Source of the DNA: an uncultured Chthonomonadaceae bacterium
GTDB lineage: Bacteria; Armatimonadota; Chthonomonadetes; Chthonomonadales; Chthonomonadaceae
Length of the DNA: 64,000 nucleotides
Assembly (NCBI GenBank): GCA_963817895.1
Contig: CAWFQB010000005.1
Location: 320,001-384,000, forward strand
Direction: 5' to 3'
Under the pieces are notes generated by a model. The model saw nothing but the letters and a program-made list of their open reading frames with translations, was not told the DNA's origin and searched no databases. Every line of letters starts with the position of its first letter. The first letter of the stretch is position 1. Made by a program: the position numbers and the translations under genes. Below are positions 1 through 64,000 of the stretch, piece after piece.

Positions 1-142
1 CAACCAGAATGTCGGCGGCATGGATTTTACCAATGATGGCAGTGGCGTAGGCGGCGTAAATTTTGGTGACACGGCAGCCGGAGTGGGCGGCGTGGATTTC
101 GCAGGTAATGCCGACTTTGCGGCGGGGCAGGATGTATCCTGA
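1..142 (+). CDS. 3' end of a truncated hypothetical protein with a 12-aa VGG(M/V)(D/N)F repeat
   Basis: The frame starting at base 2 reads NQNVGGMDFTNDGSGVGGVNFGDTAAGVGGVDFAGNADFAAGQDVS and stops at TGA 140-142. Confidence 0.55.
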   Translation, partial: NQNVGGMDFTNDGSGVGGVNFGDTAAGVGGVDFAGNADFAAGQDVS

Positions 143-166
143 GAGACAATATACAGGGAGGCAACT

Positions 167-871
167 ATGATCCATACTTCCTTATTAGGAATCGGCCTTT
201 ATACTATGCCGGAGGCAGCCCGTCTCCTGCGCGTTGATTCTCGTACCCTGCGGCGTTGGGCGGAGGGGTATTCTCAAGTTTCACAGATAAGCAGACGTGC
301 CGCCGACCCTGTAATCCATCGCGACCTTGTCTCTCTTGAAGGAGAGGCTCTATTGACATTTACGGATTTGCTGGAATTGTACATGGTGGCCCTGTTTCGC
401 AGTGAGAACGTCAGCCTGCAAACAATCCGGGCTGCCGCCGACAAAGCGGCGCGGCTTTTTGATACCAATCACCCCTTTGTGGTGAAACAATTTGAAACGG
501 ATGGGCGGCATATATTTGCCACCTTAGAGGAGGAGGGTATTGCAGGGCTGACGCAACAGCAAATGATTGCTGATCTAAATCTGAGCCAAATGGTCATTGC
601 CAGTATTGTGCGTCCCTTTTTCCGCAGGATTGAATTTCAGGACTCTGAACCTATTCGTTACTGGCCGATGGACAGGGAGGGGCGCGTGGTACTCGACCCT
701 CAACGCGCCTTTGGAAAGCCGATTGACGCGCTCACCGGCGTTCCAACCGCCGCTCTTTATGCAATGGCGCGCAACGGCGAACCTTTTCAAAGCGTTGCGG
801 ACTGGTACGAGATTGACGTTGAGGCCGTAGAAGCCGCTGTAAATTTTGAACACTCCTTGAAGGCGGCATGA
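167..871 (+). CDS. Antitoxin, HTH + DUF433 (VapB45-like)
   Basis: N-terminal HTH (YTMPEAARLL..TLRRW) and C-terminal DUF433-like segment (VVLDPQRAFGKP..VADWYEI). GGAGG RBS; overlaps the next gene (ATGA). Confidence 0.8.
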   Translation: MIHTSLLGIGLYTMPEAARLLRVDSRTLRRWAEGYSQVSQISRRAADPVIHRDLVSLEGEALLTFTDLLELYMVALFRSENVSLQTIRAAADKAARLFDTNHPFVVKQFETDGRHIFATLEEEGIAGLTQQQMIADLNLSQMVIASIVRPFFRRIEFQDSEPIRYWPMDREGRVVLDPQRAFGKPIDALTGVPTAALYAMARNGEPFQSVADWYEIDVEAVEAAVNFEHSLKAA

Positions 872-1248
872 CCTACTTTTTCGATAATAATATCTCACCG
901 AAATTGGTCGGCATTCTCAAGCTGCTTGACGTGGACGTATTGCATTTGAAAGACGTTTTTCCTGAAAACGAGAAGGATGTAGATTGGCTGCCACGCGCCG
1001 GGGAAGAAGGTTGGATAGTTGTCACTGTTGACCATGCTATTCGTCACAGAGCAGCAGAGTACGAGGCGCTGAAACGAAGCCGCGTCACCGTGCTGTTCCT
1101 GGCAAAAGGATTTTTGAAACGTACCAGGTGGCTGCAAGCGCAATGGCTTGTAAGCAAGTGGCCCAAAATTGAGGAGCAAGCCCAAAAGCTCCGACCTGGA
1201 ACCCTTATGGAAGTGAATGACAACGAAAAATTTGTTCCATTCGCGTAG
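868..1248 (+). CDS. PIN-like toxin (VapC45/DUF5615 family)
   Basis: Motifs YFFDNNIS, KDVDWL, GWIVVTVD; translationally coupled to the antitoxin. Confidence 0.8.
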   Translation: MTYFFDNNISPKLVGILKLLDVDVLHLKDVFPENEKDVDWLPRAGEEGWIVVTVDHAIRHRAAEYEALKRSRVTVLFLAKGFLKRTRWLQAQWLVSKWPKIEEQAQKLRPGTLMEVNDNEKFVPFA

Positions 1249-1284
1249 TCTGTTTGTGTTTGTGGCGCAGAATGGAGTTCTCTT

Positions 1285-2370
1285 ATGACGCGGCGACCTC
1301 GCCTGCTGTTTTATGCCGTGAACGGGTTGGGATTGGGACATGTCACGCGCTTGATCGCTATTGCCCGTCAGGTTCGGCGACAGGTTCCCGAAGCGGAAAT
1401 CGTGTTTTTGACCTCGTCCGAGGCCGAAAGCGTGATTTACCGGGAAGGCTTTGCCGCGTTCAAAGTGCCTTCCAAAACCCTGCGCGCGGAAGCCAATATT
1501 CGCCCCGCCACGTATGCCCGCCTGCTGCAAACCCTTGTTCTCAACCTTGTGGCCGCGTTCAACCCGCATGTGCTGATTGTGGATACATTTCCCGCCGGTG
1601 TGATTCAGGAACTGCTGCCTGTCTTGCGGTGGGACGGGCGCAAGGTATTTGTGTACCGGGCGCAGCGGCTGGAAATCGCCCACTCGCCCCTGATGCAGAA
1701 CACGCTGCAACTGTATCACCTTGCCATTGTGCCGCACTATGAGAATGAGGAAGACACGCCCCTCCCCGATGGCCTGCCCGCCGTATGGACAGGGCCGATT
1801 CTGATACGGGATCGAAGCGAGGCTAAATCTCGCGAAGACGCCCGCCGGATACTGAACCTGCCTTTGGACATTCCCATTGTCTACATCACGTTCGGCGGGG
1901 GCGGGGATAAAGAGATGAACCGCGCCCTGCATCTGGCAACGGACGCGCTTGCCGGTTTAACGAATGTGCATCTCGCGGTCGCCTGCGCGCCTTTATATCG
2001 AGGCGATATGCCGCGCTCTGCGAATATTACCCTCGTGGATTACTACCCGATGGCTGAATTATACGCCGCTTTTGACGCCGCTATCTCCGCGACAGGCTAT
2101 AACACCACGATGGAACTGCTGCATCATGGCGTACCCACCGCGTTTATCCCCTTTGCACGACAGGTAGACGATCAGGAGGCCCGCGCCCGCCACATTGCCG
2201 CTGTCGGAGCCGGATTGCTGCTGCCCATTCTGGAAGCCGAACCCTTGCGCAACGCGGTGACGCGCCTGCTGGATTCGGAAGTCGCCGGGGAAATGCGCCT
2301 TGCTGCTCAGGAACTGGTTCCCGACAGCGGAGCCGAACGCGCCGCAACAGCGATATTGAACTTGCTTTGA
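1285..2370 (+). CDS. GT-B glycosyltransferase (GT28 C-terminal-like)
   Basis: Motifs NGLGLGHVTR, TFGGGG, AISATGYNT..E, DDQEARA. Confidence 0.8.
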   Translation: MTRRPRLLFYAVNGLGLGHVTRLIAIARQVRRQVPEAEIVFLTSSEAESVIYREGFAAFKVPSKTLRAEANIRPATYARLLQTLVLNLVAAFNPHVLIVDTFPAGVIQELLPVLRWDGRKVFVYRAQRLEIAHSPLMQNTLQLYHLAIVPHYENEEDTPLPDGLPAVWTGPILIRDRSEAKSREDARRILNLPLDIPIVYITFGGGGDKEMNRALHLATDALAGLTNVHLAVACAPLYRGDMPRSANITLVDYYPMAELYAAFDAAISATGYNTTMELLHHGVPTAFIPFARQVDDQEARARHIAAVGAGLLLPILEAEPLRNAVTRLLDSEVAGEMRLAAQELVPDSGAERAATAILNLL

Positions 2371-2393
2371 ACTTATTTGAAGTTGGAGTTGAT

Positions 2394-3158
2394 TCAGGGT
2401 TGAAGTTTGCGGAGGAGGGCGGCGAGTCGTTCGGGGTCGTCGCGGAGCAGAACGGCGAGTTGCTTGCCCGCCCGCACCAGAAAGGCGAATTCGTGGTCAC
2501 GGCACTCATAAATATGGAACAGGCAGGCGGCAAGCAGTTCGTCGGGGTGAACTTCCGAAGAGGCGGACAGCATCTGGCGGACGAAATCGGGGGTTTCGGA
2601 AAGGGCGCGAGTTTCCAGACAATCGCAGGCTTCTACAAACGCATGTAGGCGCGGCGGGAAGGGCGGCAGGCCGGGACGAACGCGCCCGTTGCGCACATAG
2701 CCGAAGGGAATGGCAATAAACTCAGTTGCCAGCAGATCGAATATCTGCGGCTGTTCCCGTTGCAGCGCGTCCTCTTCCAGCCCATAGGCCGAAGCGCGGC
2801 GACCCAAATCCGCGCTTCCGGTCGAGGACGCGCAAACCAGAGCGTATAAAGTCTGTTCGGGAACGCCCGCGTCCAAAGACGCGATAGGCGTGGCAGGCGG
2901 ATCGGCAAACGGGTCTTCATCCTCCCTTAATGCCGCAGACGAGGAGGACGGCAGCCCGTTGGAACCGGGCGCAGTTGTAACAGGCGCGGCGTGGGCAAGC
3001 GCGGCGGGTACGCGGGTTCCGGGCGGCATCACCTTTACGAACGTGCCAAGCGCGGGCGGCTGATGCAGGCGCGTTCGCGGGCATTGCGCCACAAAACGGG
3101 TGGTGCTCGCCTCGATGATTTCACCGACTCTGCCGGAGGAAAGGAGTGAATCTGGCAT
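2394..3158 (-). CDS. HAS-barrel domain protein
   Basis: VGEIIEASTTRFVAQC..PPALGTFVKV and PPFPPRLHAFV resemble the HAS-barrel proteins normally linked to HerA/NurA. Confidence 0.65.
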   Translation of the reverse strand: MPDSLLSSGRVGEIIEASTTRFVAQCPRTRLHQPPALGTFVKVMPPGTRVPAALAHAAPVTTAPGSNGLPSSSSAALREDEDPFADPPATPIASLDAGVPEQTLYALVCASSTGSADLGRRASAYGLEEDALQREQPQIFDLLATEFIAIPFGYVRNGRVRPGLPPFPPRLHAFVEACDCLETRALSETPDFVRQMLSASSEVHPDELLAACLFHIYECRDHEFAFLVRAGKQLAVLLRDDPERLAALLRKLQP

Positions 3159-3166
3159 AAAAGCGT

Positions 3167-3820
3167 TCAGGGATGTATCGTAATAACAGAGTGCGCCGGA
3201 ATAGCAGGCATGTCGGCGGGAAACGACAGGTTGTGAGCGCGCTGATAAAAGGAAGCCCGCTTTGCGGATTGCGCTTTCACTGTGTCGCCCGCATCGTTCA
3301 CCACTTGCGCGTGTGGCAGATAATGAATGTCGGCAACAGACTTCGCCCCGCCCGCGTTGCGCAGTTCGCCGATTTTGCGCGGCGCCGAGCCGATAAACGT
3401 CTCATACAAATCTATGTCGCAGTTTTCGCCCAGGCAGTCTTTCGCTTCGCGCCACGCGGACAGGGCGATACGATCCATGTTCCAGGGTTCCAGACGGGCG
3501 GGACACATCAGCTTGATGCGATTACGCGCGTGACTAATCTCCTCAAAGCGGGCGCGGACGGCCATTTTTGGCTCGTGCATACGAAAACGCTCCGTAAACC
3601 GTTCGGCGAACAAATCCTGGCGCTGTGCCGAAGTCATGGGCGGCTTATCCCCCGCATGGGCGGCAATCTCCTGATGAATGGCGGCAGGAACCGGCGACTG
3701 CATCAGGGCGGCGTCCATCGGATCCGCCTCGGCGTCATGGAGGGACGCGCAGTACGCGCAGAACATGGCGACGCTTACCACTCCCATTATGCCAGGAAAC
3801 CAGATTTGTTTCATTCTCAC
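3167..3820 (-). CDS. Hypothetical exported protein
   Basis: 217-aa ORF with a hydrophobic N-terminus and a GAGGAG RBS; co-oriented with the HAS-barrel gene. Confidence 0.55.
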   Translation of the reverse strand: MRMKQIWFPGIMGVVSVAMFCAYCASLHDAEADPMDAALMQSPVPAAIHQEIAAHAGDKPPMTSAQRQDLFAERFTERFRMHEPKMAVRARFEEISHARNRIKLMCPARLEPWNMDRIALSAWREAKDCLGENCDIDLYETFIGSAPRKIGELRNAGGAKSVADIHYLPHAQVVNDAGDTVKAQSAKRASFYQRAHNLSFPADMPAIPAHSVITIHP

Positions 3821-4194
3821 GCTCCTCTATGTGAAGCCCGTTAAGCCCGATACCCCCAACAGCACAGCGCAGTATACTCATATTGTACGCGATTGCCCCG
3901 CAATGCTATTCAATTTATCGGGAGGGGCGCGAAATTCCTGCGTCTTTTTTATAAAATATTGAAAAATAGTTGTGGCGCAAACGCCCGCAAACCGGGAACA
4001 AACCATCGTTCCGGGCCGTCTTCTACACCTAAGCGAACAGTTCGCTTTTTGCTGCCCCTCCCTTTCGATGTTTTCAGGCGGCAGCCACCCTTATAGCCTC
4101 CGCCACCTCGTGACATTCCGTTTTGTTTTTCTCACGCGGGGCGCTGAACGCCGTTCCCACCGGAACGCAACCGCATTATCAGGAGAAATCGCGA

Positions 4195-4512
4195 ATGGCA
4201 CGAAAAGCATCACCCACCCAACCGTCACAAGCCCCCGCTGAGATGGAAACCGACAGCAACGAACAGGGATCGGAACACGGAGGGCGCGGCTGGCACGGTA
4301 ACCCCGAAGGCCACGCTTCCGCAGGGCGCAAAGGCGGCGCGAAAGTGTCTCAGGACCGCGAACACATGGCTGAAATCGGCAAAAAAGGCGGCTCCCGCGT
4401 GGCGCAGGACCGCGAACACATGGCTGAAATCGGGCGCAAGGGCGGCGCGAAGGTGTCGCAGGATCGCCAGCACATGGCCGAAATCGGCAAAAAAGGCGGC
4501 GAAAGCCGTTAG
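4195..4512 (+). CDS. KGG-repeat general stress protein (GsiB/Em-like)
   Basis: Three repeats of QDR(E/Q)HMAEIG(K/R)KGG; AGGAGA RBS before ATG 4195. Confidence 0.85.
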   Translation: MARKASPTQPSQAPAEMETDSNEQGSEHGGRGWHGNPEGHASAGRKGGAKVSQDREHMAEIGKKGGSRVAQDREHMAEIGRKGGAKVSQDRQHMAEIGKKGGESR

Positions 4513-4521
4513 GAATTATTC

Positions 4522-4566
4522 ACCACCCGCCTGTGTCTCTGTGTCTCTAGCCGCAGGCAGGTGGTT
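4522..4566. repeat. Truncated octamer-arm element (CTCTGTGT units), related to 15664-15811
   Basis: ACCACCCGCCTG..TGTCTCTGTGTCTCTAG..CAGGCAGGTGGTT; contains the aat stop codon. Confidence 0.75.
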
Positions 4567-5149
4567 CGTTAAATTTACAGGGCAGGCGGAGGGCGCGGCG
4601 CAGGCGGTCGTAATACTGGCGGTGCGGGATTTCGATTGCGCCCAGGCTTTGCAGGTGCGGCGTCAGGTATTGCACATCCAACAGCGTGAAGCCCCGCTCA
4701 TTCAAATGTGATACTAGAGCGTGAAGGGCCACTTTGGAAGCGTCCGTTTCCCGGTGGAACATGCTTTCCGCCATAAACGCGCCGCCCAGACTCACTCCAT
4801 ACGTTCCCCCGACAAGCTGCCCATTGCGCCAGGTTTCCACACAGTGCGCTTTGCCCATGCGGTGCAGTTCTCCATACAGGGCGATGAACTCTTCCGAAAT
4901 CCACGTTCCCTCTTCCCGGTCGGCGCAACCGCGCATCACGCCCTCAAAGTCCGTATCCACGCGCGTCTCAAACACGCCCTGCCGAATGGTTCTGGCAAGC
5001 GAACGCGACGTGTGAAATCCGTCCAGCGGCATAATCGTACGCGGGTCGGGCATGTACCAGCGCAGTTCGTCAATGTCGTCGTGGTACATCGGAAAGATGC
5101 CCCGACGGTACGCGAATTCAATTCCGGCAGGCGTGAAGGTTAGGAACAT
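4547..5149 (-). CDS. aat: Leucyl/phenylalanyl-tRNA--protein transferase
   Basis: Motifs AYRRGIFPM, AHCVETW..LVGGTYGV, FMAESMF..TDASKVAL, LDVQYLTPHL. Confidence 0.93.
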   Translation of the reverse strand: MFLTFTPAGIEFAYRRGIFPMYHDDIDELRWYMPDPRTIMPLDGFHTSRSLARTIRQGVFETRVDTDFEGVMRGCADREEGTWISEEFIALYGELHRMGKAHCVETWRNGQLVGGTYGVSLGGAFMAESMFHRETDASKVALHALVSHLNERGFTLLDVQYLTPHLQSLGAIEIPHRQYYDRLRRALRLPCKFNEPPACG

Positions 5150-5162
5150 GGCAGGTAGGGAT

Positions 5163-5229
5163 GAGATACGAGATACGAGATACGAGTAAAAACTAGAGCC
5201 TCGTATCTCGTATCTCGTATCTTGTATCT
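5163..5229. repeat. Palindromic heptamer-array element (GAGATAC)n / (GTATCTC)n
   Basis: Left arm 5163-5186, 13-nt spacer, right arm 5200-5229. Confidence 0.9.
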
Positions 5230-5566
5230 AAATCAAACAAACCGGCAGCGTGAACGTCCCATCGGCATTGGGCGGGAAGGGGACGGTTTGGGTGACGGCG
5301 GATGTGTTCAATGGGCCGTAGATGTGCGGGTAGGTGCCGCCATTGGCCGCGAGTTCATATTTGATTTCGGATTGTACCTGATGGGCATCAATGACAAGCA
5401 GAATGAGATTGGTTTGTCCGTGAAAGAAATTTATGGCCGTCTTCGCCGCCTGCGCGGGCGTGGAACAGTGGATAAAGCCTTCGGTGTCTAAACTTGCCGC
5501 GCGGTACTCCCCGCTCGTCTGCGCGGTTTGCCAGTCTTCAGGCGTACAAATATGCAGCAGCGTCAT
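5228..5566 (-). CDS. DUF952 domain protein
   Basis: Motifs SLDTEGFIHCST and YPHIYGPLN. Confidence 0.9.
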   Translation of the reverse strand: MTLLHICTPEDWQTAQTSGEYRAASLDTEGFIHCSTPAQAAKTAINFFHGQTNLILLVIDAHQVQSEIKYELAANGGTYPHIYGPLNTSAVTQTVPFPPNADGTFTLPVCLI

Positions 5567-5782
5567 ACGTTCTCCCTGTTGTTTGCGCTTGTTGAAATTA
5601 TATACGCCTGTGTTTACGCGCTTGTCGCGTCCGGCGCGTTAAATATCCGAGGGTTATTAAGGTGACGGCGCGTTTATGGCGCGCGTCCATGCAGGAATCA
5701 TCCCTGCGCAAGCGCAATACTGTACTATTCTACACTGCTTTTCAAAATTGTTCCAAAACTGTTTTCAAGGGAGTTTGTCTCG

Positions 5783-8700
5783 ATGTTGATTGGACTTTCC
5801 GCTTTGCTGCTACATGCCATGCCTGTGGCGCGTCTTCATGCCGCGCCCCGCGCCGATATGCGCGTTGCAAATCTGCGCTGCGAGTATCTGCCGAACCCGC
5901 TTGCGATTGAAACCACGCGCCCGCGTTTGTACTGGACGCTTGAGTCGAAACAGCGCAATCAGACGCAGTCGGCGTATCAGATTCTGGTGGCAAGCGCGCC
6001 CGAAGAACTGAAAGCCGACCGGGGAGATTTGTGGGACAGCGGCAAAGTTGTGTCCGACCAGTCCATTCACGTCGCGTATAACGGGAAGCCGCTCCATTCC
6101 GGGCAGGCCGCGTGGTGGAAAGTGAAAACCTGGGACAAACAGGGGCGCGAGTCGGCGTTCAGTTCGCCCGCGCATTGGGAAATGGGCATGTTGTCGCCGG
6201 GGGATTGGAAAGCGCAATGGATCGGGATGCCCGCGTCTGCCGCTGCCAACAACGCGAATATCTGGCAGAACGCGAAATGGATATGGTATCCCGAAGGCAA
6301 CCCGCGCCAATCGGCTCCGGCAGGAAACCGCTTGTTCCTGCGCTCTTTTCCGATACGCGCGAACGCGACCGTAGCAAAAGCGGAACTCATCGGGATTGTG
6401 GACAACTCTTTCGAGGCGTTCGTCAATGGCAAGCGCGTTGGTTCGCAGTCCGGCTGGCAATCCCCCGCCCGCATAGACATTAAAGACAGGCTGAAGCCGG
6501 GTGACAATACCGTCGCCCTTGTCGCCAACAACACGGATGGGCCGGCGGGCCTTGCGGCTGTGGTTTCCATTACCTACGCGGACGGCAACGTAACTCGCGT
6601 CGCTACCGGTAAAGACTGGCAGGCAAGTAAGGACGAGGCGAAACCCAGCAGTTCCGCAAGCGCGACTGCCGCCCTGCTTCCCGCGATGGAAATCGCCAAC
6701 ATCGGGGACGCGCCCTGGGGGATGCCGGGAGGAACGGCGATAGACCGTCCTGCCCCCTATCTGCGCAAAACTTTTACCGTTGGCAAGCCCCTGCGTTCCG
6801 CCCGCGTGTACGCGACCGCGCAGGGATTGTACAAACTCAGTTTCAACGGCAAGCCTGTCAGTCAGGATATTTTCCGCCCCGGCTGGACGGATTACAACAA
6901 GCGCATTCAGTACCAGACGTATGATGTGACCCATCTGCTGCAATCCGGCAACAATGCGGTTGGCGTTGTATTGGGTGACGGCTGGTTCTGCGGGCATGTC
7001 GGATTGACGGGCGGCAACAACTACGGGACGCAGCCCCGCGCCTTTGTCCAACTGCATCTCACCTACACGGATGGCACATCCGAAACCGTCGTTTCCGATG
7101 GCTCGTGGAAAGCCGCAAATGGCCCCATACTGCGCGACGACCTGCTGGACGGCGAAACCTACGACGCTCGCAAAGAAATGCCCGGCTGGAATACGGCGGA
7201 GTTCGATGACCATTCGTGGCAGCAGGCAGAGGAAGAAAAGGAGAAAAGGAGAAGAGGAGAAGAGGAGACAAATCTCTCCACTCTCCACTCTCCACTCTCC
7301 ACTCTCCTCGTGAGCCAGCCTGACCAATCAGTTGAGAAGGTGGAGGAGTTGAAGGCGCGGAGCGTGGCGGAAAAACCGAAGAGCGCGTATGTGTTCGATC
7401 TGGGGCAGAACATGGTGGGATGGGCGCGGATTAAGGTAAAGGCGGAAGCGGGAACGGTTGTCCGGGTCCGGTTTGCCGAAATGCTCAACCCCGATGGCAC
7501 GATTTATACCACGAACCTGCGCGGGGCGAAGGCGACGGACTATTATACGTGCCGGGGCGGGGGAAATGTGGAAACGTGGGAGCCGTCGTTCACCTTTCAC
7601 GGCTTCCGGTATGTGGAATTGACGGGATTGGACAGTAAACCGGGATTGGATGCCGTGACGGGAGTGGTGATTACGTCCGCAACCCCTCCGGCGGGAACCT
7701 TCGCGTGTTCCAGCCCGCTTGTCAACCAATTGCAGCACAACATCGTGTGGGGACAGCGGGGCAACTATCTGGAAGTGCCGACGGATTGCCCGCAGCGCGA
7801 CGAGCGATTGGGATGGATGGGCGACGCGCAGATTTTCGTTCGCACCGCCACGTACAACAGCGACATTGCCGCGTTTATGACCAAGTGGACACAGGACGTG
7901 GTGGACGCGCAATCGCCGGACGGAGGATTTTCGGACGTGACGCCACGCATGGGCGACAGGTCGGACGGCGCTCCTGCCTGGGGCGACGCGGGCGTTATCG
8001 TGCCCTGGACGATTTACCGCTGCTACGGCGACACGCGACTGGTGGCGGAGCGTTACCCGGCCATGCAAAAGTGGATCGAATACATCCGCTCCGCCAATCC
8101 CGATTTCATCTGGCGCAAACGGGCCAACAACAATTTCGGCGACTGGCTCAACGTGCAGTCCGACACGCCCCGCGAAATTCTGGCGACCGCGTACTTCGCG
8201 TATGACACCAAACTGATGGCGCAGATGGCGCGGGCAATTGGCAGGGAAGAGGACGCGAAACAGTACGAAGCGTTGTTCGCCAACATTAAAGCCGCGTTCA
8301 ATCGGGAGTTCGTCGGGGTGGACGGCAGAATCAAGAGCGACACGCAGACGGCGTATGTGCTTGCTCTGCGGTTCGGATTGCTGCCGGAAGCAAAGCGCGA
8401 AATCGCCGCCCGGTATCTCGTGGACGACATCGTAAACAAGCGCAAGGGTCATTTATCTACCGGGTTTTTGGGAGTCGGGTATTTGACCCCAACCCTGACG
8501 CAGACCGGGCATCTGGATGTGGCGTATCGCCTGCTCAACAATGACACGTATCCGTCATGGGGCTATTCCATCCGGCAGGGCGCGACGACAATCTGGGAAC
8601 GCTGGGACGGCTGGACGGAAACCAAAGGCTTTCAAGACCCTGGCATGAACAGTTTCAACCACTATTCGCTTGGTTCGGTTGGGGAATGGATGTATGCCAG

Positions 8701-9067
8701 TGTGGCGGGTATTGACCTCGACCCCACGCAGCCCGCGTACAAGCACAGCGTTCTGCATCCGCATCCCGGCGGCGGCCTGACGTATGCCCGCGCCACGTAT
8801 GACAGCATACACGGGCGCATCATCAGCGATTGGAAACTGGAAAACGGCCAGTTCGCGTACCGCATCACGGTCCCCGCCAACACGACCGCAACGGTTTACG
8901 TGCCTGCGTCCACTGCCGAACAGGTGATGGAGAGCGGCAAACCGGCGGGCAAAGCGGAGGGCGTAACATTCGTTCGCATGGAAAACAACTGCGCTGTCTA
9001 CGAAGTCGGGTCAGGAGTTTATACATTCACCGCGCCCCAAACTGCCGACAGCCTTGCGCAACGCTAA
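5783..9067 (+). CDS. Alpha-L-rhamnosidase, GH78, secreted
   Basis: Motifs VFDLGQNMVG, FTFHGFRYVE, PTDCPQRDERLGWMGD, GATTIWERW, MNSFNHY; signal peptide. Confidence 0.93.
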   Translation: MLIGLSALLLHAMPVARLHAAPRADMRVANLRCEYLPNPLAIETTRPRLYWTLESKQRNQTQSAYQILVASAPEELKADRGDLWDSGKVVSDQSIHVAYNGKPLHSGQAAWWKVKTWDKQGRESAFSSPAHWEMGMLSPGDWKAQWIGMPASAAANNANIWQNAKWIWYPEGNPRQSAPAGNRLFLRSFPIRANATVAKAELIGIVDNSFEAFVNGKRVGSQSGWQSPARIDIKDRLKPGDNTVALVANNTDGPAGLAAVVSITYADGNVTRVATGKDWQASKDEAKPSSSASATAALLPAMEIANIGDAPWGMPGGTAIDRPAPYLRKTFTVGKPLRSARVYATAQGLYKLSFNGKPVSQDIFRPGWTDYNKRIQYQTYDVTHLLQSGNNAVGVVLGDGWFCGHVGLTGGNNYGTQPRAFVQLHLTYTDGTSETVVSDGSWKAANGPILRDDLLDGETYDARKEMPGWNTAEFDDHSWQQAEEEKEKRRRGEEETNLSTLHSPLSTLLVSQPDQSVEKVEELKARSVAEKPKSAYVFDLGQNMVGWARIKVKAEAGTVVRVRFAEMLNPDGTIYTTNLRGAKATDYYTCRGGGNVETWEPSFTFHGFRYVELTGLDSKPGLDAVTGVVITSATPPAGTFACSSPLVNQLQHNIVWGQRGNYLEVPTDCPQRDERLGWMGDAQIFVRTATYNSDIAAFMTKWTQDVVDAQSPDGGFSDVTPRMGDRSDGAPAWGDAGVIVPWTIYRCYGDTRLVAERYPAMQKWIEYIRSANPDFIWRKRANNNFGDWLNVQSDTPREILATAYFAYDTKLMAQMARAIGREEDAKQYEALFANIKAAFNREFVGVDGRIKSDTQTAYVLALRFGLLPEAKREIAARYLVDDIVNKRKGHLSTGFLGVGYLTPTLTQTGHLDVAYRLLNNDTYPSWGYSIRQGATTIWERWDGWTETKGFQDPGMNSFNHYSLGSVGEWMYASVAGIDLDPTQPAYKHSVLHPHPGGGLTYARATYDSIHGRIISDWKLENGQFAYRITVPANTTATVYVPASTAEQVMESGKPAGKAEGVTFVRMENNCAVYEVGSGVYTFTAPQTADSLAQR
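7229..7308 (+). repeat. In-frame repeat element in the GH78 gene: (GGAGAARA)n + (CTCTCCA)n
   Basis: Translates as EEEKEKRRRGEEETNLSTLHSPLSTL. Confidence 0.88.
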
Positions 9068-9331
9068 ATGAGACAGTAATGGAAAATAAGCGCTGAACAC
9101 CCGGTACCTACCTGTTGCGTTGCACGCTCGCTTTCGGGAACCTTTTGCGGACGGCTTGCGTCACACGCGCAGTTAGCTCTGACGCTGACTGAAAAGATGT
9201 GTTTTACCCGACGCCTGAAACTAAAGCCGCCGTTTTCGTTTTGTCGCGTCGGTTTGCGTGATCCACTCTGCATGTTAATCAAGAACACCCTGCGCGGCAG
9301 GCGCGAACCTGCGCGACAGGAGGAGAAAACC

Positions 9332-9790
9332 ATGAGCGACAATACGATTCGACAGGATGAAGTGGTCAATGAAATCCACAATGATACCCATCACGACGCC
9401 AAAGTGGGCGGCGAACTCGGTGGCATTGGCGGAGCCGTGACAGGATTGGCGGCGGGCGCGGTGGCCGGACCGGTGGGCGCGATTGTGGGCGCGGTGATCG
9501 GCGGCGTGGCGGGCGCGCTTGGCAGCGCGGCAGCTGTGGACGCGGTTGACAAGATTGACGACGATACCACTATCTCCGGGCTGGGCCATCACACAACGGC
9601 CACTATTGGCGGCGCGGCAGACAATGTTGCCGACCATGTGACGCACCCCGCCGGATACGTTCCAGGCGTTCAAACGGGTGGCCATGCCATTGATGGCTCC
9701 GGCGCTGCCGATACGCGCGGCGTCATGGAGAAGGCGGCGGACACCATCACCGGCGACCATATTGACGACAAGACCGGACGACCGGTTTAG
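9332..9790 (+). CDS. Glycine-zipper hydrophilic hypothetical protein
   Basis: GGIGGAVTGLAAGAVAGPVGAIVGAVIGG; AGGAGGAG RBS before ATG 9332. Confidence 0.75.
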   Translation: MSDNTIRQDEVVNEIHNDTHHDAKVGGELGGIGGAVTGLAAGAVAGPVGAIVGAVIGGVAGALGSAAAVDAVDKIDDDTTISGLGHHTTATIGGAADNVADHVTHPAGYVPGVQTGGHAIDGSGAADTRGVMEKAADTITGDHIDDKTGRPV

Positions 9791-10007
9791 GTGTCAGGTG
9801 TTGGGTATCAGGTGTCAGGGAGAACTAATTGTATCAAGTTGAGTCTGTGATTTGCAACAGCGCAGTCCCTGACACCTGATATCAACACCTAATACCTGCA
9901 TCTCACAACAGGCCATTCTTGTATCCACAGGAATGGCCTGTTTGTTTGCCGGTTTATGTAGAAAGTTTTGTGTAAGGCGCATACCCAACACCCAATACCT
10001 GACACCC
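9789..10007. repeat. Palindromic heptamer-array element (CAGGTGT)n with an extra right arm
   Basis: Left arm 9789-9821, right arm 9866-9899, further ACCCAAY/ACCTGAC units at 9983-10007. Confidence 0.85.
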
Positions 10008-10065
10008 AAACCTCGAATTTACCCTTTCCCCGTAACTTGCGCCCCTCCCGTTCGTCATAAAAAGT

Positions 10066-10095
10066 GTGACATTCCCGTTTCGGAGAGAGTATAAT
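10066..10095 (+). promoter_or_regulatory. Putative sigma70 promoter of the exporter operon
   Basis: GTGACA-18 nt-TATAAT, 40 nt upstream of ATG 10136. Confidence 0.5.
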
Positions 10096-10135
10096 ACTTT
10101 ATACGTGTAAACCTTTTTGATGTTCAGGAGATAGA

Positions 10136-12208
10136 ATGACTACTGCCCCCGCGACGGCCCCTGTCGCAATGAAGCGCAAAACGCGGCGTAAATCACGCGC
10201 AATGCCCATAGTAATTTCGGCTGCCCTTGTCGGCGGCCTGGGTTGGTTCGGCTGGACGAAGACCCATCCCGCCGAAGACGCGAATAGCAAGCTGCTTACG
10301 GCTCCGGTCACGCGCGGCGATATTGTAGAAGCGATTTCCGCAACCGGAAGCATTACCGCGCAGACGGGCGCACAGGTTAAAATCGGCTCGCAGATTACGG
10401 GAACCATTCAGCGGCTGTATGCCGACGTGGGCAGTTTTGTCAAAGCGGGACAGCCCATTGCCGTGCTGAACCTGCCCGATCTGGAAGCGCAGGTCAATCA
10501 GGCAAAAGCCAGCTACGCGCAGGCGCTTGTCAATCAGCAGCAGGCGCAGACCCGACTGGCGCAGCAGAAAACCACGCTCGGCATGACGCAGGCGCAGAAC
10601 AACAGCGCGGTCATCGAAGCGCAGGCGGCTTTGCGCGCGGCGCAGGCGCGGCAGTCTGCCGCCACTTCCGCCGCCACGCAGCAGGGCGAACAGACGCCGC
10701 AGGATGTGAAACGGGCGCAAAACGCCCTCAGCGTATCCCGCGCCGCGCTTTCTACCGCGCAATCCAATTTGAAACAGGTGCAGGCCAGTATCAATCTGCA
10801 AATCGCCACCGCGCAGGAGGGATTGACGCAGGCGCAGGCCACCTACAAAAACTCCGCCGCCAACCTGACGCGGCAGCAGCAGTTGCTCGGCAAAGGCTTT
10901 GTCGCCCAATCCATCGTGGATCAGGCGCAGGCGCAGGCCAGCGTGGATCAATCCAAAATCGAGTCCGCGCAGCAGAATATTGATCTGGTCAAGGCGAAAG
11001 TGGCCGCCGACCTGCAAACCGCGCAAAATCAGGTGGCGCAGGAGCAGCAGAACGTCGAATCGGCGCAATCCTCGCTGACCCTCGCGCAAACCGGCAAATA
11101 TACCGTCAGCGCGCGACAGGCCGACCTGCAAAACGCCATTGCGCAGGTGAATCAGGCCCGCGCCACGCTCGTCACTGCCCGCGCCAACCTGACGCAGATT
11201 GACATCAAGCAGCAGGACATTCAGCAGGCCGTGCAGGCCGTGCAGGTGGCGGCGGATGCCGTGCGCGTCGCCAAATCGCAGGTGGATTACCAGAACGCGC
11301 AGTTCGCCAAAACCATTATTCGCTCTCCCATTTCCGGCACGGTCTTGCAGCTCGCGTCGCAGCAGGGAGAAACGCTGGCGGCGGGATTGAGCGCGCCGAC
11401 CCTGATCGTCGTGGCCGACCTGAACCGCCTGCAGGTAGATACCTACGTAGACGAAACCGACATCGCCAAAGTGCATCTGGGGCAGGAAGCCGATATTACC
11501 GTAGACGCTTTCGCCAAGCGCCCTTTCAAGGGCAAAGTGACGAAAATCGCGTCCGGTTCCACGATCCAGAACGGCGTTATCACCTACGATGTCACGCTTT
11601 CCATTGAAAAGGAGAGCCGGGGTGGGGGTAAGCAGGGACGAGGCGGAATGGGCATGGATAAATCCGGCGGCGCGGGCGGAATGGGCGCGGGAACCGGAAA
11701 GGGTATGCGTCCTGAAGGCATGGCGGGAGGACCGCCGCCGACCGGCGGAACGGGCAATCGCCCCGGCACTCCCGGCGCATCAGGCGGACAAACCGCCGAT
11801 GGCGGAAGCGGGCGTTCGCAGGGCGGAGCCGATGATGGCGGGGCATCGTCGGGCGGTCGTCGGGTGGATGTGACAAAGCTGCTCAAGCCGGATATGACCG
11901 CCAGCGTCGCCATTCAGGTCGGCAAGCACGAGAACGTGCTGCTCGTGCCTTCCGAAGCCGTAAAGCAGGGATCGCGCGGCGCGACCGTCAACGTCCTGAC
12001 AAAGAAGGACGGCAAAGACGACATCGCCGCGCGCCCTGTGAAAACCGGCAGCAGCGACGGCGTGAACACGGAAATCCGCGATGGCGTGAAAGAGGGCGAC
12101 ATCATCGTCCGCGCCGGAATGCAGGACCCGAACCGCCGACAGATGGGACCCGGTTCGCCGTTTGGCCCGAGCAAGGGCGGTGGCAAGGGCGGCGGAAAGG
12201 GCGGGTAA
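10136..12208 (+). CDS. Efflux periplasmic adaptor subunit (MacA/HlyD-like)
   Basis: N-terminal TM, long Q/A coiled coil, [21 protein letters not shown]; Gly-rich insert. Confidence 0.9.
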
Positions 12209-12213
12209 TCATA

Positions 12214-13035
12214 ATGATTGGCACAAAACAAAACACGCCCAATTTTACCGCAGTGACGGCAAAAGGCGCGCTCCCGGACAACGCGCAACCTATGTTGCGC
12301 CTGCATGACATTCGCAAAACTTATGTGATGGGCGATCAGGTCGTACCCGCGCTGGCCGGGTTGGATTTAGATATTTATCCCGGCGAGTTCGTGGCGATCA
12401 TGGGGCCATCCGGTTCGGGCAAATCCACGCTGATGCACATCATCGGCTGTCTGGACGCGCCCACCTCCGGCTCCTACCAACTGGACGGCATCGAAGTCGC
12501 GGATATGGACGATTACGAACTCGCCCATATCCGCAACCGGAAGATCGGCTTCGTGTTTCAGGGCTTCAACCTTCTGGCGCGCACGACTGCGCTTGAAAAC
12601 GTGGAATTGCCCATGCTGTACGCCCGGCGCAAAGATCGAACCGAACGCGCGATTGCCGCTCTGGAGCGCGTGGGACTGGGCAACCGCATAGACCACAAGC
12701 CCAACGAACTTTCGGGCGGGCAGCAGCAGCGCGTCGCCATTGCCCGCGCCCTTGCCAGCGAACCCCTGCTGATTCTGGCCGACGAACCAACCGGCAACCT
12801 TGCCAGCGTTCAATCCGAAGAGATCATGCAGGTGTTTCAGGAACTCAATGATGAGGGCATCACGCTCATCATGGTCACGCACGAACCCGAAATCGGACGC
12901 CATTGCCGCCGCACGGTCTATATCAAGGATGGGCGCGTGGTCGCCGACGAACCCGTTCAGGATCGCCTGATGGCAAAAGACGTGCTGGCCGAAATGGCGG
13001 CGGAACGCGAACGTTTGGCGTCAACAATGACGTAA
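12214..13035 (+). CDS. ABC transporter ATP-binding protein (MacB/LolD type)
   Basis: Motifs [34 protein letters not shown]. Confidence 0.95.
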
Positions 13036-13037
13036 AG

Positions 13038-13157
13038 GCAGGTGTCAGGTATCAGGTGTCAGGTGTCAGGGCAGACCTTTTCTCGTTCCCTTGTACCAGT
13101 GCAACGCAAGGAGAAATGGCTTTCCCTGACACCTGACACCTGATACCTGACACCTGC
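13038..13157. repeat. Perfect 34-bp inverted repeat of CAGGT(G/A)T heptamers with a 52-nt spacer
   Basis: 13038-13071 is the exact reverse complement of 13124-13157. Confidence 0.95.
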
Positions 13158-14445
13158 ATGGAGCCTTCCATGAACCTGCTAGAGAGTTTGCGAGTCGCCA
13201 TGCGCGGACTTGCCAGTAATAAAATGCGGACGATGTTGACGATGCTGGGCATCATCATCGGCGTGGCCGTCGTGATTCTGGTGGTTGCCATCGGGCAGGG
13301 CGCGACGCAGCGCGTGACGGAAACCATTAACCAGTTAGGAACCAATCAGCTTTCCATCTGGCCGGGGCAGTCGCATATCCGCATCAATGCGGTTACGAAG
13401 TCCAGCGGCGCGACAGCAACAGGTTCCACAAGCGGCGGAGGTGGTGGCGGTTCCACGCTGACGCTCCTTGATGCGAACTTGATCGCGAAAAACTTTCCGG
13501 AAGCGGTGGCGGCAGTGGCCCCGCAGGTGCGCGGTAATGCGCAGGTGCGTTTGGAAAACAAAGACGCCAACACCAATATCACCGGCTCCACAGTGGAATA
13601 CCTGCAAGTCAGCAACGCGGATGTGGACAGCGGACGGTTCTTTACGGAAAATGAGCAGGAGGGCAGCCAGAAGGTCTGCGTGGTCGGACATAGCGTTTCG
13701 GAAAAACTGCTCGGCGATGCCAGTATTGATTTGACCGGCAAAGATATTCTTTTGAACCGCATCGGCTTTCATGTCATCGGTATGCTGAAACCCAAAGGGT
13801 CGGGCGCATGGGGGCAGGATCAGGACGACGTGATTATCATTCCGATTACAACGGCCATGAATCGCGTTTTGAACCGTCGCTTCCTCAACTTTGTCGCTAT
13901 CAGCGCGACAAGCCAGAAGATGATGCCGCTTGCGCAGGAGCAGATTTCCGCTTTTCTACGTAACCGCCACCATTTGCAGCCGCCGTTCCCCGATAACGAC
14001 GACTTCAACATCCGCAGCCAGACGGAACTGATGGAATCGCAGCAGAGCGTGACCGGAACTATGACCACTCTGCTTAAGCGCGGTTGCTGTCATTTCGCTT
14101 GTCGTCGGCGGCATCGGCATTATGAACATCATGCTCGTGTCGGTCACGGAGCGAACCCGAGAAATCGGAATTCGCAAAGCCATTGGAGCCACGCCCCGCG
14201 ACATTTCCATGCAGTTTATCATCGAAGCGACGATTATTTCCCTGCTTGGCGGGCTGCTTGGCATCTGCCTGGGCGTGGGCGGCGCAGCCATCTTATCGCG
14301 CATCGCGGGCTGGAATACGGTTGTGAACTCCACCGCTGTTCTCGCGGCTCTTGTCGTCTCGGGTGGTATCGGTATCTTCTTCGGCATCTACCCGGCCAGC
14401 AAAGCCGCCGCCCTGCACCCGATAGAAGCATTGCGCTATGAGTGA
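13158..14445 (+). CDS. ABC transporter permease (MacB/FtsX type); frameshift near 14075
   Basis: N-part: [13 protein letters not shown]. After a +1 base the sequence continues [46 protein letters not shown]. Confidence 0.9.
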
Positions 14446-15665
14446 TCTGAAGCCGGGAATGTTTCACGCCCTGACGTACCGCAATTTCCGGCTGTTCTTC
14501 TACGGGCAACTGATTTCGGTCGCGGGAACCTGGATGCAGGACGTGGCCCAGAAGTGGCTCGTCTGGGAAGTGACGCACTCCCCGAAGTGGCTGGGCATTG
14601 TATCCGGCGCGAACGCGATTCCATTTGTCGTATTTGCCGTATGGGGCGGGCAAATCGCGGATCGCTATTCGCGCCGCGTAATTCTGGTGTGGACGCAAAC
14701 CATTGCCATGCTGCTCGCCTTTGTTCTTGCCCTCCTCGCGTCCCATGTTTCTCCCATTTCGCTTCAGGCGTGGCATATCGCCGTGATTTCGGGCTTGTCG
14801 GGGATTGTCAACTCGTTCAATATGCCCGCGCAACAGGCGTTCGTCGTGGACATGGTGGACGACCGCAAATTGTTGGGCAACGCGATTGCGCTCAATTCCC
14901 TGCGCTTTAATGTGGCTCGTATTCTTGGCCCGATTCTCGCCGGAATTGTGCTGGTCAAAGTCGGCTCGTCCGCGTGTTTTTTCCTCAACGGCGTGAGTTT
15001 CATCGCCGTGATTATCTCCCTGCTGATGATACACCTGCCGCCGTTTTCCCCTGCGGAAAATCGCGGCTCGGTTCTGGATGGCTTCCGCTATATTCGGGAC
15101 AATCACAGCATTTTGCGCGTGATGCTGCTCATCGGCTCGGCCAGTATTTTCACATGGCCGCTTTCCACGCTGTTTCCCGTGTTCGCGGATATGTATAACG
15201 TGGGTTCGCGGGGATATAGCGCGATGATGGCGGCGAACGGACTTGGGCGCGGCGCTTGCGGGTTTGGCTCTGGCGTGGGTGGGAACGCGGGTTTCGAGCA
15301 AAATGAAGGTGTACGGCGGCGCGGCTTTGTTCTGCCTGTCTCTTCTGCTGCTGTCGTGGGCGGGGCTGTACTGGGTTGCGCTCGCCTGTTTGGTGTTGAG
15401 CGGCTTCGCCATGATCGTGTTCGGCATCAGTTCGCAGATTAAAGTGCAGGAGGAGGTTCCCGACGAGTTGCGCGGGCGGGTGATGGCGGTCTATTCCCTT
15501 GTGTTCAACGGCCTGTTTTCGATTGGCGGTCTGGAAATCGGCACTCTCGCGGAACATCTTCATGCGCCTGTCGCCGTGCGCCTGAACGCCGTTATTGCGT
15601 TTGTCATCACAGGCGCGTTGCTCGCCTGGAGTCGGGTGGATCAGCCGAAAGCAGCAGTTAATTAA
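14438..15665 (+). CDS. MFS transporter (DUF894/MFS_3 type); frameshift near 15247
   Basis: [20 protein letters not shown]; the C-terminal part [11 protein letters not shown] is in another frame. Confidence 0.88.
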
Positions 15666-15811
15666 CCACCCGCTACGCTAGAGACACAGAGACACAGAGG
15701 AAAAGACAATGCGAGAAAGAGAAGATGCGTACTTTTTACGGTACTTCTCTCTTCTCCTCCCCTCGAATTGGTTCCCTCTGTGTCTCTGTGTCTCTAGCGT
15801 AGCGGGTGGTT
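15664..15811. repeat. Perfect 37-bp inverted repeat with GACACAGA octamers and a 74-nt spacer
   Basis: AACCACCCGCTACGCTAGAGACACAGAGACACAGAGG at 15664-15700; exact reverse complement at 15775-15811; lies between convergent genes. Confidence 0.95.
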
Positions 15812-15813
15812 GA

Positions 15814-16977
15814 CTAACTACTTATTGCCCCGGCGATGGCGTTTGCGAACAGGCGGCGCATCCGCAGCAATCCGTTCCCATCGTTTTCCGTTTCATAGAC
15901 GACGCGATTGGTCAGCATCAGCAGAGTCACGTCTACATCGGGGTCGTACATAATGAGGGTTCCCGTAAAGCCCGAATGCCCGAACGTCCGTTCCGAAAAC
16001 AGATCGCCTTTGGGCAGATAGCCGTTAGGATACGCGAAATAGCCAATAGTGTGGGCGTTGATGTCGGGCTTGGTCGGGTCGGTCTGGCAGGTGGCAGCGA
16101 GATGGCGGGCAAGTGGGCCGAGGACGGGCGGCAATCCTAAATGATCGGCGTTGGTTTCGTGCCGGAAGGACAGGATGAAGCGCAGCATGTCGGGCGCGCT
16201 GGAAAAAATGCCCGCGTGTCCCGCCACGCCTTTCATGCCATGCGCGTTGGGGTCATGCACATCGCCGACAAAGCGACTTGAAGGTGCGCGAATGCCGTCC
16301 TTCAGATCGCTTCGGCCTGTTGCGGCAATACGGGGATACAGGGCGGGCGCGGGATTGTAACCACTGCTCGACATACCCAATGGCTTGAAAATGCGCTCCT
16401 GAACCAGAACATCCAACGGCTTGCCCAACACCCGCTCCACGATATAACCGATGGTAATGTAGCCTAAATCGCTGTACAGATAGTTCATGCCGGTGGGGTG
16501 GGCAAGGGGCGTGGCGAGGATTTGCGCCAGCGGTTCGCCGTTTTCGGTTTTGTACACGGCTTTCCACGCGGGCAGGCCACTGGTATGGGTGGCAAGATAG
16601 TGAATGGCGACCGGGCCAATCGGCGCTTTGTCGGCTTCGGGCAGAATTTGCCGAACCTCCTGATTGAGATGCAGGCGGCCCTCCTCCACGCATTGCAGCA
16701 GCAGGGTAGCCGTGAACGTTTTGGTAATCGAGGCCATATCGAAAATGGTATCGAGCGTGGCGGGAAGGGGCGGGATTGCGTCCGGTTGCGCGATACCATG
16801 CGCCCCCTGCGCCGCAATCATGCCATGCCGAACGATAAGGTACGTGACGGCAGAGTATAGATGATCCGTAACGCCCTTTTGCAGCATCGCATCGGCGGCT
16901 TGCAAATAGTCTGCGCGAAACCCGAGCGCTTTCGGCGGTTTGACAAGATCATGTAAGTTTAGGGTAGATGGATTCAT
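15814..16977 (-). CDS. Serine hydrolase, beta-lactamase family
   Basis: SxxK (ASITK), YSDLGY, GHAGIFS, GHSGFTG. Confidence 0.9.
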   Translation of the reverse strand: MNPSTLNLHDLVKPPKALGFRADYLQAADAMLQKGVTDHLYSAVTYLIVRHGMIAAQGAHGIAQPDAIPPLPATLDTIFDMASITKTFTATLLLQCVEEGRLHLNQEVRQILPEADKAPIGPVAIHYLATHTSGLPAWKAVYKTENGEPLAQILATPLAHPTGMNYLYSDLGYITIGYIVERVLGKPLDVLVQERIFKPLGMSSSGYNPAPALYPRIAATGRSDLKDGIRAPSSRFVGDVHDPNAHGMKGVAGHAGIFSSAPDMLRFILSFRHETNADHLGLPPVLGPLARHLAATCQTDPTKPDINAHTIGYFAYPNGYLPKGDLFSERTFGHSGFTGTLIMYDPDVDVTLLMLTNRVVYETENDGNGLLRMRRLFANAIAGAISS

Positions 16978-17017
16978 GGTTGATTTTGTTCTACAGGGTA
17001 CAACTTCTGCCCGTCGG

Positions 17018-17902
17018 CTACGCTTCTTCCAGTTTCATGTCCGCCAGCGTCTCAGCCGTCACAAAACGCTCTAACAAAGTATCCAGCAACTCCTCATTGG
17101 TGATACTACGCACTTTAATTTCGGCCTGTTCGGGCAACTCTCCGAACTTGACGCGCATCTGTTTCAGAAGCACATTTCGCGCTTTCTTGACCATGACGCG
17201 CTCTTCAAATAAATCTACCATTTCTGCTACCTCCGATTCCTCAGATTGTGAGACAAGGCTTTCATACTCCGATTCTTCATCCGTATTCAAGGTGAGATAC
17301 GTCTCAATCAAGTTCGTCAACAGCACTTGCCGCGCTTCATCTACTCCGCTGCTGATAACCTGCTGCAAACTCACAAGCTTTTGCGCGGCGCGTCCGAGGG
17401 AAAGCGGCTGCATCAGGGCGCTTAATGCCGGAGCAAGGGGGTTGTCGCTTTCGATGTAATCCTCGGCTTTGAGTTCCGGCAAGCCGACGGCGGCATACTC
17501 GAAGGTGAGAATATCCTTTTCGAACAAACTCTCCACATACGTCTCGTAGGTAATACCGCCCGTTCCCGGCACAATGTAGAGGACAATCGGGAACACGCGC
17601 AGTTTGTAGCGCAACCTCAGCAGCATGTAATACTCGAACATGCGAAAGCGTACTTCACCCCGTCGTACCGCTTGCGTTTCCACATGGATCAAGACCAGTT
17701 CCGGCTCACCATCAAATGTAGGAACGATGGCGATGGTATCGGCGCGGCGGACGCTGCCTTCCGGCACATCGGTAAACAGTTCCACGTTCGGGAAGGTCGC
17801 CTCCACCCAATTCAGGCGCGCGGCTACATCGGGATAGAACAACAGCATGAATTCGGGCAGGAACGCTCGCAGCAGTTCCTTGAACAATTGATCGTGTGCC
17901 AT
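17018..17902 (-). CDS. Rpn-like PD-(D/E)XK nuclease / putative transposase (DUF4351-like C-terminus)
   Basis: HDQLFKELL, RRADT, LIHVETQ..RMFEYY, PIVLY, C-terminal KFGELP. Confidence 0.75.
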   Translation of the reverse strand: MAHDQLFKELLRAFLPEFMLLFYPDVAARLNWVEATFPNVELFTDVPEGSVRRADTIAIVPTFDGEPELVLIHVETQAVRRGEVRFRMFEYYMLLRLRYKLRVFPIVLYIVPGTGGITYETYVESLFEKDILTFEYAAVGLPELKAEDYIESDNPLAPALSALMQPLSLGRAAQKLVSLQQVISSGVDEARQVLLTNLIETYLTLNTDEESEYESLVSQSEESEVAEMVDLFEERVMVKKARNVLLKQMRVKFGELPEQAEIKVRSITNEELLDTLLERFVTAETLADMKLEEA

Positions 17903-17939
17903 GTATACCTCATACCGACGCGATTCATAGTGGGAAATT

Positions 17940-18983
17940 TCAACACTCAACATTCGCCGCAGAGTTGAGACGGTCGGCAATCGTTCGTACCACTTGCGCG
18001 GTCTGTTCGCGCGCCCGGATGATGATGTCTATTTTTTCGCCCGCGAGGGAACCGGCCACGTAGATATTCGGCACACTCGTTTCAAAGGTTTCGGGATCGC
18101 GGGCGGGGCGTCCGTCCGGTTCCACGCACAGGCCGAGATGGTCGAAAAAGCGGGTGTCGGCGCGTTGCCCGATGACGGCGAACACGAAGCGGGCAGGTAC
18201 GGAGTACGGTTCGCCATTCGCCTGTCCCCGATGCGGATGTTCCGCGTCGTAGGTAAACGGCTGAAGCCACGTTTGCTGCGGTTCGATGCAGGCGACGCTG
18301 ACGCCCGTATGCAGGTTCACCTTTTTATCGTCTACGGCAAACTGCAGGTCGCGCACCACGAACGGGCGCAAATGACTCTGATACTCGGCGGGCGGGCGGC
18401 GCATGGCATAAGTGACGCGCGCTCCGGCTTCCGACAGAGCAAGGGCGGCGTGAACGGCGGAATTGCCCCCGCCCACAACCAGCGCATCTATGCCGAAATA
18501 CTCGGTCGGCTCATGGAAGCGGGAATAAACGTGCGGCAAGTCCGCGCCGGGGCAGTTCAGGCGGTTCGGCACATCCCACACGCCGGAAGTCAGCAACAGG
18601 GTTCGGGCATAGTACACGCGCTCCTCGTCATGGTTAGGTTCCAGCCGCGTCTGAACCACAAACACTCCGCCCTCGCGCCGAACGCGCGTAATGGACTCCC
18701 ACAGGGATAAGTTCAACCGCTTGTACGCGGCGACTGCCCGGAAATAGGGCAGAATGTCCTCGCGGGTGGGCTTGTCGCCGCCGCGCATAGGCAAGGGTAC
18801 GCCCCCGACGGTCATCTCATCCGGCGGCGAAAAGAAGCGCAGGTTTTGCGGATACTCCACAAACGAGTGCGCCAACCCGCGCCGGTCCACAATCCGGTGC
18901 GATAATCCGAGTTCCTGCGCGCTGCAAGCCGCCTGCAACCCGGCCGGTCCCGCCCCGATGATAAGAATGTCGGTTGTTGCCAA
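17940..18983 (-). CDS. FAD/NAD(P)-dependent oxidoreductase, YpdA/thioredoxin-reductase-like
   Basis: IIGAGPAG, YPQNLRFFS, KPTRE..YF, VVGGGNSA, ETFETSVPNIYVAG. Confidence 0.8.
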   Translation of the reverse strand: MATTDILIIGAGPAGLQAACSAQELGLSHRIVDRRGLAHSFVEYPQNLRFFSPPDEMTVGGVPLPMRGGDKPTREDILPYFRAVAAYKRLNLSLWESITRVRREGGVFVVQTRLEPNHDEERVYYARTLLLTSGVWDVPNRLNCPGADLPHVYSRFHEPTEYFGIDALVVGGGNSAVHAALALSEAGARVTYAMRRPPAEYQSHLRPFVVRDLQFAVDDKKVNLHTGVSVACIEPQQTWLQPFTYDAEHPHRGQANGEPYSVPARFVFAVIGQRADTRFFDHLGLCVEPDGRPARDPETFETSVPNIYVAGSLAGEKIDIIIRAREQTAQVVRTIADRLNSAANVEC

Positions 18984-19001
18984 ACAAGTTTCCTGAAGTA
19001 A

Positions 19002-20143
19002 CTCACCTTACGCAGGCGCACTCATGCCTTTGAGCAGTTGTAGTTCGCGGTAGGCGCTGGCAAGGGCCGCTTTGTAGAGCCTGCCTTTCATCGCAAAATG
19101 GTTCAAGCGCGTCTGCAAACGCAGACTTTCCAACTTCACATACGCCCATAAACAGGCGAAGATATGGTTGCTCTGGGTCCGAATAGTTTTGGTCGGCGAC
19201 TTGGCGAAACTCGCATTGCTCTTGACCGATTTGTGATACTCTTCCACTTTCCACCGTTTTTGGTAGATCGTCTGGATGTCGCAACCGCTTAACGTCGTGT
19301 CACTCGTCACGAGATAGAGAACGCCCTGGCTGCCGTCCTTGTTTGTAAAGACCTGCTTACACAGCAGAAGGGGGAAGTTTACCCCCTCCAGCCAGATGTT
19401 CAATACGGCGTCCGCTTCGCAGCAAAGCGAGGATACGGGCATATAGCGGCCTGCCAACTTGTCTTCCTGGGACAAAGCCACCTTGCGGTTGGCCTTAATC
19501 GGGAAGATAAAGTCGGTTTTGCCTTCGTTTTTGAGGTGCATCATCGTTTCTGCCGCGCTGAACCAAGCGTCGGCCAGGACATAGCGAAAAGGCAATTGGT
19601 TCTTCTGACATTGCGCCACCATCTCGCGCAGGTATTCGTTCTTGGTCTTGGGACACACTCGCTTGGGTTTGCCCGTCTTCTTATGCGTTTCCCAAGCCGA
19701 CTTTTGGATCAACTCGAAGGCAACGGGCAGAGCGGCAGTGGGCGCGCGATACAAACAGGTCAGAATGTTGATGCCCTTCACGTTGCGGTTGAAGCAATGA
19801 TCCCAATGCCAGCAAATGAGTTCGCTTTCATCCGTATAGAGTTTTTCTTCGATGCTGTCATCGAAGACCAGAACTGCGTCTTCACATTGTACCTGCCGTA
19901 CCAAGGGTTTGACCAGATGCCACAGGTCCGAAGAAGTGAAGTCACGTCCTGACAAGAACCGCGTGATCTTGTCGTGGCTAATCGCGCCGTCGAGCAGGGT
20001 GGAAAGGCCCGTCGCGGTAGTCAGGCCGAACGAACAAAGGAGATAGTCTGAGTAAAGGTCCAGAAGTTGTTTGTCCATGACACTATTCTACCGTCAACAA
20101 CAGCAAATCTGTGACTACAAACTGCTCGCCTGCGTAAGGTGAG
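19002..20143 (-). mobile_element. Insertion sequence (IS701-like DDE), 1142 bp
   Basis: 17-bp perfect TIRs CTCACCTTACGCAGGCG (19002-19018 / 20127-20143); 8-bp direct repeat TGAAGTAA at 18994-19001 and 20144-20151. Confidence 0.93.
19008..20078 (-). CDS. DDE transposase (IS701-like)
   Basis: SHDKITRFL, LVFDDSIEEK, VLADAWF, YQKRWKVEEYHKSVK; intact 356 aa. Confidence 0.92.
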   Translation of the reverse strand: MDKQLLDLYSDYLLCSFGLTTATGLSTLLDGAISHDKITRFLSGRDFTSSDLWHLVKPLVRQVQCEDAVLVFDDSIEEKLYTDESELICWHWDHCFNRNVKGINILTCLYRAPTAALPVAFELIQKSAWETHKKTGKPKRVCPKTKNEYLREMVAQCQKNQLPFRYVLADAWFSAAETMMHLKNEGKTDFIFPIKANRKVALSQEDKLAGRYMPVSSLCCEADAVLNIWLEGVNFPLLLCKQVFTNKDGSQGVLYLVTSDTTLSGCDIQTIYQKRWKVEEYHKSVKSNASFAKSPTKTIRTQSNHIFACLWAYVKLESLRLQTRLNHFAMKGRLYKAALASAYRELQLLKGMSAPA

Positions 20144-20145
20144 TG

Positions 20146-20217
20146 AAGTAAGTAGTAAGTAGTAAGTAGTTGATAGCTCCCACCTTTCCATCAACTATCA
20201 ACTATCAACTACTTACT
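20146..20217. repeat. Palindromic heptamer-array element (AGTAAGT/AGTTGAT)n
   Basis: AGTAAGTAGTTGATAG (20161-20176) pairs with CTATCAACTACTTACT (20202-20217); contains the regulator stop codon. Confidence 0.85.
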
Positions 20218-20736
20218 CTCCTGTTCAAACGCGCGCAGGGCTTGCAGCATCAGGGGCAACAGCATGTCGCTGGTGACGGGTTTGATGACATAGCCGCTGA
20301 CGCCCAGATCGGCGGCCTGCGAACGGTATTCCTCGTCACTGAAAGCCGTCAGCATCACGATGCACAGCCGCGCTTCGGCCAGAATACGCCGCGTGGCCTC
20401 CATGCCGTCCATGATGGGCATACGCACATCCATCAGCACGATGTCGGGGCGTTCGCGCAGGGCCAGTTCCGACCCGTCGCGCCCGTTGATGGCCGTGCCG
20501 ATAATCACCAGACCGGCGTGGGTAAGAGTGCGCCGCAGTTGCATTTGCGTGACGCCCTCGTCCTCCACGATGATAACGCGCCTGCCGTTGAGTTCCCGCC
20601 GCGCCTCCTCCAGAGTTATCTGCGGCCCGGTCGTAATACTCTCCACGCTTTCAAGCGGCGTCAGGATATTCAGGGAAGGTGATGGCGACTCGCCCCCCCC
20701 CGGCTGTGACGGACCGGACTGGCTGGCCTGAACCAT
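20209..20736 (-). CDS. Single-domain response regulator (REC); start uncertain
   Basis: IIVEDE, PDIVLMDVRMPIMDG, MLTAFS, YVIKP. Confidence 0.88.
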   Translation of the reverse strand: MVQASQSGPSQPGGGESPSPSLNILTPLESVESITTGPQITLEEARRELNGRRVIIVEDEGVTQMQLRRTLTHAGLVIIGTAINGRDGSELALRERPDIVLMDVRMPIMDGMEATRRILAEARLCIVMLTAFSDEEYRSQAADLGVSGYVIKPVTSDMLLPLMLQALRAFEQESK

Positions 20737-23478
20737 TGGAAGCCGCCGGACTGATGTAGCCGGTGTCGCCTGCCGGGTCGGTTTCCGTTCCCGGGTTGCT
20801 GGTTCCCGCGCCGAACTCGAGGTGGCCCTGCAAGTCGCTTTCCGTAAGGGTGCGGACGAGTTCGAGGCCAAGATTGGCGTCGTGGAAGATGTTGAAGTCG
20901 GGCGCGAAGCCCCGTCCGGGGTCGGTGACGACGAGGACGGCCTGGCCTTCGCTATGGCGCAATTGGATGAGGATGGCATTTTGTGGCTTTGGCTCCTGAG
21001 ATCGTTCCAGTCGGGCAGATTTAGATGAAAGACGAGATGGCGCGGCATTAGCCGGCAGCGCATTGGAAATCGGCTGACCGTGCTGCTGCGCGTTGCTGAC
21101 CAGTTCCGTGACAATCAGCGCAAGCGAAATGGCGACTTTGGCCGGGACAACCAGCGTGTCGGCGTCCAGTTCCAGCGGCAGCGCGCCCGGAATACTGCGG
21201 TAAGTGGCTTGCAGCAGGTCTACCAGCCGCTGGAGCGCGTTCCCGGCATCCACCTCGTTGAAGTCCGTATCCTGCGTCAGCAGGTCATGCACGATGGCGA
21301 TGGCTTTGATCTGATACAGGCGGGCGCGCACGGCTTCGGAGGGAACCGCGTCGCCGCAGGCGTCCAGTTCCATTTCGATGAGCGCGGACACCTTTTGCAG
21401 ATTGTTCTTGATGCGGTGGTGCGCCTCCTGAATGGCGACAAGCAACTGTTTGTTGCGCCGCTCCACCATACTTTCGTGTCGCTGCGCCTCCTCCCGCGCG
21501 TGTTCCGCCGACAGGCGCGCGGTTTGCGCTTCCTGAAGAGCGATTTGCAGCGCGCGCTTGCCGGTCCGTCACCTCTATCGCCAGCATTTCCAGGCTCTGC
21601 TGCTGCGTGGCGACTTCAGATTGCAGGGTCTGACGAGCGCGTTTCATCGCGACAAGATTGGTCACGCGGGCGCGCAATTCCTCGGGCGCGAACGGCTTCA
21701 TCAGATAGTCCTGCGCGCCGGTTCGCAGCAGGCGAACCCGCAGGTCGTCATCGGCTTTGGCGGTCAGCAGCAGAATCGGCAGATTATCCAGTTGCGGGTG
21801 CGTCCGCAGTTCCGCCACCATCTGATCGCCGCTTTTACCCGGCATCATAATGTCGCTCAATATCAGGTCGGGACGCAGTTCCAATGCGCGTTCCAGCCCC
21901 TCATTCGCCATTGTACGCCGCTTCAGTGCGATACGCGGGCGACAACGTTTGCGAAATAAATCGGCTCATTTCGCGATTGTCTTCCACGATCAGAACCAGC
22001 GGCTGCCCCGTATTCTGCGTAATGGCTTCGGCTTCTTCCCGCGCCCGCAGCTCGTCCAGCGTTTGTATCATCACATTGTCGAGCGATCCGGGTAGCGCGG
22101 AAGCCGGAACCGACGCGACCACATTCCACGCCGAGCCATGACCGGGAGGAGCGGACGGCACGCCTTCGGCAACCTCCCCGGCGGCATTATCCGTCGCTAT
22201 CGAATGTCCGTCACTTGTTCCCACATCAACGTTAGGATTTTCCGTCCGTGTTGTATTCTTGCTATCGCCAGCTTCATCGGCAGGTGGAGTTACCGTCACG
22301 CCCTCCGGCGCGAAAATGGGAATCCGCATCCGAAACAACGCGCCGCCGCCCGGAGCCTCGCGCAGGGTAACGGCTCCCCCGTGCAATTCAACAAAATCTT
22401 TGACGATGGCAAGCCCTAATCCGGTTCCCTCATGTTGGCGCGTGGCGGAAGCGTCCGCCTGCCGGAAACGGTCGAAAATGGCTTCCCGCAGCTCATCGGG
22501 AACGCCCGGCCCGTTGTCCTGCACTTCAATGGCGACATCGGTATCCTCATAAGCCATTCGGCAAACGATTTGCCCCCCGGCGGGAACGAACTTGACCGCG
22601 TTGGAGAACAGGTTCAGCAGGACGCGCTGCATTTTGTCGCCGTCCAACTGCGCCACCAGCGTCGGGGGCGCGTCCAGCGTAAAGGTCAAGCCGCGTTCGG
22701 CAATCACGGACTCAAAATGGGACGCGAGGACGTGGGCGGTTTGCGCCAAATCTACTTCCGCGTAGCGTACCTTCATTTTGCCCGCTTCCATGCGCGCGAT
22801 GTCCAGCAGGTCATTGACGTGTTTAAGGACGGTTCGGGCGTTACGGGAAACCACTTCCAGGTCGCGGCGCTGCGTGTCGGTGAGATTATCCCCGGCCAGC
22901 ACGTTGCTGATCGGCCCCAGTATCAGAGCAAGCGGGGTGCGCAGTTCGTGGCTGACGTTGGCGAAAAACTCCGACTTCAGGCGATCCACTTCCTTGACCT
23001 GCTCGTACAGCGTGTTCAGTTCGCTGTTTTTATGCGATAATTCCTCCCGCAACTCGGCGATCATGTGCGGGCCTTCCACAATCAGGGAAAACTTGTTGTG
23101 ATGGGCGAGAAATATCCAGGCGGGAATAGTCGTCAGCCAGTGCCACATCGTTTCAAAGCGGTATCCGGGCCACAGCACTGTGGTGATTCCCGCCAGGAAA
23201 TGCCCGCCCGAGCAGGTGACAAAAATGCCGAGCAGGGCGTTGCCCATGAGTGTGCGGGGAATGTGCGACGTGCGCTTCATGCGCTGCCAGATGAGCAGGG
23301 AAACCAGGGCATACGCCAGCGCGATCACCCAGTTGGCTCCCACATACGCTCCGACCCAGATATGGTCGCCCAGAAAGCAACCGCTGTGGGGCGCGTAGCC
23401 GTTGCCGGCAAGCCACTGGACAAATTGCAGCCAGAACCCGCCCGCGCTGGACGGCAATGGCATGGAATCGTGGTTCAT
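20651..23478 (-). CDS. Hybrid sensor kinase: TM sensor-HisKA-HATPase-REC-HisKA_2-HATPase; frameshifts near 21905 and 21565
   Basis: FFANVSHELRTPL, NLFSNAVKF, GTGLGLAIV. The REC domain is split across frames (LIVEDN / LSDIMMP). Then EAHHRIKNNLQ, ELVSNA, LGLELV. Confidence 0.82.
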
Positions 23479-23697
23479 AGATACCTCTAAAGAAGACAAC
23501 CTGAAGAGATTGCATCAAGGCAAACCGATACGTGGAGCGACAAAGCGGCCAGATTAAGAACGTGTAAGCTGTTGAAAACGAAACCTGCGCTGTTCGCCAA
23601 TCCTGCTATTACGCATAAACCGCGTAAATTCCTGCATAGATTTGGCATACCTTAACCTCTCGCCGAAAAAAGTAGGGGAAGAGATTAATATTGCTTT

Positions 23698-23794
23698 AAG
23701 AGCCTATCGCCATAGGCCGGGTACTGAAAGTACCCGGCAGGAAAGTGCAAGCGTCTTTCAGACGCGGAGACCACACTTATTGGGATAGGCTCTT
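23698..23794. repeat. MITE/REPIN-like element: 11-bp terminal IR enclosing two opposed TGAAA-loop hairpins
   Basis: Ends AAGAGCCTATC/GATAGGCTCTT; internal GCCGGGTAC-TGAAA-GTACCCGGC and GCGTC-TTTCA-GACGC. Confidence 0.7.
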
Positions 23795-23812
23795 CGAGCA
23801 GGGGCTGAAGAG

Positions 23813-24220
23813 TTACGGGGTTACGGTCAATTGTTGAACATAGGCGCGTAGAGCCTCTAGTTGAGCAGACGAAAGGCGGTTCTGGAAAGCCGGCATTTGT
23901 CCCCGCCCGGTCAAAACAAGATGGTTCCAATCTGACGAGGAAAGCGCGTTGGCCGCGCTCAGGCGCATGGCCGGGGTCGCGCCGCTGCGGTCATTACGCC
24001 CATCCGCGCCGTGACAACTGACGCAATAGGTTGTATATAATGCCTGACCGTCCGGCTGTTCGGCAGCCGGTTTCGATGGCGCGCAGCCTGCAATGATAAT
24101 GCAAGCAAAGCCTACTACGTAAACCGGCATACAAAATGCCGGACATGCAGGCATCCAGCCAATCGTCCTGCGGACGAGGAATAGAGTATGAGGCTTGTTC
24201 ATGTCTTGAAACCTGCTCAA
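23813..24220 (-). CDS. Small c-type cytochrome, probable lipoprotein; start uncertain
   Basis: CVSCHG heme motif, GRGQMPAF axial Met, IIAGC lipobox-like. Confidence 0.8.
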   Translation of the reverse strand: MSRFQDMNKPHTLFLVRRTIGWMPACPAFCMPVYVVGFACIIIAGCAPSKPAAEQPDGQALYTTYCVSCHGADGRNDRSGATPAMRLSAANALSSSDWNHLVLTGRGQMPAFQNRLSSAQLEALRAYVQQLTVTP

Positions 24221-24418
24221 TTGGTTGCGGTAGCAGACGGTTTACTCCGACTCAATGCACTGAGGCATATATACGCTGAGAGTTTTTCGTCCGCAGGGCA
24301 ATTGGCCGCAGGCCTGCGTATCCGGCAAAAAGATTTAGATGGTACAGGCTGGTTGGCGCAGCAACAAAATGAATCCCCGGTCGCAGACCGGTTGGCGGAA
24401 CGCCCATAGCCGGGGCGT

Positions 24419-26356
24419 TCACACCTCTGAGGCGCAACGAAACCCGACCTCAGCACTCCTGTATACATGCTCGTGCTTGAAACGGTATGCGGCGCGGAAG
24501 TTTAAAGTATCAGTGTAGGGAAGGCGCCACGAGCCGCCCCGCACGACGCGGGACCTGGCCCGCTCTGGCCTCTGTGGGTTCTTATTCGGCAGGTTTTTGT
24601 AGTAATCAGCGACGTGCCAGTCCGCGCACCACTGCCAGACATTTCCGGCCATGTCCAATAAGCCATAGGGACTTGCTCCGCCTGGGAAACTACCTACCGG
24701 AGCCGTGCGGCCTGCATCGCCGTAACTCTTGTTAGAACACTGTAAGCGGCTATTGTCCCATTCATTGCCCCAGGGATATTTACGACCATCCACGCCCCTC
24801 GCCGCTTTTTCCCACTGCGCTTCTGTCGGCAAATACCCGCCCGCCCACTTACAGTAAGCGCTCGCGTCCTCCCAATCCACATTCACCATCGGATGGTCGT
24901 CCTTCCAGTCCAACTCAACTCGCTTACTCCCCAAATACCCACTGAGCTTGTCCGGCATTTTACGATGTGTGCTGTTACAGAACTCGCGGTACTGTGCCAC
25001 TGTCACCAGATTTTTGTAGATGTAGTAGGCATCCAGATTTACGGTATGGCGTGGATTATATTTCAGGCCGTCGTCACCCATCAGGAACTCGCCTGCGGGA
25101 ATCAAAATCATCTCCGCGCCGTCTTTGGGATTGAGCTTTGTCGCCGGGTTTAGTTTCGACGGCTCCGGCACACTTTGCACAGGTACGCTATCCCCGGCAG
25201 GGGCGTTTTTCGGCGTTATCGAACTGAAATGGCCTGCCACGCTCACATTGAGTTTGCGGCGTGGCTTGACCCATTGCTTCGGGAAAGACGGAGGAACGAC
25301 AGCAGGCATAGACATAGGAGGCAAAGGCGGCACATCGGTAACTTCATACTCTTCTGGCTCAACCGATTTCGGAGTATCTGTAGAGATTATCCCTGCCGCT
25401 ATCGGCTCCGGCGCATGGTCGCCACCCCGTATTCCCTTTACCGTATCCAACGCGTTGTCCAACGCCCGCCGGTAGGCCGTTGTCGGAACCTGATACGGCA
25501 GCAGCCCTTGTACCTGGTGGAGAAAGTACCAGCGGGCGGGCAAGGGTGTCGGCTCCAGATACACCACTACAAAGTGACAGGCGTTGCTCTGTCCGCTTTT
25601 CTTCCACCGCTCGAACCCTATGTACACTTCCGCGAACACCTCAACGGAAGCAGCGGCGCGAGGCGTGAGAAACAACAAAAACACGGCGCACTTTTCCAGC
25701 GCGTCCCCGATGGAACCGCGCCAGTTGCTTCCGATGGGAATGCCCTGATCGTACCAGATACGATAGCCCGCCTGATGCAGTCGCCGGATTTGCGGGAACA
25801 CAAGGGCGCTGTCCTTATGCGAGTAACTGACGAAAATGAACGGCTTCTCGCCAAGATAGGCGTCAAACGGCGTCTGCGCCTGCGTTGCTTCCGGCAGCAC
25901 GCGGCGCAGTCCCTCATGGTACAGGGCTTCGCTCAATGCATGGCGGTGAAGCGATGTCTGATCGTGTAACAGCCGTTTCAAGACCGGTTTGGGTTCCGTC
26001 GGCTCCAGATACACCGCTGCAATCGGCCTGGCCTCGTCAACGGCAAGTTGGATTTCATGGCGTGCGTTTCCAAATCCGGCCAGACGGGGAGAGACAAATA
26101 CCAGGAACAGCGAACAGTTCAGGATCGCCGTTTCTACCGCAGCCGTTCGCGCGTCCCCGGTTGCCGTGCCGTCGTCGTACCACACGCGATACCCTGCCTG
26201 ATGCAGACGCAACAGTTCCGGGTATACAAGGGCGCGGTCTTCCGGCGCGTGGCTGACAATAATGTAGGGTTCGTTGCCCACATAGGCTGTGAAAGGCGGA
26301 GACGGCTCATCCATTGGTGGCGTATCGTTCATAACAACTGTACTCACTTCAATCAT
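24419..26356 (-). CDS. TIR-TIR-FGE-sulfatase (CLec fold) protein
   Basis: Two copies of F.AY.G..P(Y/F)I.VS...D...V.P...RLHQAGYR.WYD; C-terminal LPTEAQWEKAARG, YGLLDMAGNVWQW, RVVRGGSW, GFRCA. Confidence 0.88.
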   Translation of the reverse strand: MIEVSTVVMNDTPPMDEPSPPFTAYVGNEPYIIVSHAPEDRALVYPELLRLHQAGYRVWYDDGTATGDARTAAVETAILNCSLFLVFVSPRLAGFGNARHEIQLAVDEARPIAAVYLEPTEPKPVLKRLLHDQTSLHRHALSEALYHEGLRRVLPEATQAQTPFDAYLGEKPFIFVSYSHKDSALVFPQIRRLHQAGYRIWYDQGIPIGSNWRGSIGDALEKCAVFLLFLTPRAAASVEVFAEVYIGFERWKKSGQSNACHFVVVYLEPTPLPARWYFLHQVQGLLPYQVPTTAYRRALDNALDTVKGIRGGDHAPEPIAAGIISTDTPKSVEPEEYEVTDVPPLPPMSMPAVVPPSFPKQWVKPRRKLNVSVAGHFSSITPKNAPAGDSVPVQSVPEPSKLNPATKLNPKDGAEMILIPAGEFLMGDDGLKYNPRHTVNLDAYYIYKNLVTVAQYREFCNSTHRKMPDKLSGYLGSKRVELDWKDDHPMVNVDWEDASAYCKWAGGYLPTEAQWEKAARGVDGRKYPWGNEWDNSRLQCSNKSYGDAGRTAPVGSFPGGASPYGLLDMAGNVWQWCADWHVADYYKNLPNKNPQRPERARSRVVRGGSWRLPYTDTLNFRAAYRFKHEHVYRSAEVGFRCASEV

Positions 26357-26497
26357 TAGAAATCTTGCGCGCTATTATTCTATTCGCCGCGAAAAACGGG
26401 AATCCCTGCCTTTTTTGAGAAGTTGGAGAAGTTTTGGCTGTGGACAGAAACCGGTAAAATCAGATACAATAACAGAACGCGGACAGGCAAACAAATT

Positions 26498-26528
26498 ATT
26501 CGCGTTCATTCGCGTGTATTCGCGGCTA
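26498..26528. repeat. Decamer-array arm ATTCGCGTTC-type
   Basis: ATTCGCGTTCATTCGCGTGTATTCGCGGCTA; related copies at 28438 (inverted) and 49868. Confidence 0.75.
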
Positions 26529-26610
26529 TTTTCAAGTCTTTTGGCTTGACAGCGCAACCTCTCCGGCGGTTGCGCTGTCCTATCTATACTATTTTCAACA
26601 GGAGGTTGCA

Positions 26611-28440
26611 ATGGCAGGCAACTGGCAGCGTACCATCAACTGTGGCGCGCTCACGGCGGCAAATGACGGCACTACAGTGACGCTCAACGGATGGGTTCAC
26701 CGGCAGCGCGATTTCGGCGATCTGGTTTTCATTGACCTGCGGGATCGAACCGGACTGGTGCAGGTCGTGATTGATAAAAACGACGTTCCCGAACTGGTCG
26801 CCCTTGCCGGCAGCCTGCGCAGCGAAACCGTGCTGAGTGTGCGCGGCGTGGTTCGAAAACGCGCGCCGGGACGCGAAAACCCCAAACTGGCAACGGGCGA
26901 AATCGAAGTGGCGGCGCAGTCCATTGACGTGCTGAACGCTTCCAAAACCCTGCCGTTTCCGGTCAGCGACGAAGAGCAGATGGTCAACGTAGACGAAACT
27001 CTGCGCCTGAAGCATCGCTATATTGACCTGCGCCGTCCCAAAATGTACCAGATGCTCGAATTGCGGCACAAAGCCATTAAAATCATTCGGGACGTGATGG
27101 ACGCGCAGGGCTTTCTCGAAATCGAAACGCCCATTTTCACCAAAAGCACGCCCGAGGGCGCGCGGGATTATCTGGTTCCGTACCGCCTTCAGCCGGGGCA
27201 GTTTTATGCCCTGCCCCAATCGCCGCAGCAGTACAAGCAGCTGCTGATGGTGGCCGGCTGCGAACGGTATTTCCAGATCGCGCGCTGTTTCCGCGACGAG
27301 GCGCAGCGGGCGGACAGGCAGCCGGAGTTTACCCAACTCGACGTGGAAATGTCGTTCGTGACGCAGGAAGACGTGTTGCAGATCATCGAGCAGGTAACAA
27401 CGGAAGTGGTCAGCCGGGTCAGTACAAAAACGATGGTCACGCCGTTTCCGCGCCTGACGTATGACGAGGCGTTTCGCTTATACGGCAACGACAAGCCGGA
27501 TATGCGCTTCGGCCTGACGCTGGTGGATCTGGGCGACATTGTGGCGGCATCGGGTTTTAGCGTGTTTCAATCGGCATTGGAGGGTGGCGGGCAAATCAAG
27601 GCCGTTCGCTATCCCGGCGGCGCAAGCCTGTCGCGCAAGGAAGTGGACACGCTAGGCGAATTCTGCAAGGAGTTCGGCGCTAAGGGACTGGCGACGATTG
27701 CCGTAACCGACCGGAACGCGACTCCGCTTTCATCCGGCGTGAAATCCGCGATTGCCAAGTTTCTGACCGAGGAGCAGTTGGAGCAGGTACTCGCGGCGTG
27801 TGAGGCGGAGACGGGCGACCTGATCGGCATCATCGCCGACCCGAAAAAGTCGGTTGTCGCCAATGTCCTGTCGCGGCTGCGGCTTGAAATCGGGCGGCGT
27901 TTGGGGTTGCGCGACCCGAACAAGCTGACGTTCTGCCTGGTCACAGACTTTCCGCTCGTGCAGTGGAACGAGGACGAGCAGCGTTGGGACGCGGAACACC
28001 ACCCGTTCACCATGCCCTACGAGGAGCATCTGCAATACTTCGACACCGATCCGGGCAAAATCCGGGCGCAGTGTTACGACCTTGTGTGCAACGGGCAGGA
28101 ATCGGCGTCGGGCAGTATTCGTATCCATCGCCCCGACATACAGGCGCGGGTTTTCGACCTGTTGGGCATCAGCAAGGAAAAGCAGCAGGAGCGGTTCGCG
28201 CACATTCTGGAAGCGTTTTCTTTCGGAGCGCCGCCGCACGGAGGGTTCGCGTCGGGCATTGACCGCCTGATTATGAACCTGCTGGATGAGCCGAACATCC
28301 GCGAAGTAATGGCGTTCCCGAAAATGGGAGCGGGCTTTGACCCGCTGATGGACGCGCCCTCCGACGTGGACGAAGCGCAGTTGCAGGAACTCGGCCTGCG
28401 CATCGTGCCGCATAAAAAAGAGAGTCAGGAAAAAGGTTAG
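26611..28440 (+). CDS. aspS: Aspartate--tRNA ligase
   Basis: FIDLRD, STPEGARDYLVP, LPQSPQ, QIARCFRDE..RADRQPEFTQLD, GAPPHGG; AGGAGG RBS. Confidence 0.98.
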   Translation: MAGNWQRTINCGALTAANDGTTVTLNGWVHRQRDFGDLVFIDLRDRTGLVQVVIDKNDVPELVALAGSLRSETVLSVRGVVRKRAPGRENPKLATGEIEVAAQSIDVLNASKTLPFPVSDEEQMVNVDETLRLKHRYIDLRRPKMYQMLELRHKAIKIIRDVMDAQGFLEIETPIFTKSTPEGARDYLVPYRLQPGQFYALPQSPQQYKQLLMVAGCERYFQIARCFRDEAQRADRQPEFTQLDVEMSFVTQEDVLQIIEQVTTEVVSRVSTKTMVTPFPRLTYDEAFRLYGNDKPDMRFGLTLVDLGDIVAASGFSVFQSALEGGGQIKAVRYPGGASLSRKEVDTLGEFCKEFGAKGLATIAVTDRNATPLSSGVKSAIAKFLTEEQLEQVLAACEAETGDLIGIIADPKKSVVANVLSRLRLEIGRRLGLRDPNKLTFCLVTDFPLVQWNEDEQRWDAEHHPFTMPYEEHLQYFDTDPGKIRAQCYDLVCNGQESASGSIRIHRPDIQARVFDLLGISKEKQQERFAHILEAFSFGAPPHGGFASGIDRLIMNLLDEPNIREVMAFPKMGAGFDPLMDAPSDVDEAQLQELGLRIVPHKKESQEKG

Positions 28441-28469
28441 CCGCGAAACCGCGCGAATGAACGCGAATA
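28438..28469. repeat. Decamer-array arm, inverted relative to 26498-26528
   Basis: TAGCCGCGAAACCGCGCGAATGAACGCGAATA, starting at the aspS stop codon. Confidence 0.75.
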
Positions 28470-28850
28470 GCAGAAAACAAGAACCCGCAACAGAAAACTG
28501 CCTTCTGTCTGCGGTTTCTTGCTACTTGCACAACTGAGGGATGCAAAATCCGATACAATTCAAGTGTCACTGCCTGAATCCTGCTAGGCTAAGAAAGCAG
28601 GCAATTTGATTGCTGCGGCGCGGTTTTCCTTCGTTCCTTTTCCTGCCCTCCCGTAAATTTCACATAATTTTCAAATTAGAGCCGATTCTAACGACATTGG
28701 CACGAATCTTGCAAGTAACTCTTCAGGCGTATTCTGAATGTATTGTGTTTCTCCATGTCAAGAGAATAGACTGGCCTCTTCGGAATGTTTTTCCTACAGA
28801 GATTTCAGGTTTATGTCGCGAAAACGCGCGTTTGCAGGGTATAACTTTTT

Positions 28851-29915
28851 ATGTCAAATTTATTGATTACGGGTGGATGCGGCTTTATCGGCTCCAATCT
28901 GGCAGTTGCGCTGGCGGAACAGGGACATGCCGTTACCTGCTTTGACAACCTTTCGCGGCGCGGCTCGGAAGTTCTGCTGGCGCGAATTCTGGAGCATGGC
29001 TGCCGGTTCGCGCACGGCGACATTCGCAGCCCGGAAGATTTGGGACGGATAGCAGGCGACTTCGACATCATGATCGAGTGCAGCGCGGAACCGTCCGTTC
29101 TTGTCGGAACGCGGGGCGCGGACGCCACGTACATGCTCAACAACAATCTCGTCGGCTCGCTCCACTGCTTCGAGTTCGCCCGACAGCGCGGCATGGGCAT
29201 ACTGTTTTTATCCACATCCCGCGTGTATCCCTATCCCGCGCTCAACAAACTGCATTTCAACGAGGGTGAAACTCGCTTTGAATATGCTGATAATCAACCC
29301 GGCGTCAGCGCGAGCGGCGTTGGATTGAATTTTCCGCTGGATGGGGCGCGTTCTCTGTACGGCGCGACCAAACTGGCATCCGAAATCATCCTTCAGGAGT
29401 ACAGCCGCCAGTACGACTTGCCCTGCATCATCAACCGGTGCGGCGTGGTTGCCGGTCCCTGGCAATTGGGCAAAGTGGATCAAGGCGTGTTCACGTACTG
29501 GCTGGCGCAGCACGTTTTCGGCAAAAACCTGAAATACATCGGCTTTGGCGGCAGGGGCAAACAGGTGCGCGACCTGCTGCATGTTGCCGACCTGACCGCC
29601 CTGATCGCAAAGCAGATTGCGGTCATCGGCAATTACCGGGGGCAGGTGTTCCATGCGGGTGGGGGCGCGAACGGTAGCCTGTCGCTGCTGGAAACCACGC
29701 GCCTGTGCCAGCAAATTACAGGCAAAACCGTTGAGGTTACGCCCGACGCCGTAGACCGTCCCGCCGACGTGATCTGGTACGTCACCGACAATGGCGCGAC
29801 GGAATCCACGTTCGACTGGAAGCCGACGCGCGATCCTGAAACGATTTTGACGGATATTTTTCACTGGCTGGACGCGCATCAGGCGCAATTCCAGAAGTTT
29901 ATGGGAGGCAAATAG
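28851..29915 (+). CDS. NAD-dependent nucleotide-sugar epimerase/dehydratase (CDP-paratose 2-epimerase-like)
   Basis: [25 protein letters not shown]. Confidence 0.88.
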
Positions 29916-30988
29916 TGGCAGTAGCGATAGTGACCGGTTCCGCCGGCTTGATTGGCAGTGAAGCGGTGCGATATTTTAGCGCGAAAGGGCTGGATGTCGT
30001 GGGCATTGACAACGACATGCGCAGCTACTTCTTTGGTAAGGAAGCGTCCACGCAGTGGCAGCTAAGTCAGTTGACCGCTTCCCTGCCCAATTTTACCAAT
30101 GAAACCGCCGACATTCGTGATTTTGAGGCGATTTCTAAAATTTTCCAGAAGTACGGCACTGATGTAAAGCTGATTGTGCATACCGCCGCGCAGCCTTCGC
30201 ACGATTGGGCCGCCCGCGAACCGTTTACCGATTTTACCGTGAACGCCAACGGCACACTGAACCTGCTGGAAGCCACGCGCCAGTTCTGCCCCGAAGCCGT
30301 GTTCATTTTCACGTCCACTAACAAAGTGTACGGCGACACGCCCAACCGCCTGCCCCTTTTAGAACTCGATACGCGCTGGGAAATTGACACGGCACATCCC
30401 TATTACGCCGAAGGCATTGACGAACACATGTCCATTGACAACAGCAAGCACTCGCTATTCGGCGCGTCGAAAGTGGCCGCCGATGTGATGACGCAGGAGT
30501 ACGGGCGCTATTTCGGCATGAACACGGGCGTGTTTCGGGGCGGCTGTCTGACAGGGCCGGGACATTCGGGCGCGGAACTGCACGGCTTTCTCGCCTATTT
30601 GATGAAATGCGCCGCCACCGGCAAGGAGTACCGCATCTTCGGCTACAAGGGCAAGCAGGTGCGCGACAACATCCACAGCCACGATCTTGTCAGCCTGTTC
30701 GACCACTTCTATCAGAACCCGCGCCAGGGCGAAGTGTACAATGTCGGCGGCGGGCGGTTCAGCAACTGTTCCATGCTGGAAGCCATTCAGATGTGCGAAG
30801 AGATTACGGGCAATAAAATGCACACGCAGTACGTGGACGACAACCGCATCGGCGACCACATCTGGTACATCAGCGACATGACGAAATTCAAAACGCACTA
30901 CCCGGCCTGGACGCACACTAAAAACGTGTCCGACATTCTGAACGAGATTTATACGTATAACAGGGATCGCTGGTCAGAAGCCGCGTGA
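29915..30988 (+). CDS. NAD-dependent epimerase/dehydratase (RfbE-like)
   Basis: [40 protein letters not shown]. Confidence 0.88.
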
Positions 30989-30997
30989 GGGTCAGGT

Positions 30998-32919
30998 TTG
31001 AAAACCCTCAAACGTCCTGAAAACTGGATAGCGGCGCTGGCGATATTCTTGTGGCTGCGGCTGATACAGGCGCCGTATGTCGTTGATTATGTCTCCAAAG
31101 GGACCAGAATTGAGGGTTCCTGGCGCTACTGTAACGCCTATTTCCTGAGCCACCATTTTCGTGTCGGCACGGATTTTGTTTTCCCGACCACGCTGTTGGG
31201 ATACTTCTATAGCAGCACTTACGACGCGGGTTTGTTCTGGCAGTGCTGGGCATGGCAGTTGACGCTCAACGGCCTCCTGGTTTTTAATCTGTATCGGATG
31301 TGCCTGCTGTATCCGGACAGGCGGCGACAGGCCGGATTGCTGCTTGCCTGCGCGCTCCTGCTTCCTCAGTTCCCGGACGTGAGCTACACCGTTCTGCTGA
31401 TTACAGGCAGCTCCATGCTGTTGTTTGCGGATGAGGCGCAGCCGGGACAGAAAACACTCAATATTCTGAATACGCTGGCGCTTATTCTGATTTCGCAGGT
31501 TAAAATCACCTTTCTGATGCAGGCGCTAGTTATTGTGATTGCCGCCGCATATCGGCATTGGAAACAGAAACGCCCCTGCTGCTGTACATGATTGGTTCGC
31601 TCGTTGTGTGGGTAGGGCTGTATCAGCCTTTGTCCGGCCTGGGCGAAAGCCTGCGTAATCTGCTCTCGATTACGGGCGGCTACAATAACGCGATGGGACT
31701 GGAAGCGAGTCCCTTCCGGGTCGCGCTGGGATTTGCGGGGCTTTGCCTGCTTCTGTCCGCGTTGTTTCCCGTCGCCAGGTCGTTTGGCAGGCGTGGCCTT
31801 TGGGGAGGAGCGTTGCTGACGTTTCTCCTGCTGCAAATGTGGAAGCAGGGGTTTGTGCGCAATGACGGCCACGCGATGACCTTTTATTGCCTGCTGATGG
31901 CGCTTTGCCCGTTGCTGCCTGTTTATTTTGGCGCGCATCGTTCGCTGACACGTTCCCAGGTGGTTGGCCTGGTTGTGTGCGCGCTGCTGAGTTTGACCGG
32001 TTTTGCCCAGGTAAATCACAGCCAGGCAAACCGCGCTCTGCTCGCTGACCTGATCCGTAATCCCGCGCCGGGAATGGCCCTGGCCCTGACACCCTGGCGG
32101 CTAGATGCGCAACTACAGGCAAAATACAGCCAATCCGCCAGGGATTGGGATTTGCCCAACATTCGGCAGCGCGTTCAACGCCAACCGGTGGATGTGTTCG
32201 GAAACGAACCCTTTGCCGCGCTGCTGAACAACCTGAACTATCGTCCGCGTCCCGTGTTTCAAAGCTACGCCTGCTATACGCCGTATTTGCAGGCTCTGAA
32301 CAGCGCGTATTACAGCGGCGCGCAGGCTCCGGCTTTTGTGCTGTTCACGCTTGCCACCATAGACGATCACATGCCCGCGATGGAAGATGGAGCGACTCTC
32401 CTGGAACTGTTGCGCCATTATCATCCTGTGATGGCAGAAAAAGGGTTCTTGCTGCTGGCGCGAAATTTTCCTGATTCCACCGAGTCGGACCTGCGCGAAC
32501 CATCCGGTAGTCCGATTGGTTCGCGGCAGACGATTATGGCGGGGCAGGAGGTTCCCCTGCCTGATGAAGCGAACTGGCATCTGCTTTCCCTGCGTATCAA
32601 GCCGACATGGCGAGAGATACTACGCGGAGTGGTTCTGCGTCCCACCCCGGTTACTCTGGTCTTGAACATGAAAAATGGTTCGTCCCGACGCTATCGGATC
32701 ATTCCTGAAGTGTCACAAGACGCGTTTTTGCTGGACCCGCTTGTGGAAAATGAACAGGATATGCTGGCGTTGTATGGACGTTCGCAGGACAAGCGCATAC
32801 GCAGTTTTCATGTAGAAGTCATGGGGCAGCCCGGACAATGGAAACAAGCGCAGGTTGAAGCGATTATCACGCCCCGTTCGCCGCCCGCAACGCCATTGAC
32901 GGCGACTATAAAGTTCTAA
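30998..32919 (+). CDS. Polytopic membrane protein, GT-C-like family A; frameshift near 31575
   Basis: Many TM segments; KQGFVRNDGH and NYRPRPVFQSY; paralog of 35514-37573. Confidence 0.65.
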
Positions 32920-32980
32920 TACTTTTGCTCATCTCGCAGACATTTTATCGCGCTTCGTTCCCGGCTCCTGGAGGCAACGC

Positions 32981-33805
32981 ATGTCAATCGAAAACCAGAC
33001 ACCCTATTTTTCTATGGTCATCCCGGCGCACAACGAAGAGGGGTGCATCGAGCGCACCTGCGTGAGCATCATTGAGGAGTTTGAACGCCAGGGCATTGCC
33101 GATATAGAGCTTCTGGTGGTCAATGACAACAGTTCCGACGGCACGGAAGCGATTTTGCAGGACTTGTCGCGCCGCTACCCAACCATTTTGCGCTATCTGA
33201 ACAACACGCCGCCGCATGGCTTCGGGTTTGCCGTGCGCCGGGGACTTGAGAATTACCGGGGCGAGTGCGTGTGCATCGTGATGGCCGATTTGTCCGACAG
33301 CCCGCAAGATGTCGCCGTGTACTACGCCAAAATGCGCGAGGGTTACGAGTGCGTGTTCGGATCGCGATTTATCAAGGGCAGCAAAATCATTGATTATCCG
33401 CAGTTCAAGTTATATGTGAACCGTTGCGCTAACTGGTTCATCAAGCGGCTGTTCAGACTGCCCTACAACGACATCACCAACGCCTTCAAATGCTACCGGC
33501 GCGACGTGATGGACGGTCTACAGCCCCTGATCTCGTACCACTTCAACCTGACCGTAGAGTTGCCGCTGAAAGCTATCGTGCGCGGTTACAACTACGCTGT
33601 CGTGCCAATCTCCTGGACAAATCGCGATGTGGGCGTGTCCAAATTGAAAATCAAAGAGATGGGCAGCCGCTATCTGTTCATCGTTTTGTACGTGTATCTG
33701 GAGAAGAAGCTTTCCAAGCGGGACTACCATCGAACCACGTTGGAAAAGCACACGATGTCCGCCAAAGATACTGAAACTTCCGCATCGCCGTCCGTATCTT
33801 CGTAA
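32981..33805 (+). CDS. GT2 glycosyltransferase (polyprenol-phosphate glycosyltransferase-like)
   Basis: VIPAHNEE, VVNDNSSDGT, MADLSD, FGSRF, DITNAFKCYR. Confidence 0.9.
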   Translation: MSIENQTPYFSMVIPAHNEEGCIERTCVSIIEEFERQGIADIELLVVNDNSSDGTEAILQDLSRRYPTILRYLNNTPPHGFGFAVRRGLENYRGECVCIVMADLSDSPQDVAVYYAKMREGYECVFGSRFIKGSKIIDYPQFKLYVNRCANWFIKRLFRLPYNDITNAFKCYRRDVMDGLQPLISYHFNLTVELPLKAIVRGYNYAVVPISWTNRDVGVSKLKIKEMGSRYLFIVLYVYLEKKLSKRDYHRTTLEKHTMSAKDTETSASPSVSS

Positions 33806-33843
33806 CCTGCCTGCGCGGCAGAAGCAGGCCGTTCCTGACGACA

Positions 33844-35385
33844 ATGGAGGACTCCATGCCTCCATTTGCCTGTGAAAAGGAAACCTTGATGACAGACAAG
33901 AACGAGAGGCAGTCACCCGGGCTAAACCATAGTCGGAAATACTGGATGTTGGCCTGGGGAGTACCCTGCCTGATCTTCGCGTTCTTGATGTACATGGTGT
34001 TTCATTACGCGGTGGACGCGCCCTACTACGATCAGTGGCTCGGCATATCCCTGTTTGTCAAAGCGCAGCGCCATGAACTGACCTGGATGGACGTTTGGGC
34101 GCAGCATAATGAGCATCGCATACTGCTGCCGAACCTGATTATACTGGGATTAGCGCGCTGGAGTGGTTGGAACATTCGGTGGGAGCTTGCCACCAGTCTT
34201 ATTCTGGGAATTGGCATCTATGCTGTTTACGCCTGGCAGATCGAGCGTACCGCCACCAGGATGCGGGACGCTGCCATGCTGTGGCTGCTGCCCGTGATTG
34301 CTGTGGCCGTGTTTTCGCTGCGGCAATACGAGAATTGGCTGTGGGGCTTTCAGCTGTGCATGTTCCTCAACGTCCTGATGGTGACAATGGGCTTTGCTCT
34401 TCTGACGCGCCGCGCTCTGACCTGGACCACGCTGCTGGCGGCGCTGGCCTGCGGCCTGGGCGCGACATTCTCTTTCGGAAATGGCTTGCTCTACTGGCCC
34501 CTGGGCCTGGCCCTGCTGTTTATGCTTGCGCCGAAATTACAACGGCGACAGTTCCTTATCGCCTGGATAGTAACCGCATTGCTCACCGTTATTGTCTACT
34601 TTCACGGCTATTCCACGCCCCCCAACGCTCCGCCCCTTCAATTTTTGCGCCATCTCCTGAAGTCCGTAGTGTTTTTTGTCGCTTATTTAGGATCATTCAG
34701 CGGCGGCGTGTTCGGAATGTACGCAGCCCTGGCGGCAGGCAGCATCGGCCTCGCGTTGTTCAGCATGGCAACCTGGCGGTTGCTTCGCAACAGGCAAGTG
34801 GACTGGAAACTCCTGATGCCCTATTGGGCATCAGGCTCTTACGCGCTTGCAAGCGGGCTTCTTACCATCCTGGGCCGCTCACAATCCAGTGTCCTCTTCT
34901 CACTCACCTCGCGTTACACGACAATTTCCGAACTGTTTTGGATTTCCACGCTGATTCTGACATACCTGTGGCTACGGCAAAGCGCCCGCCAACCGGAGCC
35001 TGACGAATCCGTAAACACGCCATCCGGCAACACCGGGGACACGCGGCCCGCTTACGGCAACGAGGAACGCGCGGCGAGTGATAGCGGCAAGGTCGTCGGC
35101 AGAAGGGGTCGGATTCCGGGCAGGGAGATGGGCGCATTGGCCGCGTTTGGTGTCGTATTCGTCTGCGCCTCCCTGTTGAGCCGACAAAATTTTCAGCAGT
35201 GGCACGACACGAAGATCGAGGCGCAGCAGCGACTGCTTACGGAACCTCTGCAGCCCGACCGCCAGGAACTCTATTCGAGCCTGCTGCCGTCGCCGTGGAC
35301 CTACGTTATTTTTGAGGAAGTTCCCGTGATGAAGCAGTATCATCTGGGTATCTTCCGTAATGCTGACGCGACACAGAAACGCTGA
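33844..35385 (+). CDS. Polytopic membrane protein, GT-C-like family B
   Basis: PYYDQW..WAQHNEHRI, QYENWLWG, SFGNGLLYWP, SRY; paralog of 38446-39801. Confidence 0.7.
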   Translation: MEDSMPPFACEKETLMTDKNERQSPGLNHSRKYWMLAWGVPCLIFAFLMYMVFHYAVDAPYYDQWLGISLFVKAQRHELTWMDVWAQHNEHRILLPNLIILGLARWSGWNIRWELATSLILGIGIYAVYAWQIERTATRMRDAAMLWLLPVIAVAVFSLRQYENWLWGFQLCMFLNVLMVTMGFALLTRRALTWTTLLAALACGLGATFSFGNGLLYWPLGLALLFMLAPKLQRRQFLIAWIVTALLTVIVYFHGYSTPPNAPPLQFLRHLLKSVVFFVAYLGSFSGGVFGMYAALAAGSIGLALFSMATWRLLRNRQVDWKLLMPYWASGSYALASGLLTILGRSQSSVLFSLTSRYTTISELFWISTLILTYLWLRQSARQPEPDESVNTPSGNTGDTRPAYGNEERAASDSGKVVGRRGRIPGREMGALAAFGVVFVCASLLSRQNFQQWHDTKIEAQQRLLTEPLQPDRQELYSSLLPSPWTYVIFEEVPVMKQYHLGIFRNADATQKR

Positions 35386-35513
35386 CAGCGATTGCGCGTC
35401 TTACACTTCCGCGCGTATTCGCTTCAGATTTTTGGTTGACTAAATCGTAAACTGCCGACTGTCGGAGCAGAACTACATGCGCATCCCCGCGCCTACATCA
35501 CGGAATTAAGGAT

Positions 35514-37573
35514 ATGACAACGCTCAATAAGGCCCAGACAGACGAACAGGCAAACAACCGCGACGATAGATCATTTCCCACTATCGCGTTCGCCTGGCGG
35601 CGCTATGCTCGTGACCCGAAGCAGTTGCTGTTTGGCGCGACTATTGTGTTCCTGTGGCTCCAACTGATTAACTATGCCACTGTACCCGTATTTTCCGAAG
35701 GCTATCTGGACGTCTCCTGGCAGTATTGCAACGCTTTCTTTCTTGAACATTCCCTGCGAGCCGGTATTGATTACGTGTTTCCCTCCGGCCTGCTGGGGTT
35801 TTTCTACGGAAACGTTTACGATAGCCGACTCTTCTGGTTTCAATGGGCGTGGGAACTTATCTTCGCAGGCTTCGCGACGGCAAAGATAGCGCAGGTTTGT
35901 CGGCGCTATCCCTCCCTGTCAGCGCGTATCGGCATCCTGTTGACAACCGCGATTGTACTGTCGTATGTTACGGATGTTATCTATTATATCGTCCTGCTGA
36001 TCATTGCCACAAATCTGATGGATCGCGAGCCGCGCAAGCCGCTGTCCCTTGTCCCGGATGCCCTGGCTCTGATCGCGCTATCGCTTCTGAAATTCAATTT
36101 TCTTGTCATGGCGGCGCAAATCCTCCTGATTGTCCTTGTCGCCGGCGGCGCGGAGCGCCGCCGTTCCTCCCTGATATTGCTGACGGCCCATGTTGTCGGC
36201 TATTTGTTGTTCTGGCTCCTGTTGAAACAGCGCCTTTCCGATCTGCCTGTTTACCTCAAGAATATGGTAATTCTCAGCGGGGGATACATGCAGGCGATGG
36301 GCTGGACGGTAGGGGACATTCTGCCTTTTACAGGCGTTCTTCTGATGGCGGCCTTCCTCTATATTCTGGCGCAGGCCAACAAAGACAAGACCACTCGCTC
36401 TCTTCCCTTAGCCATCCTGTTTGTAGTGATCCTGCTGCAGATATTCAAGCATGGCTTCGTGCGCAACGATCACGCCGGAGTGTTTTTCGGCAGCATGATG
36501 TTTGCTTTATTCCTTGTGCCGGTCGCATCTGGAACCTACCGCCCGCTTTCGCGCAAAAGCAGGGCGCTTTTAGCCTTCAGTCTTGTTGCCTGCTGGCTTG
36601 GCAACAACGTTGCCCTGGAATGGAACAGCAGAGTGAACGGGGGCTTCTGGCGGCATACCGTTGCAAGCGCGATGTACGTGTTCGCGCCCACTTTAACTCA
36701 GCGCCAGCTCAACGCGTTATGCTGAACAGGCGCAGATATGGAACCTGCCCCGTATCAACGCCATTGTCGGCAATTCTACCGTAGATGTCATGGGCTACAG
36801 CCAGTTCATCGCCTTCCTGCACGACTGGAACTACGATCCGCGCCCTGTTTACCAGAGTTACTGCGCCTTCACCCCCGCGCTGTTGAAACTGAATGGCGAT
36901 TTTTATCGCGGCGCCCGCGCCCCCCGCTATGTTCTGATGCGCCTTGAAAGCATTGACGAACGCATACCCACGCTGGATGACGCGGATGTCCTGTCCGTAC
37001 TCTGGCAGCAGTACCATCCGGTAGCGGTAGAAAAAGGGTTTCTGCTTCTGAGCCGGAACGCGCCGTCGGCTGTAAACCATGCTGTCGCTCCGTCGTTCCC
37101 TGCAAAAACATCGTTCGTGAAGTCATCGCGTAGTCCACTTCTGGGAGGCGGTTCCACTTCCTGACGACGCGCAATGGCATTTGATCTCGCTGCGCGTGAA
37201 ACCATCGCTGTCGGGCCAGTTACTCGGCGCGGCCCTGCGTCCCAAACCCGTTCTCGCGCGTATCGAAATGAACGATGGCGCGTCGGTCCGCTATCGTTTG
37301 ATCCCGGCGATGGGGCAGAAATTTTTTCTGATAGACCCCGTTTTGAAAACTACCAGAGATGTGGTCGCCCTGTACGGGGGCGTGGCAAACCGGCGCGTTC
37401 GCAGTTTCGCCGTGGAACAAGAGGCGCGCAAAGGAGTGTGGTCGGTGGATCGTATCGAAATAGACATTCTCTCCTGTCCTTCTCAAATACGACAGCCGCT
37501 CTCCCCTGCGGAAACGCGCGCTCTGCTGTTGCCGGATGGCTGGCAGGCGCCGGATGCATCTGCCCTGAAATGA
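35514..37573 (+). CDS. Polytopic membrane protein, GT-C-like family A; frameshifts near 36718 and 37100-37180
   Basis: SWQYCNAFFL, KHGFVRNDH, NYDPRPVYQSY, YHPVAVEKGFLLL, all shared with 30998-32919. Confidence 0.65.
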
Positions 37574-37639
37574 TCGCGGATGCCCCTGTTAGTAACGCGA
37601 CAGAAAATTATTCATTAAAATTGAGGGAAATATACGTCT

Positions 37640-38425
37640 ATGCTAAAACAATCTACTGACAATGCGCCCGCTTCAAGCCGGTCAGACGACAACGCGATTT
37701 CTGCCGTTGCCAGCTCCGAGAGCGCTTATTTCGATAAGCTGGTGAGCGGCGAAGGCGACTTCAATCCGTTCAAAGAGCGCGGCTGGCAAACTCTTGCCCA
37801 ACGCTTTGCCGCCTGGGTTCCCACGCGGACACCCCTGGATATTCTGGACGTGGGCTGCGGAACCGGGCAGTCGCGTCAGCTTTATATTGCGCATGCCCGC
37901 TCGTATATGGGCATTGACCTTTCCGAGGAAGCGCTGGCGATTGCGCGACGCAATTACCCGGATGATGAGTGGCAGCGCGCCAATGCCTGTGAACTGCCCT
38001 TCGAGGCCAACCGCTTCGATGTCGTGGCATTCAGCAGTGTCCTGCATCATATTCCCGACTACGGGCAGGCCGTTCGCGAAGCGCAGCGCGTACTCAAACC
38101 GGGCGGCTTCGCGTTCGCCTTCGATCCCAACGCGCTGCATCCGGCTATGGCGCTGTTTCGACATCCCAAAAGCCCCCTGTATCTGCGGCAGGGCGTCAGC
38201 CCGAATGAGCGTCCCTTGCTGCCGCGCAGTCTGCATCGAGCATTCGAAACCGCCGGCTTGCGGCACATTCAGCAGCGCGGCCAATCCGATCTTCCCTACC
38301 GCGCCGTCGCGCCCAAACTGATCAACACGTTTCTGTCGGCTTACAACGCGGGCGACTGGGTCTGGGAGCGTGTCGGATTGGGACGCTGGTTCGGGACGTT
38401 CGTCATTACCTGCGGGCAAAAGTAG
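37640..38425 (+). CDS. Class I SAM-dependent methyltransferase
   Basis: ILDVGCGTG, GIDLS, LPFEANRFD, RVLKPGG. Confidence 0.9.
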   Translation: MLKQSTDNAPASSRSDDNAISAVASSESAYFDKLVSGEGDFNPFKERGWQTLAQRFAAWVPTRTPLDILDVGCGTGQSRQLYIAHARSYMGIDLSEEALAIARRNYPDDEWQRANACELPFEANRFDVVAFSSVLHHIPDYGQAVREAQRVLKPGGFAFAFDPNALHPAMALFRHPKSPLYLRQGVSPNERPLLPRSLHRAFETAGLRHIQQRGQSDLPYRAVAPKLINTFLSAYNAGDWVWERVGLGRWFGTFVITCGQK

Positions 38426-38445
38426 ACGCTTACGAATACCACTCC

Positions 38446-39801
38446 ATGAACAAACGCAGCGCGCCATCCAAAACTCTCCTGATGTTCGTTATTCCCTGCC
38501 TGTGCTTTACCCTGCTGGCCTTTTTGACGCTGCATTATGTGATTGCCGTGCCGATACTTGACCAGTGGGAGCTGGTCCCGCTCCTGCAAAAGTCGTATCA
38601 GGGGCAACTGGCGTTCGGCGATTTATGGGCGCAGCACAACGAGCATCGGCTGCTGTTTCCACGCCTGATTATGCTTGGTCTGGCGCGTTTGAGCCACTGG
38701 GATTTGCGATGGGAACTGGTCACGAGTCTGTTGCTTGCGGTGGGAATTTTGAGCGTAGTGGGCATTCAACTGCGGCAAACCGCGAAAATCGTGAAAGACG
38801 ATACGCTCCTCCGCCTGCTTCCGGTCGCTTCCATTGTAGTGTTTTCCCTGCGTCAGAGTGAAAACTGGATGTGGGGCTGGCAACTGGCGATTTTCCTGAA
38901 CATTCTGGCGGTCGTGGCCGGCATCGCTTTGCTGACGCATCCCGCGCCGACATGGGGAAAGTGGATTGGAGCGGTGTGTTGCGGCGTGGTTGCCACCTAC
39001 TCCTTTGCCAACGGCCTGCTCTTCTGGCCCCTGGGCGCGTTTGCGCTATGGGCGAATACGCGCGACAGCACATTCAGGGCGCGTATGGCGGGCTGGTGTG
39101 TGTGCGCCGTGTTGACGGCAGCCTCCTACTTTTATCAGTACGCCAAGCCGCCCGACAGTCCGCCCCTGCTGTACACGCTGTCCCACCCGTTCACGTTCGC
39201 GGCCTACTTTTTGAGCTACATCGGCGCGTTTATCAGCATCAAGGATACGCCTGTAATTGGCGTGTGCATGGGCCTTGTGGGACTGGCGCTGCTGATACTG
39301 GCCTGGCGCAGCCTGCGGCAAAACGGCAAAATTCCCCCTGAAGCCCTGACGCCCTACCTCGCGTATGCCCTGTACGTCCTTCTCAGCGCGTTGGTCAGCA
39401 CGGTAGGACGCGCGGGCTTTGGAGCCAAACAGGCGATGGCGTCACGGTATCTGACGATTTCAGAATTGTTCTGGATTGCGATTCTGGTGATGGGATACCT
39501 GACGGCGCGGCAGCGCGAAGCAACGCAGACTTCGGCACAGACGGAACGGTGGGCCAGGCGCGTCCTTGTCGTGGCAGGACTGGTGTTCGCGGTCAACTCG
39601 CTGAAAAACATTCGCGCTTTCCCGCAGCAATATGCTTTCGCGCAACCGGTTGAGCGGCAGATGCTGTTGCTCAACTACAAAGCCAGCGCAAAACTATCGC
39701 TTACGCCCAATGTTGTCGAGGAACGCGCCCCGTTTTTGCGGCAGCATCGTCTTGCTTTGTACCGGGGAGATAGGAGATACGAGATACGAGATAGGAGATA
39801 G
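38446..39801 (+). CDS. Polytopic membrane protein, GT-C-like family B
   Basis: PILDQW..WAQHNEHRL, QSENWMWG, SFANGLLFWP, SRY. Confidence 0.7.
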   Translation: MNKRSAPSKTLLMFVIPCLCFTLLAFLTLHYVIAVPILDQWELVPLLQKSYQGQLAFGDLWAQHNEHRLLFPRLIMLGLARLSHWDLRWELVTSLLLAVGILSVVGIQLRQTAKIVKDDTLLRLLPVASIVVFSLRQSENWMWGWQLAIFLNILAVVAGIALLTHPAPTWGKWIGAVCCGVVATYSFANGLLFWPLGAFALWANTRDSTFRARMAGWCVCAVLTAASYFYQYAKPPDSPPLLYTLSHPFTFAAYFLSYIGAFISIKDTPVIGVCMGLVGLALLILAWRSLRQNGKIPPEALTPYLAYALYVLLSALVSTVGRAGFGAKQAMASRYLTISELFWIAILVMGYLTARQREATQTSAQTERWARRVLVVAGLVFAVNSLKNIRAFPQQYAFAQPVERQMLLLNYKASAKLSLTPNVVEERAPFLRQHRLALYRGDRRYEIRDRR

Positions 39802-39843
39802 GAGAAGTATTAACTCGTATCTCGTATCTCCTATCTCCTATCT
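39766..39843. repeat. Palindromic heptamer-array element (GAGATA(C/G))n
   Basis: Arms 39766-39805 and 39814-39843; holds the stop codons of both convergent genes. Confidence 0.9.
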
Positions 39844-40632
39844 TCTTTCCACATCGCCGTTATTGGCCGCGTCGTAGGCGGTTCGCAGGTGGGTGAGCGC
39901 GTAGGTGACTTCGCCGCCAAAATCCGCGCCGAAACCGCACTCGATGGATACCCGAGCATCGTACCCGGCGTCGCGTAAAACTCCGAAGAGGGATACGTAA
40001 TCGTAAGAACCCGTGCCGGGAGCGAGCCGCCCATCGTCCGCCACATGTACGTGCGCCAGAACGTCGCGGGCTTCGATCAGGGCTGTTAGCGGTTCCCCCT
40101 CCTGCTCTATATGGTACGTGTCGCCTAAATCGCGGATGCCGGGACGCGCGATCTGCCGCGCCCATTCCGCCCCTTCGCTTACCAGATTGATGATGTTGGA
40201 TTCCGCTTTCCGCAAAGGTTCAATGGCAACTACAATTCCGGTTTGATCCGACACGTCCGCGCACAGATTCAGAAAATGGCGCAATTGGCGATGCGCGGTT
40301 TCGAGGTCAAAACCCTCCGGCACATTCCGCGCCCCGCCGCTGCCGAACACGATGATTTTGCCGCCGATTTCCGCCGCGCGCGTCAGAGCCGTTTGCACAT
40401 AGCGGGTCAGGACTGGAAAATCCACGTCCGGGCCGACGATCTTCCCCGTCCGCACAAACGAGTTGAATGTTTCCGGCGGCAGGGGCAGTTCCCGCAAGCG
40501 GCGGCGCGTTTCCGGCCATCCGCTTTCGTCCACCGCCATTACATCTTCAGCAATAGACAACTCGATAAAGTCATAGCCCGCTTCCGCCAGAACGTCGGCC
40601 TTTTCCGGCCCCGCGCATACTCCGAACCGCAT
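39838..40632 (-). CDS. Sugar phosphate isomerase/epimerase (TIM barrel)
   Basis: AGYDFIEL, VFGSG, IEPL, DTYH, HVHVAD, SIEC. Confidence 0.88.
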   Translation of the reverse strand: MRFGVCAGPEKADVLAEAGYDFIELSIAEDVMAVDESGWPETRRRLRELPLPPETFNSFVRTGKIVGPDVDFPVLTRYVQTALTRAAEIGGKIIVFGSGGARNVPEGFDLETAHRQLRHFLNLCADVSDQTGIVVAIEPLRKAESNIINLVSEGAEWARQIARPGIRDLGDTYHIEQEGEPLTALIEARDVLAHVHVADDGRLAPGTGSYDYVSLFGVLRDAGYDARVSIECGFGADFGGEVTYALTHLRTAYDAANNGDVERR

Positions 40633-40649
40633 AATAAACCTCCAATTCA

Positions 40650-40781
40650 AGAAAAGGAGAAAAGGAGAAGAGGAGAAGAGGAGAAAAATACACGATTGAC
40701 AATAATTTTACGTGACAAACAAGGCTCTTTATTCTTGCGCAAGTCAGTATTCATTCTCCTCTTCTCCTTTTCTTCTCTTCT
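40650..40781. repeat. Palindromic octamer-array element (GGAGAARA)n
   Basis: Left arm 40650-40686, AT-rich spacer, right arm 40754-40781. Confidence 0.88.
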
Positions 40782-41770
40782 ACGCCGTGTGCGCCAATGT
40801 GTCCGCTGTGACGACGCACAGGGGCGCGTTGCCGGACAGGTACGCGGCGATGTCGTTGACGGCCTGCCGTCCGATAAGGGTAGCGGGCGGGCCGGCAATG
40901 TGGGATGTGTACACGACGTTGGGCAGGGTTCGCAACGGGCTGTCTGTGGCGGCAGGTTCGGGCGCGGACACGTCTAGAAACGCGAAAAGCCGTCCCTGTT
41001 GTAGTTCGGCAGTAAGGGCCGGTTCGTCAATACACGCGCCCCGCGAGGTGTTGATGAAAATCGTATCGTCGGGCATGGCGGCAAAGTGAGGCGCGGCAAG
41101 GGCGGGGCGGCAGGCGGGAACGTCCGGCGTGTGCAGCGTCACCACATCGCTGCGTCGGCACAGGTAAAGCAGGTCGTCCACCAGTGTTACGCCCATGTCT
41201 CGCGCCTGCGCGTCGGAAACGTAGGGGTCGTACAGCAGTATCGTCGGCTCGAAGGGGCGCAACAGTTTTATCACGCGCCTGCCCACTTCCGACGCGCCGA
41301 TAACGCCCACAGTGGCCCCGAAAATCACGCGACAACGGGCGGGTTTGGGCGCGATTCCCTGCCGATTGGCAGAGGCGTTGGGAAACACGCCCCGCAGTCC
41401 CAAAATGATTTCGGGCCAGCGTCATTTCGGCAACGCAGTCTGCAATGGCCGTTTTGCACGAGGCGATAGTCAGACTGCGCCCGTCAAGATGCGGCCCGAA
41501 GAAATGCTTCACGGTTCCCGCCGCGTGTTCCCAAAGCTTCAGGTTGGGACAGGCGGACAATAATTGCGCGTTCGGCCAGGGCGTCTGCCACGAGCCAATG
41601 CCAATCTCACAACCCGCAAGTAAATCGCAGGCGGCGTCAACAGTAATCGGTGTGGGCGAGTCCGTCGCCGTAACCTCGCCCAATGTTTGCAGCCGCTCCC
41701 AATCTTCCGGGCGAAACAGTTGATGGCGCAAATCCGTGTCGATAACAACGCCGATTTTGGTGTGCGCCAT
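40780..41770 (-). CDS. D-2-hydroxyacid dehydrogenase family protein; frameshift near 41415
   Basis: HAAGTVK, VGVIGAS.VG, YDPY, FINTSRG, LDV..PEP, TSHIAG. Confidence 0.88.
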
Positions 41771-41784
41771 GCGCTTTTATCCTT

Positions 41785-42663
41785 TCAGACAAAAGAATCT
41801 GCCGATGAAGAGAGTTCGCCGCGCAGTATCGTGACAGCCTGCCCGCCGAGTTTGACGCGCTCACCCTCTACGCGAACCTGAATGACGCCGCCACGCCGTG
41901 ACGCCTGATAGCCAATGAGATCGTTTTTACCCAATCGCTCGGCCCAGTACGGGCCGAGGCAGCAGTGCGCCGAGCCGGTCACGGGGTCTTCGTCCACGCC
42001 CACAGCCGGGGCGAAAAAGCGCGACAGGAAATCGTATTTTTGGTTGGGAGTGTCGCTGTTGGAAACTTTGCTGTCAAGGGTTTCTGCGCGGGCGGTGACA
42101 ATGATACCGCGACAGGGAATTCGGCTTAACAGGCCCATATCGGGGCGCAACTCGCGCAGTACCGTTGTATCTGAGACTTCCACGAGGTAGTCCATGCGGT
42201 TGCGTCCGATCCAGACGGGAGAAACATTTAAGGCTGCCAGAAGTTCGGGCGGCGCGGGAGCGGGCAGGGCGGGTTCGGCGGGGAAATCCAGCGTAATAAG
42301 GGAGTTGGAACGAGAAGCCGTCAGGACGCCGCTGCGGGTATGGAAGCGGAGTGGGGTGTCAGGAGAAGCGTAGCCCTCTTCCCAGAGTACGTGCGCGCTT
42401 GCCAGCGTGGCATGTCCGCACAGGTCAACCTCCACAAGCGGCGTGAACCAGCGCAGGGAATACTCGCCTGCCGGACTGTTCGCGCCCCCAATCTCCTCTT
42501 TCTCCAGGGGAAGCAAAAAAGCGGTTTCGGCCAAATTCATCTCCATAGCCACCGCCTGCATCCACGCCTCACCGCGCTCCTGTTCCACAACGCAAACGGC
42601 GGCGGGATTTCCCCCGAACGGCCTGTCCGTAAACGCATCCACCTGAACGATCCGCTGTGCCAT
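41785..42663 (-). CDS. PhzF family isomerase
   Basis: QVDAFT..GNPAAV, EMNLAETAF, EVDLCGHATLA, EDPVTGSAH. Confidence 0.93.
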   Translation of the reverse strand: MAQRIVQVDAFTDRPFGGNPAAVCVVEQERGEAWMQAVAMEMNLAETAFLLPLEKEEIGGANSPAGEYSLRWFTPLVEVDLCGHATLASAHVLWEEGYASPDTPLRFHTRSGVLTASRSNSLITLDFPAEPALPAPAPPELLAALNVSPVWIGRNRMDYLVEVSDTTVLRELRPDMGLLSRIPCRGIIVTARAETLDSKVSNSDTPNQKYDFLSRFFAPAVGVDEDPVTGSAHCCLGPYWAERLGKNDLIGYQASRRGGVIQVRVEGERVKLGGQAVTILRGELSSSADSFV

Positions 42664-42770
42664 ACGCGCGTCCTCTCCTCCGTGACAACAGCCCAATACG
42701 GAACAATGCTGTCCTTGCCGGTATATTTCGTTTTCGGGGGAGTATTTCCTTCTCTTTTCTGTGTTCTTGT

Positions 42771-43865
42771 TCAGGCAATATCGGCAAAGTGGGTGACGCG
42801 GTTACGGCCCCGGCGTTTGGAGTGGTACAGGGCGCGGTCTGCCTGCGCGATCAGGTCTGCCGCATCCGCAGTGGTGGCGACGCCGGTAGAAACGCCGAAA
42901 CTGGCCGTGACGGGATGCTCCTGCCAGGGGAAGGTTTCCAGAGCCACGCGGATACGTTCCGCCGCCGTCATCGCGCCGTCGTGATCCGTGTCGGGCAGAA
43001 CATACACAAACTCTTCGCCGCCAAACCGGGCCGCCATGTCCGTTTGTCGCGTATGGCTTTGCAGCAGTTCTCCCATGCGGCGCAGGACGGCATCGCCGGC
43101 AGGGTGTCCGCACCGGTCATTAATCTGCTTGAACCGATCCGCATCCAGCAAAATCACGGATAAAGGACGGTCATAACGCGCTGCCGCCTGATACTCCCGC
43201 TCTAAAAACGCCAGAAACGCTCGCTTGTTTTTCAGCAGGGTCAGGTCGTCCGTTGTCGCCAGTTCATGCAATTGGGCGTTTGCCAGCGCAAGTTGGGCGT
43301 TGATTGTCTCCAGATGGCGGCGGTTCGCTTCGAGTTCGTCGTATGCGGCCTGCGCCTGCGCCATTTGCGCTTCCATTTGCAGCCACAGTTCGGGGCGCTC
43401 GGCAGCGGTCATCAGGACGCCCGCCGCATGGGTCGCGTTGCCTGCCGCATCGTGAAAAAACCTGCCGCGCGCTGCTGCGCGGTGAAGGGTTCCGTCCGGC
43501 CAGACAACTCGATATTCGTGCCGGTACTCCTCGCCCGTATCGCGGGCGTGTTGTACCGCCTGCCGCGCGCCTGTCCGGTCTTCCGTATGAATATGCGCTT
43601 CAAAATCGTGGTATTCGCTCGTCGCCTGTTTACTGTCCATGCCAAAAAGCGCATAACATCCGTCCGACCACGACCTTTCCCCCGTGATGATATTCCAGTA
43701 CCAGACGCCGATACCGGCAGCATCTAGCGCAAGGCGCAGACGCGCCTCGTTTGTACGCGCCTGCTCTTCACGCAAATGATTTTCTGTACTGTCTTCAGCA
43801 GCGCCGTCCTCTGCTTTTACGCTGTCCGGCATCGCTGCCTGAAACGGCCTCGGACTGTTCCACAT
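42771..43865 (-). CDS. PAS-GGDEF diguanylate cyclase; start uncertain
   Basis: PAS_3 segment (GVWYWNI..EYRVVWPDG); D.D.FKQIND.CGH..GD; ARFGGEEF. Confidence 0.9.
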   Translation of the reverse strand: MWNSPRPFQAAMPDSVKAEDGAAEDSTENHLREEQARTNEARLRLALDAAGIGVWYWNIITGERSWSDGCYALFGMDSKQATSEYHDFEAHIHTEDRTGARQAVQHARDTGEEYRHEYRVVWPDGTLHRAAARGRFFHDAAGNATHAAGVLMTAAERPELWLQMEAQMAQAQAAYDELEANRRHLETINAQLALANAQLHELATTDDLTLLKNKRAFLAFLEREYQAAARYDRPLSVILLDADRFKQINDRCGHPAGDAVLRRMGELLQSHTRQTDMAARFGGEEFVYVLPDTDHDGAMTAAERIRVALETFPWQEHPVTASFGVSTGVATTADAADLIAQADRALYHSKRRGRNRVTHFADIA

Positions 43866-44060
43866 CGTCGCGTGTCCCCTGAAATTATCTTTTATGACGT
43901 TCACATTATCGGCCTGCTCAACATCTTTCTTAGCCGGAATTGTTGACAGCAAGTATTGTAGCACCACGCTAAGAAACATGTATATGCAGGACGTTATATC
44001 TTCTGTATGCAATACATCACACCGCGTCACTTGCTCCCTCGAAAATGAACTGGAAAAATG

Positions 44061-44089
44061 TTGCGCTTCCCCGGCGGTAATGCTATAAT
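44061..44089 (+). promoter_or_regulatory. Putative sigma70 promoter (extended -10) of the cysteine/sulfur-carrier operon
   Basis: TTGCGC-17 nt-TATAAT, with TGn immediately before the -10 box. Confidence 0.55.
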
Positions 44090-44178
44090 CCTGAGTAAAT
44101 CGGTCTATTTTGTCAATGATATTCTGCAATGCTATTCTTCCGAGGAACGGGCTTCCCACGGCAACCGTAAAAACAATC

Positions 44179-45205
44179 ATGAACACGACTTCAGAACATC
44201 CGCTGCATACGCTGGAGGGACGCAAGGGCGAGGCGGCTGTGACAGCGCCCCCTGCGCCGACAGAACATTGCCTGCTGGAAGGCAGCGTGAACCTTACCGA
44301 CCTGGTGGGCTGTACGCCACTGGTCTGCCTGAATCACTTGAAGCCGCGCAATCCTCGCGTGGAGGTGTATGCCAAAGCCGAATGGACCAATCCCGGCGGT
44401 TCGGTGAAAGACCGGGCGGCGCGAAACATGATTCTGGAGGGCGAACGAACGGGCAAATTGAGGCCGGGTAAAATCATTCTGGACGCAACCAGCGGCAATA
44501 CGGGAATCGCGTATGCCATGATCGGCGCGGCCAAAGGCTATGAGGTGCATTTGTGCCTGCCGACCAATGCCAACGATGAGCGCAAGCAACTGCTGCGGGC
44601 ATACGGCGCGCATCTGATTTTGACCGACCCGCGCCTGTCCTCTGACGGCGCGATTCTGAAAGCCCGCGAAATATACGCGCAGGAGCCGGACAAGTATTTT
44701 TATCCCGACCAGTACAACAACCCGGCCAACTGGCAGGCGCACTATACGGGTACGGGGCCGGAAATCTGGCAGCAGACGCAGGGGCGCATAACGCATTTCG
44801 TGGCGGGGTTAGGCACAAGCGGCACGTTCATGGGAACCGGTCGCTACCTGCGCGAAGTCAATCCCGACTATTCGCCTGATCTCGTTTCAGCCCGACTCGC
44901 CGTTTCACGGTCTGGAGGGCATGAAGTACATGCCCACTTCGATTGTGCCGGGTATCTACGACCCGCGCCTTGCGGACGAGAACCGCGAAGTGGAAACCGA
45001 AGAGGCCCACGCGATGGTAAAGCGGCTGGCGCGGGAAGAGGGGATTCTGGTGGGGATTTCCGCCGCCGCCGCGCTCGTCTGTTCCCTGCGCCTTGCCGAA
45101 GAGATTGAAGAGGGCGTGATCGTCACCATCTTCTGCGACAGCGGCACGCGCTATTTATCGGAGCGTTTCTGGCGGGCGGAAGACGCGGGCGATCCAGTTA
45201 TTTAG
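44179..45205 (+). CDS. cysM: PLP-dependent cysteine synthase (CysM-type); frameshift near 44870
   Basis: KAEWTNPGGSVKDR, ATSGNTG, DQYNNPAN, GLGTSGT; the C-terminal EEGILVGIS..DSGTRYLS is in another frame. Confidence 0.85.
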
Positions 45206-45322
45206 AATTGCCCTCACCGGGCGTCCACTTGTGGACACGCCCCTCTCCACAAAACGTATTTTCAAAGCGAAGCCGAAATACGGAACATGGGGGAAGGGAG
45301 ACTGTTGATTTAGGTAGGCGCT

Positions 45323-45820
45323 ATGATACAGATAACTAACGAGCAATTGAAAGCGATACGGCGGCATGGCGTGGCGGCGTTTCCGCGCGAGTGCGTAGGC
45401 GTTTTGCTCGGCGATGTGAGTGGGGATACTAAAATTGTGCGGGAAACGCGGTCGCTGGACAACACCTTTGCCCCAAGCGAAGACTTTGAGCGCAGTGTGC
45501 TTGCGGACGGCGAAGCGCGGGAAGTGGAAACTGTTGGGCAAGAGAAGCGGTATCTGATTTCGCCGGACACGATGTTCCAGTTGATGCGCGAAGAGCGGCA
45601 GACGAAGCGCAAAGTATTGGGCTTTTACCACTCGCATCCCAACCATCCCGCCCGCCCCAGCGTGTATGACCGCGAATGGGCCTCCCCATGGTATACGTAC
45701 ATCATCGTCTCCATTCTGGACGGAAAACCGGACGCCCTGACTGCGTGGCAGTTGACCGATGACCGCGCCGCCTTCAACCCGGAAGAGATCGAAGGGATTG
45801 CGGAAAATAGACAGGATTAA
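45323..45820 (+). CDS. mec: JAB/MPN metallopeptidase (Mec-like, M67)
   Basis: PRECVG and GFYHSHPNHPARPSVYD (JAMM motif). Confidence 0.88.
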   Translation: MIQITNEQLKAIRRHGVAAFPRECVGVLLGDVSGDTKIVRETRSLDNTFAPSEDFERSVLADGEAREVETVGQEKRYLISPDTMFQLMREERQTKRKVLGFYHSHPNHPARPSVYDREWASPWYTYIIVSILDGKPDALTAWQLTDDRAAFNPEEIEGIAENRQD

Positions 45821-45848
45821 CAGGATTTTTCAGGATGGACAGGATTAT
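45810..45848. repeat. ACAGGAT-based array (about 9-nt period), single arm
   Basis: GACAGGATTAACAGGATTTTTCAGGATGGACAGGATTAT; contains the mec stop codon. Confidence 0.75.
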
Positions 45849-47068
45849 GCCGGAGGTAAGCAACAGCATGAATCCTTTGCAGCAAGCGTTTGTGGAAGCG
45901 TTCAAGGCCTGGGATAGCAAAGCAATGGCGCTGGTGCTGATTGCCATACTGGAAGCATTCGGCGGGCAAGCGTTGGGCGAGGAAACACGGCAGGAGATCG
46001 CTTGGCAGTGCCGTGAATTGCTGGCGAACATGCTGATACACCCGATTAATAGCGGCGACCTGATGGTTCCCGAAGTTCCGGCGCAGTTTATGTTGGGAAC
46101 CGGTATTCAACCGGCAAAACAGCCGGACACCGGCAGGTATATCAATCTCACGCTGCATGTGGATTTAATGGCGCAAGCAGCGCCGGATTTGCAAACGCGC
46201 TGGCGCGACATGGGCTTTGTGAAAGGCGCGATTGTCGTGGAGCGCGACACGGCGCAAACGCCTTCACCCCTGAAAGGCGAACCCGGTTATGCCGGTTACG
46301 ATCCTGAACAGCCGAGTATTCACCGTCCCAAAGGCGAGTTGCCGCCGCCGCTAACACATACCTATGCGTATGCGCTTTCCATCAAGGCGAACGACGACAG
46401 CCCGCTGTTGCAGCGTTACCGGGCGGGGGAGCGAAGACAGGTTTGGGAGGAATTAACAGCGTTGGGGGATGCTGTGCGCAACGCCAATGTACTGCCCCAC
46501 GCTGTTGCGGTTGCGCGGGAAACCATGCGCCGTTGCCGTGTCAATACGGAACGGCTTCACGCCCGCCTGACACGAGAAGAGTACCATTTCCGTGAACCGG
46601 ACGAGGCATTTGCGCCGCCAGAAGATGATATTTTAGAGCGCATTGCCAAATTGGAACAGCGCGTCGGTCCGTTGCCGCTTTTCGCTGTGCGCGTGGTATG
46701 AACTTGTCGGCGCAGTGGATTTCTGCGTGGACGTGGAAGACCCCGGCGCTTACGTGCGATACTCCGATCCGCTTGTTATCGGTCCGGCGACCTACGTTCT
46801 GGATTACGAAGAAGATAACTGGTATCGGGAGCAGTATAAACTCGACCTTGCGCCGGATGTTTACCACAAGGATGATGTGAGCGGCGGGCCGGCATATTGC
46901 GTGTTTGCCCCGGACGCCGGTATAGATGCCTTTTTCAGCAATGAAGCCCACAACACAACCTTTGTAGACTATCTGCGTATCGCGTTCGGGCATGAGGGCT
47001 TTCCCGGCGATCCGACGCGCAATTCCGCTGCTCTTCCTGAATCCCCTGACGAGTTACTTCCAATTTAA
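45847..47068 (+). CDS. Hypothetical protein with a possible SUKH/SMI1-like C-terminal half; frameshift near 46680
   Basis: IAKLEQRVGPLP(L)SLCAWYELVG..APDVYHKDDVSGG..TFVDYLR. Confidence 0.55.
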
Positions 47069-47163
47069 CAACCTTCCGCCTGTTTGAAACGTAAGTAATT
47101 GCACGAGGGCCGCTGCAAAGACGGAGGCGGCGCGACAGCAATTGACAAAGGAACCTGACGATT

Positions 47164-48724
47164 ATGGCAAAAGTGCTTATTCCGACCGCCCTGCAGCAGT
47201 TTGCAGGCGGCACGGACGAACTTGATGTACCCGGCGCGACGGTTCAGGAAGTGCTGGACGGCTTGGGCGAACAGTACCCCAACCTGAAAAAGCAACTGTT
47301 CAACGACAAGGGCGAACTGCGCCACTTTGTCAATGTGTACAAGGGCGCGGAAGACACCCGAACACTGCAAGGGATGGACACGCCCGTCAGCGACGCGGAC
47401 GAACTCAGCATCGTGCCGAGCATCGCGGGCGGCACGGCAGTGGAAGGGAAGAGGGAAGAGGGAAAAGGGAAGAGTGAGGATTCACTTCGCAACCTTCAAC
47501 CCTCAATCTTGCCCAATACCCAACGCCTCATACCTAATACTCGCGCCGTCATTTCCGAAGACCGGGCGGAAGACGCGCAACTGACGCAATGAAGAGATTT
47601 TGCGGTACAGCCGTCACCTGATTTTGCCGGAAGTGAATATGGAGGGGCAGAAGAAACTCAAGGCGGCAAAAGTGCTGCTGATCGGCACGGGCGGGCTGGG
47701 ATCGCCGCTTGCGCTGTATCTGGCCGCTGCGGGCGTGGGGACGCTTGGGCTGGTGGATTTCGATGTGGTGGACGTGACCAATTTGCAGCGGCAGATCATT
47801 CACGGCACGAACGATGTGGGGCGACCGAAAGCGGTATCGGCTACGGAAACCATTAAAGACATCAACCCCAACGTGAATGTGATTAGATACGAGGAGCAGT
47901 TCACGTCCGAAAACGCGATGCGGATCGCGAAAGATTTCGACATCATCATTGATGGAACCGACAACTTTCCCACCCGCTACCTGACCAATGACGTGAGCGT
48001 TCTGCTCGGCAAGCCGAACGTCTACGGCTCTATTTTCCGATTTGAGGGGCAGGCGTCCGTTTTCTGGGCCGAGCAGGGGCCGTGCTACCGCTGCCTGTAT
48101 CCGGAACCGCCGCCCCCCGGACTGGTTCCCTCGTGCGCGGAAGGCGGCGTTTTGGGCGTTCTGCCGGGTATTGTGGGCTGTATTCAGGCCAATGAAGCCA
48201 TCAAACTGATTTTGGGCATCGGCCAGCCGCTTATCGGACGCTTGCTGCTGTTCAACGCGCTGAAAATGAAGTTCCGCGAATTGAAACTGAAAAAAGACCC
48301 GAACTGCCCGATTTGCGGCGCCAATGCCACCATTCACGAACTGATAGATTACGAGGAGTTTTGCGGTATTCGGGGCGAGGAAGCGCCGGCGCAGGAGATT
48401 CAGCAATCGGAAGAGATTACCGTGCAGGAACTCAAAGCCCGCATGGATCGGGGCGAAAAGCTGACCGTCATAGATGTGCGCGAACCCTACGAGTTCAGCA
48501 TCGCCCGCATTCCCGGCACAACCCTGATTCCGCTCGGCCAGATTGCGGAGCGTAGCGGGGAACTGGACCCGAACGAAGAGATCATTCTGCACTGCCGCAG
48601 CGGCAAGCGCAGCGCGGACGCCCTGAACCAACTGAAAGCCAAAGGCTTTACCAAACTGAAAAACCTGACCGGCGGCATCCTCGCGTGGAGCGATGACATA
48701 GACCCGACGGTAGCGAAATATTAG
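47164..48724 (+). CDS. moeB: MoaD/ThiS ubiquitin-like + MoeB/E1 + rhodanese; probably one fusion with a frameshift near 47587
   Basis: Ubl ends SIAGG. Removing one base gives LTNEEILRYSRHL. GTGGLG, SCAEGGVLG; rhodanese IDVREP..HCRSG. Confidence 0.85.
47443..47541 (+). repeat. In-frame repeat element in the Ubl-MoeB linker: (GGGAAGA)n + CCCAATA-like heptamers
   Basis: Translates as GKREEGKGKS..LPNTQRLIPNT. Confidence 0.8.
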
Positions 48725-48783
48725 ACAGGGAGAACGCGGTTCCCAATCTCCTTTTCTCCTTTTCTCCCTGTCTCCTCTTCTTC
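48723..48783. repeat. Octamer-type palindromic element after moeB
   Basis: AGACAGGGAGAA pairs with TTCTCCCTGTCT inside a TCTCCTTT array. Confidence 0.75.
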
Positions 48784-48839
48784 CCCCCGTTTCTGCCGAT
48801 AATTTCAGTCGGCAGAAACGGGGCAGGAGGAGAAACATC

Positions 48840-49391
48840 GTGAGCGCAGAGTTTGTATCGGAACGGAATACGGGGAAGAGAAGCGCATTGCCGCCCAACA
48901 GCGAACGGGTGCGCGAATGTGTGGCGGGGCGCGAGTTTACGCGGAAGTTTCGCAATCTGCTGTGCGAACTGCGGATGCAGCCGGGAATCCATCAGCGGGC
49001 GGAAACCCTGCTTACGGAGTTTGCCGAAGCGCATCCTAATCTACGCGCCTCCTACCTGTCGCGGGATGTGGACGAGTCGTATTTCAGTGATGGAAGCTGC
49101 GGATGGGAAGCGAACGCGCGCCCCCGCTTGCAGGGCATTGCCATCGAGGGCGAAAGCCTGTTCGAGTTTCTTGCCTTTGCCAACGGCCTGCGGATGCATG
49201 CCACGCCGCTCAACACTATTATGAATGTTGAAGAGTTGTGGCTGGAACCCGCGCCGGATCAGCCGTTCGTGTTCCGCGCCTGCCTGTTTCACAGTTTTCC
49301 CGCCACGACGATTCTATACGCGCTGCACCCGGACTCGCAGGAGTCCGCCGTCGCCTTTTTGCAGCGTCTGAAATACCTGCGGGGGTTTTAA
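48840..49391 (+). CDS. Hypothetical protein
   Basis: 183-aa ORF with an AGGAGGAG RBS. Confidence 0.55.
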   Translation: MSAEFVSERNTGKRSALPPNSERVRECVAGREFTRKFRNLLCELRMQPGIHQRAETLLTEFAEAHPNLRASYLSRDVDESYFSDGSCGWEANARPRLQGIAIEGESLFEFLAFANGLRMHATPLNTIMNVEELWLEPAPDQPFVFRACLFHSFPATTILYALHPDSQESAVAFLQRLKYLRGF

Positions 49392-49397
49392 CGCGCC

Positions 49398-49763
49398 ATG
49401 CCCCGACCCCACTATCCCACCACCGGCGGACCGCATCTGCCGTCCTGGAACACGAGCGAAGCGCGTCAGCGCCACCGCCCGCAAACGGCCATGACCGGGA
49501 TTATCAGGGATACGAAAGCGGCCACGTGCCTATCTTCCACGCCAACGCGCCATACTTCTGCAACTGTCGCGCCGTCCGGTTGCGTGTCCCCTGACCGCGC
49601 CAGTATTGCGGCTGCGAAACATCCGCGCGCCTCAAGTTCCCTGCCTGATTCCCCGAAGCCGTCAAATCCATCCGTCGCGTCGCCTGCTATGATCCGGGTC
49701 GCCGCGTTGCTCAGTCTCCTCGCGCTGCTGTTTACCGTTTTGGTTCTCCTCCATCACGGCTAA
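49398..49763 (+). CDS. Hypothetical protein with a C-terminal TM segment
   Basis: Follows the previous ORF by 6 nt; hydrophobic tail. Confidence 0.4.
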   Translation: MPRPHYPTTGGPHLPSWNTSEARQRHRPQTAMTGIIRDTKAATCLSSTPTRHTSATVAPSGCVSPDRASIAAAKHPRASSSLPDSPKPSNPSVASPAMIRVAALLSLLALLFTVLVLLHHG

Positions 49764-50050
49764 AGAGTTGATAGTTGATAGGAACTACACGCCTGCCGCG
49801 CTCATTCCTCCCATTCTGCATTGGTCTTCGGATTTTGCCGAACATTCGCTTTCTCCCTCGTAATTCTATTTGCGTTCATTCGCGTGTCTTCGCGGCTCAC
49901 ACCTCTTTCCTGTTCCGGCAATAAGTCAGAAAGCCGGCAGGAGACGGGGGCAGGGTTAGCGAACAAGATGGCAACTCTATGGCGGCGTCATACGGAGAGC
50001 AGTACCCCACGCGCCGCAACTCACCGATTTCTTACGAGGCGAAGACCACC

Positions 50051-50269
50051 ATGCAGATGGAAAAGAAAATTACCACCAAAGAAGACGGACGTTTCCTCGT
50101 CTACTACCACTTCCCCGACACCGCGACCGAAGAAGAGACGCAGGTGTTTGAAGGGATAGAGGAAGAAAAGGAGAAAAGGAGAAAAGGAGAAAAGGAGACA
50201 GAAGAGGATTCATCCTTCATCCTTCATCCTTCATCCTTGCCTGAGACCGGAGGTGTTCCTCATGTCTGA
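50051..50269 (+). CDS. Small hypothetical protein upstream of galT
   Basis: MQMEKKITTKEDGRFLVYYHF; overlaps the galT start. Confidence 0.55.
   Translation: MQMEKKITTKEDGRFLVYYHFPDTATEEETQVFEGIEEEKEKRRKGEKETEEDSSFILHPSSLPETGGVPHV
50159..50238 (+). repeat. In-frame repeat element: (GGAGAAAA)n + (TTCATCC)n
   Basis: Translates as EEEKEKRRKGEKETEEDSSFILHPSSL. Confidence 0.85.
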
Positions 50270-51247
50270 AATGCGCTGGAATCCTGACCACTGAAGAGTG
50301 GATTATTACCGCAACCCACCGGCAGGATCGGACGTTCTTCCCGCCGCCGGACTACGATCCGCTCGCGCCCACGAAACCGGGCGGATTTCCGACCGAAGTG
50401 CCGACGCCGACGTATGAGATCGTGGTCTTTGAAAACAAATTCCCATCCCTGCGCCGCGACCCGCCCGCGCCCGCCATTGAAGGCACGGATTTCGAGCCGG
50501 TTCGTCCTGCGCAGGGCGTGTGCGAAGTGGTCTGCTACACGCCGCAGGCCGATACCGAACTTGCCAATCTGCCCGTAACCAAAATCGAGCAGTTGATACA
50601 TGTATGGGCCGACCGCTTTGAAACCCTGAGCGCGTATCCGTTCGTCCATTATGTGTACATCTTCGAGAACAAGGGCAAGGAGATCGGCGTCACCCTCGCG
50701 CATCCGCACGGGCAGATTTACGCTTATCCGTTCATCCCGCCCATTCCCGCTACGGAACTGAACGCCGCGCGCAATTACAAGGCAAAGACGGGGCAGAATC
50801 TGTACGCCACGATTGTAGCCGGGGAGATGCAGGACGGCAGGCGCATTGTCACGCAGAACGACCATTTTCTGGCCGTCGTGCCGTTTTACGCCGCGCTATC
50901 CCTACGAGGTTCATATCCTGGCAAAAGGAGATAAACCGGCGATTGCAGACTTCGACGACGCGGAAAAGCACAGCCTTGCCCTGATCCTGAAAACCGTGAT
51001 GGCAAAGTACAACGCCCTGTTCAACCGCTCGATGCCCTATATCATGCTGATGCACCAGCGACCGAGCGACGGCGACAGTTCGCAGTACGATTATTACCGC
51101 TTCCACATCGAATTTTACCCGCCGTATCGCACAGCCGACAAACTGAAATATCTGGCCGGTTCCGAAGCGGGCGCGAACGTGTTCATCAACGACACCCTGC
51201 CCGAAGTCACCGCCAAAACCCTGCGCGACCTGGAACCGCAAAGTTGA
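50262..51247 (+). CDS. galT: Galactose-1-phosphate uridylyltransferase; frameshifts near 50287 and 50890
   Basis: MSEMRWNP, VFENKFPSL, FENKG.EIGVTLAHPHGQ, KLKYLAGSE. Confidence 0.92.
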
Positions 51248-51265
51248 GCGAAACAGTGAAGCGGT

Positions 51266-52243
51266 ATGAAAGACATGAACATTATCAAACAGTGGAACGC
51301 CTTTAGAAAAAGCGTGTTGAGCCGCATCCGAAACATGAGGAGAGGGTCCGTCCGCGCCCCCGAAGGCAGAGCCGCGCTGATTCTCGGAGTCAACTCCGTC
51401 AATGCCCCACAGGGCGAGGAGATTGTCGGCACAGTGCTGCTGAAAGGTGGCGCTGTGCCGCAGCAGAAAAGGCTGCTAGTGATTCGGCTGAAGGAATTGC
51501 ATCAAAACGGCGATTCCTCCGAATGGAAAACCATCAGCGAGGTGGTTACCGCCTATTTTGACCTTGCGCCGGGGCAAACGCGGGAGGTTCCGTTTCGCCT
51601 GTCGATTCCCTTCAAAGCCCGATTGTCGTCCACGAGCAACGGTACGCGGGTCACTGCCGACACGAACCTTCGACTGGTTGCCAAAACAGGCGTAAGCGTA
51701 AACGTTAAAGTCACGCCCCCCTTGGAGATCATGGCGCTGGACACGGCCTTGCAGCAGTTGGGGTTTGTGTCCCGACAATACAATTTTGTCCCGGTAATCC
51801 CGTTCCTTCCTTCCCTCGCATCGCGCAAACGATTGGTGACGAAGTTCTATCACGCGCCTTCTGCCCTGGCCGAGCAAACCACCGGCGTTACGCTGCAATT
51901 GGCGCTCGATGCCAGCCATGTCGCCGGACAGCTGATACTGAACCACCCCAAATCCAACTTGCCGAGCGTTTTGCGGGCTGCAATGGGCGAAAACAAGCAG
52001 ATATTTCCGATTGAGATGCCCCGCAACCTTCTGTCCGGGGGAAACAGCGTTAAGGAAGCCCGAACCAGTTTAAGGAGTCTGCTCAATCAGGCGCTGATTA
52101 TGCCGGATAATCAGGCGAACTGGATGCTGCGCGCTTCAGCCCCGCCGCCCGATGCCGGAAACACCCTCCTCCGCGCCGCCGACTCCACACTGGAAACAAA
52201 CCCCGAACAGCTTCTTCATGCCAGTGAGCAAATCAAAATTTAG
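51266..52243 (+). CDS. Spo0M-like protein with an LLRA-repeat C-terminal tail
   Basis: GEEIVGTVLLKGGAVPQQ, REVPFRLSIP, ALQQLGF. Confidence 0.55.
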   Translation: MKDMNIIKQWNAFRKSVLSRIRNMRRGSVRAPEGRAALILGVNSVNAPQGEEIVGTVLLKGGAVPQQKRLLVIRLKELHQNGDSSEWKTISEVVTAYFDLAPGQTREVPFRLSIPFKARLSSTSNGTRVTADTNLRLVAKTGVSVNVKVTPPLEIMALDTALQQLGFVSRQYNFVPVIPFLPSLASRKRLVTKFYHAPSALAEQTTGVTLQLALDASHVAGQLILNHPKSNLPSVLRAAMGENKQIFPIEMPRNLLSGGNSVKEARTSLRSLLNQALIMPDNQANWMLRASAPPPDAGNTLLRAADSTLETNPEQLLHASEQIKI

Positions 52244-52311
52244 AACACATCGGGCAGCAGCGCTATACTGTAAGCGCGACACAGCCATTATGAAGAAAGG
52301 AGCCAGAACGT

Positions 52312-52551
52312 ATGACAGTGACATTGGAAGAAGCCAATACGCAATTTGCCGCATTGGTAGCGCGCGCAGTTTCGGGGGAAGAAGTCATTATCTCCGACGG
52401 ACAGAACGCTCTTGTTCGCATGGTGTCTGTCGGCATCAATAGCGAAAGCAGGCCTCGCCGCGTTCCGGGCAGCGCGAAAGGCAAAGTTATAATTGCGGAG
52501 GATTTCAATGCGCCTCTGCCGGAGGATATTTTGGAGGGATTCGCGGGATGA
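52312..52551 (+). CDS. Phd/YefM-type antitoxin
   Basis: VTLEEANTQFAALV..GEEVII, RVPGSAKG..EDFNAPLP. Confidence 0.88.
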   Translation: MTVTLEEANTQFAALVARAVSGEEVIISDGQNALVRMVSVGINSESRPRRVPGSAKGKVIIAEDFNAPLPEDILEGFAG

Positions 52552-52934
52552 ACACTCTTCTCGACACGCATAGCTTTCTCTGGTGGGTTACAGATGACCC
52601 GCAACTCTCTCCTCGCGTTCGCAACATTTTGGAAGACGGCGCGAACACGATCTACTTCAGTTCCGCCATTGCGTGGGAAATCGCCATCAAAACGCAAATC
52701 GGCAAGTTGTCCCTGCCTGATTTGCCCGCGCGTTTTATCTCGGAGCAAATTGCCCTGCACGGCTTTGAGGAACTGCCGATAACAACCGCTCACGCGTTGC
52801 AAATTTATACCCTGCCGCTATTACACCGTGATCCCTTTGACCGCGTTCTGGTTACGCAGTGTCAGGTGGAGGGATTCTCTATTCTCACAACAGATAGCCT
52901 GATTGCCCAATATGGCGTATCAACTATCTGGTAA
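52548..52934 (+). CDS. vapC: VapC PIN-domain toxin
   Basis: LLDTHSFLW, WEIAIK, HRDPFDR; ATGA overlap with the antitoxin. Confidence 0.92.
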   Translation: MNTLLDTHSFLWWVTDDPQLSPRVRNILEDGANTIYFSSAIAWEIAIKTQIGKLSLPDLPARFISEQIALHGFEELPITTAHALQIYTLPLLHRDPFDRVLVTQCQVEGFSILTTDSLIAQYGVSTIW

Positions 52935-53140
52935 TCCTCAAAGAAGAGATAGAGGAGCAGTGCCGCGTAAGCGCGCCTGCGCCTTCCTCGCGCAGTTTGC
53001 CGCCGTTATACCGCCACTTTGGAATTGAAGCATCATCACGCATACGTTCTTATTCCATTTGCCCCAATGAGAATCCTGCAAATACGAGTTTTCGAGTTTT
53101 CGCCGCCGTCGCCTCCCCGTAAAATTCCCGTCACGCGCCC

Positions 53141-53168
53141 TAAATTATACCGGCAGTGCCTCCGACAA
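53141..53168 (+). promoter_or_regulatory. Putative sigma28 (FliA/SigD) promoter of flagellin
   Basis: TAAA-16 nt-TCCGACAA, versus consensus TAAA-N15/16-GCCGATAA. Confidence 0.5.
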
Positions 53169-53286
53169 TTGTTTGCGAGGGAAAAAGCAACGGGCAGGCA
53201 AAAATGTCCTGTTCCCGGCAGCCGATTTACTCCCTTACGCGCTCTTTGTCTTTCGCAGACAGCCCGATCCGGCAGGAAGCCGATGT

Positions 53287-53412
53287 GGGTAGAGAGTAGG
53301 GAGTAGAGAGTAGGGAGTAGGCGCTGACGACAAGTTCGTTTGAATAAGTCGCTGATTGCACTCAGTAAAAGTGTAAGCCTACTCCCTACTCTCTACTCCC
53401 TACTCTCTACCC
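53287..53412. repeat. Perfect 36-bp inverted repeat of alternating AGTAGAG/AGTAGGG heptamers with a 54-nt spacer
   Basis: 53287-53322 is the exact reverse complement of 53377-53412. Confidence 0.95.
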
Positions 53413-53441
53413 TGCGGGCAAATTCATGGAGGAATACACCA

Positions 53442-54953
53442 GTGTCATTGCAGATCAATACCAACGTGACCGCGCTCAACGCGCTCGACAACCTCAACAA
53501 AGTTTCCGGCAGTGTCGCCAGCAGCATCGAAAAACTGTCTTCCGGCCTGCGCATCAACCGCGCTGCCGATGATCCCTCCGGGCTGATCATCTCCGAGTCG
53601 CTGCGCGCCCAGATTGACGGCCTCAACCAGGCCGTCAGCAACAGCCAGGACGCCACCAACCTGATCAAAACTTCCGAAGGCGCCCTTACCGAAGTGAACA
53701 GCCTGCTGCGCAACGTGCGCCAGCTTGCCGTTCACGCCGCCAACACCGGCGTCAACGACCAGGTAGCGGTACAGGCCGACCAGACGCAGATCAGTTCGGC
53801 CATTGCCAGCATCCAACGCATCGCCGAGCAGACGCAGTTCGGAACCAAGCGCCTGCTCGACGGCTCTTCGGGCATCTCCGCAGCGGTTGTGGATACCAGG
53901 AACGTGGCGGGCATCAGCATCGGCGGCGTGTTCAACAACCTCACCACGCAAAGCGGAACCGTCAACGTGGTTGTCAATTCCGTTGCCACTCGCGCTCAGG
54001 TATCGGGCACGGCTCTGGCGACGTATGCCAGCGTCAACGCCAGCATCAGCACGGTCAACGGCCTGAAAACCGGTAACGGCGGCTCGGTTGTTCTCAACGG
54101 ACAGACCATCAGCATCAGCGGTTCCGATACCGTGCAGACGCTCATCAACAAGATCAACAACCTGGCAAGCACAACCGGCGTATCCGCCGACTTCACCAGC
54201 GGCAACGGTTCGGGCGCTATCGTGCTGACGCAGCAGAACTATGGCGCCAACTTCGCCATCAACGAGAGCGAGTCTTCGCCCCTGCTGACGGGTACGGGTT
54301 CGCCCACGCTGGTCAAGGGGAGCAATGCCACTGTCACCGTTATCGCTTCCGCTCTGGTTAATGGCGTCGTCACCAGCGTCGTCGCCACCTTCACCGGGGG
54401 ACGTTCCGCCACCGACAGCGGGCTGAAAGTGACGGATACCTACGGTAACAGCATCCTGTTGCAGGAAGCGTTCCAGTCTACCTACGTCAGCCCGACAGGT
54501 TCGCCGCAGCTCACGGTTGCGACGGTTTCGGCAGGCAACTTGCAGTTCCAGATCGGCGCCAACGCCGGGCAGACGGTAACTGCGAGCCTGGGCAATGTGC
54601 GCGCCACCAACCTGGGCAATACCAGCGTGGCCGGCTCGAACCTGTCCCTGATTGATGTGACGACCGCAACGGGAGCCACCAACGCGATCACCATCACGGA
54701 TGAAGCGATTGGGCAGGTGACGCAGTTACGCGCCAATCTCGGCGCCTTCCAGAAGAACACGCTCGACTCGACCATCAACTACCTGACGGTGGGCGTGGAG
54801 AACCTGTCCGCGTCGGAAAGCCAGATACGCGACACGAACGTGGCCTCGGAAGTCGTCAACCTGACCAAGAACCAGATCATTCAGCAGGCAGGCACCTCGG
54901 TGTTGGCGCAGGCGAATCAGGCTCCGCAGTCCGTGCTTTCCCTGCTCAAGTAG
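53442..54953 (+). CDS. fliC: Flagellin
   Basis: INTNVTAL, EKLSSGLRINRAADD, FQIGAN, RANLGA.Q, SESQIRD, LAQANQ.PQ.VLSLL; GGAGG RBS before GTG. Confidence 0.97.
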   Translation: MSLQINTNVTALNALDNLNKVSGSVASSIEKLSSGLRINRAADDPSGLIISESLRAQIDGLNQAVSNSQDATNLIKTSEGALTEVNSLLRNVRQLAVHAANTGVNDQVAVQADQTQISSAIASIQRIAEQTQFGTKRLLDGSSGISAAVVDTRNVAGISIGGVFNNLTTQSGTVNVVVNSVATRAQVSGTALATYASVNASISTVNGLKTGNGGSVVLNGQTISISGSDTVQTLINKINNLASTTGVSADFTSGNGSGAIVLTQQNYGANFAINESESSPLLTGTGSPTLVKGSNATVTVIASALVNGVVTSVVATFTGGRSATDSGLKVTDTYGNSILLQEAFQSTYVSPTGSPQLTVATVSAGNLQFQIGANAGQTVTASLGNVRATNLGNTSVAGSNLSLIDVTTATGATNAITITDEAIGQVTQLRANLGAFQKNTLDSTINYLTVGVENLSASESQIRDTNVASEVVNLTKNQIIQQAGTSVLAQANQAPQSVLSLLK

Positions 54954-55082
54954 ATAGGTAGGCAGGTAGATGAGTAGATAGGTAGATAGGTAGATAGTAA
55001 ACGATAAACTGGTGGGTTTGTTGGTAAACGTTGCACACGCGATAGCCACAATCTACCTATCTACCTATCTACTTATCTACCT
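54950..55082. repeat. Palindromic octamer-array element (GTAGATAG)n with a 55-nt spacer
   Basis: 54964-54995 pairs with 55051-55082 with one G-T pair; the array begins at the fliC TAG. Confidence 0.92.
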
Positions 55083-55095
55083 TCAAGGAGTTTCC

Positions 55096-57417
55096 ATGAG
55101 CGGCAGCATCAACTTTTCAGGTCTCTCTTCCGGCATTGACAGCGCCAGTATCATTCAGCAGTTGATCGCCGTAGACAAGGCGCCGGAAAACTCCATCAAA
55201 ATTCAGCAGCAGTATCTACAGCAGCGACAAACGGCGTACACCACCATCAGCGCCAAACTGCTCGGTTTGCAGGCGGCCACGTACAGCCTGGACGCCCTGC
55301 GCGCCTTCAATCTTGTGACCGCAACGAGCAGCAGCGCGACGGTTGCGACCGTGAGCGCGCAAACCGGGGCGCAAACCGGGACGCACTCGATCAGTGTGAC
55401 CAATCTGGCGCAGGCGCAGTTGATTGGCACGGGCGCGCAAACCAGCCAGACGAACCCGCTCAACCGGCACGGACAAATCATTATCAATGGCAAGGCCATC
55501 AATTACCAGGATTCCGACAGTCTGCAAACCCTTGCCGCCAACATCAATGCGGCCCAACCGGGCGTCACGGCGTCCATCATTACGCCGACCACCGGCCAGT
55601 ACTATCTCACGCTGGGCAGCACAAATTCCGGCATTCAGGGCAAAATCAACATCAGCGACGCGGGAACGGGAACCCTGCTGGGCGGCACGCTCGGACTGTT
55701 TGCCAATACGTCGAGTTTCGCCCATCCGCTGGCAGGCGGCGTGAACGGCTCCGGCCTGTTTACCGACAGCGCGACCAGCGTAGGCACGCTGGAGGGGCAG
55801 ACATCTCCGGCTGTGGGTAATGTGCAGCTGACAATCGGCGGCGCGATACAGAACGTTTCCATTGACCTGAGCCACTCCCTGAGCCAGATTGCCAGGGACA
55901 TCAATGCTGTGGCGGCGGGAACGGCGCAGGTCGTCACCGTTACTGATCCCATTTCCAACACCAACAAGCAGCAGTTACAACTGAGCAACGTAACGGCGTT
56001 TACGGACAGCAACAACGTTCTTGCCAATCTGGGTATCGCGCAAAACAATCTGGCAACCGGCAATGAACTGACGCTGGCGCAGGATGCGGCTTTTACCATT
56101 GACAACATCAGCGCCAGCCGGGCCACCAACTCCTTTACGGACGCGATTTCGGGCGTGACCATCAATCTGCTGGCTGCCGGCAGCGCCAACCTGACTATAT
56201 CCAGCGACACAGCCACAATCAAAAGCAACATCCAGGATTTCGTCAAGGCCTATAACGACTCGCTCGACAGCATTGACAGTTACTCGCAATACGATTCTTC
56301 CAGCGGCAAAACCGGCCCGCTCTTCGGCGACAGCACCACGCAGAGCATTTACGACAGCCTTGTATCCCTGACCAATGGCACTGTCAGCGGCCTGCCCCTG
56401 AACCTGAGCCTGCTGTCTCAAATCGGCATTACACTGGGGCAGGATGACCGTCTCTCGGTGGATGACGCGACACTCTCTTCGCAATTAAGCGCGAACCTGA
56501 ACGGCGTCGCCAAACTATTTCAATCTTATGGAGTGCCGACGAACCCGACTGTGCAGTTCGTTTCGGGAACCAAAGATACCGTGCCGAGTTCCTCCAACGG
56601 GTATGCCGTGCAGGTATTTACGCCGGCAAGCCAGGCGACGTATACCACAGCGAGCGTACAAACGCAGCCGTTGTCGGCGGATGAAACGCTGACTTTCGCC
56701 GGCCCGCTGTTCGGCACGTCCACAACGGCTACTCCCTTGCAGGGGCGCAGCATTCAGCTTCTCGCGGGCGCGTCCGCGTCCGATATCGTGTCGCAAATCA
56801 ACGCGGACCCAGTTATCGGCGCGCAAATTTCCGCAACCCTGGCTCCGGGCGGGCAGCTGCGCTTTACCAGCAAGCAGTACGGCTCCGCAGCGGATTTCGC
56901 GGTCGTTTCCAGCGCCAGCATCGGGCCGGACACCAGCGGCATGGGAACCACCTCGCATGAGTTTCAGGGCGCGGATGTTGTGGGAACCATCAATGGCGAA
57001 TCGGCGACGGGGATAGGGCAGTTTTTAACGGGTTCGCAGATTGGCGGCAGTTACGGCGCAAACGGGCAAACGTTGGGCCTGCAATTGCGCGTGACGGCTA
57101 CCACGCCCGGCAGTTACGGCAATGTGGTTTACACCGCCGGTGTCGCGAATGTGGTGAAAAACTACATTACCACACAGACGGATGCCTACACGGGCGCGCT
57201 GACAACGGCGGCCAGCGGGCTTCAAACCAACATTGACAATTTTCAGAGCAACATTGACGAGATCGAGGCGAACCTTGCCAACGAACAGCAGCGTTTGAAA
57301 GATCAGTTTACGGCAATGGAAGTGGCGATTGCGCAGATCAAATCGGCCAGCGCGGGACTTGCCTCCCTGTCAACCACCAGTCTGTTGAGCAGTTCCAGCA
57401 GTTCCAGTGGCGGCTAA
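55096..57417 (+). CDS. fliD: Flagellar filament cap protein
   Basis: FSGLSSGID..IIQQL, AQDA.FTID, FVKAYN, G.LFGDS, RLKDQFTAME. Confidence 0.92.
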   Translation: MSGSINFSGLSSGIDSASIIQQLIAVDKAPENSIKIQQQYLQQRQTAYTTISAKLLGLQAATYSLDALRAFNLVTATSSSATVATVSAQTGAQTGTHSISVTNLAQAQLIGTGAQTSQTNPLNRHGQIIINGKAINYQDSDSLQTLAANINAAQPGVTASIITPTTGQYYLTLGSTNSGIQGKINISDAGTGTLLGGTLGLFANTSSFAHPLAGGVNGSGLFTDSATSVGTLEGQTSPAVGNVQLTIGGAIQNVSIDLSHSLSQIARDINAVAAGTAQVVTVTDPISNTNKQQLQLSNVTAFTDSNNVLANLGIAQNNLATGNELTLAQDAAFTIDNISASRATNSFTDAISGVTINLLAAGSANLTISSDTATIKSNIQDFVKAYNDSLDSIDSYSQYDSSSGKTGPLFGDSTTQSIYDSLVSLTNGTVSGLPLNLSLLSQIGITLGQDDRLSVDDATLSSQLSANLNGVAKLFQSYGVPTNPTVQFVSGTKDTVPSSSNGYAVQVFTPASQATYTTASVQTQPLSADETLTFAGPLFGTSTTATPLQGRSIQLLAGASASDIVSQINADPVIGAQISATLAPGGQLRFTSKQYGSAADFAVVSSASIGPDTSGMGTTSHEFQGADVVGTINGESATGIGQFLTGSQIGGSYGANGQTLGLQLRVTATTPGSYGNVVYTAGVANVVKNYITTQTDAYTGALTTAASGLQTNIDNFQSNIDEIEANLANEQQRLKDQFTAMEVAIAQIKSASAGLASLSTTSLLSSSSSSSGG

Positions 57418-57467
57418 CATATATCCTTGCAACCTGACATCCCCGAACATTCGGAGTAATACAACCC

Positions 57468-58061
57468 ATGGCTCTTGCCGATTCGTATCTCAAATCTCAT
57501 GCCGCAACAAATATCTCCGCGCCGCTGTCCAGAGTAGTGGTAAAGTCCCGAACAGGCAGCGCTTCGCAGCAGTACCAGAAGTCGCAGGTGGAAACCGCTT
57601 CCCCGACCCGGCTGGTCATCATGCTGTATGAGGGCGCGATTCGTTTTTGCCAGATTGCCCTGGATGCAATGGCCGCCCATGACCTGCCCGTTCAGCATGA
57701 GAACCTGCTCAAAGCGCAGCGCATCGTGGCGGAACTGCTCGGATCGCTGAACCGGGAAAAGGGCGGCGAAGTTGCGGACAATCTGGCGCGGCTGTACACC
57801 CATATGCTGGAACAACTGGTCGTGGCAAATCTCCACGATGAGCCGGAAGCCGTAAAACTGGTGCAATCCATGCTGCGCGATTTATGGGCCTCCTGGGTCG
57901 AAGTGGAACGGCTCGCTTCAGAGGGGGCAGGGGAAGAAAAGGAGAAGAGGAGAAAAGGAGAAGAGGAGAACAAGTTCCCGATCCCCAATGTCCAATCTTC
58001 AATCGAAAATCGCCAATCGGCAATTGGCAATCCGTCGCGTTTGGGGAGAGTCAATGCCTGA
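57468..58061 (+). CDS. fliS: Flagellar export chaperone with a repeat-derived C-terminal tail
   Basis: VETASP.RLVIMLYEGAIRF, KAQ.IV.EL..SL, NL.RLY. Confidence 0.93.
   Translation: MALADSYLKSHAATNISAPLSRVVVKSRTGSASQQYQKSQVETASPTRLVIMLYEGAIRFCQIALDAMAAHDLPVQHENLLKAQRIVAELLGSLNREKGGEVADNLARLYTHMLEQLVVANLHDEPEAVKLVQSMLRDLWASWVEVERLASEGAGEEKEKRRKGEEENKFPIPNVQSSIENRQSAIGNPSRLGRVNA
57932..58033 (+). repeat. In-frame repeat element in fliS: (GGAGAARA)n + (NNCAATC)n
   Basis: Translates as EEKEKRRKGEEENKFPIPNVQSSIENRQSAIGN. Confidence 0.85.
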
Positions 58062-58464
58062 AACAATGCAAGGGTGTGTACAAACCAACTCCGGTATGGA
58101 AGCGGAGCAAATGCGGCTGCGTTCGCTGCGCCGATTGGGGCAACTGGCCGGGGAGATACAAAACGCGCTGGCGCGCGGGAATATGGAACTGGTGGGGCAG
58201 GCGTCCCGGCTGCTCGCGCCCGCCCTGGCGCAGTGGGCCGAAGCGCGGTTGCCGCAGGATGAACACAATGCCGAAATCGCGCGTCTCATGCAGGAAGCGC
58301 GGGGAGCATTGGCGGCCTGTGAAACGTCCCTGTCCCGCGCCATGCGGGACGTTCGAGAACAGCAGGGACAGGCGCGCCAACGCCAGAAGCGCGTCAAACA
58401 CGCCCGTTCCCACAAAATCGCGCTGTCGCGTTCGGCAGGCAGAACCCTTAACCTGTGTAAGTAG
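58054..58464 (+). CDS. Small helical protein, FliT/FlgN-like by position
   Basis: Overlaps the end of fliS; GGAGAG RBS; coiled-coil composition. Confidence 0.5.
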   Translation: MPETMQGCVQTNSGMEAEQMRLRSLRRLGQLAGEIQNALARGNMELVGQASRLLAPALAQWAEARLPQDEHNAEIARLMQEARGALAACETSLSRAMRDVREQQGQARQRQKRVKHARSHKIALSRSAGRTLNLCK

Positions 58465-58492
58465 TCCTGCCCCGAAGAAGCCATTTGTAAAC

Positions 58493-58522
58493 AGCCCCGC
58501 TTCCAGAATTGGAAGCGGGGCT
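58493..58522. terminator. Hairpin between convergent genes, probable terminator
   Basis: AGCCCCGCTTCCA-GAAT-TGGAAGCGGGGCT, 13-bp stem. Confidence 0.7.
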
Positions 58523-58605
58523 AATTTATGTCGTGTTGTATCGGCTCGGACAAACGCGATGAACGGCAATTCGCAACGTTTGCGGTCTGTATCGGTTTAC
58601 GCTGT

Positions 58606-59265
58606 CTACTTGCGGCCAAGTCGCTTGCGAAGGAAACCTGCTCCCGTAACGCTCAGGCCGACGAGAAGCGCTACGCTGCTCGGTTCCGGCACGGCAGTGG
58701 CATTCACCGTTCCAAAGAACAGCGTGTAGCCTTCAGGGTTGGTGGAGTTGATGGTAAAGGAGGTGATCGTGTTGGCCGAGGTGCTGCCAATCATGAAACT
58801 CTGATCTGCTGCTGTCGCGCCAAACGCGCCCGTCGCGCCATTATAAGAGCCGGCCCCGGTCGGCCCGGTCAACGCTTGCAGCCCATCGCCAAGATTGAAA
58901 TCGGCAGTGGTGGCCGTGCCGCCGGCAACACTCAGAACGATACTGGCGCTGGGATAGTAGCTGTTGGCTCCTAAGACGATCTGGCTGATGCTGATTGGCG
59001 CGCTGAAGTTGACGGTCAGAGTTTCCGCGCCGCTGGTGGATACGAACTCCTCGAAGTTGTTTGTCCATCGGAAGACGTTGTTATCCGAGGAACCCGGAGG
59101 GAAAATCGCCCTGGCGGTTCCGGTATCGGTGATAGTGTAACTGATGCTGGAATTGGGAACGATGCCGTTCGCGTTGTGCAGCGAAATCAGTTCCTGAGCG
59201 TGGGCCTGAACGCCGCAAAAACACAAAGCTGCGGGTAAAATCGCGGTGAGAAGTGAACGTTTCAA
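58606..59265 (-). CDS. PEP-CTERM sorting domain protein
   Basis: Signal peptide (AHA); C-terminal VPEPSS + TM + RKRLGRK. Confidence 0.92.
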   Translation of the reverse strand: MKRSLLTAILPAALCFCGVQAHAQELISLHNANGIVPNSSISYTITDTGTARAIFPPGSSDNNVFRWTNNFEEFVSTSGAETLTVNFSAPISISQIVLGANSYYPSASIVLSVAGGTATTADFNLGDGLQALTGPTGAGSYNGATGAFGATAADQSFMIGSTSANTITSFTINSTNPEGYTLFFGTVNATAVPEPSSVALLVGLSVTGAGFLRKRLGRK

Positions 59266-59660
59266 ATGAGACTCCTTAATAAATGCGGGCGTTGGTGAAT
59301 GGCCGTTGCGCGACCGTTTCCACGCTATAGGTGTCGTTGAACGTGTTCTACGCCCATAAGGGAGCGGACACGAGCAGGGCTAGAAACGCAAGCGCGATTG
59401 TCAGGAGAGCGGCAAAGCGGAACGGAGTTGTCAATCTGTTTTCCTTTTCTGCGTGAAACTACGTACAATCGCCTTACCTGACCATAATACCTGTGTTTTC
59501 TATGCCAAAAGGGGTATAAACCATCAGGCTGCACAGGATTTGCACAACCTGCGCGATATTTGCACATTTCTATAATCCGGTCGTGAACTTTCCCATTCGC
59601 GCAAAAGTCGTATAATGTAAAGAAGCCTGTGGAGAATGGTCAACTATGGGGGTGTAAAGG

Positions 59661-60956
59661 TTGGAAGTAAAATTTGGCAGCCAGTTGCGGGCGTACCGGA
59701 AGATGCGGGGATTGACGCAAGCGCAGTTGGCAATCCGCAGTGGCGTGGTTCTGCGGAGTGTCGCGTATTGGGAGCAGGACGCCCATGTACCCGGTATCGG
59801 AGAATTGGAGAGCCTTGCCAGCGCGTTGAGCCTGACCCGCGAGGAGCGGCAAACGCTTCTTTCGTTTTTGCCGACAGGCAAAGTGAGCAAAATCGTTCGG
59901 GGCGCAACGGTTTGGACCGACATCGCTCCCCCCGGCGCAGGCGATTTGATCCGGGCTATGCGCTGGCGGAAGCGGCTGTCGCGGGATCAGGTCGCTCAGG
60001 CGCTTGGCGTTCATCCCACGACTATAATGCGTTGGGAGGCGGCGCAGAGTGTTCCCGATGAAGAAGTGCGGCTTCGGCTGGGCAATGCGCTAGGCGCGTT
60101 GCCGGAAGAACGCGCCGCTCTGCTGGCGCCGCCCCGTGCCATACCCCTGTGGACCGGAATTGCGCCGACGCTGGACGCCTACAGGGAAGAAGCGGCGCGT
60201 CTGGAGCGCGGCAGCGGCAGGGAGGCTGATCCCCTGTTCGATCTGCGCGCCTACCTGCTCACGGGAACGCTGTGGAACCTGGCGGCGCGAGAACCGCTAG
60301 CGCGCTTGATTCTGGCGCAGACGTATGCCGCCCGCGCCGTGTACTCCTGCGTCAGGGGCAATGATGACGCAGCGTTGAATTACTCGGGGCGCTCGCTGGA
60401 TCTTCTTTTCGGGGAAAAGTCGCCGCCGAAAGGGACTCTGTATCTGGCGCTGTGGGCCGAAGGCCATGCTCTGGCGCATCGTTCGCCGCAGTTTGGCCCG
60501 GAGCAGAGTCTTCGGCAGGAAAAGCGCTGGCTTCTTAAATTGGGAACGGACAAAGCGCCCGCTTTTCTGCTGATGAACGCGGCGTGGTGGGCCCTGGAGT
60601 CTGGTTCGCTGCGGGAAGCGCGGAACTACTGGCAGGCGGCAAACGCCCGCGCGGAGAGCGGCGAAACGATTTCCGTTTACGTTCGCGAGGGGATTCAAAC
60701 GACGCATGCCAATCTTCTGGTTGAGGAGGGGCGCTACGAGGAAGCCTTAGCGGTCGGCCTGCAAATTCCGGGCGAGGCGTATCACCGTCCCATTATGCGT
60801 CAACTCTTCCAAACATCTGTTTTCCTGAAAATGGGTGAGCGCAACGACGCGGACAGCCATTTGCGGCAGGCTTACTCTTTAATTGCAGAGAGGCAGGCGG
60901 ATTTCTTTACAAAAGAGGCCGATGCGCTTGCAAAGCAACTGGAACGCAACGCCTGA
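59661..60956 (+). CDS. XRE regulator with two HTH domains and a helical (TPR-like) C-terminus
   Basis: LRAYR..RGLTQAQLA..WE and IRAMR..LSRDQVA..TIMRWE. Confidence 0.8.
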   Translation: MEVKFGSQLRAYRKMRGLTQAQLAIRSGVVLRSVAYWEQDAHVPGIGELESLASALSLTREERQTLLSFLPTGKVSKIVRGATVWTDIAPPGAGDLIRAMRWRKRLSRDQVAQALGVHPTTIMRWEAAQSVPDEEVRLRLGNALGALPEERAALLAPPRAIPLWTGIAPTLDAYREEAARLERGSGREADPLFDLRAYLLTGTLWNLAAREPLARLILAQTYAARAVYSCVRGNDDAALNYSGRSLDLLFGEKSPPKGTLYLALWAEGHALAHRSPQFGPEQSLRQEKRWLLKLGTDKAPAFLLMNAAWWALESGSLREARNYWQAANARAESGETISVYVREGIQTTHANLLVEEGRYEEALAVGLQIPGEAYHRPIMRQLFQTSVFLKMGERNDADSHLRQAYSLIAERQADFFTKEADALAKQLERNA

Positions 60957-60967
60957 CAACGCTATTA

Positions 60968-61336
60968 TTGGAAAAAAGCATAGAAGAAAATAAGGGCCAA
61001 TCGTATGCTGTCGAAGATTTACGGGGCGCGATTTCCAGGGTATTTCGCTCGTGGGAGGAGTTCTCAGGGGCGATTTCCAGGTTTTGCATCACTGGCGTCA
61101 TGGATGTGGCGCAGGATCGCTATACCCTCACGCGCGTTGACTTTGAAAACGGATACTACAAATCGCACCTGCTGGCGCATCTGGAAATCCGCGACGGCAA
61201 AATCTGGATTCTGACCGACAACACAGAAGAGGGCATTGCCACGGAACTGGTGGAGGCAGGTATAGCAAAGGCGGATATTGTTCTTGGTTATTATCCGCCG
61301 AGCCTGCGCGAAATGGGAGAGTTTTCCGTCGCCTGA
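60968..61336 (+). CDS. XisI family protein
   Basis: HLEIRDGKIWI.TDNTEEGIATELVEAGI.K.DIVLG. Confidence 0.88.
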   Translation: MEKSIEENKGQSYAVEDLRGAISRVFRSWEEFSGAISRFCITGVMDVAQDRYTLTRVDFENGYYKSHLLAHLEIRDGKIWILTDNTEEGIATELVEAGIAKADIVLGYYPPSLREMGEFSVA

Positions 61337-61362
61337 AACCACTTTTTAATCAAGGTTAACAT

Positions 61363-64000
61363 TTAGCGCGGGCGAGTTCCAGTTGCTTGCGCTTTTCTCG
61401 GCGCGGTTCCTGCGGGACGCGGCGAAGCACCGTTGCCGTTGCTGCCATTGCCATTGCTGCCGTTACTTGCTTTGGGCTTTTTGCCGTGTTCGAGGGCTTT
61501 TTCCAGCACGACAAGCATCTCCTCTACCTGCGGCATCACTTTGGGGCCGTTCAGCGGAACGACCACGCCATCGGGGGTGAAGCGGTAGTTGCGGAACGCG
61601 GCGGTGAGCAGTTTTACGGCGTCGGGCGTCAGGCGGATGTTGGACGCGAAGCGGATTTGCACATCGGTTTGCTCGGTCTTGATGCTCGTGATGCCCATGT
61701 TTTTACATCGTAACCGGAGGCGCAGAACCGCCAGCGCGTCCCACACGGGGCGGGGCGGATCGCCGAAACGGTCTTCCAGTTCCGCCTGCAAGTTCTCAAT
61801 GTCCGCAACTGAACGGACGCCGCTCATGCGCTTGTAAAAGTAGATGCGCTCGGCCTCGCCCGGAATGTAATCGCCGGGAATGTGGGCGGTCACGGGCAGG
61901 TCTACCGAGGGCAGAATGTCTTCCGTCACCTCCTCGCCCTTCAACTCCTGCACGGCCTGCGACAGCAGTTGCGTGTACAGATCGAAACCCACGCTCATCA
62001 TCGCGCCCGACTGCTGCGCCCCCAGCAGATTGCCCGCGCCCCGAATTTCCAGATCGCGCATCGCCACCTTGTAGCCGCTGCCCAACGCGGAAAACTCTTT
62101 AATCGCCGCCAATCGCCGTTCGCTGACTTCCGAAAGTTGCTTGTTGCGGCGGTACAGGAAATACGAGTATGCCTGCCGGCTGCTCCGCCCCACGCGCCCG
62201 CGCAACTGATACAATTGCGACAATCCCATGTGGTCGGCGTTGTCAATGATAATCGTGTTCGCGTTGGATACGTCCAGCCCGTTTTCGATGATCGTGGTAC
62301 ACAGCAGCACGTCCGCCTCGTGGTGGTAAAAGTCGTACATCACCCGTTCCAGCTCGTCCTCCGACATTTGCCCATGTCCGATTTGTATGCGCAGTTCGGG
62401 AATGAGTTTCTTGAGATGTTCGGCGACATGCGTGATGCTTTCGATCTTGTTGTGAACGAAAATAGATTTGCCCGTCGCGTTCCAACTCGCGCAGAATGGC
62501 GTCGCGTATCATGTCGTCGTCGTATTCGCGCACATACGTTAAAACCGGAATACGGCCTTCGGGCGGGTCTTCGATCACGCTCATGTCGCGCAAACCGGAC
62601 AGCGCCATGCTCATCGTGCGCGGGTATGGGCGTGGCGGAAAGGGTGAGAACATCTACCTGCGTCCGCATCTGTTTCAGGCGTTCTTTATGCCCTACGCCG
62701 AACCGCTGCTCCTCGTCCACGATAATCATGCCGAGATTCTTGAAACACAATATCCTTGCTCAACAGCCGGTGTGTGCCGATAACAATGTCAACGGTTCCG
62801 TCCTTCAAGCCCTGCAAGGTTTTTTGTTGCTCCTGCCGCGACCGGAACCGACTGAGCAAATCCACTTTAATCGGGTATGCGGCCAATCGCTCGGTAAACG
62901 TCTGATGGTGCTGCGCGGCCAGAACCGTTGTCGGGCATAAGACGGCGACCTGCTTGCCCGCCGTAATTACTTTGAACGCGCCCCGGAGGGCCACTTCCGT
63001 TTTGCCAAAGCCCACGTCGCCGCAAATCAGTCGATCCATGGGTTTGTCTTCTTCCAGATCGCGCTTCATGTCGTTGATGGCGCGGAGTTGGTCGGGCGTC
63101 TCGTTGTAGGGGAACGCCTCCTCCATCTCTACCTGCCAACTGGCGTCCGGGCCGAAGGATGGGCGCTGCGCGGCGGAACGGGCGGCATATAACTGTATCA
63201 GTTCGCCCGCCATTTCCCGCGCCTGATCTCGTACCCGTTTGGTCGCGCGCTGCCATTCCGTTCCGCCGAGTTTGTTTATTTGCGGCGGCGCGTTTTCCGC
63301 GCCCACATACCGCTGCAATCGGTCAATCTGGTCAGCGGGAACAAACAGGCGGTCACTTCCCTGATACTCGACAATCAGGTAGTCGCGCTCCCCACCGCCC
63401 TCCACTTTGCGCTTGACAAGCCCGCGATACACGCCGATGCCGTGATGGATATGGACAACGTGATCCAGTACGCGCAAATCCAGCACGGACGAGATCGCCA
63501 CGCCGCCCGCAACCCGCCGCCGCGTGACAACGGGACGGGCGGCTCCGAACAGTTCCGCGTCCGTCAGCACGTACAGTCGTATATCCGCGATTTTGAAGCC
63601 CGCCCGAAGCCGTCCGTCCATGACAAACAGCCCCGCGCCCGCCCCGATTTTCTGCTCTTTCGGGCGAACGGGCAGGTCCATTTCGGCGCAGATTTCCCTT
63701 ACGCGCTGCGGCTGATCCGTAACCAGCAGAACGCGGCAGTCGTTGGCGAGCCATGTGCCGACCTCATCGGCAAGGGTGGGGAAGCGGCCCCGGTACGAGT
63801 CAATGGGCGCGCTATTAACGGACACGCGCTGCCCGATTTTCACGCCCTCGATATTGCGCCCAAGCAGGGATAAAATTAGCGTGGGATGGCGTGTCAAATG
63901 CGCGAACGTGCCTTCATACGGACACGAATTCAGTTCCACATCCAGCGCCTCGCCCCGCTCCCAACGCCGTTCGCGGCTCAGGGCAATGTCGCCGCTCAAC
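61363..64000 (-). CDS. mfd: Transcription-repair coupling factor; 5' end outside the window; frameshifts near 62460, 62620 and 62750
   Basis: [68 protein letters not shown]. Confidence 0.96.

Follow-up and report, generated by a model that had tools for sequence, protein, structure and literature searches.

What are the short tandem arrays that recur along a 64,000-nt stretch of the genome of an uncultured Chthonomonadaceae bacterium (hereafter the window), and what process placed them there? A preliminary description had listed about 19 sites with arrays of 7-10-nt units and had read them as palindromic elements. All 19 arrays were recovered in place, together with one unlisted arm, a single right arm of the GGGTGTT family at 9983..10009. 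When the sites were classed by eye, the palindromic reading held for nine of the 19 (starting at 5163, 9789, 13038, 15664, 20146, 39766, 40650, 53287 and 54950); five are pairs of unlike arms (7229, 47443, 49764, 50159 and 57932) and five are single arms (4522, 26498, 28438, 45810 and 48723). No Rfam match was found inside the 64-kb window, whose copies lie between or within protein genes.

Anatomy and placement of the elements

The arms fall into two classes, A and B. Matched class A elements occupy 5163..5229 (unit GAGATAC, with a loop of 13 nt), 9789..9897 (GGTGTCA, beginning at the stop codon of ORF 9272-9790), 13039..13156 (GGTGTCA, with a variant unit mirrored in both arms), 39766..39843 (GGAGATA/GAGATAC, at a convergent junction), 40650..40781 (GGAGAAAA/GGAGAAGA, around a 66-nt spacer), 53287..53412 (GGGAGTA, upstream of flagellin) and 54950..55082 (GGTAGATA, the first bases being the flagellin stop codon). 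The near-matched class A element at 20146..20216 (GTAGTAA / GATAGTT) adjoins a copy of IS701; of the 13 IS701 copies, only one lies within 120 nt of an arm. The matched class B element at 15664..15812, with GAGACACA arms and an ACCAC terminus, lies between convergent genes. Unlike arms are paired at 7229..7307 (+ strand; GGAGAAGA / GGAGAGT), in frame within an alpha-L-rhamnosidase gene (5783-9067), at 50159..50238 (+; GGAGAAAA / GGATGAA), in frame within ORF 50051-50269, and at 49764..49897, which joins a class A left arm (GATAGTT) to a class B right arm. The mismatched elements at 47443..47530 and 57932..58033 (both +) are translated and lengthen the C-termini of a ThiS-like protein, past its GG motif, and of FliS, respectively.

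Among the single arms, the class B remnant at 4522..4566 retains both defined termini and a right arm only (4531-4548, GAGACACA family). The class B right arm of the GCGAATAAAC family upstream of aspS (26496..26530, - strand) faces away from this gene, so aspS is not its cargo. Two class B left arms supply stop codons: the TAGCCGC terminus at 28438..28470 (+) is that of aspS, and the GGATTAACA arm at 45808..45850 (+) gives that of a JAB-domain gene (45323-45820). The units of both arms also bracket GxxExxY genes elsewhere in the genome (G000:C8:26407-26853 and G000:C1:43915-44295, respectively). At 48722..48790, a class B terminus at a ThiF-family stop codon is combined with a class A right arm (48747-48781).

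Across the genome of this bacterium (G000, 81% complete), the search recovered 2,508 arms, grouped into about 1,500 loci (1,517), and shuffled DNA yielded almost none. With TRF, arrays of period 7-10 numbered 2,437 against 38 in a locally shuffled copy, and arm matches 2,705 against 27 after shuffling, an excess of about 60- to 100-fold. The elements make up 1.4% of the DNA, and dozens of different units occur together. The commonest are GAGATAC and GGTTGTTA in G000 and GATAGTT and GGCATTA in its sister species (G002, 91% complete); GAGATAC reaches 25 per Mb in G000 and is absent from the sample of G002. The window assembly contains indels (5 of 27 matched sister-species proteins are split over more than one frame), so exact repeat copy numbers may be off; the same design is seen at the same sites in two independent assemblies, and the repeats are therefore not an artefact of one of them.

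The polarity of the arms is strict, with the G-rich, C-poor strand pointing inward (792 vs 8 adjacencies in G000, 227 vs 5 in G002), and they show a telomere-like strand bias. By G/C skew alone, neighbours within 150 nt run G-rich then C-rich in 659 cases and in the opposite order in 32, and the layout is thus not a product of arm labelling. The purine-rich/pyrimidine-rich layout proposed earlier is accordingly real as a polarity, but 'C-poor' describes the first arm better than 'purine-rich' (class A: G 41%, A 32%, T 23%, C 5%). Arm length is counted in units, with modes of 30-31 nt for 7-mers and 35-36 nt for 8-mers. Class B ends are sharply defined and fixed; a conserved end motif was sought for class A and none was found. 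Arms are matched in 528 of 788 pairs in G000 and mismatched in 260, so that about one third of pairs are hybrids, and variant units are common to both arms in 283 of 320 elements, compared with 63% across elements.

Spacers had been described as unique, and most are distinct (515 spacers form 477 clusters), but some within a unit family are diverged homologues (30 pairs vs 0 in shuffled spacers; 30 of 170 sampled spacers score above the best control). Their substitutions are symmetric, rich in transitions and free of adenine bias. About 170 of the 1,517 loci are nested or stacked, and when tested for relative age, inner arms did not come out as younger (58 vs 57; 40 vs 29). Immediately outside the arms, other families' words are over-represented (412 vs 143 of 1,346), an excess that purine-rich ribosome-binding sites would equally yield. 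The arms are unlike ordinary terminators, since their sequence is not conserved and a U-tract follows the stem in only 30 of 476 matched elements; four GGG tracts, as for a quadruplex, occur in only 167 of 2,508 arms.

The elements fill short co-directional junctions, with a median of 1 nt past the stop codon and 16 nt ahead of the start (n=290). In G000, 233 loci are in frame within genes, and gene-less copies are found in the 16S and 23S genes at rRNA helix tips.

Replacement of elements at fixed sites

Comparison with G002 and with a second relative (G001) showed that sites are remembered. Junctions occupied in G000 were occupied again in the sister species in 60 of 67 cases, against 38 of 155 (33/35 vs 13/68 for short junctions only), and in G001 in 7 of 13, against 3 of 22. 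What occupies them differs: among 189 mapped G002 loci, both arms differ at 56, both agree at 17 and one differs at 13. Empty alleles, which the preliminary description had proposed to look for, do exist (28 short empty sites among the 189). At 75 of 98 ends, arm boundaries differ by no more than 7 nt. Of the spacers at changed sites, 2 of 30 align (one site entered the count twice), as do 3 of the 11 at unchanged sites. By eye, none of the target-site duplications sought in 32 filled/short-empty pairs was consistent; the flanks are 80-85% identical and some of the empty sites may be deletions.

The window illustrates the range of these exchanges. G002 has a nested class B element of 369 nt at the single-arm site 4522..4566, where G001 holds a different class B family. 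In G002, a GGCATTA arm lies at 5163..5229, an element of equal length with GGCATTA arms and an unrelated spacer at 53287..53412, and GGTAGAC arms with an unrelated spacer at the junction 13039..13156. At 15664..15812, the outer arms are common to G002 and the interior is replaced by a nested compound; in FliS (57932..58033), the right arm is common and the left arm replaced. In the rhamnosidase (7229..7307), G002 has an insert of different units at the same codon and G001 a loop 12 residues shorter. G002 carries different units at the ThiS-like site (47443..47530), both arms differ at 50159..50238, and three different units occupy the junction at 54950..55082 in G000, G002 and G001.

Cargo is exchanged as well. 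Nine of 14 cassettes of the relatives were mapped to G000, where the site holds a gene-less element (3), nothing (2), the same cassette (3) or unrelated DNA (1); in one of the three conserved cassettes, one arm has been exchanged behind a terminus common to both. Units, spacers, single arms and cargo genes are thus replaced at fixed sites. These conserved positions with replaced units and spacers, the one-third share of hybrid pairs and the 233 in-frame loci had not been foreseen in the preliminary description.

Cassette genes within the arms

All six cassette genes of G000, two four-helix-bundle genes (TIGR02436/PF05635) and four GxxExxY genes (TIGR04256/PF13366), lie between matched arms, whose unit is particular to each gene. 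This supports the earlier suggestion of non-autonomous elements or cassette scars tied to these genes rather than a single MITE. The element at 54950..55082 is cognate to one of them, the four-helix-bundle cassette G000:C1:1459220-1459648, and among the 9/10-nt families of G000, the four most abundant use the words that flank its four GxxExxY genes. Across phyla, inverted flanks were found at 84 of 105 four-helix-bundle loci and 88 of 110 GxxExxY loci (about 80% of 215), with 8 direct and 3% cross-locus matches as controls for the four-helix-bundle flanks. Each protein has its own arm type: 7-mers in 68 of 84 called upstream arms for the four-helix bundle, and 8-10-mers for GxxExxY. The four-helix-bundle cassettes lie in protein operons, with a same-strand upstream ORF at 53 of 57 loci.

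In GxxExxY, D62, E72, K74 and Q86 are kept, and the first three are invariant in 14 sequences. The best fold match of its model (pLDDT 95) is Cas4 SSO0001 (Z 8.1, rmsd 3.3, 96 aligned), which ties with other nucleases; motif and modelled fold together predict a PD-(D/E)XK-like nuclease. No catalytic motif was found in the four-helix-bundle protein, nor any nuclease fusion to GxxExxY among 120 longer homologues. A solved homologue (2GSC) has five chains, and similarity to Avd is weak (20.6 bits, cut-off 80).

The link between genes and arrays is uneven. Six genomes of the family that have neither cassette gene contained 0 arrays of 7/8-mers in 235 kb. Four-helix-bundle gene count did not predict array density (rho 0.13), and 5 of 8 genomes with this gene lacked arrays in samples of 8-40 kb. 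Unit abundance tracks the cognate gene in only three of five cases, and no cognate gene was found for the commonest units in the incomplete G000 and G002 assemblies. Unit similarity tracks protein identity (rho -0.37), as co-inheritance alone would predict.

Candidate mechanisms and relation to known systems

Our leading, still tentative, reading of these sequence patterns is that selfish hairpin elements overwrite each other through break-and-copy repair, with the cassette proteins directing the process. An element in transcribed DNA would extrude its hairpin, to be cut by the predicted GxxExxY PD-(D/E)XK nuclease or a host hairpin nuclease; the resected 3' end would then anneal, by a handful of matching bases, to the outer end of an arm in another element and prime copying inward. 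Two-sided copying would replace the whole element, and one-sided or truncated copying would give hybrids, stacks and single arms, always of the same polarity. Units at shared sites are closer than permuted ones (distance 0-1, 20 vs 5.3; distance 2, 28 vs 13.6), as homology-primed copying predicts, but some replacements pair units at distance 3-4 or across classes, where there is little homology. A ring of the four-helix-bundle protein may bind arms built from its own unit (four units and a partial one, with five cores), which would favour that family as donor. Products that damaged the stop codon, ribosome-binding site, reading frame or RNA helix would be removed by selection.

A less probable account makes the genes passengers, with palindrome cleavage, slippage and ectopic conversion by the host rewriting the arrays and the hairpins being tolerated or useful as operon RNA-processing signals. 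Arm-to-arm repair would explain the variant units shared by both arms, and the weak link of gene presence to array density and unit abundance fits, as do the short co-directional junctions and rRNA helix tips. Two unrelated protein families that each keep an arm type across phyla are harder to explain in this way, as are the sharp class B ends and the missing arrays in genomes without cassette genes; a functionally kept signal would also need no exchange of units.

Somewhat more doubtful is a trans-acting transposase (e.g. HUH/Y1, as for REPINs) that inserts whole hairpins, preferably inside older ones, with later loss of old arms mimicking replacement. G000 has three PF01797 (HUH/Y1) genes, but these are flanked by other inverted repeats and not by element arms. 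Nested loci are common, the family-specific homology of spacers suggests copying of whole elements, several filled/empty pairs resemble near-blunt insertions, and the other-family words outside arms would fit, if not due to ribosome-binding sites. Against these stand the lack of a class A end motif, the hybrid pairs, which the available portion of the REPIN report does not describe (PMC3337134), and the stop codons that a full insertion within genes would often add before any rescuing deletion.

We consider it very unlikely that movement proceeds through RNA, with an excised hairpin copied by reverse transcription into a cleaved target, an Avd-like protein acting as in diversity-generating retroelements and truncation giving single arms. 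Target-primed synthesis would suit the strict polarity and truncated copies, and the Avd similarity and telomere-like bias agree with it, but PF00078 has one match in G000, none was found in G003, G019 or G023 (the last 97% complete and with 200 arrays per Mb), and the spacer substitutions show no adenine bias. Chance, simple slippage or assembly error, for which only the assembly indels speak, is refuted as a general account by the excess over shuffles, the same occupied sites in independent assemblies and in-frame inserts at matching codons.

No reverse transcriptase, target duplication or transposase shared by the elements was found. Homing endonuclease genes spread by break-and-copy, as proposed here, and the distant Avd similarity recalls diversity-generating retroelements; here, however, the targets are other elements at hundreds of sites, with no intron or intein, and we set retroelement membership aside for want of an Avd-linked reverse transcriptase and adenine-specific mutagenesis. 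MITEs and intragenic palindromes (Correia, ERIC, Rickettsia RPE) are non-autonomous hairpins of about 120 nt, sometimes in frame in proteins. The present elements share these traits, but have no cognate DDE transposase, and no consistent target duplication was seen in the pairs compared by eye; MITE membership was rejected because near-identical copies with fixed ends are absent, though class B ends are fixed.

STRR heptamer repeats are familiar from cyanobacteria. Others have been described in Xanthomonas and Nostoc (Rehm et al., 2015, PMC4692102) and in Beggiatoaceae (MacGregor, 2015, PMC4679880), where, in the portions available, a single unit is taken as a G-quadruplex or regulatory motif with no link drawn to cargo genes. 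As there, our arrays have about four units, form inward pairs near stop codons, avoid divergent junctions and keep their positions in sister species; they differ in having dozens of units, exchanged at fixed sites, and few four-GGG arms. REPIN-RAYT systems (Bertels and Rainey, 2011, PMC3337134; Di Nocera et al., 2013, PMC3733652) likewise combine many non-coding hairpins, conserved arms, near-unique spacers, several specificity groups per genome and a cognate gene bracketed by the same repeat, with no hybrids reported. The arms here are tandem 7-10-nt words rather than palindromic REPs, the bracketed genes encode TIGR02436 and GxxExxY proteins instead of HUH transposases, sites are overwritten in place and many copies are translated; with neither the HUH (Y1) gene nor same-group arms throughout, membership was rejected in spite of the shared hairpins and bracketed genes. 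Intervening sequences of 23S rRNA carry S23p and are sporadic and horizontally spread (Warrier et al., 2016, PMC4990558). Excision by RNase III is a further mark of this type. They share with our elements (here outside the window) a four-helix-bundle gene in terminal inverted repeats with heptamer repeats, but our cassettes lie in protein operons, with about 1,500 gene-less copies. The rRNA intervening sequences look like a special case of the present family.

The process is likely undescribed and would also account for bacterial heptamer repeats. With rather less assurance than for the overwriting itself, we suggest a transposase-free selfish class distributed across many phyla: a small ring protein would recognise a tandem word in DNA or RNA, hairpins would be opened by a minimal nuclease, and families would compete for inherited sites by overwriting each other. 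If so, this class would be the shared origin of bacterial heptamer repeats, of S23p-type rRNA intervening sequences and of one kind of repeat-encoded loop in proteins, and a protein-to-word code could be read from cassette pairs. TIGR02436 four-helix bundles and GxxExxY nucleases are two large families of unknown function, and every cassette points to its own candidate substrate. Three puzzles, the over-representation of heptamers, the origin of rRNA intervening sequences and the function of TIGR02436 and GxxExxY proteins, could thus be tested with one set of reagents. In this bacterium, the elements occupy such a share of the DNA, lie at ribosome-binding sites in hundreds of operon junctions and have added peptide loops to about 200 genes, so that the process shapes both expression and protein sequence.

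Size and architecture of the element family

All 19 sites that the preliminary description listed in the window are present as described, although its term "palindromic" fits only nine of them, which carry the same 7-10-nt tandem unit in both inward-facing arms (matched elements), and not the five pairs of unlike arms or the five single arms. The window is positions 320001-384000 of contig C5 in the genome under study (G000; 7.5 Mb, 81% complete), and genome-wide TRF detected 2,437 arrays of period 7-10, compared with 38 in locally shuffled DNA. A scanner made from the observed units located 2,508 arms at about 1,520 loci, and arm elements cover 105 kb, or 1.4% of the genome. Four stretches of the window (14438-15665, 13170-14442, 20209-23499 and 50021-51247) are multi-frame here and single ORFs in the sister species (G002), and 5 of the 27 proteins matched between the window and G002 occupy more than one frame; such multi-frame genes in the window are probably assembly indels. 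A look-up of sequencing runs gave three of DNA, with shares of 0.05-0.09, and none of RNA.

Every arm is directional: read from the flank inward, its strand is rich in G and almost without C. Neighbouring arms in G000 (up to 150 nt apart) follow a left-then-right order in 792 cases and the reverse in 8, and the corresponding counts in G002 are 227 and 5. Polarity scored from G/C skew alone gave 659 vs. 32 in G000, so the rule is independent of arm labelling. The 788 arm pairs in G000 divide into 528 matched elements, whose spacers have a median of 51 nt, and 260 mismatched hybrids, where the median is 20 nt. Class A arms are built from 7- or 8-nt units (inward strand G 41%, A 32%, T 23%, C 5%) and have ragged ends and a length set by unit count: 7-mer arms are most often 30-31 nt long and 8-mer arms 35-36 nt, corresponding to four units and a part. 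Class B arms have about three units of 8-10 nt, sharply defined ends and frequent nesting. Variant units are common to both arms in 283 of 320 elements, compared with 63% between arms of different elements.

The spacers had been called unique. Most are indeed without a close match (477 clusters from 515), but some are homologous within one family, where 30 pairs of about 70-75% identity contrast with none in shuffles and 30 of 170 spacers score above the best control. This homology means that whole elements have been copied. We looked for a central motif in the spacers and found none, and the evidence for conserved inner hairpins did not go beyond a slight trend (218 spacers, median z -0.49; 200 controls, median z -0.14). 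By eye, the spacers bear no resemblance to cassette genes of which they might have been deletion remnants. A test of whether inner arms are younger than outer arms came out flat. In G000 and G002, nearly every occurrence of the GATTTTC/GATTGCC word family is the inmost arm of a stack, and its direction cannot be fixed for that reason. Two other palindrome families in G000, a GTAG-type REP-like palindrome (78 matches genome-wide) and CCCTCTCCC (185 matches), sometimes lie in spacers or where G002 has an arm element.

At 290 co-directional junctions, elements start a median of 1 nt past the stop codon and end 16 nt before the next start. Divergent junctions are under-used, with 25 of 424 matched class A elements compared with 13% of junctions. 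Neither terminators nor G-quadruplexes account for the family, since only 30 of 476 matched elements have a U-tail and only 167 of 2,508 arms contain four GGG tracts. Of all loci, 233 lie in frame within 207 called genes of G000, almost always in the orientation that yields a stop-free polar peptide, and mismatched pairs predominate inside genes (86/145 vs. 18/424). In the window, element-coded peptides are found in a rhamnosidase, FliS, a ThiS-like protein and one small ORF. Gene-less elements also sit within the rRNA genes of G000, in both 16S copies and in the 23S genes (contig C4: 153478-153559, 154837-154873 and 874972-879036; C5: 866650-866755; C14: 269488-269547).

The ThiS-like protein belongs to a cluster (window 44110-48724) with a PALP enzyme, a JAB peptidase and a ThiF/rhodanese E1; the 52-residue tail after its GG motif is coded in part by the repeat element and is predicted to be cleaved off by the JAB peptidase. 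The window also holds a 54-nt repeat (4330-4501, 3.2 copies) in the coding sequence of a small KGG-motif protein, unrelated to the arm family, two toxin-antitoxin-like pairs (DUF433/PIN at 167-1248 and VapB/PIN at 52312-52934), and a single protein in which TIR_2 domains are fused to a sulfatase-modifying-factor-like domain (24419-26356).

Genes carried between the arms

G000 has two four-helix-bundle genes (PF05635/TIGR02436; C1: 1459251-1459622 and C2: 440275-440646) and four GxxExxY genes (PF13366/TIGR04256). The preliminary description had mentioned low-complexity repeats beside both gene types, and we found all six genes enclosed by matched arms, one word per gene, with class A arms around the four-helix-bundle genes and class B arms around the GxxExxY genes. 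The words of the four GxxExxY genes are the four commonest 9/10-nt families of the genome. Across phyla, among loci with full flanks, to which each large scan contributed its best 80 of about 600, inverted arms enclose 84 of 105 four-helix-bundle loci, mostly as 7-mers, and 88 of 110 GxxExxY loci, as 8-10-mers; in the controls for the four-helix-bundle set, 8 loci scored with direct arms, as did 3% of pairs formed across loci. Higher protein identity goes with smaller unit distance (rho -0.37 over 57 rows; permutation minimum -0.195), a trend also expected from co-inheritance alone. A quick tree of 70 four-helix-bundle proteins left 35 of 67 inner branches open.

A solved homologue of the four-helix-bundle protein, 2GSC, has five chains and is described as a pentameric ring in PMC4990558. 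The GxxExxY proteins, listed as of unknown function in a passage of PMC3424549, keep the motif D, E-x-K, Q. Their predicted model suggests a PD-(D/E)XK fold with Cas4 nearest and no specific match, and a fold search with it singled out no particular nuclease subfamily. Among 120 matches listed of 249, there was no fusion of a four-helix bundle to a PF13366 nuclease, and an RNase H-like domain appeared in two rows amid many one-off neighbours.

Matched arms 200-1,800 nt apart enclose the two gene families and otherwise only ordinary genes and three ORFs judged by eye to be transposase-like (C3: 336282-337417 and 364015-365389; C14: 676198-677787), an arrangement that entry of IS elements into the spacer would produce. 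The gene aspS was ruled out as cargo, as the arms beside it face outward. The window carries one of 13 near-identical IS701-family transposase copies of G000 (19008-20078); targeting of elements by IS701 was rejected, with an arm within 120 nt of only 1 of the 13. Cassettes with a four-helix-bundle gene and heptamer arms occur on ten IMG/VR contigs (L136-L145), which may be a means of horizontal spread.

Shared sites in related genomes

We compared G000 with two relatives, G002 (80-85% identical; 1.44 Mb) and G001 (205 kb), and mapped 189 of 454 G002 loci onto G000 by both flanks. Two-armed loci differ in both arms in 56 cases, agree in both in 17, differ in one in 13 and are without one arm in 21; the rest comprise 35 single-armed comparisons, 19 long sites without an arm and 28 short empty sites, the empty alleles for which the preliminary description had proposed a search. 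Some empty sites are probably deletions, to judge from a class B remnant left at one. By eye, the junctions of filled/empty pairs are close to blunt, and no consistent target duplication could be made out in flanks that are 80-85% identical.

Site occupancy is inherited. Junctions occupied in G000 are also occupied in G002 in 60 of 67 cases, compared with 38 of 155 that are free in G000 (33/35 vs. 13/68 for short junctions only), and G001 follows the same trend (7/13 vs. 3/22), often with a third unit at shared sites, as at the flagellin junction of the window. Where units have changed, spacers align at just 2 of 30 sites (one site entered twice), and despite these changes arm boundaries coincide to within 7 nt for 75 of 98 ends. 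The units found at one shared site resemble each other more than permuted pairs do.

Cargo genes are exchanged at fixed sites, as units are. Nine of the relatives' 14 cassettes mapped to G000. At three four-helix-bundle sites G000 has an element of a different unit and no gene; two other sites are empty, and one has unrelated DNA. The remaining three retain a GxxExxY cassette, which is unchanged in one case, has co-drifted arms in another and in the third keeps the terminus but has a new upstream arm behind it. At L097, a GxxExxY cassette on contig C19 of G002, the upstream arm now belongs to another class B family and there is a short tandem duplication at the start of the cassette, which may be decaying.

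Mechanism and relation to known systems

Break-and-copy repair in which short homology to a donor arm, at its outer end, primes the copying would give strict polarity, replacement of one arm or of whole elements at fixed boundaries, a bias towards related units, nesting and cargo exchange. We infer all of its biochemical steps, and with the cassette proteins as drivers it is a tentative reading, to which we give slightly less than an even chance. The driver role is supported by the absence of 7/8-mer arrays from six genomes with neither gene (235 kb examined) and by their presence in 7 of 17 genomes with a gene. It is weakened because four-helix-bundle gene count does not predict array density (rho 0.13) and was rejected as a predictor, because no cognate gene was found for the commonest class A units in the 81% of G000 that is covered, and because unit abundance tracks the cognate gene in three of five cases. 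GxxExxY count correlates with 7/8-mer arrays at rho 0.68 over 23 related, non-independent genomes sampled at 8-140 kb each. The same repair carried out by host enzymes alone is unlikely, if the closest competitor.

Somewhat less likely again is a trans-acting transposase that inserts into older elements whose arms are then lost; nesting fits such insertion, but hybrids inside genes do not, and the three Y1 genes are flanked by something other than tandem arms. Two Y1 transposase genes (L008 and L009) lie in long inverted repeats of their own, unrelated to the arms. An RNA route is very improbable, as it would need a reverse transcriptase common to these genomes and the array-rich G023 (97% complete) yielded none; spacer changes are also free of adenine bias.

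The family works in a similar way to REPIN-RAYT systems as presented in PMC3337134 and PMC3733652, but lies outside them on two counts: its cognate genes are not HUH transposases, and it forms hybrids. The S23p-type rRNA intervening sequences described in PMC4990558 share the cassette design, heptamers included, and look like a special case of this family. Heptamer arrays of four units in inward pairs near stop codons were described by Rehm et al. (PMC4692102), and MacGregor (PMC4679880) suggested a repeat-binding protein as a possible mobile part; the relevant passages of both papers name no cargo gene. Our literature search, which covered few subscription papers, returned no paper tying the cassette genes to dispersed repeat elements. 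The element family is real, widespread and barely described, and overwriting in place is an unusual habit. The family would be categorically new, a possible though doubtful claim, if the cassette proteins prove to be its drivers.
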